Virus record (IMG/VR): IMGVR_UViG_3300011113_000265
Location: 33,018-97,017 of that record
DNA length: 64,000 nt
Reading direction: 5' to 3' (one strand)
Source of the DNA: a virus
Lineage: Duplodnaviria > Caudoviricetes
A program made the position numbers and the translations under genes. A model generated the notes under the pieces. That model was not told the origin of the DNA, made no database searches, and saw only the letters and a list, made by a program, of their open reading frames with translations. This document shows positions 1-64,000 of this stretch, piece by piece (within the stretch, counting starts at the first letter, position 1; every line of letters starts with the position of its first letter).

Positions 1-1
1 A

Positions 2-73
2 GCTACACAAGCTTCAGTAGCTGAAGATACTACTAATAATAATGAAAATGATTACACAACACAAGCTAAGTAA
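2..73 (+). CDS. 3' end of an upstream virion gene (partial)
   Basis: Open frame from the window edge (ATQASVAEDTTNNNENDYTTQAK*) ending in TAA at 71-73, overlapping the next ORF. Confidence 0.4.
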   Translation, partial: ATQASVAEDTTNNNENDYTTQAK

Positions 74-647
74 TACTGAATTAGGTATTAAAGAAAGAGG
101 TAAAGGTAAGTATCTTGCTGATTATGGATTAGGAGATTATTATAAATATTATTTAAATAATCTTAGTAAAGCTGAATTACCATTAGGAACTGATTTAAAA
201 GATTTAAAATACAATGTATCTTTTAATAAGTATAGAAGTGTGCTTATGAAGATATTTAGAAAAGCTAGAACTAAAATGATTCTTACTAATTCTGAATATC
301 CACTACCTTGTAAGATGGGTAGAATTATGATACAGAAAGTTAGAAAGAAACTACAATTAGATGAGAATGGTAATGTAATTAAACGAGTACCTATTAACTA
401 TAAAGCAACTAGAGAATTGTGGGCTACTGATCCTGAAGCTAAAGAGAAAAGATTAAAAATATATCAGTTTAATGATCATACTAATGGTTACAGATTAAAG
501 ATAGTATGGTTAAAAAAGAATTGTAATATGAATAAAAAGAAATATTACAAACTTACAGCTGTGAGAGAATTTAAAAGACAAGTACCTGAACTAATTAAAA
601 AACATCCTGAGTTAGATTTTTTTGTAAGTCCTTTCTCAGATTACTAA
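42..647 (+). CDS. crAss-like IHF/HU-related basic protein of the tail module
   Basis: Basic 201 aa ORF with LPCKMGRIMIQK...INYKATRELW...NDHTNGY, directly upstream of tail genes as in crAss-like phages. Confidence 0.55.
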   Translation: MKMITQHKLSNTELGIKERGKGKYLADYGLGDYYKYYLNNLSKAELPLGTDLKDLKYNVSFNKYRSVLMKIFRKARTKMILTNSEYPLPCKMGRIMIQKVRKKLQLDENGNVIKRVPINYKATRELWATDPEAKEKRLKIYQFNDHTNGYRLKIVWLKKNCNMNKKKYYKLTAVREFKRQVPELIKKHPELDFFVSPFSDY

Positions 648-662
648 TATACAAATTAAAAT

Positions 663-1514
663 ATGGCATTAAATGGTAAGTTAATTTCAGTTAATGAAGT
701 TATAAACAATGTACTTAGAGATAACCAATATAAGAATCAACAGTTTGAAGTAGGAAGTTTTGTAGAATGGGCTAATGAAGCTTGTGATTTAATAGGTGTA
801 CCTTATAATCTTATTAATGATTATGCAATTATTGATATTGAGAATCATAAAGGATTTATACCTTGTAACCTACATACTTTAGATCAAGCTATGGTACTTA
901 CTAAAAATGGTGTAATAGTACCTATGAGAGGTTCAACTTCTACTACTCATCCTTGGAACATTAATAACATTAATGACTATCCTTTAGTTAATCCTGTACA
1001 ACCTGTAGGATTTGATCCTGATGGTAATCCTATTATTAACTTTAATAATTATGATAATGCTATTACTAAAGGATTAATTAATAACTTACCTTACACATTA
1101 AGAGATATTACTTATAATGTTCAAGGTAATTATATATTCACCTCTTTTAAAGATGGTGCTCAAGTAATTATGTTTTATAAAGCTTTTCCAGTTGATCAAG
1201 AGGGTTACCCTCTTATACCTGATGATATTAGCTTTAAACAAGCTGTACAATCTTATATAAGACTTAAAGTAGATTACTTACTATGGAGAAGAAATATTAT
1301 TGCTAGAGATGTATTTGAATACTCTGAAAGAGAGTGGATGTGGTATGTAGGTCAAGCTAAAACTAAAGCTCTTACTCCTAATTATGATATGATGGAATCT
1401 TGGAAGAATCAACACCTTACACTTATGCCTAGAATTAATGAACAAGCTAGAAACTTTGAAGGTATTGGTCAATCTCAATATATTAACTTTGGTATGAGAA
1501 ACTATAGATATTAA
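663..1514 (+). CDS. Tail tubular/ring protein (P22 gp4-like, crAss-like)
   Basis: 283 aa; YIFTSFKDG...YKAFPVDQEGYPLIPD...WMWYVGQA motifs; lies before the tail stabilisation protein. Confidence 0.65.
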   Translation: MALNGKLISVNEVINNVLRDNQYKNQQFEVGSFVEWANEACDLIGVPYNLINDYAIIDIENHKGFIPCNLHTLDQAMVLTKNGVIVPMRGSTSTTHPWNINNINDYPLVNPVQPVGFDPDGNPIINFNNYDNAITKGLINNLPYTLRDITYNVQGNYIFTSFKDGAQVIMFYKAFPVDQEGYPLIPDDISFKQAVQSYIRLKVDYLLWRRNIIARDVFEYSEREWMWYVGQAKTKALTPNYDMMESWKNQHLTLMPRINEQARNFEGIGQSQYINFGMRNYRY

Positions 1515-1519
1515 TACTA

Positions 1520-4500
1520 ATGACTCAAGAAAAAGAACAAGAACAAGGTGGTCAAACTAATGGTATTGCAATAAATACTTTTACTGGAGGTATTAACCAA
1601 GACTTAGCTAAGACTATATATAAACAAGGTAATTATTTAGATGCTTTAAATATTACTTTACTTACTGATGGTGGATTAAGTACAGCTGTTGTACAAAATA
1701 AGAAGGGAACTAAACTACAAATTCAGTTTCCTACAATTATTCCAGCTGCTACTTATGAATCTAATAGAGAATATCCTCAAGTTGTACCTGCTCAAGAAAA
1801 TATAAAAGTTATTGAAGGTTTAGCAATAACTGATAGTAGTGGAGTACAAAACTTATTCTTTATTACAAAGAGTAATACTGTAGGTAATCCTAATGATAAT
1901 GGTTATGGTCAAATATGGAGATGTAATTTTTTAGGTACTACTGATAATATATCAGGTGCTATTAATGGTTTTGAATTAACTGTTAATAATCATATGATGT
2001 ATAATAGAAATCTTAACTTTAAGTTTGTAGAAAGAATTAAAGCTATTGGTAAGTATGAGAATGAAAACTTTTGTAGAATATACTGGACTGATGGTATTAA
2101 TCCATTAAGAAGTATTAATACAATAGGTTCTTTACAATCTTTATTAAACATACCTGTAAGAACTTTAAATATAGTATCTGAATGTAATTTAGATACTCCT
2201 GTTATTAGTAGATTAATTAAAGGTAGTTTACCTGAAGGTAAATATCAATTAGCTTATAGATTATTAAGTAAAAGTGGAGATTTAACTAACTTCAGTACTT
2301 GTAGTAATTTAATAGATGTTATTGAAGGTAATGAGTTTAATAGTGAACTTGGATACCCATTAGCTGATACAATAGAGTATACTACAGATGTTATGGCTGC
2401 TACAGATAGTAAAGAAGTTATTGACTCTGATAAAGGTATTGAGTTTTATATACCTCGTATTGATAAAGATTATGAAATGATTCAATACGCTTTAGTATAT
2501 TATAGCCAACCTAATTTACCTGAAATATTTGTATATCCTTATAAAGAAATATCTTTGTATAGAAATCAATATGAAAGCTTTACTGATTTATTTAGTGATA
2601 CTTTTCTATTAACTACAGAAGAGTTTAATATAATGTATGCTCCATTTGAAAAAGTAGGTACTATTGAAGTTAAAGATAATATCTTATTTGCTGCTAATAC
2701 TACTAATGAAATGTTTAAAGTTGATGTAGATTACAGAGCTTATAGATATAATAATAATGGTGAATGTACTACTTATGAATTAGATGGAACTACAAATACT
2801 TTTACTACTAACTATCCTAATAATGATTTATTAGATGTTATTAATCCTTATAATGATGAGAGTGGTAAGATATTTGGTTTAAATAATGTAGGTAATCCTA
2901 CAACTTGGTATAATAATCATCAATATAAATATAAACAAGATGGTGTTACTTTAGGTGGTCAAGGTCCTAATATTGGTTATACTTTTGGTACAACTCAAAT
3001 TATAGTTGATAGTGGTGTTAATCCAGCATTAAAAATTAATAGAGCTCCTTTAATTAAAACTGAAGTAGATAATAATTCTACACTTATAAGTGTACCTAAT
3101 CATGTTACTAATAATAATGGTAGTTTTAGTAGTTTAAAATCTCCTTATAAAGCTAGCTGTCAAGTATCTTGGCAACGTGGAGAAGTATATAGGTTTGGTA
3201 TTACTTTTTATAATAAGAAAGGACAAGCTTCTTATGTTAACTGGATAGGTGATATTAAGATGCCTGACTTTAATGAAACTAATAATCCTGCTTGTTTACT
3301 ATCAACATTTAGTAGTAATAATGCTAAGTTAACAATGTATTCTACTTATATAGATTTTGATGTTAATGTACCTCAAGATTTAGCTGAAGAAATTAGTGGA
3401 TTTAGAATAGTATATGTTGAAAGACAAGAAAATGATAAGACTAGGTTTGGTACTGCTATTACTGGTGGTATGCAAACTTTTGATAGATTAAATATTAATG
3501 ATCAAAATATAAATTATACTATATCAATTATAGCAACTGTTATTTGTTATAAAATAGGTAATTATATAGATGAAATAGATGGTAGTGATTCTACAGATCC
3601 ATTTAATATTAAAGAAAATATTAGAGAAAAAATAATGCAAGCAGCTGCAGCAACTATTTATAAAAAAATAAATGGTATGCCTTCAGCAGCTCAACAAAGA
3701 GTAACTAGTTCTGAAGATTTAGCTGATTTAGTTGATTCTGTATTAGATGGTGCTGTTAATACTAACAATGGATTTTTTAGTTCTATATTAAGTAGTGCTG
3801 GAAATTTAATTAAATTAATATTTCCTAAAACTATTGAAAAAATTAAAGAATCTATTAAAGAAGATTTAAGAAAAGTATTAGCTTATAAAGTAGCTGGATT
3901 ACATCCTAACGTATATTCTTTAGGTCAAATAGGATTTGCTAATGCTGCAATAGCTAGTTCTTCTGGATTAGCTCATATAGGATACACAATATCTCCTAAT
4001 ATTGATTTTGGTAAATATGAATTTAAACAAGGAGATTATTTAAAACCTATTCATATATTTAATCAAGGTAATAAAGCTACATATCAATTACATAGAGATT
4101 CTACTGTAGGATTATACAATATATTAGATAGTTCTGCTTATTTAAGAAAATGGTATGGTGGTAGTAATATACCTTGGAATGAAGTAGCTGATAGTGATGC
4201 TAGAAGAATATATATTAATAATCAAAAAGTACTTATACCTGGTGAGTTATTAGGATCTGGTTTTGATAATGTAATGAATAGTCAAAATGCTGAAAGTGTA
4301 GATTTAGATTTTTTAATATCTAATAGTTATGTATCTTCAATACCTCAAGCTAATAAAAGAGGGGAAATTGTTAGTGCAATTAATATGATGATTAACGATG
4401 TTACTTTAGCTGTTAAACAAGGTATTATGAATGCTGGAGGAACTTATTATTTTACTGCTGCTGAATCTTTTTTAAAAAAGATAGTAAGACCTCACACTGT

Positions 4501-6466
4501 ATTAGGTATAGGAGATAAAAAACATTTAATTATTACTAATGCTTTATTTGATAATAATGGTATACCTGTAGGAAATTGGTTTGAAAATTATGAAGAAGAA
4601 TCTTATCAATCTGATTTATTAAATCCAATATATGAATCAAAAGATGCTCTTAGATTTAAAGATCATGGTGGAGATTATACAGTAACTTATTGTAGACCTA
4701 TAAGTAATAATCAATATGGTGGAGTAGGTTATAGTAGTAGAGCTAATAATGAGTATATACCTGCAAGTGAATATTATTCTTATACAAATAGAGTAGGTAA
4801 TACTGTAAATATAAAAGCTAGTTTAGGTGATACTTATGTAGGAGTATATGATGCAGTTAATTACTGTTATTACTATAATCAAGTAAGACCAGCTGGTTAT
4901 CAAGATCCTATTAGAAGTAAGAAAGGAATGTATGAAATATTTCCTTGTGAAGCTAGTTTTAACTTTAGTTTAAGAGAAGGTAATCACCCAATTATTAGTT
5001 TATCTCCAGATGATTTAAAAGAAAATTCTGATTTTAAAACTGAAAGTATTAGTAATCCTGATAAAAGTAAATTGTATAATTTTTTAAAAAAACCCATTGT
5101 AGGTAAAACTGTACTTGGTCTAGGAGCTTTACAATTTGCAGGAAGGTCAGCTATGCTTGGTCCAATAGGAGCACTTGCTGGTGGAGCTGCAAGTTTATTT
5201 TCAACAAATTTATTAGTTAGCTCTATAATAAAATCATTTAAAAAACGTATGATTAAGAATGGTCCTGATACTGCTAATTTAGTATTAAGGAATGAAAGAT
5301 TCTTATTATCTGAGTTTAAGTATAATGATGTGTTTAATCAAAAATATAACATTCAAAAGTATTTTCCACCTAGTTTATTTTATGCTAATGAAGTAGATCA
5401 ATATACTAATAGAATATGGCATTCTGCTCCTAAGATAGATGGTGAGGTAATTGATAGTTGGAGAAACTTTCAATTTGTAGATTACTTAGATGTTGAAGGT
5501 ACACAAGGTCCTATTATAGAATTAGTTGTTAATAAGAATAAAATATTTTATTATCAAACAAATGGTGTAGGTGTTGCTAGTAGTAATGAAAGAGGTGCTG
5601 TTCAAGGATCTGAAGGTAATATAATTTTAAGTAATAATAAAATATTATTAAGATATGATTACATTACTAAGGAAACTGGAACTTCACAACAATATAGTGT
5701 AATTAATACTAATAGTGCAATATATCATTATGATAATAGTCTTAAAAAGATATTTAAACTAGGAGAAGGATTAGAATGTATATCTGATAACTTAGGTTTA
5801 TTTAGTAAACTACAAAGTGTTAATAATGATATTAATAGAAGACTTAATACTGTCCATGGTATATATGATACAGAATATCAAACAATATATTATACATTCT
5901 TAGATCCAGTTAATTCTCAAAATAGTTTTACTATTGGATATAATGAAAAGTTAAATGTATTTGAAAGTTTTTATAGTTTTACACCTAAGACTTACTTTAG
6001 AATGAATACTATGGTATTTGGTAGTATGAGTAATAATCAATGTTATTGGCATAACAAAGGTGATTATGGTAGTTTTTATGGTACTACTTATCCAAGCAAA
6101 ATTAAAGTATTAACTAATGATGCACCATTAACTACTAAGGTTTGGGATAATCAAAAGTTTCAAACACAAGTATACAATACTAATGGAGTATTACTTAATA
6201 ATGATACATTTGATTTTATTCAACATAAAACTGAAAATCAAAATACAGGTTTAATTACATTAACTCCACAAAGTAATATAGTTAAGAAGGAAAGAGATTG
6301 GAAATTGATTATACCTAGAGATATTAACAATGCTACATTTAGTACTTTAAGTAAACCTAGATTAAGAGATATGTATTTAGAAACTGAAATAACTTATACT
6401 AATACAGATAATCAAAGATTTATCTTACATCCAATAACAACATTTTATAGACAATCAATACATTAA
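1520..6466 (+). CDS. Tail stabilisation / muzzle protein (P22 gp10-like)
   Basis: 1648 aa beta-rich; NTFTGGINQD start, IYWTDGINPLRSIN, RGEVYRFGITFY, GDTYVG, DSWRNF, KKERDWKLIIPR...RLRDMY. Confidence 0.75.
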   Translation: MTQEKEQEQGGQTNGIAINTFTGGINQDLAKTIYKQGNYLDALNITLLTDGGLSTAVVQNKKGTKLQIQFPTIIPAATYESNREYPQVVPAQENIKVIEGLAITDSSGVQNLFFITKSNTVGNPNDNGYGQIWRCNFLGTTDNISGAINGFELTVNNHMMYNRNLNFKFVERIKAIGKYENENFCRIYWTDGINPLRSINTIGSLQSLLNIPVRTLNIVSECNLDTPVISRLIKGSLPEGKYQLAYRLLSKSGDLTNFSTCSNLIDVIEGNEFNSELGYPLADTIEYTTDVMAATDSKEVIDSDKGIEFYIPRIDKDYEMIQYALVYYSQPNLPEIFVYPYKEISLYRNQYESFTDLFSDTFLLTTEEFNIMYAPFEKVGTIEVKDNILFAANTTNEMFKVDVDYRAYRYNNNGECTTYELDGTTNTFTTNYPNNDLLDVINPYNDESGKIFGLNNVGNPTTWYNNHQYKYKQDGVTLGGQGPNIGYTFGTTQIIVDSGVNPALKINRAPLIKTEVDNNSTLISVPNHVTNNNGSFSSLKSPYKASCQVSWQRGEVYRFGITFYNKKGQASYVNWIGDIKMPDFNETNNPACLLSTFSSNNAKLTMYSTYIDFDVNVPQDLAEEISGFRIVYVERQENDKTRFGTAITGGMQTFDRLNINDQNINYTISIIATVICYKIGNYIDEIDGSDSTDPFNIKENIREKIMQAAAATIYKKINGMPSAAQQRVTSSEDLADLVDSVLDGAVNTNNGFFSSILSSAGNLIKLIFPKTIEKIKESIKEDLRKVLAYKVAGLHPNVYSLGQIGFANAAIASSSGLAHIGYTISPNIDFGKYEFKQGDYLKPIHIFNQGNKATYQLHRDSTVGLYNILDSSAYLRKWYGGSNIPWNEVADSDARRIYINNQKVLIPGELLGSGFDNVMNSQNAESVDLDFLISNSYVSSIPQANKRGEIVSAINMMINDVTLAVKQGIMNAGGTYYFTAAESFLKKIVRPHTVLGIGDKKHLIITNALFDNNGIPVGNWFENYEEESYQSDLLNPIYESKDALRFKDHGGDYTVTYCRPISNNQYGGVGYSSRANNEYIPASEYYSYTNRVGNTVNIKASLGDTYVGVYDAVNYCYYYNQVRPAGYQDPIRSKKGMYEIFPCEASFNFSLREGNHPIISLSPDDLKENSDFKTESISNPDKSKLYNFLKKPIVGKTVLGLGALQFAGRSAMLGPIGALAGGAASLFSTNLLVSSIIKSFKKRMIKNGPDTANLVLRNERFLLSEFKYNDVFNQKYNIQKYFPPSLFYANEVDQYTNRIWHSAPKIDGEVIDSWRNFQFVDYLDVEGTQGPIIELVVNKNKIFYYQTNGVGVASSNERGAVQGSEGNIILSNNKILLRYDYITKETGTSQQYSVINTNSAIYHYDNSLKKIFKLGEGLECISDNLGLFSKLQSVNNDINRRLNTVHGIYDTEYQTIYYTFLDPVNSQNSFTIGYNEKLNVFESFYSFTPKTYFRMNTMVFGSMSNNQCYWHNKGDYGSFYGTTYPSKIKVLTNDAPLTTKVWDNQKFQTQVYNTNGVLLNNDTFDFIQHKTENQNTGLITLTPQSNIVKKERDWKLIIPRDINNATFSTLSKPRLRDMYLETEITYTNTDNQRFILHPITTFYRQSIH

Positions 6467-6469
6467 GAT

Positions 6470-9058
6470 ATGCCTGATAATAAACAAAAAACTAAAGTAT
6501 TTACAGATAAAAAATTATTTGATAAAGCTAATCAAGCTTATAATGATAGTTTGAATTTATTTAATTATACTAAAGATGATATTAAAAAATTAAAAAAATT
6601 AGAAAGAGAATCACCAACATTGCAAGATGCTTGGTTAAAATGGTATAATTTAAATAATGATGATAATAAATTAGAATCCTTTGAAAAATCAAGAATTAAT
6701 TTAAAAAATATAAATAATAAATGGCCTGAACCTATTAATTTTTATCATACTATCGGAGGTGGTGGAGCAGAAGAATATAAAAAACCAACAACTAAACCTG
6801 TCTATCAACCAGAAGTTACAAATAGTGTTTCTCCAATTGCAAAACCAAAACCTAATTTAGGTAAAGCTAAACCTAGACCTAAAATAGAACCTATTAAACC
6901 ATTAGGTATTAAACCTATGAATACTTCTGTAGAACCTAAACTAGCAGATAAGAAACAAGAAATAATACAAGAACCTATGAATAAAAAACAAACATATACA
7001 GCATCTCCTAATCTTAAAAAGATGGGTAAATCTACAGGTAGAGAATATGTAGATGGACAATGGATAGAAACTAAATCTAAAGGTGGAACAGTTAAAAAAT
7101 ATGCAGTAGGTGGCGGATTTGATTTATTAGGATCAGTAGATCCTAGTATTATGAAAAATCTTACAACAGCTCCTAAAACATTTACACCAAGTACTACTGC
7201 ACCAGCAGTTCCTGCAAGTACAGGTAGTAATTTTCAAATGCCTAGTTTAGGTGGTGGAGGTAGTAGTGCTCCACAACAAACTTCACAAGATCCTAATGCT
7301 CCTAAAAAAAAGAATATAGGTAAAATTGTAGGTAGTGTTGTTGGAGGTGTTGCTGGATCACTTATTGCTCCTGGTGTAGGTACTATGATAGGATCTACTA
7401 TTGGAGGTGGTATAGGTGGTGCTATAGATAATAAAACTTATCAAAATAAAGTTGAAGATTATACTGCTACTGCTATTGCTAATAAATCTAGTCAACAAAA
7501 TGCAATGATTTCTAATATACCTGGTAACTTTAATCCTAATGCTCAAACTAAGCAATTTAAAAAAGGCGGTGAGTTAATTAAACGTGCAGATGGTTCTTAT
7601 TCTAAAAGAGGTCTTTGGGATAATATAAGAGCTAATAAAGGTAGTGGTAAAGCTCCTACTAAAGAGATGCTTGAACAAGAAAAAAAGATTAAAGCTAATA
7701 TGGCTCATGGTGGTATAGATACTAGTAACTCTATGAGTGGTCCTAAGTATTTAGATGGTGGTATGCTTAAACCTATGGGTAATGATATGTATGAAGTTAA
7801 ATCATATAAGAAAGGTACTGATAAGGTAGAGTACAGACCTAACGTATTTATTGATAATAAAGAGATTATACGCAAGAATTCTGATGGATCTACTCAAATA
7901 CTTAGTGATGATTTAGGATACGCTAAAGTAGCTAAAAACATTGCTAAAGCTAAAGGTGGTAATATAACTGATGAACAGTTTGATCAATTGTATATGAATC
8001 AAGAAATGTCTAAAGCTAGTAAAGGTAAAGGTAATAAATATGTTGAAGGTGGTACTGATAAAAAACTTAAATTAAGAAATCCTATGAGTGATGATAGGGC
8101 TACATCAGTTTTAGGTAATTTTGATAGTTTTGGTGCAGGTAAACCTGTATCTGGTTCTATTGATGCTGGATATTCACCTGATAAATTTAATATTGATCCT
8201 AAAAAAGGATTAACAGTAAAACCATTTACATATAAAACACCTGGTTCATTAGGGTATGATACTCCTAAAAAACAACCTGGTGCATTTGATGTTAAAACTC
8301 CTGAAGTTGATTTAAAAGCTTCTAAATTTATTGGAGAAACAAAAGGTAAATACGAATATAATCCCCAAGTACCTAAAGATAAAAAATCTCTTGATACTAA
8401 AGTTAATCCATTAGGTTATTTATCTAGTCTTGCTGGACCTGCTTATAATATTGCTCAAGGTTTAAAAGGTGGTGATCCAGTTGATTTTGAAAGAATGAAT
8501 ACTAAGTATCAATTTGCTGATCCTAGAGGTGCTATGGCTGCAGCTAGTAGAGGAGTAACATCTGCTTATAATGCTGCTAAAAATGCTGCTAAAACTACAA
8601 CTACTAGTGCTGGTGAGTATCTTGCTAATATGGGAAATTTAGCTAGTAAAGAAGGTATAGATAGAGCTGCTGCTTTAACTAATATTAAAGCTCAATATGA
8701 TATGGCTAATACACAAGGTTTAAATCAAACTAACTTAGCTAAAGATCAGTTTAATGCTCAAACTCAAATGCAAGAATCTATTGCTAGACAACAAGAAAAA
8801 GATGCAGCTAGAAGTTCTATTAGTAAAGGTTTAGCTGGATTAAGTCAGAATACTATGGGTTATATGTCTGATGTAAATGCTAATAAAACTCAACGTAGAT
8901 TTGTTGATTTAATTAACTCAGGTAAATATGAATATGTTGAAGAAATAGATGCTGATGGAAAACCACGTATAAAACTAGTTCCTAAAAAAGGAGCTAAATC
9001 AAATAGTGTTCAAGTTACACCTTCTCCTACAAAACAAACTGAACCTGCTACTGAATAA
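6470..9058 (+). CDS. Virion cargo/ejection protein, low complexity, with glycine-zipper segment
   Basis: 862 aa, Pro/Gly/Lys-rich, repeated KYxxGG motifs, GSVVGGVAGSLIAPGVGTMIGSTIGGGIGG, Ala-rich helical C-terminus; position after the muzzle gene. Confidence 0.55.
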   Translation: MPDNKQKTKVFTDKKLFDKANQAYNDSLNLFNYTKDDIKKLKKLERESPTLQDAWLKWYNLNNDDNKLESFEKSRINLKNINNKWPEPINFYHTIGGGGAEEYKKPTTKPVYQPEVTNSVSPIAKPKPNLGKAKPRPKIEPIKPLGIKPMNTSVEPKLADKKQEIIQEPMNKKQTYTASPNLKKMGKSTGREYVDGQWIETKSKGGTVKKYAVGGGFDLLGSVDPSIMKNLTTAPKTFTPSTTAPAVPASTGSNFQMPSLGGGGSSAPQQTSQDPNAPKKKNIGKIVGSVVGGVAGSLIAPGVGTMIGSTIGGGIGGAIDNKTYQNKVEDYTATAIANKSSQQNAMISNIPGNFNPNAQTKQFKKGGELIKRADGSYSKRGLWDNIRANKGSGKAPTKEMLEQEKKIKANMAHGGIDTSNSMSGPKYLDGGMLKPMGNDMYEVKSYKKGTDKVEYRPNVFIDNKEIIRKNSDGSTQILSDDLGYAKVAKNIAKAKGGNITDEQFDQLYMNQEMSKASKGKGNKYVEGGTDKKLKLRNPMSDDRATSVLGNFDSFGAGKPVSGSIDAGYSPDKFNIDPKKGLTVKPFTYKTPGSLGYDTPKKQPGAFDVKTPEVDLKASKFIGETKGKYEYNPQVPKDKKSLDTKVNPLGYLSSLAGPAYNIAQGLKGGDPVDFERMNTKYQFADPRGAMAAASRGVTSAYNAAKNAAKTTTTSAGEYLANMGNLASKEGIDRAAALTNIKAQYDMANTQGLNQTNLAKDQFNAQTQMQESIARQQEKDAARSSISKGLAGLSQNTMGYMSDVNANKTQRRFVDLINSGKYEYVEEIDADGKPRIKLVPKKGAKSNSVQVTPSPTKQTEPATE

Positions 9059-9085
9059 ACTAAATAATTATAAACTATAATAAAA

Positions 9086-9126
9086 ATAATAATAGTAGTC
9101 TTAACAAATAGGACTACTATTATTAT
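9086..9126. promoter_or_regulatory. Intergenic 17-bp hairpin (terminator or processing site)
   Basis: ataataatagtagtc (9086-9100) pairs perfectly with gactactattattat (9112-9126), plus 2 inner pairs and a 7-nt loop. Confidence 0.5.
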
Positions 9127-9147
9127 ATTGATAATAAAAAGCTAAAC

Positions 9148-11064
9148 ATGAGATTTTATCAATCAAGTACACCTCAATACGTATCACAATTTACACCGTT
9201 GCCATTAGATTTTATGGCTCAACAAATTAAAGCTAGAGAAGCTGCTGATGCTACAGCTGAAGATTTTATAAATAAAGTTGATGAATTAAAACTAAAACCT
9301 GGTAATCACACTGATCCTCTTGTAGTAGATAAGTATAATGAATGGTTAGATAGTAATAAAAATACTATTGCTCAAAAGTTTCATGCTGGTGAAATTGATT
9401 CTAATGAAGCAACAAGAGCTCTTAGTAAATTACAAAGTGCTTATCAAAATGATCCTGTAATTAGAAATATTAAAACAGATGCTGCTTTATCAGCAGCTAC
9501 TAATACTGCTATTGCACAAGGTAAATATAAAAGAGGTATTAGTAGTAGAGGTAGTCTTTTAGGAGATATGCCTCAATTTCAATATATAGATCCAAGAAAT
9601 GCAAGTGAAGCTGATTATGCTCAAGCACATAATTATATAACTCCTACTAGTATTAAAAGTGATCAAAACTTTGGACCTCAATATAAAGAAATTGAAGCAC
9701 GAGTTACTAATACTCTTAATTCTTTAGAACCTACAAAGCAAATTATAAATGGAATAACATATTATAAACAAGGAAATAGTTTAGTAGAGAAAAAACAATT
9801 AACAAGAGATATGGTTAAATCTATGGCTATGGATTTAGCTAATACTGAAATAAATGATCAGATTACTCCTTGGACACAATATAAAACTAGATTAAAACAA
9901 CAAGAAGGACAAGATTATACTGCAGATGAATTAGCTGAAGATATTACTGATAATTATTTTGGTTATGTAAATTCAAAAAGCACTAAAAATCAATATCAAT
10001 GGGATGCTGCACAAACTTCTGAAGGTAATAAAAAAGATGGTAAAGGTAGAATAGCTCGTAGAGCAGCTGTAATGCCTGAAAAAAATGTTGGATTTAAAGC
10101 AACTGATTTTTATAAAACATCAAATAATTTAAATCCTTCTGAAAATTTTGATAAAAATATGTTTACTTCTAAAAATAATACATTAAGTCCTGGTGAAGAT
10201 TTTGATAAAAATATGTTTAATAGTAAAAAACCTGGTTTAATAGGCTATCAAATATATGAATTATCTACAAATATGCAAAATGTAGTAAAAGAATATGTTA
10301 AAGATAAACCTAAATGGAAAAAAGTATTTGAAAATCCAAATAAAAAATATTCTGGTTTAGAAGAATTATATAAAGAAATAGAAAAGTCAGGTATATTAAA
10401 ATTATATGAAGAAGGACAAATAAAATCACAATCTAATTTAAGAACTATTTTACCTGGTACAACAGATGAATTTGGAAATAATGATTGGTCACAAATATTT
10501 GGATCTAATACTTCTCCTACATTAGAAAATATGAATGGTACAATATTAGGAGGAACTAAACAATGGATTAATACTAAAACTGGTGAAATAACTACTATAT
10601 CAGAATTAATGAATTTAAATGAAGGAGATGCTGCTAAAACACCAATATCAGCTATTGGTGAATATCAAGCTGATAATAGTATGAATATATTTTTACCTGA
10701 TAATTTACAAGGAAATTATGGACTTAAACCTTTAAGTATAAATATTGGAGGTGATGAATATATAACAACATCTGTATTTAATCCTGATCCTGAAGATTTT
10801 AGTATAAGAGATATTCATAATGTTATATATGAACAAAATAGTACAAATCTTAAAAAAGGAACACCAATTAATATTTCAATAAATACAGATAATGGTCTTG
10901 CAACATTACCAGTTAGAATAAAATATAATAAAACTAATAAAACATATAAACTTTTAAATACTGATGGTAATCCAGCAACAGGTGTTAATGGTAAACCTTT
11001 AGAATATTCTAGTGCTATTGATTTATATACTGATTTGTTAAATCAATTTTATAATCAACAATAA
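9148..11064 (+). CDS. Virion cargo/ejection protein
   Basis: 638 aa; N-terminal YVSQFTPLPLDFM motif as in crAss-like cargo proteins; synteny. Confidence 0.55.
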   Translation: MRFYQSSTPQYVSQFTPLPLDFMAQQIKAREAADATAEDFINKVDELKLKPGNHTDPLVVDKYNEWLDSNKNTIAQKFHAGEIDSNEATRALSKLQSAYQNDPVIRNIKTDAALSAATNTAIAQGKYKRGISSRGSLLGDMPQFQYIDPRNASEADYAQAHNYITPTSIKSDQNFGPQYKEIEARVTNTLNSLEPTKQIINGITYYKQGNSLVEKKQLTRDMVKSMAMDLANTEINDQITPWTQYKTRLKQQEGQDYTADELAEDITDNYFGYVNSKSTKNQYQWDAAQTSEGNKKDGKGRIARRAAVMPEKNVGFKATDFYKTSNNLNPSENFDKNMFTSKNNTLSPGEDFDKNMFNSKKPGLIGYQIYELSTNMQNVVKEYVKDKPKWKKVFENPNKKYSGLEELYKEIEKSGILKLYEEGQIKSQSNLRTILPGTTDEFGNNDWSQIFGSNTSPTLENMNGTILGGTKQWINTKTGEITTISELMNLNEGDAAKTPISAIGEYQADNSMNIFLPDNLQGNYGLKPLSINIGGDEYITTSVFNPDPEDFSIRDIHNVIYEQNSTNLKKGTPINISINTDNGLATLPVRIKYNKTNKTYKLLNTDGNPATGVNGKPLEYSSAIDLYTDLLNQFYNQQ

Positions 11065-11082
11065 ATATAATTAAATAATAAA

Positions 11083-14000
11083 ATGCCATTAGATAATAAT
11101 AATATAGGACATATTGATGATATAAGAGCAAGGTTAGCTGTTAAAGCTAAAGCTCCAAATTTTGCTACAGCGATAACATTAAAACCTGATCAAATATCTC
11201 AATATGATACTCAATTTGAAATCCCTATAGGAGGAGATTGGGAAAGTGCATTAGGTGAATATAAAGCTCAACAACAACCTGGTATAGATCAACTTGCTAA
11301 TGGTCTTGTTAAAGGAGCTGTATTAGCAGGTACTACATTTGCAGATACTTTTGGAGGTACACTAAGCGGTGTACTTAACATGGCACTTAATGGTTCAGAA
11401 CAAGGTTATTTAAATGCTTTTGTTAATAATCCATTTAGTAATGCTATGCAAGATATTAATGATGCATCAGAAAAAGCTTTTGCTAATTATAGAACTAGAG
11501 CTGAACAAGAAATGGGTGTATTTGAACAGATGGGTACAGCTAATTTCTGGGGTGATATGTTTATTAAAAACTTAGGATTTGCTGGTGGTGCAATGGCAGC
11601 TGGTTATGTAAGTGGTGCATTATTTTCAGGATTAACACAAGGAGTTAGAGCTAGACAAGAAGCAGAGTTATTTAAAAAAATGACTAAAAATGTTATTACT
11701 AAAGATGCTAAAAGTGTTGAAGAAGGTATACAAATGCTTGCTAATGCTGAAAGAACAGGATTACTTAATGTTGAAGCAGCTGAATTAAAACAATTATTAG
11801 AAGATAGTGGTAAAGCATATAGAAACTTAAACAGAGCTAATCAATTAACAAGTTCTGCTTTAGCTGCTACAGGTGAAGCTAGAATTGAAGCTTTAGGTAA
11901 TGGTAGACAATTTCAAAAAGCTAAACTACAAGAACTTAATGCAGAGTTTAAAAATTCTGATGGTACTTTTAAAGCAGGTAAAACTCAAGAAGAATATAAT
12001 AATAAATTAAATCAATTAGATGATTTAGTTAAAGGATTTCAAAATTCTGAGTTTTTAATAAATACTGCTTTATTAACTGCAAGTAACTTTATAGGTTATA
12101 GAAATTTCTTTGCTAAAGATTATGGTTTAAATGCTGGTAGATTTGATGATCTTATTAGTATTAATTCAATTAAAAATATAACTGCTGGTGAAGATATTGC
12201 TAAATTAATACAAACTAAATGGTATAGTACTTTAGGTAAATCTTTAATGGGTTCTGGTAGAGAAGGTCTTGAAGAATTTTTTCAAACTGTAACACAAAAA
12301 TCTGCAGATAATTACTATAGTGCTAAATTTAATGGTGTAGATCCAGATGCTTTTACTAGTCTTGCTGCTGGTATGAATGAAGCTATGGGTAAAGAAGGTT
12401 TAGAAAGTTTTATACTTGGTGCTATGACAGGTTTAATTATGCCTGGAGGTGGTTTAATAAGTGAGTTTAAACAAGCTAAACAACTTAATAAAGATGCTGC
12501 TGAAAGAGTAGCTGATTTAAATAACTCTGTAAAAGCATATGTAGAACAATACAAAACTAACCCTGAAAGTGTGTTTATGAATTTCTATGATATGATTAAT
12601 AGAGATGTTAATCTTAATAAAGCTCAATTAAAAGCTTTACTAGATGATGATAAATATACTTATGAGAATTTAAAAAACGACAAGTTTTATAATATGGCTA
12701 GTGCATTTATTAATGCAGGTAAGTATAATGATCTTGTTGATATATTAGAAGAAGAAACTAAATTAAGTGCTGATGATTTAAGAGTAAAGTATTCCGTACC
12801 TACAGATCCTGCTGATCCTAATTCTCCTAAAAAAGAATTTTTTAAAAACTGGACAGATGATGAGATAAAAACTTATGTTGCTAACCAATCTAGAAAAAAT
12901 ACAGATGCTGTTAAGAATATCAGAGATCTTATGAATAACATAGAATCTAGATATGGTAAACAACTTGCTTTAGTTAAAACTGAAGATGGTACTAAAAAGG
13001 TTGAAATTAAAAACATTTTAGCAAGACATTTATTTTTAGGTGAAACTTTAGATCGCAGACTTACTAGTGTTCATAATGAACTTCTTAAAATGTTTGCTGA
13101 TGCTGAACCTGCTAATGTTTTAGATACAACAGATGGTTTTGCTATTACAGATTTTATTAATAATGCATCTCGTCAACTAGAAGAAGTTAATGATGAAAAC
13201 TTTAAAAAAATATTAAAGAATTTTGAAAAAGTTGCAAAAAATAGTTCTGATCCTAAAAAGATGATAGAACTATTTACTGATTATATACAATTAGCTGGAG
13301 ATAGAAAAGCTCATAATGCTGCTTGGATTAGATTAACTGAAAATAGTTTTACTAATCTACTTAATAGATTACAAACAGAAGATCAAAAACAAGCTGAAAA
13401 AAATATAGAGCAAACTAATAAAGAGTTAAATGATGAAGAAAAGATTAATATAGTTAGAGAAAAAGCTAAAGCTGCAGGTTACAGTAAAGTTGGTAATTAT
13501 TTTACTATTACAGATAATAATGGTAATGTTAAAAAATATGAACTAGATCCTATTGATATATTTAATGAAAGAAAAAAATTACAAGAAGAATTTAATAATA
13601 ATTTATCTCAATTAGATCCTAATGATACTGAAGCTATTAAAGCTTTAGAAGAAGATTATGCTTTTAAAAAAGATGATCTTGTTAATAAAGCTAATCAAGC
13701 TTTAATTAAAGATTTTGAAACTGGAGAATATTTAAAAGAAAATAATCAATATGTAAAATTTAATAAAGAGTTTGCTCTAAAAAATTATAATAAAATACAA
13801 TTTATACCTAGAGAACAAGCCGTATCTATTAAAAGATCTAAGGTAATACAAAATTCTAATAGAAGAAAAATAGAAGCTGTTAGACAAGTATTACTTGAAT
13901 TAAATAAAGATATTAATTCTAATATTGCTCAAATAGATGCTCTTAATAATGAAAAAAGTCAATTAGAAAATGATATAAAATTTTTTAATGAGTATTTATT

Positions 14001-16980
14001 AATATTAGATAATGATATTGATATTGATGAAACTAAAAAGCTTTTAAATAAAGCTAATGACAGATTAAACCAACTTAATACTGCAATAGAAAATATAAAT
14101 AAAACTATATTTGAATTAAATAATCAAAAGAAAGATCTTATTACTTTAGGTTTAGAAATTAAAGAATCTTTTGAAAAATCTGAAGGATTTTCTATCGAAG
14201 AGTTTATTAGAAAAATGGATGATTTAAATATACCATCTATTGAAAGAATATGGGCTAAAAATTTAGTTAAAGATTTAGAAGATTTGGCTAATACTAATGA
14301 TATTGATAATGCATTATATAATTTAGATATTCTTAAAAGTAATTTAGAAGTTGAAGTAAATAGAGTTACTAATATTATTGATATTTTAGAAAAAGCTTTA
14401 ATTAAATCAGAAGCTTATAAAGAATGGGTATTAGCTTCTAAAATAGAAGGATTACCTGGATGGTTTAGTAGTAAATGGAATGTTAGTAAAACAACAGATC
14501 CATTTAAACTTAGTGCTAAATCTAATGATTTAAAAGATATAAAAAAATTATATCAGTTTCAAAAATTAATGACTAAATATGCTAATGCAAATGGTATTAG
14601 TCCTGAAGAAGCATATCAAGAATACTTAAATGATTTAAATCAATTAAAAGAAGAAACTAATAATTTTGATAATAATCTTAATAGAACTTATCAAGAAATA
14701 GAAAGTATTAGAGAACATTTATTAATTAATAAAGCTGATTTAGTTAATTTAAAAAATAGATTAGCTGATGTTATTGATGTAATGGAATTTAATAAGAAAA
14801 GATCTCTTGTTAATACTATTCAAAAAAATCTTAATCAAATTAAAATTAAATATAGTAATATTGTTAATAAAGAAACTAAAAATCTTCAATTAGTAGATAA
14901 TCAAATAGGAAGTGATGCTCCTCCAATTGATGATGTTACTGAAGAAGATAATATTGAATTAGGTACTTCAAAAAGTGCTAAATCTAATAATCTTTTTTAT
15001 ACTACTAATAAAACAATATTACAAAAATCTAATGGAAAAACAGATTATGATAGTGAAGGATATCCAAAAACTAATCCTAATAATGATGCTGTTAGATGGA
15101 ATACCTTTTTAGAAAGAAATCCTGATTTAAGTAAAAACTTTGCATTACAAGCATTTATTTTACAAGATTTACCTGATGACTCTCCACTTAAAATAGCTGC
15201 ATTAGAACGCATAAAACAAGGTGGTGGTACACCTAGTAGTACAGATATTATTACAGCTTTAGTAGATACTAAAACTGACGAACTAGTTAAAGCTAGTATT
15301 GATGGTATTCAAAATGGTGAAGTAGGTCAAGGGTTAGTTTATACATTTTTACCTCTTACAAGTAGTTTATTAGAAGGAGATTCTAAAGTAAATGGACCTG
15401 CATTATTTACATATTTTAATAATTTTGGTTTAAAAGATTTAGGATATAATTCAATTAATTTACAATCATCTATAATGAATTTAGATAAATCTCATGATGG
15501 TGATTTAATAGAACTTACTAAAAAAGATGGAACTAAACTTAAAATAACTTTAGCAGAGTTTAAAAATATGACTTTAGAATATGCTAAAAATAAGCATATT
15601 GAATTTATTAATATAATTATTACATCTAGTAGAAGTGGTAAAAAAGTATTTTTACCTATAAAAGGAGTAACTAATGGTATTTTATTAAAGAAAGAATCTG
15701 TTGATGGTTCTAATGTAATGCAACCAGTTCGTAATATATTAGCAGATAGAAGAAATATTGATACTTCAACTGATACAGGTTTAGATAATGTTAAAATATT
15801 TGTAGTTGATAAAAAAGTTGATCAGTATAAAATACCTGGTACAAATATTATTATTGATAATCCTAAATTAGGAGCTACTATAATTTATAATGCAAAAACA
15901 AAAGAATATTTTTATGCTAATCAAAGAAATATTAATGATGATGAAGTTGATTTAATATTTCATTTGTTAGAAATGATTGCTAATAATCCTGAGAAAAATT
16001 TGAACATGCAAGTAAAAATTGGTGGTCAAGATAATAGATTTTATATTGGAGCTAATGGTGATAGAATATCTGAAATAGATATTTTTAGAAAACAAGGAAC
16101 TATATCTCTAATGAATAATCTTATTTATTGGGGAGGTAAACCTAAAACAGAAGCTACTAAACATACTATTTATATTGATAAAGGTAGAATATTTTATCCT
16201 AATCCTAATAACAACTTTGCTTTAGAATTTATATCTTTATCAGATATAAGAAATATTGGTAAAAATAAAAATTTACAAGCTTATTTAAAAACTAAAAGAT
16301 TTAATGTTAATACTAATATGATGAAAAATACAGGATTATATTTTCATCCAGTATTAAAAAATGGTAAATTAGATTGGGTTGCTTTTAAAGGAGGTTATAA
16401 AGATATGTTGTTAAATGGTAATGCTAAAATGGATCCTGTATTAATAACAAGTGCTATTGATAGTAATAATAGTAATTATAAGGGAAATAAATTATTATTT
16501 GCTTCTAAAAATATTATATTAGATATTAATAATGACGGTATACCTTCTATAATGAATGATTATAAAAAACAACAACCTGCAAAAAGTCCAATAATACCTC
16601 CTATTGTAGCAGGTACATATACTACTACAACAACTAGTCAACCTATTGCTGAACCTGTATTTACTGATAAACAAGGTTTACCACAAAATTTAGAAGATAT
16701 AGAAGTTACAGATGAATTTTTAAATGAGAATGCTGTTATAATAGGAAAATCAAGCAAATCAACTTTTGTATCAGGTGTTACAAATGAACTTATATTTTCT
16801 GAAACACCACTTATTACAAAAACAACGCCTCCACCATCAGATACTAATCAAGGTGCACAACCAGAAGTTGTAGAACAAAAAACTGAAGAATTAAAAGATC
16901 AGTGTGAAGGTAATACTCCTAATACACCTACTAAAAAACCTAAAGGATTTGGTAAAAATAATAATCCATTAGGTATTTAA
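11083..16980 (+). CDS. Giant virion cargo/ejection protein (membrane-type N-terminus, coiled coils)
   Basis: 1965 aa; Gly/Ala-rich hydrophobic helices (LGFAGGAMAAGYVSGALF, FILGAMTGLIMPGGG), GEARIEA and EGLEEFFQ motifs, long coiled coil; precedes the vRNAP gene. Confidence 0.65.
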   Translation: MPLDNNNIGHIDDIRARLAVKAKAPNFATAITLKPDQISQYDTQFEIPIGGDWESALGEYKAQQQPGIDQLANGLVKGAVLAGTTFADTFGGTLSGVLNMALNGSEQGYLNAFVNNPFSNAMQDINDASEKAFANYRTRAEQEMGVFEQMGTANFWGDMFIKNLGFAGGAMAAGYVSGALFSGLTQGVRARQEAELFKKMTKNVITKDAKSVEEGIQMLANAERTGLLNVEAAELKQLLEDSGKAYRNLNRANQLTSSALAATGEARIEALGNGRQFQKAKLQELNAEFKNSDGTFKAGKTQEEYNNKLNQLDDLVKGFQNSEFLINTALLTASNFIGYRNFFAKDYGLNAGRFDDLISINSIKNITAGEDIAKLIQTKWYSTLGKSLMGSGREGLEEFFQTVTQKSADNYYSAKFNGVDPDAFTSLAAGMNEAMGKEGLESFILGAMTGLIMPGGGLISEFKQAKQLNKDAAERVADLNNSVKAYVEQYKTNPESVFMNFYDMINRDVNLNKAQLKALLDDDKYTYENLKNDKFYNMASAFINAGKYNDLVDILEEETKLSADDLRVKYSVPTDPADPNSPKKEFFKNWTDDEIKTYVANQSRKNTDAVKNIRDLMNNIESRYGKQLALVKTEDGTKKVEIKNILARHLFLGETLDRRLTSVHNELLKMFADAEPANVLDTTDGFAITDFINNASRQLEEVNDENFKKILKNFEKVAKNSSDPKKMIELFTDYIQLAGDRKAHNAAWIRLTENSFTNLLNRLQTEDQKQAEKNIEQTNKELNDEEKINIVREKAKAAGYSKVGNYFTITDNNGNVKKYELDPIDIFNERKKLQEEFNNNLSQLDPNDTEAIKALEEDYAFKKDDLVNKANQALIKDFETGEYLKENNQYVKFNKEFALKNYNKIQFIPREQAVSIKRSKVIQNSNRRKIEAVRQVLLELNKDINSNIAQIDALNNEKSQLENDIKFFNEYLLILDNDIDIDETKKLLNKANDRLNQLNTAIENINKTIFELNNQKKDLITLGLEIKESFEKSEGFSIEEFIRKMDDLNIPSIERIWAKNLVKDLEDLANTNDIDNALYNLDILKSNLEVEVNRVTNIIDILEKALIKSEAYKEWVLASKIEGLPGWFSSKWNVSKTTDPFKLSAKSNDLKDIKKLYQFQKLMTKYANANGISPEEAYQEYLNDLNQLKEETNNFDNNLNRTYQEIESIREHLLINKADLVNLKNRLADVIDVMEFNKKRSLVNTIQKNLNQIKIKYSNIVNKETKNLQLVDNQIGSDAPPIDDVTEEDNIELGTSKSAKSNNLFYTTNKTILQKSNGKTDYDSEGYPKTNPNNDAVRWNTFLERNPDLSKNFALQAFILQDLPDDSPLKIAALERIKQGGGTPSSTDIITALVDTKTDELVKASIDGIQNGEVGQGLVYTFLPLTSSLLEGDSKVNGPALFTYFNNFGLKDLGYNSINLQSSIMNLDKSHDGDLIELTKKDGTKLKITLAEFKNMTLEYAKNKHIEFINIIITSSRSGKKVFLPIKGVTNGILLKKESVDGSNVMQPVRNILADRRNIDTSTDTGLDNVKIFVVDKKVDQYKIPGTNIIIDNPKLGATIIYNAKTKEYFYANQRNINDDEVDLIFHLLEMIANNPEKNLNMQVKIGGQDNRFYIGANGDRISEIDIFRKQGTISLMNNLIYWGGKPKTEATKHTIYIDKGRIFYPNPNNNFALEFISLSDIRNIGKNKNLQAYLKTKRFNVNTNMMKNTGLYFHPVLKNGKLDWVAFKGGYKDMLLNGNAKMDPVLITSAIDSNNSNYKGNKLLFASKNIILDINNDGIPSIMNDYKKQQPAKSPIIPPIVAGTYTTTTTSQPIAEPVFTDKQGLPQNLEDIEVTDEFLNENAVIIGKSSKSTFVSGVTNELIFSETPLITKTTPPPSDTNQGAQPEVVEQKTEELKDQCEGNTPNTPTKKPKGFGKNNNPLGI

Positions 16981-17002
16981 TAAAATATAATATAAAATAA
17001 AT

Positions 17003-20000
17003 ATGATTTTTGCATGTCCTATTAAAAGTTCACAAGCTTGGAAAGATTTAGAAGCTACTTATGGTAAACAAATGGCTTGGAATCTTTATTACATGAATGC
17101 TGGAACAATACCTTCATTAACTGAAGCTAAACTAATTCGTGTAAATCATGAATCACAATTAAATAGTTTTATGTTTGAAGATATAAAACTATCTAGTACT
17201 GAAAAAGATGATTTATTTAAAACTTTAAAGTATTGGTTTATTAGAAATATGACAGGTAGTTTTGATACATTAGATAAATTAGAAAATTTATTAGAAGATG
17301 AAATAGATTCTAAAACATTAAGAACTATATATGAAAATACTTTAACAGACATATTTAATAATATTGGTCCTGAACCAGGCAGTAGATTAGAACAAATATT
17401 TATTGCAATAGTTAAAGATCATCCTTATGATGAAACTACTAAATCTAATATATTTTTAGAAGAGTTTGGTATTGATGCAGGTTATGGTCAAGGATTAATA
17501 TATAATCAATTTAAAAAACAATTAAATAATTTACTTAGTTTTGAAGTTGATGATGAATCTGAAAATGAAAAAACTAAAGGTAATGAAGATGTTAAAGATT
17601 CTTATGGTAAAGAAGCATTAAAACAAAATAGAAAAGATAGTTTCTCTAGAGGTATTAAATTATTACTATCAGGTATTCCTAAATTACAAGGTACAAATTT
17701 ATCAGATATAAATAGTTATGTAACTACTCAAACATTTGGTAGTGCTCAACCTATGGATCAATCTACAGTAAATAATTTATTATTAAATACATTTGCTAAT
17801 ACACCTGCTAACATAAATGATTTTTTTGAAAAGATATATAAAGAAAAAGATAATAATCCTACAATTAATTGGTTGTATGAAAAAATATTTCAACATGTTA
17901 AAGTAACAACTAATGAGCAAGGTATAATTGTTAATTCTGAAATTAAAGCTGATGAAACTAATTTAGCTAGATTAAATCTTATTAATAAGTTTATACAATC
18001 ATTTGCTAATTATAAATATAAATTAAATTCTTTTGTTGTTAGTCCTTCTGATTCTTCTGCAGAAGGTTTTAATATTAAAAAACAAGACGCTGATACTAAC
18101 AATCTTAAAAATAGGATGTTAAAAGAATGGGATGCTAATTTAATTAAAAATTATTCTGAAGGTTTTGTAGATTCTAAAGGTTATAAAATTAATTTTAATT
18201 CAAATCAAGGATTTTTAAATTATATCTTAAATGAAAAAACTCCTTTAATTGATAGATTAACAGCTTTAGGTATTCCTAATATTGAAAATAGAATGTTAGA
18301 TTCTGAAGAACTATTACCAATTAGAAATACTAAAGCAACTCTTTTCGATGTATCTAGTCAATTATTAAATAGTATTAGAACTAATCAAAATAAAATACTT
18401 AATTTAAGTAATATACAAGAAATATTTAATCCTAAAGCTAAAGATGAATTTCTTGATATGCATGTATCAGTTGTTGGTATATTAGAGCATTTAATACCTT
18501 ATAGAAAAGATTATGATAATCAGCTTTATAATATAGATGGTAATTTAATTAGTAGTATTAATTTGAATAATTATCAAACTTTAATGTTAACTAGATTACA
18601 ATCAGCTGTTAGTAAAGCATTAAAAATATATCCTGATGATTGGGCTAAAAATAATGGTAAAAATGTTTTAGAATATTTAAATAATGAAATTCCTGAAGCT
18701 TTAAATTTATGGTCTAGTGATAGTATATTTTTAGATAGAATTATTAGAGGTAATAACTTATCTATTGAATTATTAGATGGTATGACTTCTGTTGGAGAAT
18801 CAGGTGTACATACTTCAGTTTTATCTGAAACAGATCTTTGGAGTACATTTATTGATAGTAGTTTAGATAATTTATTTCCTGCAATAAAACACGCAGATAG
18901 AAGTATGTTTTATGGATATAGTTTTGGTTATGGAGATACAGATATACTAAGTAATAGTGGTAAATATGTTCCTAATGTTGAATGGAAAAATGTTTTTAAA
19001 AATTATTTATTTAAATATTTAGATACTGAAATTAGACGTATAAGAATTGCTCAAGATAAAAATAGTATAGGTAATCAAATTCAAAATTATAATAAACAAA
19101 GTAAAAAATTTATTTTATTTGAAGATATATTAGATGTTAATAATTCAGCTAATCAAAATAAAATAGATGATTTAATTAATAGTTATACAGGGTTTGATAA
19201 TTTAGTAAATAATCCTTGGGTAGCTGATAGATTTGAAAATTGGAGTAATCAATATTTTACAAAAACTATTGCTGCAGCTAACTCTGTAGGTATAGGTGAA
19301 AATATAAAAAATTCTGGTATTGATGCAAAAATATTAAATAAACTATATGTAGCTTTAGATTATTCTGCTAGAAGTAAACCTAAAAATAAACAATTTTTAG
19401 ATGAGGTTATTAGTATTGCAGCAGCTAAATATTTTATTGGTTCTATAGAACAATCTAAATTATTTTTTGGTGATCCTGCATTATACAATATAAAAGAATC
19501 AGATGGTATTCTTATATATGATATGATTAAAAGGGTTAATATGCAATCATCTACTAAGATGGTTGGTATTGTTGATGATATTAATAATAGTTTTTTAAAT
19601 AATCTAGCATTAGATAAAAAATATCAAATATCTTTTGATGGGCAAAATTACTTTTCTTATAAAAAGAATTTTGATGGTACTATTACAGAATTAGTTATTA
19701 ATGATCCTAAAACAATAACTTCAATAGGTACTGAACTAGCAATGATTTTTGGTGAAGATTCACCTGAATATAAAGCTTATACTAAAGGATTTGAAGAACC
19801 AGATGGTTATAGTATAGGTAATATATTCTTTGCTCTTGAAGGTATAATTAGAACTGAAGGTATTGCTTCAGGTAGACTTAATGTATTAGAAAAAGAATTA
19901 AAAGCACTACATTCTTCTAAAGAGGAAATTAATAAGTTATATACAATACCTAAAGGTATGAGTGCTAAAGATTATATGACTAATGAATTAAGACCTTTTA

Positions 20001-23000
20001 CTCAACAAAAGTTTCAATATTTAGGTCCTAATTATATGACTGATAGAGATTCATATATTAAAAGTGGATCTGAAGGTGAATGGAAAAATAGATTAGGTTT
20101 TGTTGCAGGTAGAAAAACATCTTATGGTTATTTAATGCCTAGTATGGTTAAAGGTACTGTATTAGAACAATTAAATAGATTTATGTTAGAGAATGGTATA
20201 GACGTTATACATTTTAGTTCTGCTGCTAAATTTGGTGCAGGTAAAACTAGAAACTTTTATAGTACTACTACAACACCTGAAGGTATAACACACACTACTA
20301 GATTTAATAACGCACCTATTGAATATGGTGAAATAGGTTATTTAGATTTTAGATATATGGGTAAACAACAAGAAGTTTCTTATGAATCTAAAAATGAAGC
20401 AAGTGATAGTACTCAAGGTAGAAAAACTAATTTAAGTGGTATTATTGAAAATGGTGAAGCTATTAATGAAGAATTAGAACAATATTTAGAAGAGTATGAT
20501 AATATTTATAGAGATTTAATAAGTGAGTTAATTAAAGAATTAAGTAACTCTTATAAGTTATCTCCAGTTACTTTTAATATGATGGACACTATGAAGTTTG
20601 TTAATCTTATTAGAAAGCAAGCTGAACAAAGAGATTCTCCTAATAATATTATTGATTCTATTGTAGATTGGGCTAATAGTGATACTACTCTTAAATATAT
20701 TGAAAGTTTAGCTAACTATCAAAAAATACAATATGTATTAACTAGTATAGTTACTAATAAACTACTTATATTAAAAAGACCTGGTACAATGCTTCCACAA
20801 TCTCCTAGTACTGGTTGGGAAAATAAAGCTAGACAAGTAATTGGTGATAAATTAGTAGCAAGTGATGAGTATAAATTTTATACTTTTGAATATGATACTG
20901 ACGGTAATATAATTAAAGTTAATCCTTGTGAATGTGCAATACCTTTACCTGTTAAATATATAGATGGTTTATTAGATTATTATGATGGTTCACAAGTATT
21001 AGTTAATAATGAAATTATTAGAAAACCTAATGCTCAACGTAGTATATCAAAACTTATTGATATATTAAATGAGGAAATAGAATCTGGTAATGTTCAACAT
21101 CAAATTACTATTAAAGGTCTTAGAATTCCTAATCAACAAATGTCTTCTAATGATGTATTTAAAGTTAAGAAATTCTTAAATCCTATCTATAATCAAACTA
21201 TTATAGTACCTAATGAAATTATTGTAAAGACTGGATCAGATTATGATATCGATAAGGAAAGTTTATACTTTCCAATATTAGATGATAAGATGATGATTAA
21301 AGGTCCTGATGAATTAAATAATATACAAAAAGCACAACAAGATTTATTAAGTTTAGAAATTAAAATGTTGCTGCATCCTAGTAGAGTTAAAAGATTACTT
21401 ACACCAGTAACAGAAGGTTCTATTAAACAAATTGCTAAAGATAAACAAAAACAAATTGCTCAACAAGAAAAAAATAGTCCTAATAAAACTGTAAATAAAC
21501 CAGCTACACATTTATTTGAAATGTCTAGTTTAATTGATGGTACATTAGAATATGTAGGTGGTAAGAAAGGTGTAGGTATTGTTGCTACTTGGATTACATT
21601 TCACAAATTAGCTGAAAGATATAAAATTACACTTAAACCTAGTTATTATGATGCTAGTAAAGAAACTTATATATCAACAGCTTTAAATAATCAATTTCTT
21701 GATGGTGTAGATAAATATGATACAGAAGGTAATATAATATTTTATAATACTTATAATGAACATAATGGTGTTATTGAACAAATAGAAGATATTCTTAGTT
21801 CATTAATCACTAGTCAAGTAGATATTGTAAAAGATAGTTATTCATCTGTTGTTAATATTAAACTTAATACACTTAATTTAGTATGTTATTTAGTAATGAG
21901 AGGTTGTTCTACTCAAAGTATAATTAATTTTATAGATAATCCTTATGTTAAACAATTTAATAAAATTAAAGATATAAATAAAGCACAATCTATTAATAGT
22001 GATTATGCTAGATCTAATAAAGATATTGTTGAATTTATTGCTAATAAAAATAAAAATATTGAAGCTTTATTAAATGAATATATAAAATTAAGTGAACAAT
22101 CTTTTAAAATTAAAGATGTTAAAGATTATTTATCAGCTGATACTAAGTATTTAAAAAGTCCTGAAGAAGTTTGGGAAGTAGATAATACTTTATACAGTAA
22201 AATAATTTCTACAGAAGGACTTATTTCTGAAAATCAAATAAATAATTTAAGAGATAATAGTTTGCTTAGTGGTTTTATTACATCAAGATCATTAATTAAC
22301 ACTATATTTGATCGTTTATATCTTACAAGAAATTCTAGTAATAAAGAATTAGTTAATAAACAATCTTTATTAACCAGAAATGGTTTTTCACATATCTTTA
22401 ATACAGAAGCTAAAAACAAAGCTGTAAAGCGTTATAATGAACATTTTGTTACGTTCCTTATACAGAATATTATTAAACATAATTATGATAATTTAAAGAG
22501 TGGACCTAATAGTTTAGCTAAAAGAATATTAAGAGCTAAGGATAATCCTCAATTTAAAAATAATACTTTAATAAAACAATTAGTTGCTATTATTGATAAT
22601 AAATTAGGCAATAATACTAATCAACAAATAGATAATATTAAATTATATTTTAGTAAATTAACTACAGCTGAAACTAATAATCTAATTAGTAACTATGAAG
22701 ATATAGAAAAAATTGATAATGATTTATATAAAGATTTAGTATATTTTAATTTATATCAAGCTGGTATATCTAATAGTCCTTATCAATTAAATAAAATACT
22801 TTCTTATAAAGGACAAAAATTAGTATTAAATGCTATTAATAGTCCTGAGATACAAAAGTTGCTTACAGATGAAAATCTTGCTATATTTTATGATAAGTTT
22901 TTTAAGAATAATCCTACTTTAGTTAAAAAAAATAGAAAAATTAAAGCTTCCGATTTTGTTGAAAATAATGATTTTGAAAGTTTTGAAAAATCAATGGATT

Positions 23001-23449
23001 ATATTTCAAATCCTTTCTTATTATATACTAAACAATATACTAAAGAAAGTAAGATTGTTTTACAAGATGAATTTGGAAATACAATTATACCTGAAGGTGG
23101 TGTTAATGGTATAGATTATACTATTAAACCTGGTGATAAAGCTAATGAAAAGATAGTAAACTTAATTAGTAATTATCAAATATCTGAAATTGCTGAAGCT
23201 CCTAGTAGTGAAACTGTTGCTAAACAAGCTATTGTTGAACTTACTCAACCTACTACACCTACTCAACCACAAGCTGATACATTTTATAATCTTAAAGATT
23301 TTTCAGATGAACAGAAATTTAGTATATTAGATAATATGATATCTAAAGGTGATGCTACTACTGAAGAAGATGCTGTAGATCAATTAAATCAAATGTTAGC
23401 AACTGATAAGCAGTTTGCTGTTGAATATATGAAATCTTGTTTAACTTAA
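17003..23449 (+). CDS. Virion-packaged DNA-dependent RNA polymerase (phi14:2 gp66-like)
   Basis: 2148 aa; GLRIPNQQMSS followed by VKTGSDYDIDK (DxDxD metal motif), FFGDPALY, SSAAKFG, GGKKGVGIVA, SQVDIVKD. Confidence 0.88.
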   Translation: MIFACPIKSSQAWKDLEATYGKQMAWNLYYMNAGTIPSLTEAKLIRVNHESQLNSFMFEDIKLSSTEKDDLFKTLKYWFIRNMTGSFDTLDKLENLLEDEIDSKTLRTIYENTLTDIFNNIGPEPGSRLEQIFIAIVKDHPYDETTKSNIFLEEFGIDAGYGQGLIYNQFKKQLNNLLSFEVDDESENEKTKGNEDVKDSYGKEALKQNRKDSFSRGIKLLLSGIPKLQGTNLSDINSYVTTQTFGSAQPMDQSTVNNLLLNTFANTPANINDFFEKIYKEKDNNPTINWLYEKIFQHVKVTTNEQGIIVNSEIKADETNLARLNLINKFIQSFANYKYKLNSFVVSPSDSSAEGFNIKKQDADTNNLKNRMLKEWDANLIKNYSEGFVDSKGYKINFNSNQGFLNYILNEKTPLIDRLTALGIPNIENRMLDSEELLPIRNTKATLFDVSSQLLNSIRTNQNKILNLSNIQEIFNPKAKDEFLDMHVSVVGILEHLIPYRKDYDNQLYNIDGNLISSINLNNYQTLMLTRLQSAVSKALKIYPDDWAKNNGKNVLEYLNNEIPEALNLWSSDSIFLDRIIRGNNLSIELLDGMTSVGESGVHTSVLSETDLWSTFIDSSLDNLFPAIKHADRSMFYGYSFGYGDTDILSNSGKYVPNVEWKNVFKNYLFKYLDTEIRRIRIAQDKNSIGNQIQNYNKQSKKFILFEDILDVNNSANQNKIDDLINSYTGFDNLVNNPWVADRFENWSNQYFTKTIAAANSVGIGENIKNSGIDAKILNKLYVALDYSARSKPKNKQFLDEVISIAAAKYFIGSIEQSKLFFGDPALYNIKESDGILIYDMIKRVNMQSSTKMVGIVDDINNSFLNNLALDKKYQISFDGQNYFSYKKNFDGTITELVINDPKTITSIGTELAMIFGEDSPEYKAYTKGFEEPDGYSIGNIFFALEGIIRTEGIASGRLNVLEKELKALHSSKEEINKLYTIPKGMSAKDYMTNELRPFTQQKFQYLGPNYMTDRDSYIKSGSEGEWKNRLGFVAGRKTSYGYLMPSMVKGTVLEQLNRFMLENGIDVIHFSSAAKFGAGKTRNFYSTTTTPEGITHTTRFNNAPIEYGEIGYLDFRYMGKQQEVSYESKNEASDSTQGRKTNLSGIIENGEAINEELEQYLEEYDNIYRDLISELIKELSNSYKLSPVTFNMMDTMKFVNLIRKQAEQRDSPNNIIDSIVDWANSDTTLKYIESLANYQKIQYVLTSIVTNKLLILKRPGTMLPQSPSTGWENKARQVIGDKLVASDEYKFYTFEYDTDGNIIKVNPCECAIPLPVKYIDGLLDYYDGSQVLVNNEIIRKPNAQRSISKLIDILNEEIESGNVQHQITIKGLRIPNQQMSSNDVFKVKKFLNPIYNQTIIVPNEIIVKTGSDYDIDKESLYFPILDDKMMIKGPDELNNIQKAQQDLLSLEIKMLLHPSRVKRLLTPVTEGSIKQIAKDKQKQIAQQEKNSPNKTVNKPATHLFEMSSLIDGTLEYVGGKKGVGIVATWITFHKLAERYKITLKPSYYDASKETYISTALNNQFLDGVDKYDTEGNIIFYNTYNEHNGVIEQIEDILSSLITSQVDIVKDSYSSVVNIKLNTLNLVCYLVMRGCSTQSIINFIDNPYVKQFNKIKDINKAQSINSDYARSNKDIVEFIANKNKNIEALLNEYIKLSEQSFKIKDVKDYLSADTKYLKSPEEVWEVDNTLYSKIISTEGLISENQINNLRDNSLLSGFITSRSLINTIFDRLYLTRNSSNKELVNKQSLLTRNGFSHIFNTEAKNKAVKRYNEHFVTFLIQNIIKHNYDNLKSGPNSLAKRILRAKDNPQFKNNTLIKQLVAIIDNKLGNNTNQQIDNIKLYFSKLTTAETNNLISNYEDIEKIDNDLYKDLVYFNLYQAGISNSPYQLNKILSYKGQKLVLNAINSPEIQKLLTDENLAIFYDKFFKNNPTLVKKNRKIKASDFVENNDFESFEKSMDYISNPFLLYTKQYTKESKIVLQDEFGNTIIPEGGVNGIDYTIKPGDKANEKIVNLISNYQISEIAEAPSSETVAKQAIVELTQPTTPTQPQADTFYNLKDFSDEQKFSILDNMISKGDATTEEDAVDQLNQMLATDKQFAVEYMKSCLT

Positions 23450-23463
23450 AAATATAAAATATA

Positions 23464-23874
23464 ATGTTACCTAAATTAAAAGGAAGTCAAATGGAACCTG
23501 CTGGTTCAACTAAAGCTGCTGTGCAAGCTATATCACAATGCTTATTTGAAGTTGAAATTCAAATGCATATAGTACATTTACAAGCAAGAGATAAATCATT
23601 TGCAATGCATGAAGCTCTTGGTGCATTCTACTCATCACTAGCTGATCTTAATGATGATTTAGTAGAAAAGAGTTTTGTTAAGACTGGTCTTATGATGAAT
23701 TACACTAGTATGAATATTACTAATAATGTAGAACCTATTTCTTATATTAAAAAAGAAATGGCTAAGATTGAGTCTATGAGAACTAAAGTTACTGAAGGTT
23801 ATATACAACAAATAGTTGATAATATACTTGAGCAATTTGCTCATGCAATTTACAAACTTGAAAATCTACACTAA
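23464..23874 (+). CDS. Ferritin/Dps-like four-helix protein (DUF5856-like)
   Basis: HIVHLQ...FAMHEALGAFYSSLADLNDDLVE...IYKL pattern. Confidence 0.7.
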   Translation: MLPKLKGSQMEPAGSTKAAVQAISQCLFEVEIQMHIVHLQARDKSFAMHEALGAFYSSLADLNDDLVEKSFVKTGLMMNYTSMNITNNVEPISYIKKEMAKIESMRTKVTEGYIQQIVDNILEQFAHAIYKLENLH

Positions 23875-26800
23875 TGGCTGTATTTTGTATAACAACTAGT
23901 AATCCTGAATTCCAAAAGCTACTAGCTGAAAGTGGAAAGAAACAAGGCGTGTTTGCTATGATGGTTTCTAAATGGATGACTGAAAATGAAGTATATGATA
24001 GGTACCCAACTTTACAAGAGTTGGGTATTTCTCCTATAACTAGTGTTAAACCAAATAAATTATTTGGATTATCTGAATCAGAAAATTTACAATTTAGTAT
24101 AAATACACTAAATGCTATAAATGAATTTTTACAAGAAATTGGAGTAGAACAAAGATTTATTTCACAATTTATGAATGAGCAAGGTATTGCTCAAGATAAT
24201 GTTCTTGCTGCTGCTAATTTTATTCAAGGTACTGTTGATATAATTGATGATGTAGAAAAAAGACCTTTAGCATGGGATAAACTTCCTGAAGAAGCTGCTC
24301 ACTGGTGGTATAGATTATTAAAACATTCATCACCTTTAAAAAAATCATTATGGGAAGCTGCTAAAAATTCTGATAAATTAAAAGAACTAGCAGGTTCTAA
24401 TTATGGTGATTATAATTCATTAGATGCTTTTACAGAAGAAGCTATTGGACAATTAATTGCTGAATCTATATATAGAATTCAAAATAATAAAGCAACTGAA
24501 GCAGATAAAAATTTTTGGGATAAATTTATTGATTGGATTAAAAAATTACTTAATAAAGTAGAACAACATATAAATACTCCTTTTGATGAAGCTGCTGAAA
24601 AAATATTAAATAAAGATATAAAAGATTTATATGATTTAGAATATTATTCTAATATTGTTAATAGGTTAACTGATAATGAATTAGATAAAATTGTAAATGA
24701 TATTCATAATAATGATATTATATATGATTCTAAAAATAAAAATATTATATATCAATATAATAATTTAGCGTATAATATTAATTTTTATCTTGATGAGTCA
24801 AATAAACAACTTAATTTAAATTTTAGTTCTCAATTTGATACTCAAAATCCTTATACAAATTTTATACAAACAATTATTCCTGATATATGGCAATATCAAA
24901 GTTCAGGTTTTTCAAAAACAGATATTAATAGTATTTCTAGTGATGAAGAATTAACCGAATATTTAATGGATGCTCTTCAATATTTCAATTTAAGTAAATA
25001 TGAAGAAGTTAAACAAAATATTCAAAAGTCAATTTCTAAATCATATTCAGATATTACAGATATTAATATTTTAAAACAAATATTTAATAGATTATTTAGT
25101 GATGGAGCTTTTGATGAATTATTTCAAGAATATAAAAATAAATCTATAAATAAAGGAAAGTTTATTGTTGAATTAAAAAAAATAACTAATAACTATATTA
25201 ATATAAATAATTCTCAAATAGATATTAATTTATTAGATAAAGAATTAAATTTAAAATCAACAAGAGTATTTAATAAAGGACATTTTCAAAAAATAGAATT
25301 ACCTAGAATTTTAAATGCTTTAGTTTATAATAAATTAAATGATATTAAAGCTAATAAATATTTACTAGTTAAAAATTTTAGAGAAAATTCTAAAGATTTA
25401 TCTACAGATACAATTAAAACAATTTTTAAATTAAATGAATTAATAGATCGCAAACTTAAAAATAAACCTATAGATAGTAGTAAATTTAAAGAAGAAGCTT
25501 TAAAAAAGATATATGATATTATAATTAATGATTTTAATGATTTAGGATATTCAGATTATATTATTAATTCTAATCAAAATAATTCAGTTGGATTTAAAAT
25601 AAATGATTTATTATTTGATGATTTTAAATTATTAGAAAATATAAAATATGATTCTAAAAATAAAGGTATAAGATTTTGGGCAGAAATACCTGAAACATTT
25701 TCTCAAGTTTATGGAAATAGTTTTTTTGTTAAATTATTAATAGATAATTTAAAGAAAGATAATATTTATAATGATATTATGAATCCTATAAAAGGATATT
25801 ATGATAAAATTAAATTTTCAAAATATTCTTTTAGTAATTTAAATATAAAAAATATTAATTCTGATGAATTTAAAGAAATTTTATTTTTTGATAGTATATT
25901 ATTATCATCTGATTTAAAACAAAATTTAAGTAATATTGTTAAAGAAAAAACTGGTAAATCTTTAAGTGTTTATTTTTCTAATATATTAAATAATACATTA
26001 AATACTGAATATTTAAATAGTGAGAAAAAAATAATTAATAGAAAATTAGGAGTTAATAAATTATATTCTGAAGAATATTTTAAATCTTTTGATAAAATAG
26101 ATAGATTTTTTATTGCTGCTAAAATTTCTGAAATTTTAGAAACAAGTAATAAAAAAGTAATTACTGAACTTGCTGTTCTAAATGTAATGAATCAAATTAA
26201 TTATGATCCAAATGAAGCTTATGAAAGAGGTTTTGGATTTTATCATGGTTTTCCAGGATATTCAGATCAAACTGAAACAAATGAAATAACTTTTAGTGAT
26301 GTTAAAAATTTTGTAGATGGTGTATTATGGAGTACTGATAGAGAATTACATTTTCCATTATCAACTTATACTGCTCAATCTAAATTTAAAAATGAAAAAT
26401 GGAATCATAAATTAGGATCACGTAGACAACAAGTTAGAATTGTTTTATTTCCTGAATCTTCTGATATTAAATTAGCAGGTAAAGATGATATTTATTCAGG
26501 TCAAAGAGATAGTGTAAGATTAGAAGAATTAAATTTAAAGTTACCTGTTACTAAATATTATTTTAGAGATGTTGATAGTATTACATCAACTATTGCAGAT
26601 TCAATAGAACTTAGAGATCATAATCATAATGAACAAGTTATTGATTTAAAAAAAGGTAGATTTTATTTTGAATATGATGATGATATTTCAGATGAAATTA
26701 AAAATTATTTAAATACAGTAAATCAAAAATTATTAAATAATTTAAAAGTAAATCCAAATATTATTAATGAAAACTCTGATTATATTGATAATTCACCTTA

Positions 26801-27308
26801 TGTTGTTAAAAGAACTAATAAATCTTTAATTGATATTAAAAAATCTAATGAAGTAAATAAAAAATTTACTAAAGGTCCTTTAATTAATATATCTAAATTA
26901 TATAAAGATATTAAAAAAGAATTAACAGAAGATAAAATTATAAAATATAAATTAGAAAAAAGAGAAAATTTAACTAATTATTTAGAAGCTTATATAAAAG
27001 ATTTTAAAGAATTTAATCAAGTATTAAATCAATATACTGATTATCGACAAGATAAAGAAAATCTTTTATATAATAATGATATAATTGAAGTAATTGATTT
27101 TTATTTAAATAGTGGTGAAGCTCCAACTTTTACTAATTTTCAATCTCATGTTAATACTAATAGAATAAATTATTTATTTGCTATAGATCAAGCTAATAAA
27201 CAAACTTATTCTTATAGTAGTCAAACTGGATTAGCTATGTCTAATGCTGAAGCTAAAGCTTTTAATAGTTTAGTAAATGATGGTACAATATCAATTAAAT
27301 GTGAATAA
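23874..27308 (+). CDS. Large virion cargo protein with degenerate zincin-like N-terminal domain
   Basis: 1144 aa; LPEEAAHWW...EEAIGQLIAE...FWDKFIDWIKKL; very AT-rich centre. Confidence 0.55.
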   Translation: MAVFCITTSNPEFQKLLAESGKKQGVFAMMVSKWMTENEVYDRYPTLQELGISPITSVKPNKLFGLSESENLQFSINTLNAINEFLQEIGVEQRFISQFMNEQGIAQDNVLAAANFIQGTVDIIDDVEKRPLAWDKLPEEAAHWWYRLLKHSSPLKKSLWEAAKNSDKLKELAGSNYGDYNSLDAFTEEAIGQLIAESIYRIQNNKATEADKNFWDKFIDWIKKLLNKVEQHINTPFDEAAEKILNKDIKDLYDLEYYSNIVNRLTDNELDKIVNDIHNNDIIYDSKNKNIIYQYNNLAYNINFYLDESNKQLNLNFSSQFDTQNPYTNFIQTIIPDIWQYQSSGFSKTDINSISSDEELTEYLMDALQYFNLSKYEEVKQNIQKSISKSYSDITDINILKQIFNRLFSDGAFDELFQEYKNKSINKGKFIVELKKITNNYININNSQIDINLLDKELNLKSTRVFNKGHFQKIELPRILNALVYNKLNDIKANKYLLVKNFRENSKDLSTDTIKTIFKLNELIDRKLKNKPIDSSKFKEEALKKIYDIIINDFNDLGYSDYIINSNQNNSVGFKINDLLFDDFKLLENIKYDSKNKGIRFWAEIPETFSQVYGNSFFVKLLIDNLKKDNIYNDIMNPIKGYYDKIKFSKYSFSNLNIKNINSDEFKEILFFDSILLSSDLKQNLSNIVKEKTGKSLSVYFSNILNNTLNTEYLNSEKKIINRKLGVNKLYSEEYFKSFDKIDRFFIAAKISEILETSNKKVITELAVLNVMNQINYDPNEAYERGFGFYHGFPGYSDQTETNEITFSDVKNFVDGVLWSTDRELHFPLSTYTAQSKFKNEKWNHKLGSRRQQVRIVLFPESSDIKLAGKDDIYSGQRDSVRLEELNLKLPVTKYYFRDVDSITSTIADSIELRDHNHNEQVIDLKKGRFYFEYDDDISDEIKNYLNTVNQKLLNNLKVNPNIINENSDYIDNSPYVVKRTNKSLIDIKKSNEVNKKFTKGPLINISKLYKDIKKELTEDKIIKYKLEKRENLTNYLEAYIKDFKEFNQVLNQYTDYRQDKENLLYNNDIIEVIDFYLNSGEAPTFTNFQSHVNTNRINYLFAIDQANKQTYSYSSQTGLAMSNAEAKAFNSLVNDGTISIKCE

Positions 27309-27538
27309 TGTTATTACAATTAAACCCAACAATACCTGTGTATATCCCTGAGTTTGATGCTGAAGGATATGCATTTTTAGTTAATGAAACACATGAAGAA
27401 GATTATCTTTATTTTACTGTTGCTTTAGATAATGGTGAGATATGGATACTTGATAATAGAAGAGTTAGATTTTGTGTTAATAGAACTAAATCTAGAAATA
27501 AAATAAATAAATTAAATAAATCAGAATACATAAAATGA
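27308..27538 (+). CDS. Small hypothetical phage protein
   Basis: 76 aa; start and stop overlap both neighbours. Confidence 0.6.
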   Translation: MLLQLNPTIPVYIPEFDAEGYAFLVNETHEEDYLYFTVALDNGEIWILDNRRVRFCVNRTKSRNKINKLNKSEYIK

Positions 27539-30500
27539 GTTGTTCAATAGATCCAGATAAAATAACAGTTGGTGAAGTTAGAGATCTTGTTAGGCGTAAA
27601 GAATTTAGTGAATTTAAACCTAATAAAGATGATGCTGCTTCTGATGTTATTAAAAAAATACAAGCTTTACAAAATAAAGTAACTACTGAATTAGTAGATA
27701 ATACACAGCTAGTTAAAGGATATCATTTAGATCCTAGTGGTAAGACTATGCGTTATGTATGGTTAGATACTAAAGAACTAGCTTTTAGTGGTAGGGTAAC
27801 TGATATTAATAAAGCTAAATTTGTTAAAAGAAAAGGTGTTAAAGCTGCTGAAGAATTATCTAGTTTACCTGATAATATTATAAAACGTGATGCTGGTACT
27901 AAAGTACATAAAGCATTAGAAAAACTTGCTTTTTGGTTTATTAAAAATGATAAGTCTGGTTTAGTTGCTAATGATTTATCTAAAATACCTGATGTTGATG
28001 AAGATCAAATAAAAAATGAATTAGGTGTTTCAGATGGAGTTTTTTTAAATTTAAAAGAAGCATTTTCTGAAATATGGAGTACTGTTAAAAGTACACAAAA
28101 ACAAATTGACCCTAATGGAAAGTTTTGGATAAATCCTGAAACTTTTATGTTAGATTTTACAACATTTGATAAAGGTGGTACTGCAGATTTACTTATAGTT
28201 TACTCAGATAAAAGTGGTGGTTTATTTGATTATAAAACCATGAGTCCTTTAACAGATGAGAATTATAAAATTAAAGATCCTAATTGGATTGCTGATTATA
28301 AAATAGATGAGTTTAATACTCAAATATCTACTTTAATAGATATGTATAAAAAAATAGGTATTACTAAATTTAGACATGCTAGAATTGTACCTATTCAAAT
28401 TAGTTTAGCTCCTAAAGCTAAAACTGATACTACTAAAGCAGAAGGTGCTAAATTAACTGATAAATTTGTTACTGTTAAAATGGGTGAAAAGTTTGATGAA
28501 TATCTAACTCAAATACCTATTATAGTAGAAGAAACTGGTAATGAATCTTTAGATAGAGCTATTAAAGAAGCAATTACTCTTAAAAATAATCTTAATAAAA
28601 GATTAAAAAAATATAAAGAGGATAGTGCTGAGTATAATAAATTAGTATTTAGAATTAAAAAACTAAATAAAAGTATTAATGAAATTATGCTTAATAAAGA
28701 TATTAACTTTATGTTTAAACAATATAGAGAACTTGTTAATAGATATATGAAGGGTAATTCTTTAATGGTAGAAACAAGAGATCCTAATAATTCTTTATTT
28801 TTAAATAATCAAAAGATTAAAGATTTACTTGATGATTTAAGTATATTTGAAGCTATTGCTAGTTCTACTCCTGACTTTATTGATTCACTTGAATTAGGTG
28901 ATTTTACTCCTGAATCATATTTAAATGCTTTAAATGAAATACTAGGTAAAACAACTTTTTTAAAAAATAGTTTAGAGCAAAGACTTATTGATTTAAACTT
29001 AACTACTGATGAATATCAAGCTGCTAAGAATGATAAAAGCTTAAGTTGGTTTGATAAGTTATTTAGAAGATTTAGTAATATTAATAATACTATTTTTCAA
29101 AAAGTTAAACAACTATTAGACTTAGCTAATACAAGAACTAGATTAGATATTAGAAACTTTGAGAGCCAGCTAAAAAAAATAGATCAGGCCGTACAAGCTT
29201 ACGGTAACTCTGTAGGACTTTCAGGTATGAAAGTGTATGAACTATTTGTAAATAAAAAAACAGGTAATTTACATACTAAATACCTTAGTAAATTTTATGA
29301 TGAGTTATCTGAAGCTAGAAAAGATAAAGATGATGCTTTTTTAAATAAATATCTTAAACTTCGTGAAGATGCTCAAGAAATATTTGAAAAACGCAAACTT
29401 GATTATATGTTTAAAAACTCTTTAGTAGAAAGTGATTTAGAAAAAAATGATGCTTATATTAAATGGGAATCTGAAAATAATCCATCTAAACCTAGTTCTA
29501 ACACTAAATATTCTAACTATTGGTTTACTTATTATGAAATAAATGAAGATGCTATTCCTAATGAATATTTTAATCCTGATTTCATAAAGATTAAAAGCAA
29601 TCAAGCTTTATTAGATTATTATAATTTTTGGACAGATAGTATGGAAACCTTTAGAGAGTATCTTGATCTTAGTGGTGATAAAATACCTAGAAATTTTATA
29701 CCTTGGATTAAAGCTAATACTGTAGAACAGTTTATGAATAATGGGATTAATATATCTTTAGATAGTTTTAAAAACATTATGAGTATTCAAGAAAATAATG
29801 AACTTGTGTTTAGAGAAGGTTATATTGAATTAAAAAGTGAAATAGATCCTGACACTGGTTTACCTAAAAGAGAAATACCTAGATACTTTATTAATCCTTT
29901 AATTAATCAACAAGGAGAAATAGATAGTAGTTTAAAATCTTTTGATTTATCTTCAAGTTTAATGATATTTGCTGGTATGGCTTATAATTATAACAATCTT
30001 AAAGAACATGAAAATACTATTGAAGCTCTTAAAGAAGTTCTTGCTAAATTAGGTGTAGTACAAACTACTGCTGAAGGTAAAACATTACCTAATTCTGAAA
30101 TTGGTAAAAGATCTGCTGAATTTAAATTATTAGAAGATCTTATTAATTCTCAATTATATGGAGCTTATTATAAAGAAAAACCTAGTAAAGCAACACAAGG
30201 TCTTCAAAAATTAAGATCTTATCAACAACTTACTACATTAGCTTTAGATCCTATATCATCAACAGTTAACTTAATGGGTGCTAGAACTAATGCTTTGTTT
30301 CAAGGTGTTAAAGGTTATTTTTATACTAGAGCAATGTATAATAAAGCATTAGATAATAGATTTAGAGATACTGAAAGATATAAAGCTTTAGCACATTTTT
30401 TTCAACCATATGCTAATAAACGTGTAGATGAAATAGCAAAAGAATTTAAAGGTAATAAGATTGCTAAAAAATTTAGTTATGATAACTTATTTGTTGGTTT

Positions 30501-31653
30501 TAGATTAGGTGATGAGCATATTGATGAACAAGTACTTAATAGTATGTTACAAAACTATACTATTGTTGATGGTAAATTAAAAAGACTTACTGAAAAAGAT
30601 AGAAATGCTGGTACTTATAAAAGCTTGTTAGATAGTAGTTCTGTTGATTCTGAAGGTAATCTTATTATTGAAGGATTACTTGATGCTAATGGTAAAGTTG
30701 ATGAACAAGTATATACTCAATTTAGAAATACTGTATTAAATACAATTGCTACTATTAAAGGAGGTCTTAATAGTGAAGATATGAATGCTATTAATCTTAG
30801 TATGAGTGGTAAAATGTTAATGACTTTTAGAAACTGGTTACCTGATCTTGCTGATGAAAGATTTAGAGGTATTACTGATGTATGGAGTAGTAGTAGATCA
30901 TCTTTAAGAATAAATCCTGTTACTAATACAGTTATTGAAGGTAGATATACTGCTTTTTTTAGTGATATGAATACTGAAGATAAAGCATTACTAAACTTAG
31001 TTGGAACAGTGGCTCATTCTATTGGTAAACTTAGTCTTGATGTAATTACATTTGGTGGATTTTTTAATACTGTATCACCTTTAAGATATAAAGTTAATGA
31101 GGATAGAGCTAAAATGGCTTTTGAAAAGTTTTTAGAATTGAATAAAGATTTACCTGCTGTTGCAAATGGTACTTATACTTTTGAAGATTTTTTAGAATAT
31201 AAGCAAGGTCAAATTAAAGCTTTATCAATTGAGTTACAATTTATGGTTTCAGTAATACTATTACTTATGGCTCTTGGTGGAGGTTTTGATGATGATGATG
31301 AAAAGTTTGCTAAAAAAAATCTAGCAACGCGCACTCTTTATAGAGTTCTTAATAGATATCGTAGAGAACTTGTTGGTATAATTAATCCTAATGACTGGAA
31401 TAGTATGTTTAGAGATCCACTACCTATTATGTCATTAGGTAATAAAACATTAAAAACTATAAATAATACTTTTGATACAGGTATGGATGTTACTTTTGGT
31501 GAAGCTGAAGGTAGATCTGTAATTAAGTGGTTTGGTAAAAAAGGTAAGAAAAAAGATATGACACCTGCTTTTTATTATACTTGGACTTGGATGCCTGGTT
31601 ATAAATTATTTAAATGGCTTGATATTTTTGAAAAAGATAAACAAAGACAATAA
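27535..31653 (+). CDS. Large virion cargo protein with N-terminal PD-(D/E)XK nuclease domain and C-terminal hydrophobic helix
   Basis: 1372 aa; AGTKVHKALE...PE...GTADLLIV...LFDYKT...Q; FMVSVILLLMALGGG near the C-terminus. Confidence 0.65.
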   Translation: MSCSIDPDKITVGEVRDLVRRKEFSEFKPNKDDAASDVIKKIQALQNKVTTELVDNTQLVKGYHLDPSGKTMRYVWLDTKELAFSGRVTDINKAKFVKRKGVKAAEELSSLPDNIIKRDAGTKVHKALEKLAFWFIKNDKSGLVANDLSKIPDVDEDQIKNELGVSDGVFLNLKEAFSEIWSTVKSTQKQIDPNGKFWINPETFMLDFTTFDKGGTADLLIVYSDKSGGLFDYKTMSPLTDENYKIKDPNWIADYKIDEFNTQISTLIDMYKKIGITKFRHARIVPIQISLAPKAKTDTTKAEGAKLTDKFVTVKMGEKFDEYLTQIPIIVEETGNESLDRAIKEAITLKNNLNKRLKKYKEDSAEYNKLVFRIKKLNKSINEIMLNKDINFMFKQYRELVNRYMKGNSLMVETRDPNNSLFLNNQKIKDLLDDLSIFEAIASSTPDFIDSLELGDFTPESYLNALNEILGKTTFLKNSLEQRLIDLNLTTDEYQAAKNDKSLSWFDKLFRRFSNINNTIFQKVKQLLDLANTRTRLDIRNFESQLKKIDQAVQAYGNSVGLSGMKVYELFVNKKTGNLHTKYLSKFYDELSEARKDKDDAFLNKYLKLREDAQEIFEKRKLDYMFKNSLVESDLEKNDAYIKWESENNPSKPSSNTKYSNYWFTYYEINEDAIPNEYFNPDFIKIKSNQALLDYYNFWTDSMETFREYLDLSGDKIPRNFIPWIKANTVEQFMNNGINISLDSFKNIMSIQENNELVFREGYIELKSEIDPDTGLPKREIPRYFINPLINQQGEIDSSLKSFDLSSSLMIFAGMAYNYNNLKEHENTIEALKEVLAKLGVVQTTAEGKTLPNSEIGKRSAEFKLLEDLINSQLYGAYYKEKPSKATQGLQKLRSYQQLTTLALDPISSTVNLMGARTNALFQGVKGYFYTRAMYNKALDNRFRDTERYKALAHFFQPYANKRVDEIAKEFKGNKIAKKFSYDNLFVGFRLGDEHIDEQVLNSMLQNYTIVDGKLKRLTEKDRNAGTYKSLLDSSSVDSEGNLIIEGLLDANGKVDEQVYTQFRNTVLNTIATIKGGLNSEDMNAINLSMSGKMLMTFRNWLPDLADERFRGITDVWSSSRSSLRINPVTNTVIEGRYTAFFSDMNTEDKALLNLVGTVAHSIGKLSLDVITFGGFFNTVSPLRYKVNEDRAKMAFEKFLELNKDLPAVANGTYTFEDFLEYKQGQIKALSIELQFMVSVILLLMALGGGFDDDDEKFAKKNLATRTLYRVLNRYRRELVGIINPNDWNSMFRDPLPIMSLGNKTLKTINNTFDTGMDVTFGEAEGRSVIKWFGKKGKKKDMTPAFYYTWTWMPGYKLFKWLDIFEKDKQRQ

Positions 31654-31669
31654 AATAAAAAGGGGAGTT

Positions 31670-32107
31670 ATGAAATTGTGGAAAGATATTCCAGGATATG
31701 AAGGATTTTATCAAGCTGATATATTTGGAAATATAAGATCTATTCGTTTTAAAAAACAAAAAAAGTTAAAATTTAGTTTTACAAAAACAGGATATTTAAA
31801 AATAAAATTAACTAATAGATATGGTAAACAAAATACGCATCAAGTTCATCGACTTATTGCATTAACATTTTTACCAAACTCTCAAAATTTACCAATAGTT
31901 CATCATAAAAATAATATAAGATCAGATAATAATATTGAAAATCTTGAATGGGTAAATCAAAAATATAATGTATTAAAAGAAAATAAATTATATATTACTT
32001 TATCAAAAAAAGAAAAATCAATTGTTGATGAATTTTCTAGAATGATTATAAAATATGGTGTTGAAAAATGTTATAATATTTTATATAAAATAAAAGGGGA
32101 GAAATAA
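31670..32107 (+). CDS. NUMOD4-HNH homing endonuclease
   Basis: WKDIPGYEGFYQ (NUMOD4), VHRLIALTF, VHHKNNIRSDNNIENLEWV; ATG at 31670 preferred to 31619. Confidence 0.9.
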   Translation: MKLWKDIPGYEGFYQADIFGNIRSIRFKKQKKLKFSFTKTGYLKIKLTNRYGKQNTHQVHRLIALTFLPNSQNLPIVHHKNNIRSDNNIENLEWVNQKYNVLKENKLYITLSKKEKSIVDEFSRMIIKYGVEKCYNILYKIKGEK

Positions 32108-32120
32108 AATTCTCCCCTTT
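32093..32120. terminator. Bidirectional intrinsic terminator between the convergent arms
   Basis: aaaggggagaa / ttctccccttt stem with A/T tracts on both sides, between convergent stop codons. Confidence 0.85.
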
Positions 32121-32124
32121 CTTA

Positions 32125-32409
32125 TTATGCTTTATTAGCTTGTTTAATAGCCTTTTTAGCTCGGTCAATTGATTTAAAACTACCTAGGTATACTCTAGTA
32201 CCATTAATAGTAGGACGTGCCATATAAGTTACATTATCAGGGTTATTGTTAGAAACATAGATTCCTTTAGGAAGTGTTTCACCTGTACTTGTAACACGCT
32301 TACCTTTAATAGTTTTAGTAGTTACACATTTAATTTTACCTTTTGTAGTTCCTTTACCTTTCTTCATAATCTTTAATTTAAAATTGTTATTACTTACCAT
32401 TATATTCAT
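32125..32409 (-). CDS. Small basic AP2-like DNA-binding protein
   Basis: LPKGIYV...YMARPTINGTRVYLGSFKSIDRAKKA. Confidence 0.6.
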   Translation of the reverse strand: MNIMVSNNNFKLKIMKKGKGTTKGKIKCVTTKTIKGKRVTSTGETLPKGIYVSNNNPDNVTYMARPTINGTRVYLGSFKSIDRAKKAIKQANKA

Positions 32410-33052
32410 AATCTAATATCTTACCTACTAGATCAGATCTGTGATTTTCTTTAAGTTTAATCCACTTAATTCCATCTATTGACTTAGACAGTTCAATAGC
32501 ATAAGAAAGTCCGTTAAACTCATCCTTTATGTCTTTCTGCTCATTATCACCATTAATAATTATCTTACCAGTTTTTCCTAATCTTGTAAGTACAGCTAAC
32601 ATTTCAGCTTTAGTAGTGTTTTGACTTTCTTCTACAATTAATATATCATCAATAGTTTTACCTCTAATAAACTGAATAGGTAAAGCTTTAATCTTTTCAC
32701 TTTTTAACAGAGTATCAATTTCTTCTTTATTAGTACAACATTTATTAAGGTTATCTAAGAAAGCTTCCATATAAGGATCAAACTTTTCATTTAACTCACC
32801 AGGTAAAAAACCTAATGATTTACCTACTTCAATAGCTGCTCTTGTATTCCAAATGCAATCTACTTGTTTCTTTTTTAAGAAGTCTAGTGCTGTTTGAGCA
32901 CAGACCAGGGATTTACCTGATCCTGCTCTACCAGTCACTATAACTATTTGATTGTCTATTATTAATTGTTTAGCTTTCTTTTGTTCTTCATTTAACTGAA
33001 TAGCATTGATAGCTTTAATTTCATTTTTTCTTGGTCTATTTGGTGTTTTCAT
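32390..33052 (-). CDS. phoH: PhoH-family ATPase
   Basis: GRAGSGKS, LGFLPG, FIRGKT, EESQN, LTRLG, GDNEQKD, HRS. Confidence 0.93.
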   Translation of the reverse strand: MKTPNRPRKNEIKAINAIQLNEEQKKAKQLIIDNQIVIVTGRAGSGKSLVCAQTALDFLKKKQVDCIWNTRAAIEVGKSLGFLPGELNEKFDPYMEAFLDNLNKCCTNKEEIDTLLKSEKIKALPIQFIRGKTIDDILIVEESQNTTKAEMLAVLTRLGKTGKIIINGDNEQKDIKDEFNGLSYAIELSKSIDGIKWIKLKENHRSDLVGKILDYEYNGK

Positions 33053-33569
33053 TACTCCTTTTAAATTGTATTAATTTTAAAGCATCAGCTAATAATATAA
33101 ACTCATCATGTGTAAATCTATTTGATTTTGTATTATTACATAACCAACAACAAACAGTTAAATTATCATAAACATAATTTTTAGTATTATCTTTTCTATC
33201 AAGATTATATCTATTATTAGTTGCTTTCCAATTAATTGTAGTATTACAATAAGTACAATTAGTAATATCTGTAAATTTTAAAAATTGTTCAAATGTTAAA
33301 TTGCAAAAAATATTTTTCTTTTTAGCAGAATTTAATAATTTAGTATAAATAGCTTGATAAGGATGTTTTATATTTATTTTTTTTAACCCTACTGCTGATG
33401 AACAATATTGACAACATGTTGTTTTACGTCTATATAAATTATTAATTTCAACTTTAAATTCTTTATTACAATTAGTACAATTAAAATAATAATATTTTTT
33501 TAAACCTATTTTTTCAAATTTTATTGAATCTTCTATTTTTAAAATCATAATTATTATTTTATAGGACAA
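33036..33569 (-). CDS. Free-standing HNH endonuclease with Zn-binding motifs
   Basis: CTNC...CCQYC, CTYC, LDRKDNTKNYVYDNLTVCCWLCNNTKS. Confidence 0.8.
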   Translation of the reverse strand: MSYKIIIMILKIEDSIKFEKIGLKKYYYFNCTNCNKEFKVEINNLYRRKTTCCQYCSSAVGLKKINIKHPYQAIYTKLLNSAKKKNIFCNLTFEQFLKFTDITNCTYCNTTINWKATNNRYNLDRKDNTKNYVYDNLTVCCWLCNNTKSNRFTHDEFILLADALKLIQFKRSNENTK

Positions 33570-35473
33570 CTACCATTATCACAATCTTGAATATCAAAAT
33601 CAGATTCTTTTATTTGAACTGAAGTTATAGATATTATTTTTTTAGATAATTCATAATATTTTTCTTTACTTATTTTTTCATAAGGAGCTTGTTTAAATCC
33701 ATGTCCATATTTTAATAAAAAAGATAAAGTTTTAAAATTATCTTTATAATAAGTTTTTAAATATTCTTTAATTTCAGGTAAATCTTCTTTATTGTAATAT
33801 ACAGTACAACTAACTGAGTTATCGCTCCATTCTGCTTGCATTTTTCTTACCATTTCAAGTTGTTCTTTCCAAGTATAATTATCTGCTACAGGAGTAGTTT
33901 CAGGTAATTTGCAAGGAAATTCTACAACCATTGTAGAACTATCATCTGAACCATCAAAATTAATTTGAGGTTCAATATGATAACCGTGAGATTTACAAAC
34001 TTGTAATAAAGGTGATGATGATGCTATTCTTATACGTCTTATATAATAAGGACCAGCTGGGTTAGGATGTACACCAGGTGTAACTCCTGCTAATAAACTT
34101 AATGTTCCTGAAGGTTTAACAGTTGTTAATTTAATACTGTAAGGAAATCCTTTATTTTCAGAATATTCTTTATCATATTTTCTCAACCAAACATATGCAT
34201 CTTTCAACCAAGATCTTTGTTCTTCAGTAGCTTGGAGAATACCAGTCATACCTATACCCATCCTCATATTAGTATTTACAATAGCTTCTGTTTCTTTAAG
34301 ACTACAATGTAATGCTAAAGAATGTTTATTAACTCTATAAGTTAATCCTAAAATACTAATTAATTCATCATATGAAGTAATATTAGGTAAATAAACTTCA
34401 GATAAACAACAAGTTTCAAAATTATTTAAAGATTGTTCTGCACAAGGATTGTATACAACTACATTTTTATCAGGATAATTAGTATCTCCTGTTCTTCCTA
34501 TTTTTCTAGATAATTCTAAATTTATAAATCCATAAGGTTCACCTTGATTATAAGTTTCCCAAAAAGCTTCAGGTAATTTAGATACATCATCACAAGCAAC
34601 TGAATTATTACTCATAGATCTCCAATTAGGAATAGAACCTAAATCCCATCTTTTAGCTTGTAAATATTCTATATCATCATAATCACCTATACTTATTTGA
34701 GCACTTCTACGTACATTTCCAGCTACTACAATAAAACCAATAATATTCATAATATCTAAACAATCTATAGGTCTAAGATTATTATTTGCTCTATTATTTA
34801 AAATATTATTAATTTCATTAATACCCCAACATAATTCTTCTGGTCCGCTAGCTGTACCTCCAAATCCTTTAATAGGAGCACCTTTACTTCTTATAAGTTG
34901 TGTACTGTAAGTAAAACTTTCACCTGAATAAAAATGAGCTTTAAGAACTTTACCTAAAAGTTTTACCCAACCTTCACGAGTATCTGGTACAATATAATCA
35001 GCATCTGCTGTATCTAATCGTTTAACTTCAAGTTTATTTTTTAAAATAGGTATTTTATTTACATATTCTTTTTGAATATTAAAACCAACACCAACACCTA
35101 ACATTAAACTTTCAAAAGTCCAAGTAAAAGGTCTTATAGGACTATCTACTACAACACCAGCACAATTTTGTAAACTAGGTAATCCTAATTTATCTACAGT
35201 TGTTGTACCTAATTGCCACATAAATCTACCAGCCACACTCCATTTAAGAGCAGATCTAGTTTTTCTATAAAGTTCTTCTTCTTCAAAAGTAAATCCTACA
35301 TTTAATTGAGTTTTACATGCTTTTAATTCTCTTTCAATAACATCATAAAATTCTTCTGTAGGAGAATTTATATCTTCTTCATTTAATCTTCTAGCATAAG
35401 TTCTTTTAAATGTAATGTACCCAATTTCTCCCCAAGGAGTTTTGTTTAATTCTTTTTGTTTGTTTTCTATCAT
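33554..35473 (-). CDS. nrdJ: Class II (adenosylcobalamin-dependent) ribonucleotide reductase, monomeric RTPR type
   Basis: TFKRTYAR, LQNC, VVAGNVRRSAQI, NPCAEQ, CCLSE, TTVKPSGTLSLL, C-terminal CDNGSCPIK. Confidence 0.93.
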   Translation of the reverse strand: MIENKQKELNKTPWGEIGYITFKRTYARRLNEEDINSPTEEFYDVIERELKACKTQLNVGFTFEEEELYRKTRSALKWSVAGRFMWQLGTTTVDKLGLPSLQNCAGVVVDSPIRPFTWTFESLMLGVGVGFNIQKEYVNKIPILKNKLEVKRLDTADADYIVPDTREGWVKLLGKVLKAHFYSGESFTYSTQLIRSKGAPIKGFGGTASGPEELCWGINEINNILNNRANNNLRPIDCLDIMNIIGFIVVAGNVRRSAQISIGDYDDIEYLQAKRWDLGSIPNWRSMSNNSVACDDVSKLPEAFWETYNQGEPYGFINLELSRKIGRTGDTNYPDKNVVVYNPCAEQSLNNFETCCLSEVYLPNITSYDELISILGLTYRVNKHSLALHCSLKETEAIVNTNMRMGIGMTGILQATEEQRSWLKDAYVWLRKYDKEYSENKGFPYSIKLTTVKPSGTLSLLAGVTPGVHPNPAGPYYIRRIRIASSSPLLQVCKSHGYHIEPQINFDGSDDSSTMVVEFPCKLPETTPVADNYTWKEQLEMVRKMQAEWSDNSVSCTVYYNKEDLPEIKEYLKTYYKDNFKTLSFLLKYGHGFKQAPYEKISKEKYYELSKKIISITSVQIKESDFDIQDCDNGSCPIK

Positions 35474-35506
35474 ATATATTATTTAATTCCTACACTTAAT
35501 TGAATA

Positions 35507-35527
35507 GGGGGATACAATTTATCCCCC
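35507..35527. terminator. GC-rich hairpin upstream of nrdJ (weak terminator or attenuator)
   Basis: gggggata / tatccccc stem with 5-nt loop in the intergenic gap; poor U-tract. Confidence 0.45.
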
Positions 35528-35572
35528 ATATTCTTCATTCCCAACTTATTCTAATAATATATAGAATAGTAA

Positions 35573-35899
35573 TTACTTATTTTGTTTAAGAGCTTGAATA
35601 GTATCTCTTAATATAGCAGCTCTTTCAAAATCTTGATTTTTTATAGCTTCATTCAGCTCATTTGACTTTTCTTTTATAAGTCTAGTGTTATCAGTATTAT
35701 TATTCTTATAACTATAAGTAGTTTCTGAATAAAAACCTCCATTAGCAGTTCTACCACTAATTTCTGTTACAACAACACCATCTTTTTCATATACTTTTTT
35801 AGTCATTTCAGACTCATTAAGTTCTGATTTAATAGATTCTTCTAATGATCTATTTGATAACATCTTATTAAGATATTGACTTAAATAATTTGGATACAT
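35573..35899 (-). CDS. Small protein with C-terminal UVR (UvrB/UvrC) motif
   Basis: ELNEAIKNQDFERAAILRDTIQAL; ATG at 35899 avoids overlap with the upstream gene. Confidence 0.75.
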   Translation of the reverse strand: MYPNYLSQYLNKMLSNRSLEESIKSELNESEMTKKVYEKDGVVVTEISGRTANGGFYSETTYSYKNNNTDNTRLIKEKSNELNEAIKNQDFERAAILRDTIQALKQNK

Positions 35900-35900
35900 A

Positions 35901-36665
35901 TTACTTTTTATTAGGATTTTTAATTGAAATTGAATGATACTTACCACAATCATTACATCTATACTGTTGAGTATATCTACCAGCAGCACTTATACGTAGT
36001 TTAACTTTTCTAATATTAGTTGAGTTACATTCTACACAATGAATACCGTTACCTTCTATACGTACAGTTTTTGTAATTTTGTTCTTTAAATAAGGATTAA
36101 GTTTTAAGAATACTTTTTCTAATAAAATAACATCGTTTTTACAATATTGTACCATTTTGTACAAAGAGTGTCTGTTATTTCTTAAAATAATATCATCCCA
36201 TAACTCTAATCCACCTGTTTCTATTTTACCATCAAGACCTATAAACTTACTTATATAATCTAATTTATTAGAATTAAATAAGAATAGTTTCTTAGCTTCT
36301 TTTAAGGTATCAATAGATTGAATATAAGGAGTTAATGCTACTCCATGGTATAAACATCTAGTTCTAAACCACTTAACGTCAAATTTATCACCATTATGAG
36401 TTACCACTTCATCAGCTGAATTTAAGATCTCTGAGAACTTAAGAATCATGCTACTATCATCACCTCTATTCCATGTTAAACATTTAACATTTTTATCACC
36501 TTCCCACTTGTAACAGATACAAATTATGGCTCTTTCTTTAATTATACTACTAGGATCTAGCTTAATATCATAACCAATCCTCCAGGATTTTACAATATTA
36601 TAACTAGTTTCTATATCAAAGTATAATCTTTTGATCTTATTAACTCTCTTATCAGTTACTTTCAT
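35901..36665 (-). CDS. RNase H-fold 3'-5' exonuclease (YprB/RNase_H_2-like) with C-terminal Zn ribbon
   Basis: YFDIETS, HNGDKFDVKW, SNKLDYI, YCKNDV, CVEC...CNDC. Confidence 0.85.
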   Translation of the reverse strand: MKVTDKRVNKIKRLYFDIETSYNIVKSWRIGYDIKLDPSSIIKERAIICICYKWEGDKNVKCLTWNRGDDSSMILKFSEILNSADEVVTHNGDKFDVKWFRTRCLYHGVALTPYIQSIDTLKEAKKLFLFNSNKLDYISKFIGLDGKIETGGLELWDDIILRNNRHSLYKMVQYCKNDVILLEKVFLKLNPYLKNKITKTVRIEGNGIHCVECNSTNIRKVKLRISAAGRYTQQYRCNDCGKYHSISIKNPNKK

Positions 36666-36873
36666 TCTTTAAATATTTATTAATAATTCCTTCAATATTA
36701 GGTTTAAGTTTATCAGGATCAGTTATTAAATATTCTTTAATAATAGATTTCTCTTCCTCACTACAACTATTATAAAGAGTCATAACTTGATCAGATTTTA
36801 TACCTAATAAATGAGCTGTCACTTCTATAAAGCCACCAGTTTCATTAGTTTCCTGAACTTCCAAATCCTCCAT
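36652..36873 (-). CDS. Hypothetical protein
   Basis: 73 aa ORF filling the gap between dut and the exonuclease. Confidence 0.5.
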   Translation of the reverse strand: MEDLEVQETNETGGFIEVTAHLLGIKSDQVMTLYNSCSEEEKSIIKEYLITDPDKLKPNIEGIINKYLKNESN

Positions 36874-37339
36874 GTCCTCTATCAGTTATAGGTAATTCAT
36901 GTACTTCACTAAAATGAATAGTAGGTACAGGCATTACAATTAATTGACCTACCTTATCTCCTACATTATAAATCTTAGGATTAGTTTTATACTTAAAACG
37001 TAGTTTAAGCTCTCCTACATATCCTGAATCTACTACACCAACAGCATTACTAAGATATAAATCTTTCTTAGAAATACTACTTCTAGGATAAATAAAACCT
37101 GCGTAACCTTCAGGAATCTTTACAGCAAGTCCAGTACCATATTCATAATACGCAGCTTCTTCAGGTGTAGCTGGTACATGAGTTACACTAACTGCTGTTA
37201 AATCTGCTCCAGCATCACTAAAATTAGCATATGATGGCATCTTAGCATCAGGATGTAACTTTTTTAATTTAACATAAACATAATTAGTTTTAGTGTCTTC
37301 TGCATACTTTATTATTTCTTCTTCATTCATTTTATTCAA
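36845..37339 (-). CDS. dut: Trimeric dUTPase
   Basis: AGADL, PRSSIS, GVVDSGYVGE, GQL, RGHGGFGSSG. Confidence 0.95.
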   Translation of the reverse strand: MNKMNEEEIIKYAEDTKTNYVYVKLKKLHPDAKMPSYANFSDAGADLTAVSVTHVPATPEEAAYYEYGTGLAVKIPEGYAGFIYPRSSISKKDLYLSNAVGVVDSGYVGELKLRFKYKTNPKIYNVGDKVGQLIVMPVPTIHFSEVHELPITDRGHGGFGSSGN

Positions 37340-37721
37340 ATATTAATTCTGTTTGTTTATTACTACTTATTTTGTAACTAATATTTCTATCATCAATTAC
37401 AGTACCAGTTAAAATACCATCTAAAGCCATCATTGCATTACAAGCCACTAAAGCTAAATGATGTACATTAGATTCATCTATATCATCTTTATCAACATTG
37501 GTTAGATATTGATTTAAATGTCTATGTAATGCGTCTAAATATCTAGTTACAGGCATTGGTTTAGAATAATTAAATTGTCCATATTTATTTAATCCAACCG
37601 TAAAACCTTTTGCTACTTCTAATAAAGCTTTTTGAGGTATACTAGTAAAACTAGGTTTACCTTTATCAAACTTTGTAGCCATCTCATTAGTCTTTAAAGT
37701 GTTCATCTTTATAAATTTCAA
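37332..37721 (-). CDS. dATP/dGTP diphosphohydrolase-like protein (DUF5664)
   Basis: KFDKGK...GLNKYGQFNY...YLDALHRHL...DESNVHHLALVACNAMM. Confidence 0.8.
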   Translation of the reverse strand: MKFIKMNTLKTNEMATKFDKGKPSFTSIPQKALLEVAKGFTVGLNKYGQFNYSKPMPVTRYLDALHRHLNQYLTNVDKDDIDESNVHHLALVACNAMMALDGILTGTVIDDRNISYKISSNKQTELIFE

Positions 37722-38253
37722 TGTCTAAATTTGGTATACTCATAATTTCTGCATCAGCACTTAATTTCTCATTAAGTTCATCTTCAAGTTTTTTTCTAGC
37801 TTCTTTAGTAGGATATAAGCATTCTTTAATTTTCTTATAAACTATTTTAGTAATATCATACTTTAACAAAGTGTTTAGTAGATTTTCTTTATAGTCTTCA
37901 GACATCTTAGAATACTTACCCTCTATAAATTTATAATAATCATTCACATATTGCTGAGGTATATTCATCTTAATAATGTGCCAATTATTTGTAGATTTAG
38001 TTCCACAATAATATTCATCTGTATTTAAAGTATCATTAATTTTATTAAAGTTATAAAAATCTTTAATAGGTTTCTTAAATACAAGATACATTACAGGATC
38101 TGTTTTACCTATGTAGCAATTGTGAAAATCTTCACCATAAAAATCAAAAGGATAACTTAACATACACCTAATAAAAACTCTAGCTTTTGTTAACTTATCG
38201 TAATCAAAGTTAGATTTTTTATTATTAGTTTCCTCATTCTCCACAACAATCAT
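37687..38253 (-). CDS. Hypothetical crAss-like protein
   Basis: 188 aa; DYYKFIEGKYSKMS motif; tightly packed operon. Confidence 0.6.
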   Translation of the reverse strand: MIVVENEETNNKKSNFDYDKLTKARVFIRCMLSYPFDFYGEDFHNCYIGKTDPVMYLVFKKPIKDFYNFNKINDTLNTDEYYCGTKSTNNWHIIKMNIPQQYVNDYYKFIEGKYSKMSEDYKENLLNTLLKYDITKIVYKKIKECLYPTKEARKKLEDELNEKLSADAEIMSIPNLDIEIYKDEHFKD

Positions 38254-38270
38254 CCTTAATTTATTAATTA

Positions 38271-39149
38271 TTATATATTTAAACTAACTTCAAAATTAAT
38301 GATTTCTTCTATCTTATTAGGAATAAAAGTTTCATAATCTTTGATATTATCTAATAATTTAATTAAATTGTAGTTTAAAGCAAATTCAGTAATGCCTATT
38401 TGTTCACCTAATACATCAGCATAAGCATCAAGAACTACTGTTCTCATAGATGCATTATCATCTAAATTAAGTAATAATTTATAAGCAAATGCTATACCCT
38501 TACCTTTTAATCCTTTAATATTATCAGTAGAATCACCAACTATAACTTGTGTCCATAAACTATAGGATGCTTCACTATCATCGACTTCATAAAAATCATT
38601 AGTTTTGTAATTAAAATGGCTACCTTCAATTTGATTTAAATCCTTATCTGTATGAACTAATACTGTAGAAATCTTTTGAGTTTTGAAATAGTTATTAGCC
38701 ACATTAACTAAATCATCAGCTTCAAATCCTTCTATCTTAATAAAATTCCAATTATCTATACAATAATTAGTTAATTCTTTAAGATATTTAGGCTTTTCTA
38801 ATTTCTTTCTATTAGCTTTATACTCTGGATATAAACTATATCTATGAGAGCCACCTGTTAATAAAGCAACATAATATATACAACCTGTATTCATTAGAAT
38901 ATTAGTAAAATGAATATTAAATTCATTTATTATATCATCTAAAGTTCTTTCAGTTTGATTACCATATTGCTCTATTTGTTCATCAGTCTGTTTTTTATCA
39001 ACAGCTGTTGCAAAAATTATACTATCAGCATCTATAACAGCCACTTTATAGTCATCTTTTTGTATAACTTTTATATTGTTAATATAGTCAACTAAGGAAC
39101 TCCTTAGCTGACTATTAACATTAATTTTTGTGTTATTCTGCATATTCAA
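38271..39149 (-). CDS. 5'-3' exonuclease / flap nuclease (T7 gp6-like)
   Basis: IDADS, YKANR, EADD, DKDLNQI, GDSTDNIKGLKGKG. Confidence 0.92.
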   Translation of the reverse strand: MNMQNNTKINVNSQLRSSLVDYINNIKVIQKDDYKVAVIDADSIIFATAVDKKQTDEQIEQYGNQTERTLDDIINEFNIHFTNILMNTGCIYYVALLTGGSHRYSLYPEYKANRKKLEKPKYLKELTNYCIDNWNFIKIEGFEADDLVNVANNYFKTQKISTVLVHTDKDLNQIEGSHFNYKTNDFYEVDDSEASYSLWTQVIVGDSTDNIKGLKGKGIAFAYKLLLNLDDNASMRTVVLDAYADVLGEQIGITEFALNYNLIKLLDNIKDYETFIPNKIEEIINFEVSLNI

Positions 39150-39471
39150 TAACTTCTGTGTAGTTTTCTACATCTTCAGTATGCATTGCTTCTAACCACA
39201 TATTATAGATTTTTCTATAATCTTGATTTTGTATAAACATTTGATAATAACGCCATAATTCGTCATCACCTTGTTCATAAGCAATTATAAACTGATCAGC
39301 AGGAATTTGATCAGGATAACAGTATTCTTCAATCATACTACCTAAAGCATAATCGCCATTAATTGCTGCTTCATATTCATCTGAATGTATTCCAAATTTA
39401 AGTTCAACAGCATTTAAAAGTTTTTCAGAATAAAAAATTTTATTCTTGTCTTTTGTATTTATCATATACAC
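39133..39471 (-). CDS. Hypothetical acidic protein
   Basis: 112 aa ORF in operon. Confidence 0.55.
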   Translation of the reverse strand: MYMINTKDKNKIFYSEKLLNAVELKFGIHSDEYEAAINGDYALGSMIEEYCYPDQIPADQFIIAYEQGDDELWRYYQMFIQNQDYRKIYNMWLEAMHTEDVENYTEVIEYAE

Positions 39472-39709
39472 TAATATTACTATATTGATTAATTAAATAG
39501 TCATTTAAATTATCAACAATAGATTCATATTCAAGTTGAATATCTTCTTTATATATGTAACAATCATTTGTTTCATCATAATCAAATATTTCTTCAGAAG
39601 ACTTATACTTATCTTTTATAAAGATATCAGCTAAATCTTGAGCTATTGTTAATGAATTTAAAGTGACTTCAACACTTTTAATTGCTTTTTCAGCATAGTT
39701 ATTTATCAT
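39440..39709 (-). CDS. Hypothetical acidic protein
   Basis: 89 aa ORF in operon. Confidence 0.55.
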   Translation of the reverse strand: MINNYAEKAIKSVEVTLNSLTIAQDLADIFIKDKYKSSEEIFDYDETNDCYIYKEDIQLEYESIVDNLNDYLINQYSNISVYDKYKRQE

Positions 39710-40286
39710 TTATAGTATAAATTGTTATAATGAGTTTTTGACTTTCATCTGGACTAGGACTATATCTAGTAGGTATTTCTCTAATAAATTCAATAGAATC
39801 GTCAGCACCTATTATAGTTTTTAAACAATCTAATAATACCTTACGATATATTAAAGCTAGATTATCTAAATCCCAATTGTTACTCCCTATTGGTTTAATA
39901 AATTTTATATCAACACCTATTGGAAATAATTGTTTAGGTATTACTTTTAAATCTTTTAGATGTTTATAAAAGAATTTTTTAATTTCATAAGCAATTTTAT
40001 TTCTAAGATTATGATTAAGACCTACCCATATATTTTGTCCAGATATTTTTTTATATCTTGGTTTACCTACACTACGGATATTTTTTAATATTTTTTCATT
40101 TGTTTCAATATTTATAAGTTCACCTGCTTTATTAAAACTATGCTTATTATTTTGATACTTCTTAGGTATCTTATCTGTTTTCTTATAATAAACAGGTCTT
40201 CTCTTGTTACTAAGAGTTACATATTCTATGTAGTCCTCAATACTTACCTGATAGATTATATCTTTCTCTTCTATTCTGTATCCCAC
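39699..40286 (-). CDS. rusA: RusA-like Holliday junction resolvase
   Basis: WDLDNLALIYRKVLLDCL...ADDS matches the RusA DxDN...K...D...DD pattern; GTG start. Confidence 0.65.
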   Translation of the reverse strand: MGYRIEEKDIIYQVSIEDYIEYVTLSNKRRPVYYKKTDKIPKKYQNNKHSFNKAGELINIETNEKILKNIRSVGKPRYKKISGQNIWVGLNHNLRNKIAYEIKKFFYKHLKDLKVIPKQLFPIGVDIKFIKPIGSNNWDLDNLALIYRKVLLDCLKTIIGADDSIEFIREIPTRYSPSPDESQKLIITIYTINDK

Positions 40287-40306
40287 AATAATCTATATTA
40301 AATGTG

Positions 40307-41329
40307 TTATAGTAAGCTATCTATCAACATTTGAGCATCATTTAACCCATATACTCTAATAAAGTCGCTAATATCTTTTACACCATATTCATCAGGAATA
40401 AACTTAGGTATTATATCTTTATATGTATTTGTAAGGTGAGCAGTACCCTGCTTACCACTTTTGTCATTATCATATAAAGAATATATATGTTCAATACCAT
40501 TTTGTTTTAGCTCTTCATAAATCTTGTTAGATAATGAATTCATTTCACCCTGTAAACTTATACTTTTGTAACCCAATTTATATAGACACATAACATCTTT
40601 TAAACTCTTGGTTATGATTAGGATGTTTTCAGAAGTAAACTTCTTACTAGGATCTAAAAAACACTTGGTTTTAAAATAGTTATATCCCTCTATATCATTT
40701 TGACTACCAGAAAACAGCCATTTAGTTTTCTTGTTTTTAGTTAAAGGGCAATAGATTTTGTATGATTGATGGAATTCATATGCATATACAGGATTATTTC
40801 TATTGTATATACGACATAAACTACCATTCAACCATACATATTTACAACTATACACATTAAATAGTTTTAAAGTATCAATATCAATGTAATATTGACTCCA
40901 ATATTCTTTATCTACAAGTGTATAATCTTGACTTTCTATTGTAATGATATTTTTCTTAACAGATAATTTAATATTATCACTAGAATTAAATAACATTCTA
41001 GTAGCATTAGTACTAATATCTTTTAATTTAAAATCATTAGAAATAATTTTAAGAGCTTCCTGAAAATTACAGTTGTATAATTTTTGTACTATACTAAAAC
41101 AGTCAAATGTTTCATTAGTACTAAAATCTTTAGCAATAAATTTATCACCAACATACTTTATACCAAAACTAGGATTTCTATCTTCCCTAAAAGGTGAAGA
41201 TATTAGATTACTATATTGTAGTTTAGTGTTAAGATAATACTCTATAATTTGTTGATCAGATAGCTTACTTAACACAAAATCTTTGGTTATGTAAGAATCT
41301 TCGGAATTAATATTTGAAAAATCAAACAT
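40307..41329 (-). CDS. dnaG: DNA primase (TOPRIM, crAss-like)
   Basis: SPFREDRNPSF, ITKSLKDVMCL, YDNDKSG, KDISDF. Confidence 0.88.
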   Translation of the reverse strand: MFDFSNINSEDSYITKDFVLSKLSDQQIIEYYLNTKLQYSNLISSPFREDRNPSFGIKYVGDKFIAKDFSTNETFDCFSIVQKLYNCNFQEALKIISNDFKLKDISTNATRMLFNSSDNIKLSVKKNIITIESQDYTLVDKEYWSQYYIDIDTLKLFNVYSCKYVWLNGSLCRIYNRNNPVYAYEFHQSYKIYCPLTKNKKTKWLFSGSQNDIEGYNYFKTKCFLDPSKKFTSENILIITKSLKDVMCLYKLGYKSISLQGEMNSLSNKIYEELKQNGIEHIYSLYDNDKSGKQGTAHLTNTYKDIIPKFIPDEYGVKDISDFIRVYGLNDAQMLIDSLL

Positions 41330-41383
41330 AACCTAGATTTATGTTAATTAATAATTAATTTAATTTATTTAATTTAGTATTGA

Positions 41384-41923
41384 TTAAAACGGTAAATCAT
41401 CAGTTACTTTAGCACTATTAGCTTCTACAGTAGCTTTGTTTACACGTTTAAGATCATACTCAATATTTGGATTATAAGTAAGAGCACTCATCTCAGATGT
41501 AATTGTCATAGGTTCAGCAAAATTAGGTAAACCTAATACAGTCTTAACATATACTTTACCATCACGTTGAGATACATATTCCTCACCTGTAAATTTCATT
41601 CTTAGTTTCTTACCACTAAGAATCTTATTAATATCTTGTAGAGTTGTTGCAGAATTAACTACATTCTCATCAACAACTTTAGTCATCATATGTTTTAGTT
41701 TCCTCATAGTATATTGAGGAGCATTACCTTCCATAGACATATCAATATTAAGTTCTGCACCATTATCTAAACTAAATGGTACACGAATTACTGCTTTACC
41801 ATTAGGAGTTGTTTCTGATGTGATTGTACCTATTGTTACATTATCATGTACTCCTGGTTTAACAGATGGTTTAACACTTGAACCTGATTGAACGTCACTG
41901 AAATTAAATGTAATATTACTCAT
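41384..41923 (-). CDS. Probable single-stranded DNA-binding protein
   Basis: Beta-rich, acidic DDLPF C-terminus, between ATPase and primase; ATG at 41923 preferred. Confidence 0.6.
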   Translation of the reverse strand: MSNITFNFSDVQSGSSVKPSVKPGVHDNVTIGTITSETTPNGKAVIRVPFSLDNGAELNIDMSMEGNAPQYTMRKLKHMMTKVVDENVVNSATTLQDINKILSGKKLRMKFTGEEYVSQRDGKVYVKTVLGLPNFAEPMTITSEMSALTYNPNIEYDLKRVNKATVEANSAKVTDDLPF

Positions 41924-41987
41924 ATATTTGTTGTTTAAAAAGTTAAAAATAAATTGGATTATACTTATGTAAATTATTATATATCTA

Positions 41988-42734
41988 TTAATCAATATAG
42001 ATTTTATCCCAATAAGTTTCTAGCTTATTGTTTTTCATAGTTGCTACTACAAGTTCTTGATTTCTCAAGTGTTCTGGTCTAGCACCGCATGTTATTAAAT
42101 CACTACTATTAAAATTAAGTATGGTATTATCACCATCTCTAGATAAGAAACCAATAGCATCTGCAGTTGAACACAATAAACTTTTAAGCTTACCTGTTAA
42201 ATCAATATCAGCAGCCATAACTTCTTTACCTTTAATCTCAATAGATTTGTCTTTTAAATGACCTAAGAATATTACATTATGAGATAGACTTTTAATATAG
42301 TCTACAACATCAAAGAATGCTTCTCTTAAGTATAAATAACCAGCACCGTTTGGTAATTTGAGTACACTTTCTCCATCAAAGTTCTTACCCATAGGGGTTT
42401 CTTTGTACTTTTTTATAGCAAGTGGCATTACCATATCTTCTAAAGCTGTAATAGTATCTACAGCAATATACTTATAAGGTCTACCTGCTTTTTTAATTTC
42501 TTCACCATAAGTTTTAAGATCAGCTAGATCATTAATAGTTACCTTCATAGCATCTACAAAATCACTACCTTTCTCAAAATCTAGTAATAAACAATTATCT
42601 AATTGTGCAATTAGACTTGTTTTACCTGCTTTTGGTTTAGAATAAATTACCAATACTCCTGGAGATTTTCTACTAGGAGGAATCCTACTAGTTGGTAAAA
42701 TAACCTTACTACTCTTTTCTACTTCTACACTCAT
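41988..42734 (-). CDS. AAA_24 / Sak4-like ATPase
   Basis: YSKPKAGKTS, LDFEKGS, IAVDTITALED, LPNGAGY. Confidence 0.85.
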   Translation of the reverse strand: MSVEVEKSSKVILPTSRIPPSRKSPGVLVIYSKPKAGKTSLIAQLDNCLLLDFEKGSDFVDAMKVTINDLADLKTYGEEIKKAGRPYKYIAVDTITALEDMVMPLAIKKYKETPMGKNFDGESVLKLPNGAGYLYLREAFFDVVDYIKSLSHNVIFLGHLKDKSIEIKGKEVMAADIDLTGKLKSLLCSTADAIGFLSRDGDNTILNFNSSDLITCGARPEHLRNQELVVATMKNNKLETYWDKIYID

Positions 42735-42752
42735 CTAGTTATTTTAATTGTT

Positions 42753-43805
42753 TTACTTTAATTTACTTAAATACTCTTGATATAAAGCATCAGTCATTTC
42801 ATCTACTTTAGGTAATTCTATAAATGTACCTGCTCTAGCATTAAATAGAGTACCTATTGCAATATTGTCAATAGATAACCTGTTTTTAATAATCTTTAGC
42901 ATTACAAAATTACTTCTAAAGTCATGAAGTTTATACTTTAGGCATTCTCTCATATCTAATTTCCAAGGATTCATTAGACCAATAACAACATCACTATCGT
43001 CATATGGATTTCTAGTATTCTTAAAATCAGATTGTTGAGGCGATATATCAACACCTTTAAGTTTACTACGTTCCACACTAGATAGTGAGTCATTAAATTG
43101 GCTAATATTAAAGAAACTCATACCAAACTGGTTGGACAATTCTACGCAATATTCAGACCACTTATCAATATTTTCCTTAACAGAGAAACCTCTCTCTAAG
43201 CTCATTAAAGATAAGTGATCTAAAACTACTACGCATTGCCAATTTGGATCATAAGGTTTAAAGCTTACAATCTTTTGTTTCTGTTTACCTTCATGATCAG
43301 TATATGTTTCATAACTAAACTTACCATGTTTCTTACCATGTTCCCACAATGTAAAATACATTCCAGTAGGGTTCTCTGGTTTGAAATAGAAGTTTATTCT
43401 AGAAAACATTTCTTCCATAAAAGGTATTTCCTTATTAACTATTTCTAGCTCAGATTGAGATAACCTATTCTGACCTAAGCCTTTAATTGTTTCAGGAGGG
43501 ATTATAATTCCATATTTGTTGTAAATAATGCTACTTAACCAATTACATTGTTTAGTAACTTTATCAATCTCATAAGAGTAATAAAACACATCTAGTTTTA
43601 TACCTTTCTTATCAGCATCTTGAATAGCATTACTAATCATATAATCACATAAAGTTGTCTTACCAGTACCTGAATTACCACCGATAAGAGTCTTACACTT
43701 TCTTTGTACACCAAATATGTAATTATTCAATCTATTAAAACCATTAGATAGACCTTCATATTTACCTTCTAACCCCTCTTCTATCCTAAGTTTTAAATCA
43801 CTCAT
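42753..43805 (-). CDS. dnaB: DnaB-like replicative helicase
   Basis: GGNSGTGKTT, YSYEI, VVLDHL, ISQFN, DSDVVIGL, IIKNR. Confidence 0.85.
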   Translation of the reverse strand: MSDLKLRIEEGLEGKYEGLSNGFNRLNNYIFGVQRKCKTLIGGNSGTGKTTLCDYMISNAIQDADKKGIKLDVFYYSYEIDKVTKQCNWLSSIIYNKYGIIIPPETIKGLGQNRLSQSELEIVNKEIPFMEEMFSRINFYFKPENPTGMYFTLWEHGKKHGKFSYETYTDHEGKQKQKIVSFKPYDPNWQCVVVLDHLSLMSLERGFSVKENIDKWSEYCVELSNQFGMSFFNISQFNDSLSSVERSKLKGVDISPQQSDFKNTRNPYDDSDVVIGLMNPWKLDMRECLKYKLHDFRSNFVMLKIIKNRLSIDNIAIGTLFNARAGTFIELPKVDEMTDALYQEYLSKLK

Positions 43806-43815
43806 TCTTTTACCT

Positions 43816-44460
43816 CTATACCCCTTCTAAATCATTACTTATTTTATATGTATCTTGATTATCATTAATACCTTGGACATAGGCTTCACAATAACCAGAT
43901 AACATACTAGTTCCATCTTTAATTATAAAGTATGGAGCTAATTTCATTTTATCATAGTTCCTTGCTTTACAATCATTAATATAATTCTTTGTGGCTGCTA
44001 GAATTATATCTTTTGTAAATTGAGGATTATCAATGATAAACTTATTCATTTTATTACTACAATCTTGTATACTACTCCTTACATAAAAACCACCTGACTT
44101 TATACCTTTAGGAAACAAATCATAATATTCTTCTATCCAAGATACTTTATAAGGTATTAGTTTTTCATTACCAGGAGCACTCTTAACAAATTCTTTAAAG
44201 ATTAATTCACCTTTATAAGTTAATCTAAGATTGTTTGAATACAAATCTTCTAGTGATATCTTATTTTCATTTTGAACAATTCTACATATAAATTGTTTTT
44301 GTGTTAAATTACTTATTATATAATTAGTATAGGGTTCTACATCGTGATAATCACAAATAATATCAATATTTTTATTATATAACGAGTATAATAAAACATA
44401 TTCTTGAAAATCTATATTATTATTTAATAAGTTTTTAACTAATAAATGTAATTGACTCAT
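43816..44460 (-). CDS. Hypothetical replication protein (possible initiator or helicase loader)
   Basis: wHTH-like N-terminus (LRLTYKGE), EEYYDLFP...ILAATKNY...APYFI; directly upstream of the helicase. Confidence 0.5.
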   Translation of the reverse strand: MSQLHLLVKNLLNNNIDFQEYVLLYSLYNKNIDIICDYHDVEPYTNYIISNLTQKQFICRIVQNENKISLEDLYSNNLRLTYKGELIFKEFVKSAPGNEKLIPYKVSWIEEYYDLFPKGIKSGGFYVRSSIQDCSNKMNKFIIDNPQFTKDIILAATKNYINDCKARNYDKMKLAPYFIIKDGTSMLSGYCEAYVQGINDNQDTYKISNDLEGV

Positions 44461-45497
44461 AAATCATCATTATCAACAGATTGTTCAGCTTCATCATAAT
44501 TTTGTAGTATATCAAAAAATGGATCAGTAGGTTGTACAGGCTGTTCTACAGGTTCACCATTAACAGGAGTATTTTCAATAACAGCATTATTTATCATTGT
44601 AGTTAAATAATCATTCATTGCATTAATAGATGTTCCAGGTGTATTAGCAGATAAATTACCAATATAATGTTTATTCTTTATTTTTATAGTATCAAATGCA
44701 CTTTTATACATATTTACCTTACTTTTATAATAATCTAAATCTTTGTTTTCTCCATCTTCATTATGTGATTTAAAAATACTATTAAAACATTTTGATTTAT
44801 AGTTATAAAAATCATTTCTAGCTTCATCAATAAGATTACCATTTATAATTGATTCTTCAATATCTGATAATTCATTATCAATTTTTTCAAGTTTATTAGT
44901 ATGTCTTTCTAAATTACTAGTTAATTTATTCTTTTCATTAAGTAGTTTATGATAATTAGAATCACTTCTTAAAATATATTCTTGAACATTTTTATAAGTA
45001 TTTAGTCTAGAAGTATAATCTTGAAAAGTAACTGCTATATTATCTATTAAATTAGATATTTCTGAACTATTAGAATTAAAAAATACAATTGCAAAATCAG
45101 AATTTTTATCTACTTTAATATCATAATCTTCTTCTAAATAAAAAGGAAAGTGATTATGCATACTATTAAAGTAAAATTCTACTCTTAATTTAGCATTAAA
45201 TATAGGTTGTAATATATTTCTAATTAGTTCTTCAGCAAGATTATCTTGATTTGTATATGGACTAAAACCATCATTTACATCAACATTTACTAACTTTAAA
45301 GGTACTAAAATAGCTCTTTTATTTTGTGCTAATTTTATAAAATTAGTAATTTGATTGTCTTTTTTATTATCTTTATAATTGTTATTTAAGTAATATTTTA
45401 TATTACTCATAACTTGAAAGTTTTTGTAAGTGGAATTAATAACTTCCCACACAGCGTTAAAAACAGTTTCTACGTTAGCTTTATTTTTATTATCCAT
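44457..45497 (-). CDS. Hypothetical coiled-coil protein
   Basis: 346 aa ORF with heptad region and acidic tail. Confidence 0.6.
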   Translation of the reverse strand: MDNKNKANVETVFNAVWEVINSTYKNFQVMSNIKYYLNNNYKDNKKDNQITNFIKLAQNKRAILVPLKLVNVDVNDGFSPYTNQDNLAEELIRNILQPIFNAKLRVEFYFNSMHNHFPFYLEEDYDIKVDKNSDFAIVFFNSNSSEISNLIDNIAVTFQDYTSRLNTYKNVQEYILRSDSNYHKLLNEKNKLTSNLERHTNKLEKIDNELSDIEESIINGNLIDEARNDFYNYKSKCFNSIFKSHNEDGENKDLDYYKSKVNMYKSAFDTIKIKNKHYIGNLSANTPGTSINAMNDYLTTMINNAVIENTPVNGEPVEQPVQPTDPFFDILQNYDEAEQSVDNDDL

Positions 45498-45508
45498 ATT
45501 TTTAATTA

Positions 45509-46000
45509 TTATTCATACCAATTATTATAATCATCATAACTTCCTTGATTATAAGATTTTCTAGTTTTAAACATTTTTATTACATTAGCATAATCATCAA
45601 TATCTTCCATATCTGACCATACTATATTATACTTGGTTAATAAAGTATTTTTAATTGCGTTTGTTGCTATAAGATCTATAAAATAAATACTATAATTATT
45701 TTCTGTAATTATTTTATTTATTGTTTTTAATAACACACCTTGACTTACAAATATCTCAGGAGTTTCTAAATTATATACACAAAAAGATTCAACAGATAAT
45801 AATTTTTGTATAACATTATCTAAACTAACATAATCATTATAAGTGTAATAATTTAGATTAGATGCTACTTGATAAATATTAGAGAATAAAACTGATTTGG
45901 TATCAGCTTTATTCTCTTCAATTGTACTAACATAATCAATTGTATAATCAAAAGAAGTATTTACAATACTTTTTATATTTTTTTCAATACTTTTTACCAT
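45509..46000 (-). CDS. Hypothetical protein
   Basis: 163 aa ORF in operon. Confidence 0.6.
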   Translation of the reverse strand: MVKSIEKNIKSIVNTSFDYTIDYVSTIEENKADTKSVLFSNIYQVASNLNYYTYNDYVSLDNVIQKLLSVESFCVYNLETPEIFVSQGVLLKTINKIITENNYSIYFIDLIATNAIKNTLLTKYNIVWSDMEDIDDYANVIKMFKTRKSYNQGSYDDYNNWYE

Positions 46001-46002
46001 AT

Positions 46003-47532
46003 TTAAGAAGTTAATATTTCTAATCTAGATTTAATTTTAGGTACTTCTTCTTTATAAAAATTCTCATAAAACATAATCAAAGCTTTAGAATTAAATTTAG
46101 TTTTATAGAAATTATTTACATTATTAACTTGTAAATTAGTATTTCTACTAATTGTATCATAAAGTGCTCTTAATTTCTTTCTTTTATTATTAGAAATACT
46201 TTCTCCATACAAATTAACTAATTTCATGTAATCTTTATAAATATTTACATAAGCTTTTTTAGGTATTACTTGAAACTCATCATTTAAACTTCTAGCACTT
46301 ACAACACAACTAAGATCATCATTAAAATCTATAGATTTAATTGTTAAAGCATGAGTAACATCTGGATTTTCACTAGAATTATAACAATTAAAAATATAAT
46401 ACAACTTATCAGCTTTAATTTTAACATTGAATTTATCAATATCTTTCTTAGCTCTTAAGAAGAAGTGATCTTTATTACTTTTATCAATATTAATATAAAC
46501 ATCTAAGTTAGTATTAGTATTATCATCAGTATCACTATCACTAAAATTTATAAAAGTTTTAGGTTTTTTTCTAAAAGAAGTTTTAATATTATTTTTAGTA
46601 TTACCTATAATTTTTAAATCAGACTTAGGAGCTTCTAGAATTTCTATTGTAAAATCAAAGTTAGTATTAACTTTTCTTTTAATCTCAGTATTTGCTTTAT
46701 TATCAATACTAATAATTTTAGCTTCTGATGGTTTATCTTTAGGACCTTCTAGTTGTAATTGACTAGTTGGAGCTGGTGAATTACGAATAGAATTTAAAGC
46801 TTTACCCCACCAATGAGAGTAAATACTATTTTCATCATCATAATCATCAATATCATTACTAGTATTTTTTATTTCAACACCACCTCTATCATTATAAAGA
46901 CCATTAGAATAACCTTTATTACTAAATAAGAAGCCTTTCTCAGAAACAAAATTACCTGCTCTAATTAACTCTCTATCAGGAAACATAAAACATACTTTCT
47001 GACCTACTAAGTCTTGATTAATACTACTAGTAAAAGCATCTTCACCTTTTAGTTTTAACTCAGCAATCTCTTTATCTGATCCAAAATTAGTATAAGCCCA
47101 ATTAAAACTATCACTTAAATCTGAAGCAATATCATAATAACTACTATGATAGAAAATACCATTATGAGCAAATACACCTGTTTCTATATTATCACTATCT
47201 AAAGTTAAAATAGAACCTTTAGGACCTTCAGTAGGTAATTCTCCTAACACATAAGGATGTTGATTATAAGTACTTTTATTACCAGCAGTACCTTGTCTAA
47301 GGTGAATCATTAACTCATCACCAGGTTGAATATCACAAGATTTTAACCACTTATAAAATTCATCTACAGTTTGATTATAATAACCTTTATTTAGCATAAG
47401 AGTGTTGGAGAGCTGTTTTCTAACAGCTCCGCCAATACCATCTCTATTAAAAGTTATTCCATTATTTACAGACCAAATTACAAATTCATGGTCATACACT
47501 ACATTACTTGGTTTTATTATCAGTAAACACAT
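46003..47532 (-). CDS. Class II (Ntn) glutamine amidotransferase with C-terminal extension
   Basis: N-terminal MC, NRDGIG, HLRQGTAG, NQHPY, FAHNGI, SDS. Confidence 0.88.
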   Translation of the reverse strand: MCLLIIKPSNVVYDHEFVIWSVNNGITFNRDGIGGAVRKQLSNTLMLNKGYYNQTVDEFYKWLKSCDIQPGDELMIHLRQGTAGNKSTYNQHPYVLGELPTEGPKGSILTLDSDNIETGVFAHNGIFYHSSYYDIASDLSDSFNWAYTNFGSDKEIAELKLKGEDAFTSSINQDLVGQKVCFMFPDRELIRAGNFVSEKGFLFSNKGYSNGLYNDRGGVEIKNTSNDIDDYDDENSIYSHWWGKALNSIRNSPAPTSQLQLEGPKDKPSEAKIISIDNKANTEIKRKVNTNFDFTIEILEAPKSDLKIIGNTKNNIKTSFRKKPKTFINFSDSDTDDNTNTNLDVYINIDKSNKDHFFLRAKKDIDKFNVKIKADKLYYIFNCYNSSENPDVTHALTIKSIDFNDDLSCVVSARSLNDEFQVIPKKAYVNIYKDYMKLVNLYGESISNNKRKKLRALYDTISRNTNLQVNNVNNFYKTKFNSKALIMFYENFYKEEVPKIKSRLEILTS

Positions 47533-49397
47533 TAGGATATTAGTTGTTTAATATTAAGTTTTTGATCTGTTGACTCTACATCATTATCTTCATCAGCTGT
47601 TGCACTAAAGATTTGTGTTCTAGAATCAATGAATTCATTTAATTTTCTATAAGATTTAGGATAAACTTTTTTAATTACATTTTTAAGTGTAATAGGTTCT
47701 TTATTATTATCAAACATAATATAGTTATTAATTATATCTTTATGATAATTTTCAGAAAAGTTTACAATAGCCATACAAATCTTTATCCAGTTCTTAATTT
47801 TAATAAAATTAGTACTAGCATTAAAAGGTCTAAATTCTACTGTATAACAAGGAGGATTAGTATTTCTAGTATTAAATAAAGCTGGAATAAAATTAATCCA
47901 ACAATATCTAATATTACTATGATTGTAACCTACTTTAGCACCTCTAGGATGATTTTTAGTTTTATTAACTTTATCACTAGGAGGACAATCTGCTGCTAAA
48001 GTAAACAATTCTGTGTAATAATTATCTATTCTAATCTTTAAATCCATAACACTTGTACAGTTATTGAAATTAAAATCTAGATTAGGTAATTTTCTACAAT
48101 ATTCATTATTACCTCTACTTGCAGGTAGCATATTGAAAATATCTTTTTCTAATGCTTTAGCAAGTTTAAAGAGCATAACGATATTAGCATTATTAAAGTT
48201 AGCATTACCAATGTGAGTATGAATACCACATGTATAATTAATCTCACTTCTTTTAGCTAATTCAGTACAAATGTACTGCAGATGTTCAAAGCCTTTATCG
48301 CCTTTAAGAACACCTGTAATGACTTCTGGACCATACTTTTCACCTCTAGTATTTTTAATACTACCGTCTTTCTCTACTTTAATATTCATATCAGTAAAGA
48401 AATGTGGTGGAAAGCAACAGTCAGCCATTTCTATTTCTACACCGAAGGTATATTTAAGACCTTCTGTAATAAGATGAGTATTAGAATCTAAACCAAATCT
48501 ATAATTATGATTTATATCATTAGTTTTATCTTGAAGATTACTAAACTCAGGAAAATAATAACCATTTGGATATTGGCAATAATTATCATCCTTTTTTAAT
48601 CTATCTTTTCTCACTATCATACCTGATTTTGGACCTATTATAAATATTTTTTTATAAGCTTCTAAAAATTCTTTACCATTTATTAAAAAAAGTTTTGATT
48701 GACTATCAGTACTTCCTAAATTTGGAAAATACTTTGAAGGTATTGTTAATAAATTACAAAAATCATTATTATTTACATGTACCTTAGTAAAAGATGTTAG
48801 AGCATATATATTACTTTCAGTAATATTTTCTGGATCATCTACTAAATTTGCTATATAAGCATTTTTAATTTTATTATAAGGATAATAGATACCATTAATA
48901 TAACACTGTGTATAAGAAGCATATACTCCATATTTCATTACTTCTGTTTTAGGAACAACTGTAATACCACCATTATGAAGAGTATAAACTTGAACGCAAT
49001 TAGATTTACTTACCAACTTACCTTGGTATACTATCATATTGCTAAGTTTATCTTCACTACCAAAACAATCTTTAACCATAATATTAGGATCGTTTTCATA
49101 TACTCTTTTCTTCTTTTGTAAAAAGTATTTTTTATAATCTTTTTTATAATAGAATTCTAAAACATTTTCACAAAGCACTTCTGCAATTTGTTTTTTATTA
49201 TTGATTAGACCTATTCGATAAAATTCAGTTTTATTAGGTTGAGAAACAGTATTAAATGTTATAATTTTCCACTTTTCTTTAGGATTTTGAGTTATTTTTA
49301 TAAAATCACCTATAAAGTATTTTACATCATTTATTTGAATATAATCAAATCCATTTATTGTACCTCTAGTTACTACGCCAACATTTGTTTTTTCCAT
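47532..49397 (-). CDS. Amidoligase (COOH-NH2 ligase, Amidoligase_2 type) with N-terminal extension
   Basis: TFGVEIE, DGSI, GPEVITGVL, CGIHTHIG, RYCWIN, TVEFR. Confidence 0.88.
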   Translation of the reverse strand: MEKTNVGVVTRGTINGFDYIQINDVKYFIGDFIKITQNPKEKWKIITFNTVSQPNKTEFYRIGLINNKKQIAEVLCENVLEFYYKKDYKKYFLQKKKRVYENDPNIMVKDCFGSEDKLSNMIVYQGKLVSKSNCVQVYTLHNGGITVVPKTEVMKYGVYASYTQCYINGIYYPYNKIKNAYIANLVDDPENITESNIYALTSFTKVHVNNNDFCNLLTIPSKYFPNLGSTDSQSKLFLINGKEFLEAYKKIFIIGPKSGMIVRKDRLKKDDNYCQYPNGYYFPEFSNLQDKTNDINHNYRFGLDSNTHLITEGLKYTFGVEIEMADCCFPPHFFTDMNIKVEKDGSIKNTRGEKYGPEVITGVLKGDKGFEHLQYICTELAKRSEINYTCGIHTHIGNANFNNANIVMLFKLAKALEKDIFNMLPASRGNNEYCRKLPNLDFNFNNCTSVMDLKIRIDNYYTELFTLAADCPPSDKVNKTKNHPRGAKVGYNHSNIRYCWINFIPALFNTRNTNPPCYTVEFRPFNASTNFIKIKNWIKICMAIVNFSENYHKDIINNYIMFDNNKEPITLKNVIKKVYPKSYRKLNEFIDSRTQIFSATADEDNDVESTDQKLNIKQLIS

Positions 49398-50962
49398 GAA
49401 TCTACAGCATTTATTAATAAACTACTTGTTTTTTCTTTTAATTCATCTAAAGTATTAGTTGCAGCTCTCATTGCAGCTATACTCATAGCATCAGCTTCTT
49501 CTGCTAATACATCTGTAAGATCATTGATAGTTATAATCATATCTTCAGCTATATCAAATAAAGCAGACATTTCTTTGTTATCAAAAGTTTTCATCAATTT
49601 TGTTAACTCATCAGAAGTTAATAAATGATTATCTACTATATATTGACCTATAAAAGATTCTTGTGTAAATAAATTAGTTTGAGAATCAGATTCACCAAAC
49701 CCATTTGTTTTATTCTTTAAGAAAGTATTAATAGTATCATCATAAACATTGTATTTAGATATTTCTGTAGTTTCAGTAGGTCTTAAATACTTAGCTTGTA
49801 CATCATAGTATTCATTATCCATAGAACTCAAACAATTAAGCAATTTCTCACCTTTACTGTTACTACGTTCTATATGTCTAATACTAACTACATCACCTCT
49901 ATTAAATACAATTTTATCTGGTTTATTAACATCAGTTAACTTCTTCATTACTACAACACAACTATCAACCATAGCATCTAATGGTTTATTAGGTTGATTG
50001 TAATAAAAATTAAAAGGTAACGAAGTCATTGTTTTACCTTCACTATTTTCAATAGTAAGAGTTTGTTTCTCATGATTTAGTTCTTTTAATAAATAGTAAC
50101 TATTTGTAGTTATATCAAAATCTGTATTATTTTTAGCTGGTGTATATCTATCAGATTTAATCCAATTATTAAGATACTTATTCCAATAGTTAAAATGAGC
50201 TCCTGTTAAAGCATTGTCGCTGCTATTATTATTGCTATGACTATGATTATTATTGCTGTTATTTTGATATAATCTATAGGGTCTACAGGGAATAATAAGT
50301 TCTTTAATTATTTTACCCTCAAAGATAGTATATAAAGTATTAGTATTAAATTCTTTAATATCAGTACAATCAATAGCTTCTAGAGATTCTTCAATACTAC
50401 TAATATACATACCTTCATCACTCATACCATAAAACAAAGGTCTTTGATTATTTAATCTAAAAGTCATTAAGAAACTATTTTGTTGACCTTTCTTTAATTT
50501 AATATTCTTATCACCAATTAATAAACTAGCAGAACCATCAATTTCAGAAAGTATTTTAGTATTAAAATTAGCATCTAAGATTTTGTGCAAAACTTGAGTA
50601 TCTGTTGTATAATCAGAAGCACTAATTCCATGTTTATATGCTAAATTAGTATAGTTATTTAATGTACCGTTATGAGCTAAAACAGCATTATCACCTACAA
50701 AAGGATGTGCTACATTTAACATATTTTTACCTATAGTACCTTGTCTAACATGACCTATAAGCATATAATCCTCTTGAATTGTTTTAAAGTCTTTAGTAAG
50801 AAATTTAGTTGCTTGATCTAAAGATTTTACTAAATTATTTTCAGGACTCCAAAAACCTGAAGCATCTTTACCTCTATCTTGATTATAAAGAAACAAAGTC
50901 TTTATTTTATTTTTATCAAACTTTTGACCTTTATGACCTGAAAAACCTAATAATCCACACAT
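49373..50962 (-). CDS. Class II (Ntn) glutamine amidotransferase with C-terminal extension
   Basis: MCGLLG, RGKDASG, GHVRQGT, AHPF, AHNGTL, TDT, RPLF. Confidence 0.9.
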   Translation of the reverse strand: MCGLLGFSGHKGQKFDKNKIKTLFLYNQDRGKDASGFWSPENNLVKSLDQATKFLTKDFKTIQEDYMLIGHVRQGTIGKNMLNVAHPFVGDNAVLAHNGTLNNYTNLAYKHGISASDYTTDTQVLHKILDANFNTKILSEIDGSASLLIGDKNIKLKKGQQNSFLMTFRLNNQRPLFYGMSDEGMYISSIEESLEAIDCTDIKEFNTNTLYTIFEGKIIKELIIPCRPYRLYQNNSNNNHSHSNNNSSDNALTGAHFNYWNKYLNNWIKSDRYTPAKNNTDFDITTNSYYLLKELNHEKQTLTIENSEGKTMTSLPFNFYYNQPNKPLDAMVDSCVVVMKKLTDVNKPDKIVFNRGDVVSIRHIERSNSKGEKLLNCLSSMDNEYYDVQAKYLRPTETTEISKYNVYDDTINTFLKNKTNGFGESDSQTNLFTQESFIGQYIVDNHLLTSDELTKLMKTFDNKEMSALFDIAEDMIITINDLTDVLAEEADAMSIAAMRAATNTLDELKEKTSSLLINAVDSWKKQMLA

Positions 50963-51002
50963 ATTTTTATTTTTAAATTTATAATTTTGTTTTTAATTTT
51001 AA

Positions 51003-51887
51003 TTATCCTACTACTACTTTAGTAGCTGGTTCAGCTATTGTTTGATTAATATTATATTTATCACAAAGATATTGAGCTATTTCAACATCATTGTTATTAA
51101 TACAATTAATAATTGCTTGACAATCTTCAATATGTTCATCCATTACAAAACCATTATTAATAGCTTCAATAGCTGCAAAAGTATTATCAAATACCCACTT
51201 AACATGTTCTAGAGATTGAAACCAGAATTGACCTAGAGTTCTAAGTTCAGTAGTTACGCTACCAATTCTATGTTCACCAGCTTTACCATAAAGTTTTCTT
51301 CTTAAACTACCATTAGTATTAATTAGAATACTTGGAATAGTAAGATACAAATCCAATACTCTAATAAGATTAATAGAAGTTTCATAATTCATATTAGCAT
51401 ATGAAATATGTAAATGACCACCCACAGATCTAAGATTACTATCTGTAGCACTAGGTCTTGGATTTACTTCTAAATTCCAAGCATTCATACTAGGACTGCA
51501 ACCAAATTCTTGAGCAATAGGATTATCTAATTCTTTATCACTAAAGACAGCAGCATCTGGACTACCATCATTAATTACTTCAATATTTAATCCTTTAGAA
51601 GCAAATTCTTTATTGATAAAATCAATAATAAACATACAATCATTATACATCTTAATATAATGATTAGTTGGAGGTAAAGTAAGCTCTAATGCTACGTTAT
51701 CCTCTTGTACACCATAACCATCTTTAATAAATCTAGGTGAATCTTTACTACCACCTATAAGACCAATACCTGATACATATTCTTTTGTTGTTTTATCTCT
51801 TAAAAAGAATTCTGGATCACTACCTAATCTTACATTTTCAATTTTAGTAAGATTATTTTTATCTAATTTTATTACAATATTTTTCAT
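51003..51887 (-). CDS. phiEco32-like COOH-NH2 ligase type 2
   Basis: LGSDPEFF, QEDNVALE, FGCSP, RSVGGHLHIS, RRKLYGKAGEHR, ELRTL. Confidence 0.9.
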   Translation of the reverse strand: MKNIVIKLDKNNLTKIENVRLGSDPEFFLRDKTTKEYVSGIGLIGGSKDSPRFIKDGYGVQEDNVALELTLPPTNHYIKMYNDCMFIIDFINKEFASKGLNIEVINDGSPDAAVFSDKELDNPIAQEFGCSPSMNAWNLEVNPRPSATDSNLRSVGGHLHISYANMNYETSINLIRVLDLYLTIPSILINTNGSLRRKLYGKAGEHRIGSVTTELRTLGQFWFQSLEHVKWVFDNTFAAIEAINNGFVMDEHIEDCQAIINCINNNDVEIAQYLCDKYNINQTIAEPATKVVVG

Positions 51888-51895
51888 AGTATAAT

Positions 51896-52343
51896 TTAAA
51901 AGTTTAACAAATTTAATTTTTTATTAGTTTTTTTATTGCTTTTAGACAATAGATACTGAATCAACGTATTACTAAAGTCATCAAAAGTCATTCTTTCAGG
52001 ATGATATTGCACACCTATAATATTTAATTCATTATGCATAAAAGCTTCTACAATGTAATGATTACCTTCAGTAAAAGTATATTCTACATCTTTGTTTACA
52101 AGTAAAGGAGTTAAATCAGGATTTTTAGATAAGCTTTCTAGAGTAACACCTTGATGATGATAACTATTAACTTTATATACATTTTTAAATGTAGTACCAT
52201 TAAATTCTTGATATATTTTGTTAACTGCAATAGAATTAACTTTACAAGTATTTACATCTTCTTTATCACTACTACCACTATAACCATGGTAAGCACTAAC
52301 ATTTTGAATTAAAGGTACACCAAAATGTATTGCAAGTTGTTGC
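51896..52343 (-). CDS. Exon 2 of class I glutamine amidotransferase (peptidase C26 / PuuD-like); absent from the ORF track
   Basis: Reads (M)QQLAIHFGVPL...VNSYHHQGV...GVQYHPER...LLNF*; completes the Cys-His-Glu triad. Confidence 0.88.
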
Positions 52344-52623
52344 CAACTCTGTTATCTTACAGGTTCTTTATCCTGTAATTCTATATGTTTCCATATAGTT
52401 CAGACTATATCATCACCAATAATTATAAACTATTGGGCAGGGCGCTCGTGTCAACATTACTGTCCTCAACTTTACTTGGTAGGACTCGGTTGTTAGTCGT
52501 TGAACCTTCGAGGGTATTACTACCCAAGCTTGGCTGCTGATTAGCATAGGATTTCTCCCTTAGCATTCCAGACAATTCACCCCGTTTTTAACTATAAATC
52601 ACTTTATAGTGGCACACAAATCT
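52344..52623 (-). mobile_element. Group I intron (280 nt, no ORF) in the class I GATase gene
   Basis: 5' exon ends in U, intron ends in G; exon UGGCAU pairs with intron GUGCCA (P1); AAUCAGCAG, GUUCAACGACUA and GAUAUAGUC core elements; splicing gives GICLGMQ. Confidence 0.92.
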
Positions 52624-52931
52624 ATGCCAAGACAAATACCAAAGATTGGTATATTAGCATTAATATACTGAGGTAAATTTACTTTAGCAAAATAATCTTT
52701 ATAAGGATCTGCCATACTATTTTGAAAACTTGGTACTTGATTGTAGTTATAAGACATAGTATCTGCACCACCTGGTAATACTACTAAATCTAAATCAGTT
52801 CTAATATTACTATTTGGTGTTAGTATTTCTACTTGACCAAAATTACTTAAGTATTCTAAATATGCTTTTTGTACACCAAAGCTATTTTCACCTAATGACC
52901 AACCTGGTATTCCTATTAATTTTTTACCCAT
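52624..52931 (-). CDS. Exon 1 of class I glutamine amidotransferase (peptidase C26 / PuuD-like); spliced product 251 aa
   Basis: IGIPG, LVVLPGGAD, PIFGICLG nucleophile elbow. Confidence 0.88.
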
Positions 52932-52932
52932 T

Positions 52933-53841
52933 TTAATTTAATTTATTTGCTTTTAATAATTTTAATTTTGAATATAAACTTTCAGCTGATTGTGGATCAG
53001 TTAAAAGTTTATACAATTTTGTATATTCTTCTAAAGTATATACTTGAGAATAAGTATTATCTTTAGTAAAAAAGTTTTTACAATTATCTTGATCTTTTAA
53101 TTTTAATCTTAAATTAGATATATTTATAGTTCTATTAATTTTACTAATAACAATAAAACCTTCATTAGGAGTTAGACCTACACTATAACTAATAAAACTA
53201 TTATAGTTACTAATGCGATGGAAACCTTTCAAACCAATTACACAATTAGTAGGTATCATTCTATTAGCAGCTTGATATAAAAAGAAAAGATCTAATTTAT
53301 TTTCAAATAAATCACAGAGTTCAATAAATCTTGCTGGAACATGTAATTGATAGTTTAAAATTAAACTTCTGATAGCTTGCCAATGAAGTATTAACCAAGA
53401 TTTTTCATTTGGTTCAATATCACTATAATCCATTTCTATATAGACATGAGTTTTAGTTATATTCTTAATACTCCAAGGTGATCCCATTTTTTGTAATAAA
53501 GATACATATTTTTCTATATATTCTATATTAGAATATTTATCTTTTAATGGGTTAACAAACTTATCTAATTCAATAAACATCTGAAGATATGTATCACTAT
53601 AAATATATTTAGTACCAGCATAATAAGCATCTGATAATAATAATTTATTATTGTAAGATTTTTGAAAGTCTTGCCATATAAATTGACAACAATTTTCAGT
53701 AGATTTTTTTAAATTCATTTTAGATGTTTTATCAAATAACAATAAGTTACCTAATGCTTGATCACTTTTACTTAAAAAATCATCTGGTAATGTTTCTAAA
53801 CAAGATTCAATTTCAACACTAACTGCTTCTTCAATTTCCAT
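52933..53841 (-). CDS. Hypothetical protein in the ligase cluster
   Basis: 302 aa ORF tightly coupled to both neighbours. Confidence 0.6.
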   Translation of the reverse strand: MEIEEAVSVEIESCLETLPDDFLSKSDQALGNLLLFDKTSKMNLKKSTENCCQFIWQDFQKSYNNKLLLSDAYYAGTKYIYSDTYLQMFIELDKFVNPLKDKYSNIEYIEKYVSLLQKMGSPWSIKNITKTHVYIEMDYSDIEPNEKSWLILHWQAIRSLILNYQLHVPARFIELCDLFENKLDLFFLYQAANRMIPTNCVIGLKGFHRISNYNSFISYSVGLTPNEGFIVISKINRTINISNLRLKLKDQDNCKNFFTKDNTYSQVYTLEEYTKLYKLLTDPQSAESLYSKLKLLKANKLN

Positions 53842-54700
53842 TATTATTTCCTTTTTTAATAATTAACTTAGGTAATATTTCAATATACTTAGTAGCTACA
53901 ATACTAATATCGTCATTAGTACTAGATAAACTACTTGCACTATTACATTCTAATAGAATATATTCTTGATATTCTCTTGGTTTACCATTACCTTTAGTAG
54001 CACTTTGTACTCTAACATCAAAACTAAGAATATCAGCTTTAATATGTTTTAAAGCTTTAACACAATCTTCAACAATATCATTCCAAGAGTTAGGTTTATT
54101 AAATTGAGGATTGGATTCAAGTAACCAAACACAATTAGAATCATTTCTATACCAAGATTCTTCTTCAGCAGTATCACTCTTTAAAGCTTTTCTACAAGTA
54201 TAAAAACAACCATCTTCAGTTACATGTAATCTATATTCTAAAGCATAATTATAGAACTTCTCAAAAATATAGTTAGATAAATTCTTATTGTTTAGCCACT
54301 TATTAAGTTGTTCCATATTATGTAATAAAGTATTACCTTCACCACGACTACCATATATATGTTTAGCTACAATAGGAAAGTTTTCATTAGCCCAATCATT
54401 TAGAGCTCCATCTGTCCACATATCAGCTGTACAAACATCTGCTTGTATAAAAGCTTGTTTCATTAGTTTTTTATTAGAGCTAATCTTAATAGCATCTACA
54501 GTATTAATCTCAATCCTTTTACCACCATGAGCTACAGTATCATACATTTCAGTAGTACTACCCAATCTAATTACACTTTTAAAAGGTGTAAGAGGAAGGT
54601 TAGTTCTAAGTATGGAATGGCTAGGATGTCTTGATTTAATTTGTGGTCTAAATTTTGTAAATTTGGGTTTAAGCTGTTTGGACTTCTTTACTGTTGACAT
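53831..54700 (-). CDS. ATP-grasp ligase (RimK-like)
   Basis: SNKKLMK, PIVAK...GSRGEG, FEKF, EYRLHV, FDVRV, LECNSA. Confidence 0.85.
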   Translation of the reverse strand: MSTVKKSKQLKPKFTKFRPQIKSRHPSHSILRTNLPLTPFKSVIRLGSTTEMYDTVAHGGKRIEINTVDAIKISSNKKLMKQAFIQADVCTADMWTDGALNDWANENFPIVAKHIYGSRGEGNTLLHNMEQLNKWLNNKNLSNYIFEKFYNYALEYRLHVTEDGCFYTCRKALKSDTAEEESWYRNDSNCVWLLESNPQFNKPNSWNDIVEDCVKALKHIKADILSFDVRVQSATKGNGKPREYQEYILLECNSASSLSSTNDDISIVATKYIEILPKLIIKKGNNNGN

Positions 54701-55475
54701 TGTTATTATTAATTAATTGTGAATAATCTAATTTATATCCTACTATACCTAAATTATGAGTACTACTATCACCTCTAAGATTACTAAAATCTTGTGGTAA
54801 TGGTCCGTACTTTAATATATTTTTAAGTTTAGGTAAAGCTTGTTTAACTAAACTTATATCATCCATGAAAGCATTAAATTTTTCTAACCATTCAATAGGA
54901 TCTTTCATAGTATTATCATAAAATTGTCCTACTCTAAGTAATAGAGAGTATAAACTTATCATATAAGTACTCGTAGTCCATATTATAGGTACTTCTATAA
55001 AGTATAGATTATCTGATACTTCAACAATTGTTGTATTATCAAAAGCATCAAGATCTAAATGTTCTTCTATTTGATTCATAAAGAACTCTAAGTTTTTATA
55101 GTTCTTTTTTAATCTTTTAACATCATCTAAATATGTAGTAGTGTTGTATTGATGACTATATTTATATGTACATATTGATATTGCGATATAACCAAACTTT
55201 TTATCAAATATGTTTTGTTTACCTTTTAAATGACAACCATATGCACTAATAGGTTTATTAGTATGTTCAGCAAATATAACATCATTTAGATAATCTTTAC
55301 AAGGACTAATAGGTTGTATTGTTTCAAATACATCATCTTTTATTTTCTTTAAGAAAGCAAAACCCATTTGATTACTTCTACCTTCACAAAGTTTAGAACG
55401 GCATTGTTTGTTTATTATTTGTATCATAAATAACTTTTTTAACGTTTTTAATAAGAGTTGGATAATATTTACCAT
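54669..55475 (-). CDS. Hypothetical protein in the ligase cluster
   Basis: About 250-268 aa; SPCKDYLNDV, MISLYSLLLRVG; true start probably internal (MIQII). Confidence 0.6.
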   Translation of the reverse strand: MVNIIQLLLKTLKKLFMIQIINKQCRSKLCEGRSNQMGFAFLKKIKDDVFETIQPISPCKDYLNDVIFAEHTNKPISAYGCHLKGKQNIFDKKFGYIAISICTYKYSHQYNTTTYLDDVKRLKKNYKNLEFFMNQIEEHLDLDAFDNTTIVEVSDNLYFIEVPIIWTTSTYMISLYSLLLRVGQFYDNTMKDPIEWLEKFNAFMDDISLVKQALPKLKNILKYGPLPQDFSNLRGDSSTHNLGIVGYKLDYSQLINNNNVNSKEVQTA

Positions 55476-56085
55476 TGTATTCTAAATAAACTATATTTGT
55501 ATTGTTAATTAATTTACCTGTTTTTTTATCTGCATATTTATGCTTACGAGATATTAGATTAATAACTTTACAAATAGTATTTTTAGGTATAGGTAATTTT
55601 TTAGAGTTAACTAATTTAACAAAATCACCTACTCTAATATTTAAATTAGGTTTATGTACTTGTAATACTATTTTAGGTTGAGTAAATAAATACTCACAAT
55701 CACTTTCTACAAATCTTAGTTTTTTACCTTCAGGTGTTATTATTATTACAGTATCTCTATGTTTACCATCAATTTTACATTTAAAATTTAATTCAGTTTT
55801 AAAAGGAAAATTTTGATTTACTAATTTTGATTTAATTTTTCTATAATTAAAGATTTTTGATGATTCTTCAAAACTTTTAATTTTTACTTCAGTAGCTAGT
55901 CTTCTTCCTATAATTTCTTTATGTATTACTGGATATAGACTAGATCTAGAAGCTAATTCATACTTATTATTATCTAAATCGTATACATAGTATTCGTTGT
56001 TTTCATTAGGTTTACTAGCTATTATACCAAGTTTAGGTTTAAGAATTCCCATTTGAACCCAGTCACCAAATTTTAAATTAGTCAT
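55393..56085 (-). CDS. Hypothetical basic protein with SH3/KOW-like repeats
   Basis: LKFGDWVQM and IRVGDFVKL strand motifs. Confidence 0.55.
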   Translation of the reverse strand: MTNLKFGDWVQMGILKPKLGIIASKPNENNEYYVYDLDNNKYELASRSSLYPVIHKEIIGRRLATEVKIKSFEESSKIFNYRKIKSKLVNQNFPFKTELNFKCKIDGKHRDTVIIITPEGKKLRFVESDCEYLFTQPKIVLQVHKPNLNIRVGDFVKLVNSKKLPIPKNTICKVINLISRKHKYADKKTGKLINNTNIVYLEYNGKYYPTLIKNVKKVIYDTNNKQTMPF

Positions 56086-56087
56086 TG

Positions 56088-57048
56088 TTAAAATAAACTT
56101 AATTGTGTATTAATTATTGTATCTATTTCTTTCTGAGCTTCTCTAATATAAAATTGATAGTTTATATCATATTCATGCATTTGTTTGTTTATAAAATTAT
56201 TAAATATAGTTACTTGATAATCTTTATTAATAACTTCACTAGTGCCTTTAGAATAGTATTTTATAAAGTTTGCTCCTTTATTAGATATATAATATCTAAC
56301 ATTCTTTTGTTGCTTTTCAACTAATTCTACAGCCATACCATCTTTATAACCTAAATAATGTATTTGACCATAACTATCTCTACCAAATTTCTGTCTACCA
56401 CAAAAATCATATATATTAGTATGATTCATAATAGTATTTCTGATAGGTATATTATTTACAAAGAATTGACTTAAAGCATAAGGTATAATTCTAAAACTAT
56501 TATCTTTATGATAAGCAGGTTCAGAACCAACTACTTTATCTACTTCAAATGCACCTTTATATTTAACTTTACCTTGAGTAGTTACAGCCAAATAATTATT
56601 TACATCTCTAATTACCATCTTAGAATACTCTACATATTCTAATTGTAGTTTAGTTTGTTGTTCCCAATTCTTACAAATGTTGTAGTATGCATTAATACTG
56701 TGTTGATTATTAGGTATTTTGAGAGTAATACCATCAGTATTAATTTGCAATACAGTCATATTTTTAATTCTATCAACTAATTCTTCAGCTAACATAGTTA
56801 GTAATAGTTGACCATTAAGAGTAATACACATTGTAAATTTAGGATCATATAAGAAACTATTAATATCATTAGATTTACCATATACTGAATTTGCTGCAAG
56901 TTTAAATCCATCAGCTAGTACAGTATTTTTAGCTTTTTTAGCTTCTAATCTAAGTTTAATAATTTCTTTATATATATCAACAAAATCTTTACCTAAATGC
57001 TCTATATAAAAACCATTAGTAATAGAAAGGCTTGGGTATAGACTAGCA
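56088..57048 (-). CDS. polB: Family B DNA polymerase, exon 3
   Basis: Open frame (V)ASLYPS...KLAANSVYGK...QINTDGI...DVNNY...KGAFE, extending the 56088-56831 ORF upstream. Confidence 0.92.
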
Positions 57049-58039
57049 CATTTATACCCATTTAAAAAATATTCTTAGATTTCTCTAAGGATTGGACTAT
57101 ATCTTCTTTTTCAATTTTAACTTTAACCCAAATATATCCATATATTGATGGTTTTTCACCACTACATACTGCATATATATTGTGTTTTTTATAATTAGGA
57201 TTTTCATTTATTATATCAATCAATTTATCCCATATTTTAATTAAAATCATATCTTTTGTATATTGATATATTTTATATTTAGTATGTTTATGAGATACTT
57301 TTTCAGACATTTGAATTTTAATTTCAGGATTATTTTTCCAAAATTTAGAAATTTTTAATCCAACTTCTTTATTCATTTCTGGAAATTTAATATTTCTTAA
57401 CTTTCTACTTTCACTTAATTTATTTTTAGTTTCTTGTAAAACTAAACAATTTGTTGAAGTATCTTGTCTAAGATTATATCCAAAATTTCTGTCTATTGAT
57501 TTATAAACATTTATCCAATATAATTCTTTTTCTTTTAAAACAAGTTCATCAAAATATTCTAAATATTCTAATATAAAATATTCAAAATTATTTTTACCAT
57601 ATTTATGCCAAGAATTAATTAAATGTCTATTTTCATCTTTTGATTTAGTATTTAAATGAGTTATATGTTGTTTAATTCTAAAATATATATTTTTAGATTT
57701 TCCAATATAAACTTTATTATTTACTAAATTTCTGATACAATAAATTCCTATTTTTCCTAAATGTTGTTTTCTATTTAATTTCATAATAATTATATAATAT
57801 TTATATAATATATTAATTAAATTAAATTATCCAATTTTTTAGGATATTATTTTTAGTTAAAAATTGTTAAAGCCTTCCGCTTCGAGGTTATTTACCCCTA
57901 CTCTACTCCATTCACTTATTAGTGTGTTTCGATAGTCTCTGAACTTTCATTTGATTGTAAATCAAATGCTTAGCTGCTGATTGCCATATCTATTTGATTT
58001 AGGTTTCCAGCAATTCAAAAGGTTAAGACGCTGCTATCA
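57049..58039 (-). mobile_element. Group I intron 2 of polB (991 nt) carrying a GIY-YIG ORF
   Basis: P1 AGACGU/GCGUCU with U-G pair; P10 UAGCA/UGCUA; AAUCAGCAG, UUCAGAGACUA, AAGAUAUAGUCC; terminal G at 57049; splicing gives DADVASLYP. Confidence 0.93.
57062..57784 (-). CDS. Intron-encoded GIY-YIG homing endonuclease with NUMOD1-like C-terminus
   Basis: IGIYCIRNLVNNKVYIGKSKNIYFRIKQH, ELYWI...GYN, IYQYTKD...YGYIW. Confidence 0.92.
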   Translation of the reverse strand: MKLNRKQHLGKIGIYCIRNLVNNKVYIGKSKNIYFRIKQHITHLNTKSKDENRHLINSWHKYGKNNFEYFILEYLEYFDELVLKEKELYWINVYKSIDRNFGYNLRQDTSTNCLVLQETKNKLSESRKLRNIKFPEMNKEVGLKISKFWKNNPEIKIQMSEKVSHKHTKYKIYQYTKDMILIKIWDKLIDIINENPNYKKHNIYAVCSGEKPSIYGYIWVKVKIEKEDIVQSLEKSKNIF

Positions 58040-58105
58040 ACGTCTGCATCAATTATAATATAATCTTCATTAGATTCATATACACCAGCTTTAATACAAC
58101 CATGT
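58040..58105 (-). CDS. polB: Family B DNA polymerase, exon 2 (66-nt micro-exon)
   Basis: Encodes (I)HGCIKAGVYESNEDYIIIDAD(V), joining GTGG-IHG to motif A. Confidence 0.88.
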
Positions 58106-58429
58106 CATTTTGTTATCTTAAAGGCTTTTTATCCTTTAATTCTTATTCTTATATCATTGAATAAGTTCGGCATATATTTTCATCCCGTAAGGATGTTGGA
58201 TACTCTTGGACATATTATATTCTAAACAAAGAAGCAGGCTTTCCAACCTGCGACTTACAAATGGAATTAAACCATTACTCTTTGTTTAGTTTCAATATCT
58301 ATGCTCTACACTACTTAACTTTATTAAAGGTTAAGTTAGCACGGTATTTTCCAAGTTAATTGATAAGGAATCCACCGTTTTTACCCAATTTATTACCTTT
58401 TAGTTACCTAAAAGGAGGACACACATTTT
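58106..58429 (-). mobile_element. Group I intron 1 of polB (324 nt, no ORF)
   Basis: Exon GGGAU pairs with intron GUCCU (P1); terminal G at 58106; P7 GCAUA/UAUGC; 3' domain resembles the GATase intron; splicing gives YGTGGIHG. Confidence 0.85.
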
Positions 58430-59319
58430 ATCCCACCAGTACCATAGTCATATTTAAAACCTTTATATATTACAGATTCACTAATACTACCTTTAGTTTC
58501 TCTAATAACTTTACTTTTTAACTTATTAAGTAATTTATTAAAGTCATCAGATTTAAACTTAATATAAGGTAATATACAATCATTAAGATTAATAGAATCT
58601 CTATGAGTACGCATCTTTTTAACATCCCAAGGATTTGTTTTAGTCTTATCAGTATATAGTTTAAGAATAAGTTGTTCACCTATTCTACTATCAGACCAAT
58701 TAATACAAGGAATATCAAATTGAGTTATTAATGATTTGCGTAGCTCTATTTTAGGAAGAGAGTTAGTATAAAATCTATAAGTTGCTAATACATCGTTAAG
58801 ATTATATTCAAGTATAGGAGTAATCTCATCAAAAGAAATATCAGTTCTTTTGTGATCAATTGGCATTTCCATAACATTAGGATAATTCATACTTATCTCT
58901 AATGCTTTTAGACTTGTACTACGAGCTTTGTTGTTATAATGCCATATTTTAAATAAGTCTAATTGAGGTATTAATACTTCACGTTCTTTAATAGATACAC
59001 TTGTTACAAAGTTTTTCTGATTCTGTTCTTCAATAATACTTGTAGCTTTATTATGTATTTCTTTAATAATAAATTCTCTACTAGAATCTTTATTAATAGA
59101 TTTAAGTATAAAATGAATAACAGGATAATCAAAGTTAACATTGTTAAATCCAATATGTCCTTTACAAGATTTAAGATGCATTATAAGACTATTATAATCC
59201 CACCTATCTTTGTGAAGAACATATTGGACTATTTCTTCAGTATCAATATTAAAAGCTGTATAAGTAAAACAACTAGCTAATGTTTCTATATCATATACCC
59301 ATACACTTCTATTTTGCAT
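58430..59319 (-). CDS. polB: Family B DNA polymerase, exon 1 (3'-5' exonuclease domain); spliced product 638 aa
   Basis: VYDIET, GFNNVNFDYP, SLKALE, YNLNDVLAT, YDYGTGG. Confidence 0.9.
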
Positions 59320-60191
59320 TAAATTCTATTTAAATTATTTCTTACTTCTTCTAATGTAGTTTGATTGTAAAATTTACCATCTTCGTAAATTACTTGAAGT
59401 AAACCTCTTTGTTCTTCTTCTGGAGTACATTCTGTTTTTACAATAATTGGTTTAAGTGAACCATCTGGTGGACAACCTAAAGCTTTATATGTTTCCATAC
59501 TACCATCATAACAAACTTTACATAATCCTCTCAAAGATTTTTTAGTACCATCATCTGTTACTGGATCTTTGTAGATATTGTATGATTCAACATTATAAAC
59601 AGGATCACCACTACCCATTGATTTATAACCTTGTAAGGTTTTAACTTCAAACCAAGCACCTTTAGCAGCAAATCCTAAAGTATCACGAGTATTATATTGA
59701 TAAGTAAAACTACCTACACCTAATACAATATTAGTAGCTGCAAATCCTTTAGCTGCTAATCTCTCATAGATTTGAGCTTGTCTTTCAGGAGTAATACTAT
59801 CACCATAAATAGCACCTATATGAGGGTCTAATACTTTAAAACCTTGTTCATTAATTGTACCTCCAAAGATATCCCAAAGAAGTTCTATTACGCCTTTATA
59901 CTTAGGGTGTGGAGTTTCATTATTTTTAAAAACTAAAGTAGAATGTTCTTCTCCACAAATAATATCTACAGGATCTCCACTATCAGGTCTAATTACTAAT
60001 TTACCATCTCTAGCCATAATAGCTTCTTTATTAGCAGGTAAATATTCAGTAATAAGTTTCCATAAATCAAATGTATCTGCCACAATTGAAAGAATACCTT
60101 TAGGAAATAATTGTAACCAATCTGCAATCATCTGTTGTTCACCTAATGAACGCTTTTCTTGTTCTGTTAATTGTCTAATTCTTGTTTTCAT
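59319..60191 (-). CDS. nadV: NAMPT/Namat-like enzyme, C-terminal piece
   Basis: GILSIVADTFD, LVIRPDSGDP, IYGDSIT, GVGSFTYQYNTRDTLGFAAK, KDPVTDDGTKKS. Confidence 0.88.
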   Translation of the reverse strand: MKTRIRQLTEQEKRSLGEQQMIADWLQLFPKGILSIVADTFDLWKLITEYLPANKEAIMARDGKLVIRPDSGDPVDIICGEEHSTLVFKNNETPHPKYKGVIELLWDIFGGTINEQGFKVLDPHIGAIYGDSITPERQAQIYERLAAKGFAATNIVLGVGSFTYQYNTRDTLGFAAKGAWFEVKTLQGYKSMGSGDPVYNVESYNIYKDPVTDDGTKKSLRGLCKVCYDGSMETYKALGCPPDGSLKPIIVKTECTPEEEQRGLLQVIYEDGKFYNQTTLEEVRNNLNRI

Positions 60192-60556
60192 TTTTCTAAT
60201 GTTTTAAATATTTCTTTAATTTTAGCATCAATTAGAGCTTTATTATCAGACAAAATAGAATTAATTAGTTTATTACCATCACTTCTCCATCCCATATTAT
60301 GTGTGAAAAAATCATGTAATTGTATTTTTTTAATTTCTTCTTTAATATGCTCGTCTAAAGATTCTTTAAAGTTAGGTATAAGCTCTTGAATACCATCTGT
60401 AGCTATCTGTTTAGCCATTACAGATAACATAACTCTTGATTTATCTTGAGATACAGAAATTTCACCAACACAATTTCTAACGTGTTTTCTAATTTCTTCT
60501 TTAACTATTTTTTTGATTTCTTCTTCTGAAAGATAATCTTCAATTTTTATTTCCAT
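60188..60556 (-). CDS. Hypothetical helical protein lying between the two NAMPT-like pieces
   Basis: 122 aa; its stop overlaps the ATG of the C-terminal piece (ATGA). Confidence 0.65.
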   Translation of the reverse strand: MEIKIEDYLSEEEIKKIVKEEIRKHVRNCVGEISVSQDKSRVMLSVMAKQIATDGIQELIPNFKESLDEHIKEEIKKIQLHDFFTHNMGWRSDGNKLINSILSDNKALIDAKIKEIFKTLEK

Positions 60557-60582
60557 GTTTTATTAAAATATTTGTTAAATAA

Positions 60583-60614
60583 TTTGGTATTTACAGAATT
60601 ATTCACTATCTTTG
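60583..60614 (+). promoter_or_regulatory. Bacteroidota housekeeping-sigma promoter (-33 TTTG / -7 TAnnTTTG) for the HNH gene
   Basis: TTTG at 60583-60586, 20-nt spacer, TATCTTTG at 60607-60614, ATG at 60619. Confidence 0.7.
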
Positions 60615-60618
60615 TATT

Positions 60619-61269
60619 ATGAAAGAATGTATAAAATGTAAAATTACCAAAGATTTATCTTGTTTTCCTAAAGATAAAAGGTTAATTTCTGGTTATCGTC
60701 CTAAATGTCAAACTTGTTTGAATGAAGAACAAAGTATCAGAAGAAAAAATAATATTGATAGATATAAAGCTACTCGTAAATTATATTATCAAACTAACAT
60801 TGAAAAAATGAGAACTGAAAAAATAGAATATTACAAAAATCATAAAGAAGATAAAGCTTTATATGATATTCAATATAGAGAAAAGAATAAGGAAAAAATT
60901 GCTGCTTATAAAAAAGAATGGGATAAAAAGCAAATGCAAGATAGTATCATCTATAAAATTAAAAAGAATCTAAGAAGAAGAGTTCACCATGCTTTGAATG
61001 GTAAAACTAAATCTATTTCTACAATGAAATTAATAGGTTGTACACCTGAATATTTCAAAGAATATATAGAATCTTTATTTTTAGAAAATATGTCTTGGGA
61101 TAATTATGGAGAATGGCATATTGACCACATTATTCCTTGTTTTGCTTTTGATTTATCTATTCCTGAACAGCAAGAAAAATGTTTTCATTATTCTAATCAA
61201 AGACCTTTATGGAAAACAGATAATTTAAAAAGACCTAAAAGTATCGAACAGCTTCCCACTGCTGAGTAG
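60619..61269 (+). CDS. Free-standing HNH homing endonuclease, antisense to the operon
   Basis: CIKC...CQTC, WDNYGEWHIDHIIP, FHYSNQRPLWKTDN. Confidence 0.88.
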   Translation: MKECIKCKITKDLSCFPKDKRLISGYRPKCQTCLNEEQSIRRKNNIDRYKATRKLYYQTNIEKMRTEKIEYYKNHKEDKALYDIQYREKNKEKIAAYKKEWDKKQMQDSIIYKIKKNLRRRVHHALNGKTKSISTMKLIGCTPEYFKEYIESLFLENMSWDNYGEWHIDHIIPCFAFDLSIPEQQEKCFHYSNQRPLWKTDNLKRPKSIEQLPTAE

Positions 61270-62116
61270 TTTCATTAAATTGTTCTTCTACTTGTGAATA
61301 CTTTTCAGCTTCTGCAAATATTTTGGTGCAGGAGCAACTGTGTTCACTTGCATTTACAGAGTAAATAGGCATTTCATCATCCTTAACACCATAGAAATAT
61401 CTTGCTGCTGGAATAACTGGTAACGTATCAGAACCTTTAAATGATGTAGCATGACCTAAACCAATAAGATATTGACTCATTGGGTCAAGACCTCTAGCAG
61501 AAAAATCATGACACATAAAGTCAACTAGCCACTCATTTTTAGGATCAGTCTTTCTAACCCATTCTTCAGCTTGTCTACGATATAATTTAGCAATAGTAGC
61601 TGCTGTAGATGGTTTCCAAGCTAATGCTGATACTACTGTTTCAAGATATAAGGTTAACCATGCAAATCCATCAACTGTATTAATGAATGTCATATGAGGA
61701 ATATTAGGATTAGTTTCAATACCTTCAGGTAATGCTTTTACTCTAATAGGTAAATAACCTAAATCCCATAATTCTTCAAAGTGCTTACCATCATACTCCA
61801 TACCTAAGTATAAAGACATATCTTTTACAAATTGTAGAGCTTCAAATTTAAGTTGAGCATTATGTTCTTTACTAAAAGAAGATGTTTTAGACCATCTTTG
61901 CTTATTCATAAAAAAATTCTCTTCAAACTCATCATGTAACCATCTCCAAACTAATTGTTGACCAAATGATACTATTTTAGTAATTCCTTTAGGAGCATGT
62001 TTAGTACTTCTAGGTATCCATGTACCATATAATTTGGTAGTACCTGGAGCTAACATTGCTTTGTGTCCTACTTTATACCCATCAGATAGGTATAGACTGT
62101 TTATTTTAAAACTCAT
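61235..62116 (-). CDS. nadV: NAMPT/Namat-like enzyme, N-terminal piece
   Basis: SDGYKVGH, LGYLPIRVKALPEG, WLTLYLET, HDFSARG, GSDT, SVNASEHS. Confidence 0.88.
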   Translation of the reverse strand: MSFKINSLYLSDGYKVGHKAMLAPGTTKLYGTWIPRSTKHAPKGITKIVSFGQQLVWRWLHDEFEENFFMNKQRWSKTSSFSKEHNAQLKFEALQFVKDMSLYLGMEYDGKHFEELWDLGYLPIRVKALPEGIETNPNIPHMTFINTVDGFAWLTLYLETVVSALAWKPSTAATIAKLYRRQAEEWVRKTDPKNEWLVDFMCHDFSARGLDPMSQYLIGLGHATSFKGSDTLPVIPAARYFYGVKDDEMPIYSVNASEHSCSCTKIFAEAEKYSQVEEQFNETTQQWEAVRYF

Positions 62117-62117
62117 A

Positions 62118-63029
62118 TTAAAATACGTTTAATTGTTTAACTAAATAAGGATAAATATAATCTTGACCATCATTATCAGGTTTATAATCTTGATAACTAT
62201 TAGTACAATAAATACCATCAAAGTATTGACCTAATTCTTCTAATCCTTTAGAGAATATACCGTGAGTTACTATAAGATAGATTTTAGGCTTTGGGTTAAA
62301 TAATTCATATTGCATTTTAATTTCTTTAGCAATATTAATAAAAGTTGCTCCACCATCACATATATCATCAATTATAATAATATCCTTGTATAACTCATCA
62401 ATATGATCAATTGGTACTACAGTTTTAGTCAACTTACCATCAATATCTCTATCTTTACTACAAGTAATAATATCTCCTTTATAACCTATTTGTTCAGCTA
62501 ATTTATAGATTTTCTTACTTGCACCTGCATCTGGTGATACTAAAATAAATTCTTCTCCATATAATTTTAAAGGTCCTAAAAAAGTATCTAGTGCTTTTCT
62601 TACTAATTCTTCATTAGATATTTTTCTAAATCCTTTAATACAAGCTTCAAGTACATCACTATGAGGATCAATACAAGTAACTGTTTTAAAGTTTAAAGAA
62701 TTAATAATAGGACAAATAACATCACGTAGATAATTATTCCCTCCTTCTTCAAACTTTCTATCACTTCTAGCACCTATAATATATGGAACATAAAGATGAA
62801 TTTCTTCTACACCTAATTCGCGTAAAGATGCTACAGTACATACAATAAGTTCTAAATCTAACCAATTGTTTAAACGTGATTTGATTTCAATAGAATCATT
62901 AGCTTCTATATGAGAAAAGGTATCTCTATTATTAGATAAAATAACAATATTTTGTTGACCATCAGGAAACTTACTGATTTTATATTTAATATCTGACTTA
63001 TCTAAGTCTACTAAGTTTAATGTTTTCAT
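62118..63029 (-). CDS. prs: Ribose-phosphate pyrophosphokinase-like protein (candidate Adps of NARP1)
   Basis: FPDGQ, PYIIGARSDR, DPHS, SPDAGASKK, IIDDICDGGATF, VTHGIFS. Confidence 0.9.
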   Translation of the reverse strand: MKTLNLVDLDKSDIKYKISKFPDGQQNIVILSNNRDTFSHIEANDSIEIKSRLNNWLDLELIVCTVASLRELGVEEIHLYVPYIIGARSDRKFEEGGNNYLRDVICPIINSLNFKTVTCIDPHSDVLEACIKGFRKISNEELVRKALDTFLGPLKLYGEEFILVSPDAGASKKIYKLAEQIGYKGDIITCSKDRDIDGKLTKTVVPIDHIDELYKDIIIIDDICDGGATFINIAKEIKMQYELFNPKPKIYLIVTHGIFSKGLEELGQYFDGIYCTNSYQDYKPDNDGQDYIYPYLVKQLNVF

Positions 63030-63034
63030 ATTTA

Positions 63035-63247
63035 TTATGTTACAATATCTACTTTATGACTATAATCTTTTAATAAACTATCTAAACATTCAAAACAAGC
63101 TTCATTAGCATCTATTTTATTTAACCATTTAGCTCTAAATAGTTCTACATAATTCATTACAGCTTTCTTATGTTTAATAGTATTGTTAGAATTACTAATA
63201 ACATTAACTGTTTTAGTATAATCTTTTAAAAATTGAGGATTACTCAT
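63035..63247 (-). CDS. Hypothetical protein
   Basis: 70 aa ORF in operon. Confidence 0.55.
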   Translation of the reverse strand: MSNPQFLKDYTKTVNVISNSNNTIKHKKAVMNYVELFRAKWLNKIDANEACFECLDSLLKDYSHKVDIVT

Positions 63248-63530
63248 TTATTTCAGTTTTAGGTTCTTCTTTACTTAATTGTGAATATTTTTCCATAGCC
63301 TTTTGAAATACTAAAGGTCTATATACTTCATATAAAGCTTCTTTATCTGTTTTAGATAATTTAATTGTTTTATTATATACATCTTTAGCAAATTGATCTA
63401 ATTCTTCAAAAGATAGTTTTTTATATTCTTCAAGTTTACTAATATATCTGTTTGCTATTTTAGCTTGTTGAGAACTTTTAAATAATTGTTTTAAAACACG
63501 TTTTTGGTGTCTATTTTGTGATTGAGCCAT
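63240..63530 (-). CDS. Hypothetical protein
   Basis: 96 aa ORF with AT-rich leader. Confidence 0.6.
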   Translation of the reverse strand: MAQSQNRHQKRVLKQLFKSSQQAKIANRYISKLEEYKKLSFEELDQFAKDVYNKTIKLSKTDKEALYEVYRPLVFQKAMEKYSQLSKEEPKTEINE

Positions 63531-63585
63531 AGGTTATTAATTTTAATTGTTGTGTATGCGATATAATTTAGCGGGTAGCGGGTAG

Positions 63586-63813
63586 TTAGCGGCAATTTAG
63601 TAACCGCTTCCAAACCACCCTGTATGCTTCATATTCGTATTTGAGACCATCTCCACGTTGGATATAAAATTTACCATCGTGGTATCTACCTAATAATATT
63701 GTTGTAAAATCTCGTACTTTAAATAGATAAATATCGTGAGATAAAATGCCACTAACAGCACCTAAACAAGATGGCTCATTTCCGTTTTCTAATGAAGTTT
63801 TTTCTGTGTTCAT
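63586..63813 (-). CDS. Small cassette-like ORF starting inside an attC-like hairpin
   Basis: 75 aa; codons for EPSCLGAVSG overlap the hairpin arm, stop TAA lies in TGCCGCTAAC. Confidence 0.6.
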   Translation of the reverse strand: MNTEKTSLENGNEPSCLGAVSGILSHDIYLFKVRDFTTILLGRYHDGKFYIQRGDGLKYEYEAYRVVWKRLLNCR

Positions 63814-63884
63814 ACTTTTGTTCTTTTAATTAAGTTACGAGGTATTAATCAGCCACCTCGTTTAGCTGCGGCACGTTAGGCACA
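63747..63884. repeat. attC-like imperfect inverted repeat bounded by CTAAC ... GTTAG cores
   Basis: TGCCACTAAC-a-gcacctaaacaagatggct (63747-63776) ... agccacctcgtttagctgc-ggcac-GTTAGGCACA (63851-63884); inner arms match 16/19. Confidence 0.7.
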
Positions 63885-63900
63885 ATAGCACCCAACCGCA

Positions 63901-63999
63901 CTACTCTCGTTTATTAATTTTAATTGATTCGTCAGAAACTTTTTGAATACATTCTTTTAAAAATTCTAAAACTGCCTTATTTTCCTTTTCAAAATAATT
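63901..63999 (-). CDS. 3' end of an upstream cassette-like ORF (partial)
   Basis: Open frame NYFEKENKAVLEFLKECIQKVSDESIKINKRE* ending just before TGTGCCTAAC. Confidence 0.5.
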   Translation of the reverse strand, partial: NYFEKENKAVLEFLKECIQKVSDESIKINKRE

Positions 64000-64000
64000 A

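Follow-up and report, generated by a model that had tools for sequence, protein, structure and literature searches.

Paired terminal cysteines track gene splits in the giant cargo proteins of crassviruses and suggest a disulfide-linked chain in gene order

A crassvirus cargo block with four giant, cysteine-poor proteins

The window, that is, the whole 64,000-nucleotide stretch of viral DNA analysed here, contains a crassvirus structural module by Pfam (crAss_MUZ at 1520-6466, and Ring 1) with a cargo block downstream of the muzzle gene; Crass_capsid, Ring 2 and Ring 3/4 are encoded elsewhere in the genome. The genes of the block are listed below, where each member of the chain proposed later is termed a car.

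1520..6466, + strand: muzzle protein, 1648 aa (Pfam crAss_MUZ, E 2.5e-148; crAss_MUZ_C, E 4.5e-16)
6470..9058, + strand: 862-aa cargo protein with a glycine-zipper segment (Pfam Gly-zipper_Omp, E 1e-5)
9148..11064, + strand: 638-aa cargo protein, 0 Cys, in the position of crAss001 gp46
11083..16980, + strand: 1965-aa gp47-like protein, putative first car (BLASTP to crAss001 gp47, E 1e-45)
17003..23449, + strand: virion RNA polymerase (vRNAP), 2148 aa, putative second car (homology to annotated RNAPs)
23464..23874, + strand: 136-aa DUF5856 gene (Pfam DUF5856, E 7.7e-12; PHROG 858, E 2.5e-16)
23874..27308, + strand: 1144-aa link protein, putative third car (BLASTP to crAss001 gp49, E 5e-6)
27308..27538, + strand: 76-aa ORF between the 1144-aa and 1372-aa genes, with no Pfam family found
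27535..31653, + strand: 1372-aa protein, putative last car (BLASTP to crAss001 gp49, E 1e-3)

The muzzle gene is the start of the block, and its product (13 Cys, 0.79%) is outside the chain. The 862-aa protein, which has 0 Cys and so no coupling Cys, occupies the position of crAss001 gp45, an inferred channel former (PMC10172136), and the 638-aa protein matches no Pfam or PHROG family. Location downstream of the muzzle gene and homology to gp47, the gp50 core and gp49 place the block among the cargo blocks of Crassvirales; presence in the virion is known for the homologues in crAss001 (PMC10172136) and phi14:2 (record notes), while the proteins described here, from an uncultured phage, are known from their genes. 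The four giants match no family in PHROGs or Pfam. The vRNAP core matches crassvirus records annotated 'putative RNAP catalytic subunit' (tblastn, E 1e-11) and the protein aligns with crAss001 gp50 (BLASTP, E 4e-5); a phmmer search of solved structures with vRNAP gave no match. In a collection of phage records, no close relative of the flagged DNA was found, and a search at E 1e-5 gave none for the 1144-aa protein either. Judging from their alignments, the 1144-aa and 1372-aa proteins together correspond to crAss001 gp49, and the N-terminal part of the 1372-aa protein is predicted to carry a PD-(D/E)XK-like nuclease fold (model of residues 1-600, pLDDT 82, and its fold matches). The DUF5856 product, encoded between the polymerase and 1144-aa genes and present in one related locus (L002) too, has Cys26; not being a giant cargo protein, it was left out of the chain.

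Cysteine is scarce in the block: it makes up 0.12% of the six cargo proteins (10 of 8129 residues) but 1.02% (311 of 30,571) of all ORFs called in the genome. Of the ten cargo Cys, five are no more than 5 residues away from an end, and a sixth is 24 residues from one. The sole Cys of the 1965-aa protein is Cys1941 (KDQCEG, codon 16903-16905, L-24), and a head Cys is absent. vRNAP starts with MIFACP (Cys5, codon 17015-17017) and ends with KSCLT (Cys2146, L-2, codon 23438-23440), with four more Cys in its interior (1309, 1311, 1628 and 1635). The 1144-aa protein has two only, Cys5 (MAVFC, codon 23886-23888) and Cys1143 (IKCE, L-1, codon 27300-27302), and the 1372-aa protein has Cys3 alone (MSC, codon 27541-27543) and no tail Cys. 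The chain-end Cys codons are TGT throughout. An earlier note, made by inspection of the same DNA, had listed these residues, all of which are present, but it left out the four internal Cys of vRNAP; its remark that the first protein has only a tail Cys and the last only a head Cys, as in the gene order, is borne out by Cys1941 and Cys3. Given the observed Cys counts and random placement, the pattern of the 1144-aa protein alone has p = 3.7e-5, and the six single-end probabilities multiply to about 7.5e-13, an approximation in that independence is assumed; chance placement of the end Cys was rejected on this product.

Terminal cysteines in homologues and in cultured and gut crassviruses

Conservation in orthologues had been named as a check on the pattern, and terminal Cys are kept in homologues of all four proteins. 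Homologues of the 1965-aa protein have a Cys 17-76 residues before the C-end in 11/11 cases and a head Cys in none. In the window protein this Cys is near the C-terminus, as the earlier note had it, but subterminal rather than terminal. All 15 vRNAP homologues, the window's own included, combine a head Cys at residues 3-5 with a tail Cys 0-3 residues from the end. For the 1372-aa protein, the head Cys (at 3-6) is found in 16/17 homologues, and none of the 17 has one among its final 14 residues. Both Cys5 and the Cys at L-1 are kept in 16 of the 18 homologues of the 1144-aa protein with a CIT-type head, and homologues sharing this head range from 89 to 1028 aa, in a family extending up to the 1144 aa of the window protein. 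Cys5 is invariant in A2 for vRNAP and in A3 for the 1144-aa protein.

The homologous blocks of phi14:2 (g067-g066-g065) and crAss001 (gp47-gp50-gp49) follow a terminal Cys rule like that of the window. In phi14:2, the only Cys of g067 is its last residue, those of the g066 vRNAP are Cys 3 and 2179, and g065 has a single Cys, at position 3; in crAss001, the lone Cys of gp47 is at L-2 and that of gp49 at 5, and gp50 carries Cys 5 and L-8. Both phages thus have three cars and two links, compared to four cars and three links in the window, whose extra link arises because the gp49 equivalent is split once more. One tail-head pair was present in 7/7 gut crassviruses examined. Across the 10 complete blocks (that of the window among them), the number of tail Cys equals that of head Cys, and the first giant has no head Cys and the last no tail Cys. 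In the published crAss001 virion structure, gp46, gp47, gp49 and gp50 are not resolved, and packing and mutual interactions are given as the likely basis of cargo order (PMC10172136). The same structure has disulfides in the tail and portal vertex, which makes disulfides feasible in a crassvirus virion (PMC10172136). The portion of that atlas available to us leaves the Cys pattern unmentioned (0 occurrences of 'cysteine'), and we found no description of the junction pattern of crassviruses in the published literature.

Junction cysteines accompany splits and are missing from fusions

We surveyed 61 representatives drawn from 79 related loci, with counts that ignore shared ancestry, and used ORFs of 100-449 aa (n=258) as controls. 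At the 54 junctions between consecutive giant ORFs, tail and head Cys occurred together at 49, a head Cys only at 2, a tail Cys only at 0, and neither at 3; the head Cys was at residues 3-6 at 51 junctions of the relatives. By comparison, 26/258 control ORFs had a head Cys and 10/258 a tail Cys, and overall Cys content was 1.37% in control ORFs versus 0.056% (154 in 273,968 residues) in the giant ORFs of relatives. Exceptions were L023, with two junctions lacking the pair; L025, which has one junction with its tail Cys 15 residues short of the end and two more with a CxxC protein lying in between; and L076, where a head Cys has no tail partner.

Whether fused orthologues lose the junction Cys was a second check raised at the outset, and it came out clearly: a head Cys is found in 47/47 of the representative A1-bearing ORFs that are not fused to the polymerase, whereas none of the nine polymerase-A1 fusions has any Cys from the polymerase core to A1. 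Likewise, internal Cys are wholly absent from 40/44 ORFs in which A1 is fused to a 1372-like part. The fusions seen in relatives join neighbours only in gene order: a gp47-like part is fused to the polymerase, the polymerase to the A1 domain, or the A1 domain to a 1372-like part. The order of the chain would hence be that of the genes. Retention of the junction Cys in the Suoliviridae fusions of gp47 and polymerase was considered and discarded, as the nearest internal Cys (2037, 2041) are in a conserved domain context and not in an end-like motif.

Two cases are informative at the level of single breaks. L043 encodes a single 2307-aa protein with one Cys; in L045, 88-92% identical to it, there are instead a 700-aa protein that has a Cys at either end, a GIY-YIG endonuclease gene and a 1762-aa protein with a head Cys, which from the sequence similarity probably reflects a recent split. 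In cr108_1, a group I intron (RF00028, 80 bits, E 1.4e-20) breaks the 2967-aa and 798-aa ORFs and the Cys pair is absent; this intron-bridged break is a negative control for the pair rule. A cause at the DNA level, such as translational coupling or a shared signal, was rejected because the pairs persist across genes and strands: two of the three pairs in the window have other genes between them, and crAss001 gp47 and gp50 are on opposite strands.

These counts also bear on the idea that each terminal Cys acts independently, by bonding to the portal, the capsid interior, a host protein or another copy of the same protein in tail-tail or head-head dimers. A head Cys can exist alone, given the two head-only junctions and L076, as this idea would allow; it is nonetheless improbable in view of the absence of any tail-only junction among 54 and the presence of both Cys at 49, the equality of tails and heads in 10/10 complete blocks, the first giant never having a head Cys nor the last a tail Cys in these blocks, and the disappearance of pairs upon fusion.

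End modules and a proposed chain

Conservation extends beyond the Cys to a head module of about 20-60 aa and a tail module of about 15-30 aa. The 1144-aa protein, for instance, is laid out as a head module (~1-62), the A1 domain (~59-265), a variable middle and a tail module ending in IKCE. The N-terminal motif described earlier as C-x(6) needs correcting to C-x7-[WF]-x2-L and is limited to some heads (12/61 in representative loci). CP(N) heads go with last-residue Cys tails in 7/11 cases and CxhhRN heads with C+basic tails in 13/19; since these counts are not separated from shared ancestry, the association of head and tail types is not taken here to prove cognate docking. Complex prediction for vRNAP 2049-2148 with residues 1-270 of the 1144-aa protein, run with the two window segments alone and without alignments, scored 0.00, a value that counts neither for nor against docking. 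In an AlphaFold2 model of residues 1-342 of the 1144-aa protein, the head module (1-69) has pLDDT below 50, leaving the exposure of Cys5 unreadable, and the model had no Foldseek match at E 0.001 or better.

The reading that we favour, with a probability of roughly 0.65, is that the split crassvirus cargo is held together by head-to-tail disulfides as a single linear chain that follows the order of the genes. This joining, already suggested in the earlier note, is supported by the conserved ends, the contrast between split and fused genes, the order of fusions, and the disulfide of cyanophage A4 described below. The tail-head Cys pairs would then be intermolecular disulfides of the virion. In this view, the giant cargo acts as a single long unit (gp47-like part, RNA polymerase, A1 domain, 1372-like part), which different phages cut at differing places into two to four polypeptides; at every true cut the upstream piece has a Cys at its C-end and the downstream piece starts with M-x(1-4)-C, and the remainder is nearly free of Cys. 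In the window, the chain would run 1965 - vRNAP - 1144 - 1372, a total of 6629 residues. With the links at chain ends the product would be topologically linear, and hence could be packed in a fixed 1:1 ratio and drawn, partly unfolded, through the narrow tail with its proteins in succession. We presume that head and tail modules dock before the bond forms, that being linked helps the proteins to be packaged together and ejected in order, and that reductants of the host cytoplasm would free the parts.

Some observations count against the disulfide chain. The four internal Cys of vRNAP could compete with those at its ends, and tail Cys that are not terminal (L-24 in the window, 17-76 residues from the end in its homologues, L-8 in crAss001 gp50) depart from the rule. 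Pfam revealed no thioredoxin-fold, Erv/ALR or DsbA-like protein among the 84 ORFs of the genome, and hence no dedicated oxidase is evident. Many crassviruses inhabit guts without oxygen, and there it is less certain that the thiols would be oxidised once the cell has lysed.

Crassviruses are among the most abundant human gut viruses, and at issue is how some 6000-7000 residues of their protein, their own RNA polymerase included, come to be packed and injected. A covalent end-to-end chain, if true, would explain how separate proteins keep a fixed stoichiometry and exit order and pass through a narrow tail without tangling, and also why Cys has been purged from the rest of the giants. Cys-poor giants with a facing tail-head pair would also provide a simple marker for injected cargo and its order in genomes of uncultured phages.

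A further proposal, tentative and rather unlikely in our estimate, is that the cargo is a train in which cars can be gained, lost or cut, with the head and tail modules serving as portable couplers. A gene for a free-standing homing endonuclease might land in a giant cargo gene along with a tail and a head coupler, and a disulfide would then repair the break in the protein, a third route to survival besides introns and inteins. In L045 and L019 (two extra splits), a GIY-YIG gene sits directly between a tail-Cys ORF and a head-Cys ORF, and the L045 couplers have no counterpart in the unsplit L043. Equal head types also occur at differing junctions: the CITT head belongs to the polymerase in crAss001 and to the 1144-aa link in the window. 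The wide length range of the 1144-aa link family (89 to 1144 aa), with its ends conserved, fits the proposal too. If so, any payload flanked by head and tail couplers would be loaded and injected in set order.

Comparison with known systems

The closest parallel is cyanopodophage A4 (Anabaena phage A-4L, Saffermanviridae), whose ejection-protein genes gp27 and gp26 are consecutive, as in the window. A-4L gp27 (1717 aa) has a single Cys at 1715, 2 residues from its end, and gp26 (1114 aa) a single Cys at 5. In the cryo-EM map of the virion pre-ejectosome, these two form a disulfide and the gp27 tail helix docks in a gp26 cleft (PNAS 2025, PMC12002296). The upstream feature, a Cys-poor protein with a C-end Cys, is shared by vRNAP (L-2) and the 1144-aa protein (L-1) and by the 1965-aa protein only at L-24, and the downstream one, a Cys in the first few residues, is found at positions 5, 5 and 3. 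Window cargo showed no detectable similarity to gp27 or gp26 (BLASTP and phmmer, E above 0.2), and the likeness therefore lies in mechanism, not family. Among the Foldseek/VIA matches listed for the 600-residue model of the 1372-aa protein, gp26 (9k3a_A) does not appear, which for a model of that size weighs neither way. A4 has one link and no polymerase in its chain, in contrast to three links and an included polymerase in the window.

The A4 structure also helps to weigh three other explanations. In the first, non-covalent docking modules hold neighbours together and the Cys are structural or bridge a metal with other ligands, in keeping with module conservation past the Cys, the association of head and tail types and the analogous docking of the A4 helix (PMC12002296). 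We consider it unlikely: one Cys per partner makes a poor metal site, a conserved His or second Cys is absent nearby, several unrelated head sequences have just the Cys in common, the scarcity of Cys elsewhere suits thiol chemistry over packing, and the sole solved example is a disulfide (PMC12002296). In the second, the Cys act after ejection, as a modification site or as a redox switch that controls how the polymerase complex assembles or works in the host; the proteins, polymerase included, are delivered into the cytoplasm, which is no direct evidence for this role, and we give it low odds, since it leaves unexplained why pairs track splits and sit near the ends, and since the A4 bond is already formed in the virion (PMC12002296). 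The third, by which the ends would be ligated by a peptide bond through splicing-like thioester chemistry to yield a single mature polypeptide, draws on geometry only (one protein has a Cys by its C-end and the protein after it has one near its N-end) and is very improbable: the four giants match nothing in Pfam or PHROGs, the head Cys comes later than residue 1, the A4 map shows a disulfide (PMC12002296), and the phi14:2 record, with its MS/MS-based annotation, gives three proteins separately. A split intein or trans-splicing, which would call for halves of a Hint/intein domain at the two ends, was itself rejected given this lack of Pfam/PHROG families and head modules of only about 20-60 aa. 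In a lipobox, the Cys is at about residue 15-25 after a signal peptide; a bacterial lipoprotein was rejected here, the Cys being at residue 3-6 with no hydrophobic segment before it.

The disulfide-chain reading can also be set beside N4-like phages (Schitoviridae), in which vRNAP homologues have 0.00075% Cys versus 0.865% in proteomes, ascribed to passage through the periplasm (PMC11445570). That explanation accounts for the Cys-empty interior of crassvirus giants. Window cargo and its relatives similarly have Cys far below the proteome, but conserved Cys are not wholly lacking, the terminal ones being kept: the N4-type polymerase, a single polypeptide without a split, has zero Cys, whereas the window proteins keep Cys at precisely those ends that face the neighbouring protein.

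Beyond virions, split polyketide and non-ribosomal peptide synthetases use short C- and N-terminal docking domains to order separately translated pieces, and genes split by free-standing homing endonucleases exist; these are non-covalent and not virion cargo, and resemble crassvirus junctions in logic only. A4, in turn, already established its type of Cys signature as a disulfide, treated there as a local stabilising bond, with no gene-split rule in the part of the paper at hand (PMC12002296).

Terminal cysteines of the giant cargo proteins

The 97,017-base record containing the window encodes the crassvirus major capsid protein, ring proteins 1, 2 and 3/4 and the muzzle protein, and its cargo block is laid out as follows.

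1520-6466, + strand: muzzle gene, upstream of the cargo block
3' of the muzzle gene, all + strand: six large cargo genes, encoding proteins of 862, 638, 1965, 2148, 1144 and 1372 aa
Among the large cargo genes, + strand: small ORFs of 136 aa (DUF5856) and 76 aa
23464-23874: the 136-aa DUF5856 / PHROG 858 gene, between the polymerase and link-protein genes; kept in related locus L002
31619-32107: HNH endonuclease ORF (PHROG 59, E 1.8e-34), overlapping the 3' end of the 1372-aa gene and closing the cargo block

In two other related loci (L057 and L061) the place of the DUF5856 gene is taken by unrelated ORFs of 200-217 aa without Cys. The 1965-aa protein is matched by gp47 of the cultured crassvirus crAss001 (E 1e-45), and the 2148-aa protein shows a match to the core of virion RNA polymerases annotated in crassviruses, its own polymerase core being matched by crAss001 gp50. 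Since crAss001 gp49 matches both the 1144-aa link protein (E 5e-6) and, at E 1e-3, the 1372-aa protein, the gp49 equivalent is split in two in the window phage. Elsewhere in the window, on the - strand, a NAPRTase-like gene (59319-62116) is apparently in two pieces, ORF 61235-62116 covering profile positions 1-78 and ORF 59319-60191 positions 56-193, with a 122-aa ORF and a Cys-rich + strand ORF (60619-61269) between them; and an amidoligase (PF12224) and phiEco32-like COOH-NH2 ligase cluster (46003-51887, - strand) includes two N-terminal-Cys glutamine amidotransferase-like proteins, starting MCLL and MCGL.

The earlier note had read lone Cys at the ends of the four giants (1965, 2148, 1144 and 1372 aa) as the means of chaining them in gene order, by head-to-tail disulfides or Cys-centred docking. 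Every Cys residue that it named was found in the translated proteins and codons: Cys1941, 24 residues before the C-end, is the only one in the 1965-aa protein, Cys5 and Cys1143 are the only two in the link protein, and Cys3 is the only one in the 1372-aa protein. The polymerase has the expected Cys5 and Cys2146 together with four internal Cys that the earlier note does not mention. These internal residues (1309-1635; window 20927-21907) are conserved in part: C1628 does not vary among 15 sequences, and close relatives again show pairs such as 1309/1311 and 1628/1635. The 862- and 638-aa cargo proteins have no Cys, and the six cargo proteins together have 10 in 8129 residues (0.12%), compared to 311 in 30,571 (1.02%) genome-wide. 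With the observed Cys placed at random, the pattern in the link protein alone has p = 3.7e-5, and multiplying the six single-end probabilities gives ~7.5e-13, an approximation that takes the ends as independent. The motif shared by Cys-bearing N-termini had been given one residue too few: its spacing is C-x7-[WF]-x2-L rather than C-x6, and it occurs in 48 of 75 head-Cys database matches and 12 of 61 heads from related loci, against a background of 2.3%.

Conservation within each protein family

Conservation of the terminal Cys across cargo homologues, which the earlier note had proposed checking, held in all four families. All 11 homologues of the 1965-aa protein (36-93% identical in the last third) carry a Cys 17-76 residues before the C-end, mostly 17-37, located after an acidic helix and before a low-complexity tail, and 0/11 have a head Cys. 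In the polymerase family, 15/15 proteins (window protein counted) have a head Cys at position 3-5 and a tail Cys 0-3 residues from the end. A head Cys at 3-6 is present in 16 of 17 members of the 1372-aa family, the exception being a 976-aa form with a different N-end, and none of the 17 has a Cys among its final 14 residues.

For the link protein, a full-database profile-free search yielded 98 representatives; among the 60 that start with M and reach 450 aa, a Cys falls within residues 2-8 in 55 and within the last four in 25, with an overall density of 105 Cys in 109,750 residues. The CIT-type head seen in the window occurs in 18 matches ranging from 89 to 1028 aa, of which 16 keep both Cys5 and the penultimate Cys (L-1) despite varying length, which argues for selection on the ends of the link family and not on its middle; the other two are apparently truncated. 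Across the family (window 23874-27308; proteins P0039-P0068), head modules of ~60 aa and tail modules of ~30 aa are kept while length varies from 89 to 1144 aa, and the shortest members are hardly more than these two modules.

Paired cysteines at gene junctions

An alignment of the A1 domain, the conserved domain of the link protein (~residues 59-265), was used to retrieve 79 viral loci and their 10-kb flanks, in which ORFs were called from the first ATG. Merging loci with A1 segments more than 90% similar left 61 representatives, after removal of 17 near-duplicates and of L079, which had no BLASTP match. Junctions were defined as consecutive + strand ORFs of at least 450 aa separated by at most 150 nt (n = 54), and a tail Cys was scored in the last 10 residues of the upstream protein and a head Cys in the first 8 of the downstream one. 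Both were present at 49/54 junctions (61 representatives; shared ancestry uncorrected), a tail Cys alone at 0/54, a head Cys alone at 2/54 and neither at 3/54. The five exceptional junctions are all in L023 and L025, and at one in L025 the sole Cys of the upstream protein lies 15 residues from the end, within a CEG motif resembling that of the window. Head Cys occupied position 3 (32 junctions), 4 (11), 5 (5) or 6 (3), tail Cys were 0 to 8 residues from the end, and 37 of the upstream and 42 of the downstream proteins contain no Cys besides the terminal one. ORFs of 100-449 aa in these loci served as controls: 26/258 had a head Cys and 10/258 a tail Cys, and their Cys content was 1.37% versus 0.056% (154 in 273,968) in the giants. 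Among wider-gap junctions, counted apart, both Cys flank an intervening gene in L019, L057, L061 and L045 (a duplicate locus), neither is present in L031 and L038, and L024 and L076 have the head Cys alone.

Cys positions in the giants of two cultured crassviruses
phi14:2, first giant g067, 1797 aa: single Cys, the final residue
phi14:2, middle giant g066 (virion RNA polymerase), 2180 aa: Cys 3 and 2179, no other
phi14:2, last giant g065, 1421 aa: single Cys, position 3
crAss001, first giant gp47, 2341 aa: single Cys at L-2
crAss001, middle giant gp50: Cys 5, 1334 and L-8
crAss001, last giant gp49: single Cys, position 5

In crAss001, cargo protein gp46 has no Cys and gp45 has two, both internal. 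Seven gut crassviruses from three families have one pair each, its head Cys at 3-5 and its tail Cys 0-3 residues from the end. Each of the 10 complete blocks (window counted) has as many tail as head Cys, with no head Cys in its first giant and no tail Cys in its last. Pairs persist with the partner genes on opposite strands (crAss001 gp47 and gp50) and with other genes in between (two of the three pairs in the window), and hence the rule operates at the level of protein and not of DNA signals.

Split versus fused genes

Relatives share one common series of parts cut at differing places. Where polymerase and A1 are split (47 representative loci), the A1-bearing ORF has a head Cys in 47/47 cases (ancestry uncorrected), and where they are fused no Cys lies between polymerase core and A1 (9/9 fusions), so that fused orthologues do lose the junction Cys, the second check proposed. 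Fusions of A1 with the 1372-like part number 44 among the representatives, and 40 of these have no internal Cys whatever. The gp47-like and polymerase parts are fused in Suoliviridae giants of 4272-4946 aa, which lack a head Cys and whose nearest internal Cys is located in a domain interior. Since fusions join only gene-order neighbours, the order of the chain is fixed.

One pair of close relatives captures the two states. L043 encodes an unsplit 2307-aa protein that contains one Cys. In its relative L045 (88-92% identical), a GIY-YIG endonuclease gene that L043 lacks separates two ORFs, the first for a 700-aa protein with Cys at both head and tail and the second for a 1762-aa protein with a Cys at its head; the added tail and head peptides of L045 have no counterpart in L043. 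Elements interrupting these genes are:

L045:8446-9231: GIY-YIG homing endonuclease gene (E 1.9e-11), exactly between tail-Cys and head-Cys ORFs
L019:14850-15335: GIY-YIG homing endonuclease gene (E 2.3e-10), exactly between tail-Cys and head-Cys ORFs
L009:20566-20884 (crAssphage cr108_1): group I intron in the giant polymerase gene (RF00028, 80 bits, E 1.4e-20)

The cr108_1 intron lies between ORFs of 2967 and 798 aa, both annotated in the record as separate hypothetical proteins, and at this break, which is mended in RNA, there is no Cys pair.

Predicted structures of the link and last proteins

An AlphaFold2 model of link-protein residues 1-342 was confident for the A1 domain only (pLDDT 74-87 over 70-235), which gave weak zincin-like fold matches (E 0.014-0.3) and has no HExxH motif. 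This domain (window 24048-24668) has the motif LPEEAAHWWY and is found in 76 database representatives at an E of 1e-10 or lower, and the largest protein containing it has 6067 aa. The model of residues 1-600 of the 1372-aa protein was good (pLDDT 82), and its residues 77-333 (window 27763-28533) have a fold like RecB/AddA PD-(D/E)XK nuclease domains: VIA matched it to the AddA nuclease domain (3u44_A; Z 8.4, rmsd 5.4, 160 aligned) and MGME1 (Z 7.6, 166 aligned), and Foldseek gave weak matches (E 0.06-0.35), mostly to members of this nuclease superfamily (HincII, lambda exonuclease, Cas4 SSO0001 and MGME1). D218, D232 and K234 are invariant across 15 homologues. The 1372-aa protein would be an injected nuclease.

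A probable disulfide-linked cargo chain

The Cys positions, their conservation, their tie to the split state of the genes and one solved precedent, in cyanophage A4, are matters of record, and the comparative tests that the earlier note had proposed lend its reading support at the sequence level. We judge it probable (roughly 65%) that head-to-tail disulfides in the virion chain split cargo for 1:1 loading, ordered ejection and release by host reductants. The short head and tail modules would draw the ends together and facing thiols would form the disulfides, giving a linear 6629-residue chain (1965 - polymerase - 1144 - 1372) that could keep the proteins at 1:1 when loaded and let them traverse the tail in order and without tangling, its parts then being separated by host reductants. 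Several observations speak against such disulfides: some tail Cys are subterminal, a few loci are exceptional, the polymerase has internal Cys, and no oxidase was found among the 84 ORFs of the genome. Many crassviruses, moreover, inhabit anoxic habitats. The main rival, whereby the ends would dock non-covalently and the Cys would be structural or metal-binding, seems improbable to us, and we favour the disulfide chain.

Comparison with known systems

The crAss001 atlas, in its accessible part, describes tail and portal-vertex disulfides, leaves the cargo proteins gp46, gp47, gp49 and gp50 structurally unresolved, and attributes ejection order to packing and mutual interactions, with the word "cysteine" absent from that part (PMC10172136). 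In N4-like phages, Cys suppression in ejected proteins is already known and, in the part of the DEV paper available, explained by passage through the periplasm (PMC11445570); a 2026 paper on N4 makes no mention of cysteine or disulfide. A full-text literature search, judged from result listings, retrieved no paper describing the crassvirus junction Cys rule. The pre-ejectosome of cyanophage A4 (Anabaena phage A-4L), according to the available part of its description, has a disulfide between gp27 Cys1715 and gp26 Cys5, and the tail helix of gp27 docks into gp26 (PMC12002296); in the A-4L record these are the sole Cys of gp27 (1717 aa) and gp26 (1114 aa). A4 gp27-gp26 and crassvirus cargo have an identical Cys signature, although gp27 and gp26 have no detectable sequence similarity to the cargo of the window. 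A link of the gp27-gp26 kind is already known from this one phage; new, as far as we have searched, are a multi-link chain that would include the polymerase, an order-wide rule tied to gene splits, and a link protein of variable length.

Follow-up and report, generated by a model that had tools for sequence, protein, structure and literature searches.

A probable short integron-type cassette array in a crAss-like phage and a divergent family of hairpin sites seemingly common to phages and their likely hosts

The stretch of DNA analyzed here (64,000 nucleotides; referred to as the window) closes with what is probably a short integron-type cassette array of a crAss-like phage, which extends over positions 63585-63999, continues into the first ~117 bases of the contig and lacks an integrase. 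The hairpin units of this array probably represent a divergent integron-like family, and a single gene-shuffling system seems to serve both the phages and their likely hosts. The features of the array are compiled in Table 1.

Table 1. Features of the putative cassette array (window positions, except for unit A)
Feature	Position	Strand	Remarks
attC-like unit B	63753-63878	minus	126 nt; 99.2 bits with covariance model R1 (unit B itself in the R1 training set)
Arms of unit B	5' arm 63851-63869; 3' arm 63758-63776	minus	
Spacers of unit B	63870-63874; 63757		5 nt; 1 nt
Family-invariant G.T wobble in unit B	63856 paired with 63771		
Loop of unit B	63777-63850	minus	~66-74 nt; small local hairpin, A-rich stretch, ATG 63811-63813, first 12 codons of the 75-aa ORF
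Box ending cassette A	63875-63884		plus GTTAGGCACA, minus TGTGCCTAAC
Box opening payload B	63747-63756		plus TGCCACTAAC, minus GTTAGTGGCA
Terminal box of cassette B	63585-63594		plus GTTAGCGGCA, minus TGCCGCTAAC; contains the TAA stop; array end and insertion junction
75-aa ORF	63586-63813	minus	ATG in the hairpin loop; TAA stop within the terminal ..CTAAC box
Upstream payload ORF, 3' part (cassette A)	63901-63999	minus	5' end open at the contig end; stop TAG 63901-63903
Conserved module after the last TAAC	63547-63584	minus	TACCCGC twice, then ..GCATACACAACA; common to L031 and L002, several contig contexts
Exact 16-nt direct repeat	63534-63549 and 63911-63926		377 nt apart
Second unit (A)	G000 1-117	minus	62.6 bits, E 7e-11; 3' end cut by the contig end

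Read on the minus strand, unit B opens with TAAC and a 5-nt spacer, continues with one side of a 19-bp stem, a loop and the returning stem, and closes with a single nucleotide and GTTA. Its inner arms are complementary at 16 of 19 positions, and the three deviations correspond on this strand to one G-G mismatch and two G.T wobbles. The box that opens payload B is complementary to the far box (63585-63594) at nine of ten positions, with the tenth forming a G.T pair on the minus strand, and to its own hairpin partner at seven of ten. We propose that the TAAC in the box ending cassette A is the crossover core. When folded as single-stranded DNA, the minus strand of the unit B region attains a predicted -19 kcal/mol (z -2.75; two of 200 shuffled sequences were as stable), and the plus strand -9.2 kcal/mol (z +0.38). 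Our stem finder assigned a score of 17 to unit B and found nothing else above 11 across the 97-kb genome; ten shuffles gave one to four hits each at a score of at least 11. The region also differs in composition from its surroundings, with a GC content of 0.379 (63555-63900) compared to 0.223 (63000-63554) and 16 CpG dinucleotides in 346 nt compared to one in 555 nt. A direct repeat as long as the 16-nt repeat was obtained in three of 2000 first-order Markov simulations, and this repeat alone was recovered when the region was searched by short-word BLAST against the whole phage genome, where the GC-rich motifs have no other copy. Neither an Rfam family at gathering scores nor a tRNA was detected in the window. 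The conserved module that follows the last TAAC is present in some phages but not in all of them.

The 75-aa ORF combines two parts: residues 1-23 form a leader encoded by the loop and the 3' arm, and residues 27-72 a small five-stranded beta domain (payload B). In its AlphaFold model, pLDDT lies below 50 for residues 1-16 and 18-23 and at about 90 or more for residues 31-70. The profile phrog_31837 matches residues 30-70 (E 2e-14). For payload B, Pfam returned no match, the ESM Atlas no usable lead (best 0.76), and Foldseek against the PDB no hit at E<=0.001, with generic small beta-barrels as the best entries (0.13). In 22 of the 29 viral relatives of the 75-aa protein, the match is confined to the first 33 residues or fewer, and hence to the hairpin-coded N-terminus; conservation among those viral loci is found at the nucleotide level. 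A preliminary description of this DNA had listed the boxes, the arms, the unequal spacers and the far-box complementarity, an abrupt rise in GC and CpG from about position 63555, an ORF that starts in the loop and stops inside the next CTAAC box, and a second ORF that ends before the right-hand box, and all of these are borne out. Its view that the hairpin supplies the start of the ORF extends to a general design, since a start codon and an A-rich leader lie in the loop of 43 of the 62 units of the ~125-nt class.

The window ends where the contig ends, and the contig is circularly permuted. Further units beyond position 64000, for which a search had been advised, amount to one: unit A, located across the junction at the contig start. 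The break falls inside the 3' arm of hairpin A, and sequence may therefore be missing at the junction. A 44-aa ORF starting in hairpin A, obtained by joining the contig ends, was rejected as unsafe; L031 and other units continue differently at the break. With two units recognized by R1 (one of them cut) and no integrase, the array corresponds to a CALIN if this is taken to mean two or more sites, a few kb apart at most, without an integrase, which is not IntegronFinder's own definition.

The custom covariance model that the preliminary description had called for, R1, yielded 101 hits at E<=1e-3 in 47 viral loci (344 kb), which always occupied one strand per locus. Their density reached up to 14 units per 6 kb (13 in L014 and 14 in L015), and arrays of up to 14 units were found in uncultivated phages of several kinds. 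The stem finder located 103 units in 1.19 Mb of loci; a 14-nt pattern scan of viral contigs produced mostly chance hits, which were filtered. Stems of the family measure 17-23 bp and enclose a variable loop, the spacers are mostly 5 and 1 nt long, the ends read TAAC or CAAC and GTTA or GTTG, and the boxes extend to 10-12 bp. Covariation was assessed on distinct units, as near-identical copies of the common hairpin are uninformative. In 28 such units, 93.8% of cells pair, compared to 56.7% in shuffles (none of 500 reached the observed value) and 38-47% with the partners slid, a percentage that is partly circular because the units were first gathered by our own stem finder. Double changes occur at 18 of the 19 stem pairs, and one stem pair is G.U in all 28 units. 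The common hairpin type precedes about 18 different payloads, and a blastn search of 50,697 phage records gave no match to it. Five array-bearing phages have only the hairpin-coded leader and methyltransferases in common among their proteins; the 87 phage payload ORFs include eight DNA methyltransferases and 72 proteins without a Pfam match.

Sequence comparisons between loci indicate that the cassettes are mobile. Across 47 consecutive pairs, the boxes flanking a payload match at all six variable positions in 21 cases and at five of six in nine; none of 77 same-hairpin flanks reached five of six, and random pairs reach six of six in 2.4%. Three pairs of loci share a segment that runs from TAAC to TAAC between unrelated flanks: L009/L010 (318 nt, 99.7% identity), L024/L025 (305 nt, 99.3%) and L053/L117 (295 nt, 96.6%). 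L031, whose flanks are ~93% identical to those of the present phage, holds one different cassette in place of two or more, and a contig from metagenome run X2 (127 nt, depth 5.7) represents the empty site, with both flanks joined via a single GTTA/TAAC. Parts of the window left uncovered in read mapping (63912-64000) carry no meaning. As in integrons, complementarity links the opening bases of a cassette with the box that precedes its own site, and gene and site move together. The same hairpin and boxes were also found with different payloads, both in a run X3 contig and in L012 compared to L016, and for these simple cassette exchange is not the explanation. The proposal of a phage-borne cassette array in the preliminary description hence stands with respect to the cassettes and the second unit, but the array is small, with two units and a contig break inside one of them. 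A fixed gene order in relatives, free of indels bounded at the boxes, would have spoken against it; instead, L031, the X2 empty site and the shared cassettes are all bounded at AAC/GTT. What has to be abandoned is the notion that recombination fuses a site-encoded leader to a variable payload: the hairpin travels with the downstream payload, so that ordinary shuffling makes no new leader-payload fusion, and such a fusion must date from the making of the cassette.

The preliminary description had seen no integrase, and our recombinase family searches agree: PF00589 (tyrosine recombinase) has no match in this phage or in five other records, and serine recombinase families are missing from the phage records searched. 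A tyrosine recombinase in phage or host had been suggested as a target, and a candidate is present in the likely hosts, at the ends of arrays. R1 matches 60 of 151 sampled Flavobacteriales genomes and two of 101 genomes in a control order, one of the two being the centre genome that was picked for holding the motif. The host units often form long chromosomal arrays that end at a gene for an Xer/IntI-like tyrosine recombinase; arrays abut this gene in L182, L183 and L184 as well as in four of five large arrays tested, and two host genomes share a conserved stretch of ~60 nt between array and integrase gene. With the array-linked integrase called at E<=1e-50, 33 of the 151 genomes contain both integrase and units, five the integrase only, 27 units only and 86 neither (odds ratio 21, p 6e-12, with kinship ignored). 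The recombinase scores 223-236 bits with the TIGR02249 model, in two stretches and below the cut-off of 265, leaving model positions ~182-238 unmatched; it passes NF040815 ('tyrosine recombinase/integron integrase') with 227-245 bits (cut-off 220) and reaches 173-195 bits with the XerC and XerD models. Several copies of the gene contain in-frame stops. The canonical integron integrase model found no match above cut-off in 401 sampled Flavobacteriales genomes, nor in the four metagenome-assembled genomes that hold the motif. Among the phage records searched and the host array-linked enzymes scored, there is accordingly no integrase with a match to the IntI-specific extra domain that marks a complete integron.

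Phage and host cassettes differ in polarity. In phages, the folding strand carries the genes, which often have their start in the loop; host genes lie opposite the fold strand in nine of nine loci, which nevertheless retain both the wobble and a fold specific to one strand. It follows that the conserved strand is not the mRNA in hosts. An RNA role could contribute in phages, because there the folding strand is also the mRNA. This bears on an alternative that we consider unlikely, in which the hairpins serve the phage transcript as RNA elements, for instance in processing or as operators of translation with the start codon in the loop, and conserved regulatory repeats let homologous recombination shuffle the cassettes, as described for the promoter-early stem-loop (PeSL) cassettes of T4-type phages. 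The fold of the phage units on the coding strand with its G.U-type wobbles, the loop-borne start codons and A-rich leaders of the ~125-nt class, and the modular shuffling and mini-circles ascribed to PeSL cassettes in the available text (PMC2839356) would all suit this alternative. It accounts poorly for the retention of fold and wobble where host genes run opposite the fold, for shared segments that stop exactly at TAAC and for arrays that terminate at a tyrosine recombinase gene; moreover, stems differ within one array and leave little homology for homologous recombination. The likeness to PeSLs, as far as the available text describes them (PMC2839356), lies in a variable region of a lytic phage genome where stem-loops flank small accessory genes and close relatives differ in gene content. 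PeSLs have conserved sequences and sigma-70-type promoters and are homology-based, whereas neighbouring stems differ here, the boundaries are fixed tetranucleotides and a host recombinase is implicated. PeSL cassettes are recognized by a conserved sigma-70-like promoter and a terminator stem-loop that recur around genes; a repeat search of the present genome found no further copies, and the stems differ between units.

It is improbable that housekeeping Xer recombinases of the host, instead of the array-linked enzyme, act on the units as folded mimics of the chromosomal site, in the manner of phages that integrate in single-stranded form. By its XerC and XerD scores, the array-linked enzyme is Xer-like as well, the unit boxes may resemble Xer-binding arms, and 27 of the 60 unit-bearing genomes lack a match to the array-linked family at E<=1e-50. 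The co-occurrence of units with this family (odds ratio 21) and the position of its gene at the array ends, in the predicted place, nevertheless favour the array-linked enzyme. Very unlikely, in our judgment, are miniature transposable elements or transposon ends of the IS200/IS605 type that insert beside TAAC and are mobilized by a Y1 (HUH) transposase. In favour of such elements, the cassettes are inserted 3' of a fixed tetranucleotide in which they also end, their hairpin is subterminal and strand-specific, and the unit boxes may resemble IS200/IS605 targets. Miniature inverted-repeat elements are, according to the available text of one study, common to Flavobacterium genomes and viruses (PMC11602168). 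However, the Y1 transposase (PF01797) is absent from all five phage records searched, each cassette has a single hairpin instead of one at both ends, and the arrays are ordered, confined to one strand and terminated by the gene for a tyrosine recombinase. That unit B is an imperfect palindrome which arose by chance in AT-rich intergenic phage DNA, as the single complete unit in the window might suggest, is refuted by the one-strand fold (z -2.75), the 101 family members in other viral loci and the covariation.

In Treponema-type integrons, the integrase gene is co-oriented with the cassettes. Likewise, the recombinase points toward the array in L182-L184, G069, G013 and G113 and the cassette genes follow co-directionally, but the layout is divergent in G131, G093 and G090. 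The units share with integron attC sites the inverted AAC...GTT ends, an outer stem, an asymmetric unpaired spacer, an inner stem and a variable loop, as well as diverse sequences with a kept structure of which one strand folds better. One gene per cassette, one-directional arrays, a cassette start complementary to the box before its site and, in hosts, a tyrosine recombinase gene at the array end complete the resemblance. In contrast to textbook attC sites, the inner stem extends over 17-23 bp with an invariant G.T wobble in place of bulged bases, of which none were identified in the units; their strong strand asymmetry is due to the G.T wobbles and the unequal spacer. The boxes span 10-12 bp and fit the textbook only at AAC/GTT. 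The host recombinase fails the IntI model, with positions ~182-238 unmatched; the folding strand encodes the phage genes, whose start codons can lie in the loop; and the phage has no identified integrase, attI site or cassette promoter.

Integron cassettes are familiar from bacteria, and sites in virulent phages have been reported recently and sparsely, with 17 CALINs in 10,705 phage genomes in the available text of Qi et al. (2023; PMC9892861). According to the same text, IntI1 recombined a site of Polaribacter phage P12002L, on the bottom strand only, and this phage, one of three tested, has two sites of divergent direction. Its sister, Polaribacter phage P12002S, carries the present unit system. 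The CALINs described there are likewise integrase-less arrays of lytic phages with DNA methyltransferase cargo (PMC9892861); up to 14 units, a loop-coded start, an inverted polarity and a candidate host recombinase set the present arrays apart from what is reported for them. As secondary-site insertion predicts, the phage arrays end at unrelated flanks after the last TAAC, which recalls the non-att genomic sites ('attG') at which IntI inserts cassettes in the available text of a preprint by Loot et al. (2023), although the enzyme differs. In the part of the IntegronFinder 2.0 survey available to us, the one complete integron named for Bacteroidetes proper is that of Salinibacter ruber. Standard integron surveys seem to miss this site family, and we found no description of it in the literature searched, which excludes most subscription journals.

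Read on the minus strand, a cassette comprises the hairpin site, then GTTA with a box, next the payload gene and finally the complementary box with TAAC. In the mechanism that we envisage, the units would act like integron attC sites as folded single-stranded DNA, with crossover within TAA|C at their 5' foot. Lacking its own recombinase, the phage would rely on the array-linked integrase of the host during infection. Inverted polarity relative to host cassettes would place the hairpin upstream of its gene, and in the ~125-nt class the loop may supply the start codon, a landing region for ribosomes and a disordered leader of ~20 amino acids. The cargo would mainly consist of small accessory genes and DNA methyltransferases, which would suggest counter-defence functions. 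In its widest form, this model is a tentative one that we hold with less than even confidence: Flavobacteriales may possess a widespread integron-like system with an Xer-like recombinase that lacks the IntI domain and is unlisted by standard finders, and several unrelated types of lytic phages, including crAss-like phages, may keep a mirror-image cassette pool, with the gene on the recombining strand and the loop as translation start, and borrow the host enzyme to swap counter-defence genes.

For annotation, the hairpins present a hazard, in that they break assemblies and their leaders mimic conserved N-termini. The Polaribacter phages provide a cultured phage-host pair that makes the system testable. 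A recombination site that doubles as a translation start is a role not described for attC loops in the literature searched; if the model is true, every cassette would carry its own expression signal, and one hairpin type joined in frame to many unrelated payloads would be a trace of cassette making, a process still to be explained in integrons. Unrelated phages of one host group could exchange small accessory genes, including methyltransferases, without homology, provided that the host enzyme acts on phage DNA.

The window covers the final 64 kb of a viral contig of 97,017 bp. The phage is crAss-like, as judged from matches to crAss-type Pfam families (tail ring and muzzle proteins), and its GC content is 27%; the minus strand carries every gene near the hairpin region. 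All that a preliminary description had reported of this region is present in the sequence. The three boxes lie at the positions listed in the table, the inner arms of the hairpin match at 16 of 19 positions, the spacers measure 1 nt and 5 nt, and the complementarity of the far box (9/10) exceeds that of the hairpin's own partner (7/10). The 75-aa ORF starts in the hairpin loop and stops within the terminal box; GC content rises abruptly (0.379 vs. 0.223), as does the number of CpG dinucleotides (16 in 346 nt vs. 1 in 555 nt). Of the three positions at which the arms differ, the minus strand has G.T wobbles at two and a G-G mismatch at one. Folded as ssDNA and compared with shuffles, this strand forms the long hairpin (-19 kcal/mol; z -2.75); the plus strand forms no such fold (z +0.38).

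Two further features were noted in this region. An exact 16-nt direct repeat, a length attained in only 3 of 2000 Markov simulations, has copies 377 nt apart, one at the 3' end of the upstream payload ORF and the other just before the start of a 96-aa gene; the downstream copy is absent from the close phage relative L031. The last TAAC is followed by a module with a 7-nt direct repeat (TACCCGC twice) and then ..GCATACACAACA. This module is conserved in L031 and in the locus L002, has different preceding sequences in three runs, and gives the impression of a portable piece with an array-end or regulatory function.

Coordinates of the features discussed (window positions unless another record is named)
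Record	Feature	Position	Strand	Detail
Window	Hairpin unit	63753-63878	-	ORF start in loop
Window	Boxes	63747-63756; 63875-63884; 63585-63594		the last is the far box
Window	75-aa ORF	63586-63813	-	residues 27-72 are payload B
Window	16-nt direct repeat	63534-63549; 63911-63926
Window	Module after last TAAC	63547-63584	-
Window	DNA polymerase gene, two pieces	56091-59319	-
Window	DNA polymerase piece	58411-59319	-	phrog_1252 profile positions 50-334
Window	DNA polymerase piece	56091-56831	-	phrog_1252 profile positions 429-652
Window	GIY-YIG endonuclease ORF	57065-57784		between the polymerase pieces
Window	Nicotinate/nicotinamide phosphoribosyltransferase gene, two pieces	61238-62116; 59322-60191	-	within 59322-62116
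Window	ORF-less GC-rich stretch	52340-52600	-	about 260 nt, GC up to 0.49
G000 (this phage)	GC-rich island	28364-29042		GC up to 0.49; structural gene block, outside the window
G000 (this phage)	Second unit	1-117	-	R1 62.6 bits
G003 (viral record)	Three units	9475-10262
L155 (Flavobacteriales contig)	Partial common hairpin and payload	~2400-4300	reverse
L182 (host locus)	Conserved ~60-nt stretch	9977-10040
L183 (host locus)	Conserved ~60-nt stretch	1510-1570
Host genomes	Recombinase matches, example loci	G013:C12:227323-228345; G093:C7:64068-64883; G131:C1:515019-515855

Elsewhere in this phage, three genes are in two pieces. The DNA polymerase gene is predicted to be either split or interrupted by an intron that carries a homing endonuclease, and DNA resembling HNH endonuclease genes of Flavobacterium phages lies between the two phosphoribosyltransferase pieces. 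The ORF-less stretch splits a Peptidase_C26-type glutamine amidotransferase gene and is possibly a self-splicing intron; an Rfam search of it at gathering scores gave no match.

With a finder pattern of TAAC, 0-8 nt, stem, loop, stem, 0-3 nt and GTTA, in which G.T pairs were accepted, we detected 103 such units in collected viral loci totalling 1.19 Mb, many of them in rows and with stem sequences that differ considerably. Among 28 distinct units of about 125 nt, 93.8% of the stem cells are paired vs. 56.7% in shuffles (0/500 reaching the observed value) and 38-47% after sliding the partners, a percentage that is partly circular because the units were chosen by a stem finder. Free of this circularity are the covariation, with double changes in 18 of the 19 stem pairs, and an invariant wobble, one stem pair being G.U in all 28 units. 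Across 102 distinct units, wobbles pair a 5'-arm G with a 3'-arm T and seldom the other way round, an orientation that defines the folding strand; the outer boxes of these units reach about 12 nt and include a further conserved G.T pair. A covariance model built from the units (R1) gave 101 matches (E<=1e-3) distributed over 47 viral loci of 344 kb in total, with 13 matches in L014 and 14 in L015, and matches within any one locus share one strand.

The boxes follow cassette logic. Among 47 non-redundant, consecutive pairs, the box that follows one hairpin, when reverse-complemented, equals the box that precedes the next one at 6/6 variable positions in 21 and at 5/6 in nine; six matching positions occur in 2.4% of random box pairs, and boxes flanking one hairpin reached five in 0/77. 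Poorly matching pairs lie mostly across gaps of more than 460 nt, in which a unit was probably overlooked.

Evidence for mobility comes from stretches common to loci with unrelated surroundings: 318 nt (99.7%) in L009 and L010, 305 nt (99.3%) in L024 and L025, and 295 nt (96.6%) in L053 and L117, together with a cassette of about 284 nt common to four loci (86-97%). Each consists of TAAC, hairpin, payload and the next TAAC, where similarity ends; after ..CTAAC, relatives of payload B continue with the terminal module of the window or with another hairpin. At the array position, where this phage has at least two cassettes, L031 (flanking genes about 93% identical to those of this phage) has a single different one that brings its own start codon; similarity picks up directly after TAAC. 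In the public run X2, a contig of 127 nt (depth 5.7) has the downstream module fused to the upstream gene via a single GTTA, an empty site. A contig from run X4 carries a near-empty site with a 3-nt scar, and one from run X3 has the hairpin and flank of the window with 153 other letters replacing payload B. The assembly of the likely source run, X1, is shattered across 63547-63903, and the depth of the bin 63534-63587 is five times that of its neighbours, as would be expected if several array variants had this stretch in common. L031 is continuous across the contig ends of this phage, whose genome is therefore circularly permuted. The second unit at the contig start has its 3' end cut by the contig break, so that sequence is possibly missing; a 44-aa ORF obtained by joining the contig ends was rejected as unsafe since the break falls inside this unit.

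Queried with the 75-aa protein, viral contigs yielded 29 loci. Four contain the full-length protein (identity 74-80%); in 22, the match is confined to the first 20-33 residues, the stretch coded by the loop and 3' arm, because the element of about 125 nt is conserved as DNA ahead of some 18 different downstream sequences. The element runs TAAC, G, short spacer, 5' arm, loop, 3' arm, T and GTTA, the loop containing a small local hairpin, an A-rich stretch and the ATG. The hairpin thus belongs to a nucleotide family rather than a protein family. Since the conserved domain of the protein begins only at residue 30 (phrog_31837, E 2e-14) and the AlphaFold model is disordered at residues 1-16 and 18-23, the leader is an add-on imposed by the nucleic-acid element. 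A confident five-stranded beta domain spans residues 27-72; a structural search with it gave nothing significant. In a side observation, L155 (from a metagenome-assembled genome) has only the 3' arm and leader of the common hairpin, with a payload that ends in ..GCTAAC. Immediately downstream of this partial copy comes a 516-aa ORF with an N-terminus resembling that of a large serine recombinase; this stretch is probably a temperate element.

Family searches of this phage genome revealed no tyrosine recombinase, serine recombinase or Y1 transposase, and the other array-bearing phage records searched, a diverse set (32 to 79 kb, GC 30-51%, one crAss-like), possess neither a tyrosine recombinase nor a Y1 transposase. 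Only the leader and methyltransferases are common to five array-bearing phages by BLASTP. Four metagenome-assembled genomes contain the exact 3' arm; three belong to Bacteroidota (Sediminibacterium, Flavobacteriales, Flavobacterium). While the canonical integron integrase model exceeded its cut-off in 0/401 sampled Flavobacteriales genomes, five Flavobacteriales genomes gave strong partial matches in frames of 374-385 aa, mostly near contig ends, and in three of these rows of units adjoin the recombinase: L182 (at least five units by the finder, eight by R1), L184 (four, with complementary boxes chained) and L183 (one, at the contig edge). Their enzymes pass NCBIfam NF040815 ('site-specific tyrosine recombinase/integron integrase') and fail the IntI model, aligning in two stretches that skip model positions ~182-238; they carry about 90 additional N-terminal residues. 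R1 matches are present in 60 of 151 sampled Flavobacteriales genomes, some arrays having 13 to 21 across 11-26 kb, and in 2/101 genomes of a control order, one being the centre genome picked for having the motif. A recombinase homologue (41-43% identity) lies at the predicted array end in four of five large arrays tested. Among the 151 genomes, 38 contain the recombinase family; 33 have units and recombinase, five the integrase only, 27 units only and 86 neither (odds ratio 21, p 6e-12, a statistic that ignores phylogeny). At least one in-frame stop, mostly TAA, interrupts 12 of the 41 listed recombinase matches; such genes may be decayed copies next to persisting arrays. In L182 and L183, a conserved stretch of about 60 nt between the last cassette and the recombinase gene 3' end (YAAC, GTTTGTATATAC, short perfect palindrome) is a candidate attI-like site.

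In the textbook integron, the strand that folds is the bottom one and genes occupy the top strand. The host arrays have the same arrangement: in L182, L184 and 9/9 further loci, the long ORFs found between units are encoded opposite to the folding strand, and start codons are missing from the loops; the integrase is co-oriented with the cassettes in some and divergent in others. Phage cassettes have their genes on the folding strand, and a loop ATG opens an ORF of at least 30 codons beyond the box in 43 of 62 units of the phage ~125-nt class. The main rival explanation holds that the hairpins act as RNA elements, and such a role may contribute to their function in phages; it leaves the host arrays unexplained. 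We consider it likely that the array elements are integron-type recombination cassettes; with less assurance, we suggest that the array-linked recombinase may be the acting enzyme. A phage cassette (hairpin, then payload, on the folding strand) is a canonical cassette viewed on the bottom strand, which suggests that recombination geometry is alike in both and that the coding strand alone differs. From these boundaries it follows that each hairpin moves with its own payload. The cassette array proposed in the preliminary description therefore stands, given the TAAC-bounded shared cassettes and the empty site; its idea that shuffling fuses a site-encoded leader to a payload does not, since the hairpin travels along. 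The coupling of one hairpin type to many payloads would be placed at cassette formation, and may be likened to the near-identical sites of large chromosomal integrons.

Integrase-less attC-type cassettes in phages are an already known kind. Qi et al. (2023; PMC9892861) describe 17 integrase-less attC clusters among 10,705 phage genomes, one of them, comprising two sites and two methyltransferases, in Polaribacter phage P12002L, and recombination of one P12002L site by IntI1 on the bottom strand only. In the sister phage P12002S, we found units around a homologue of payload B, an annotated start codon inside the loop of a unit, and CAAC/GTTG besides TAAC/GTTA boxes, one box pair being complementary at 14/14 positions. 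The IntegronFinder 2.0 preprint names one complete integron within Bacteroidetes proper, and a review lists Bacteroidota among integron-bearing phyla. A survey (PMC11602168) reports miniature inverted-repeat elements common to Flavobacterium and viruses, and may have counted these hairpins under a different name. In a library with few subscription journals, our literature search returned no published account of the uncultivated-phage scale, loop-coded start, inverted polarity and invariant wobble, nor of a platform widespread in Flavobacteriales whose recombinase is not IntI.

The viral record G003 (40.9 kb, GC 51%) contains the common AT-rich hairpin type among its three units, and cassettes appear to cross between phages of very different composition. 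Among 87 non-redundant payload ORFs from the viral loci and the cultured phage P12002S, most of them 46-123 aa in size, eight encode DNA methyltransferases, seven belong to other Pfam families and 72 have no match. Judged by these sequences, the payload make-up would suit genes for counter-defence and host takeover.
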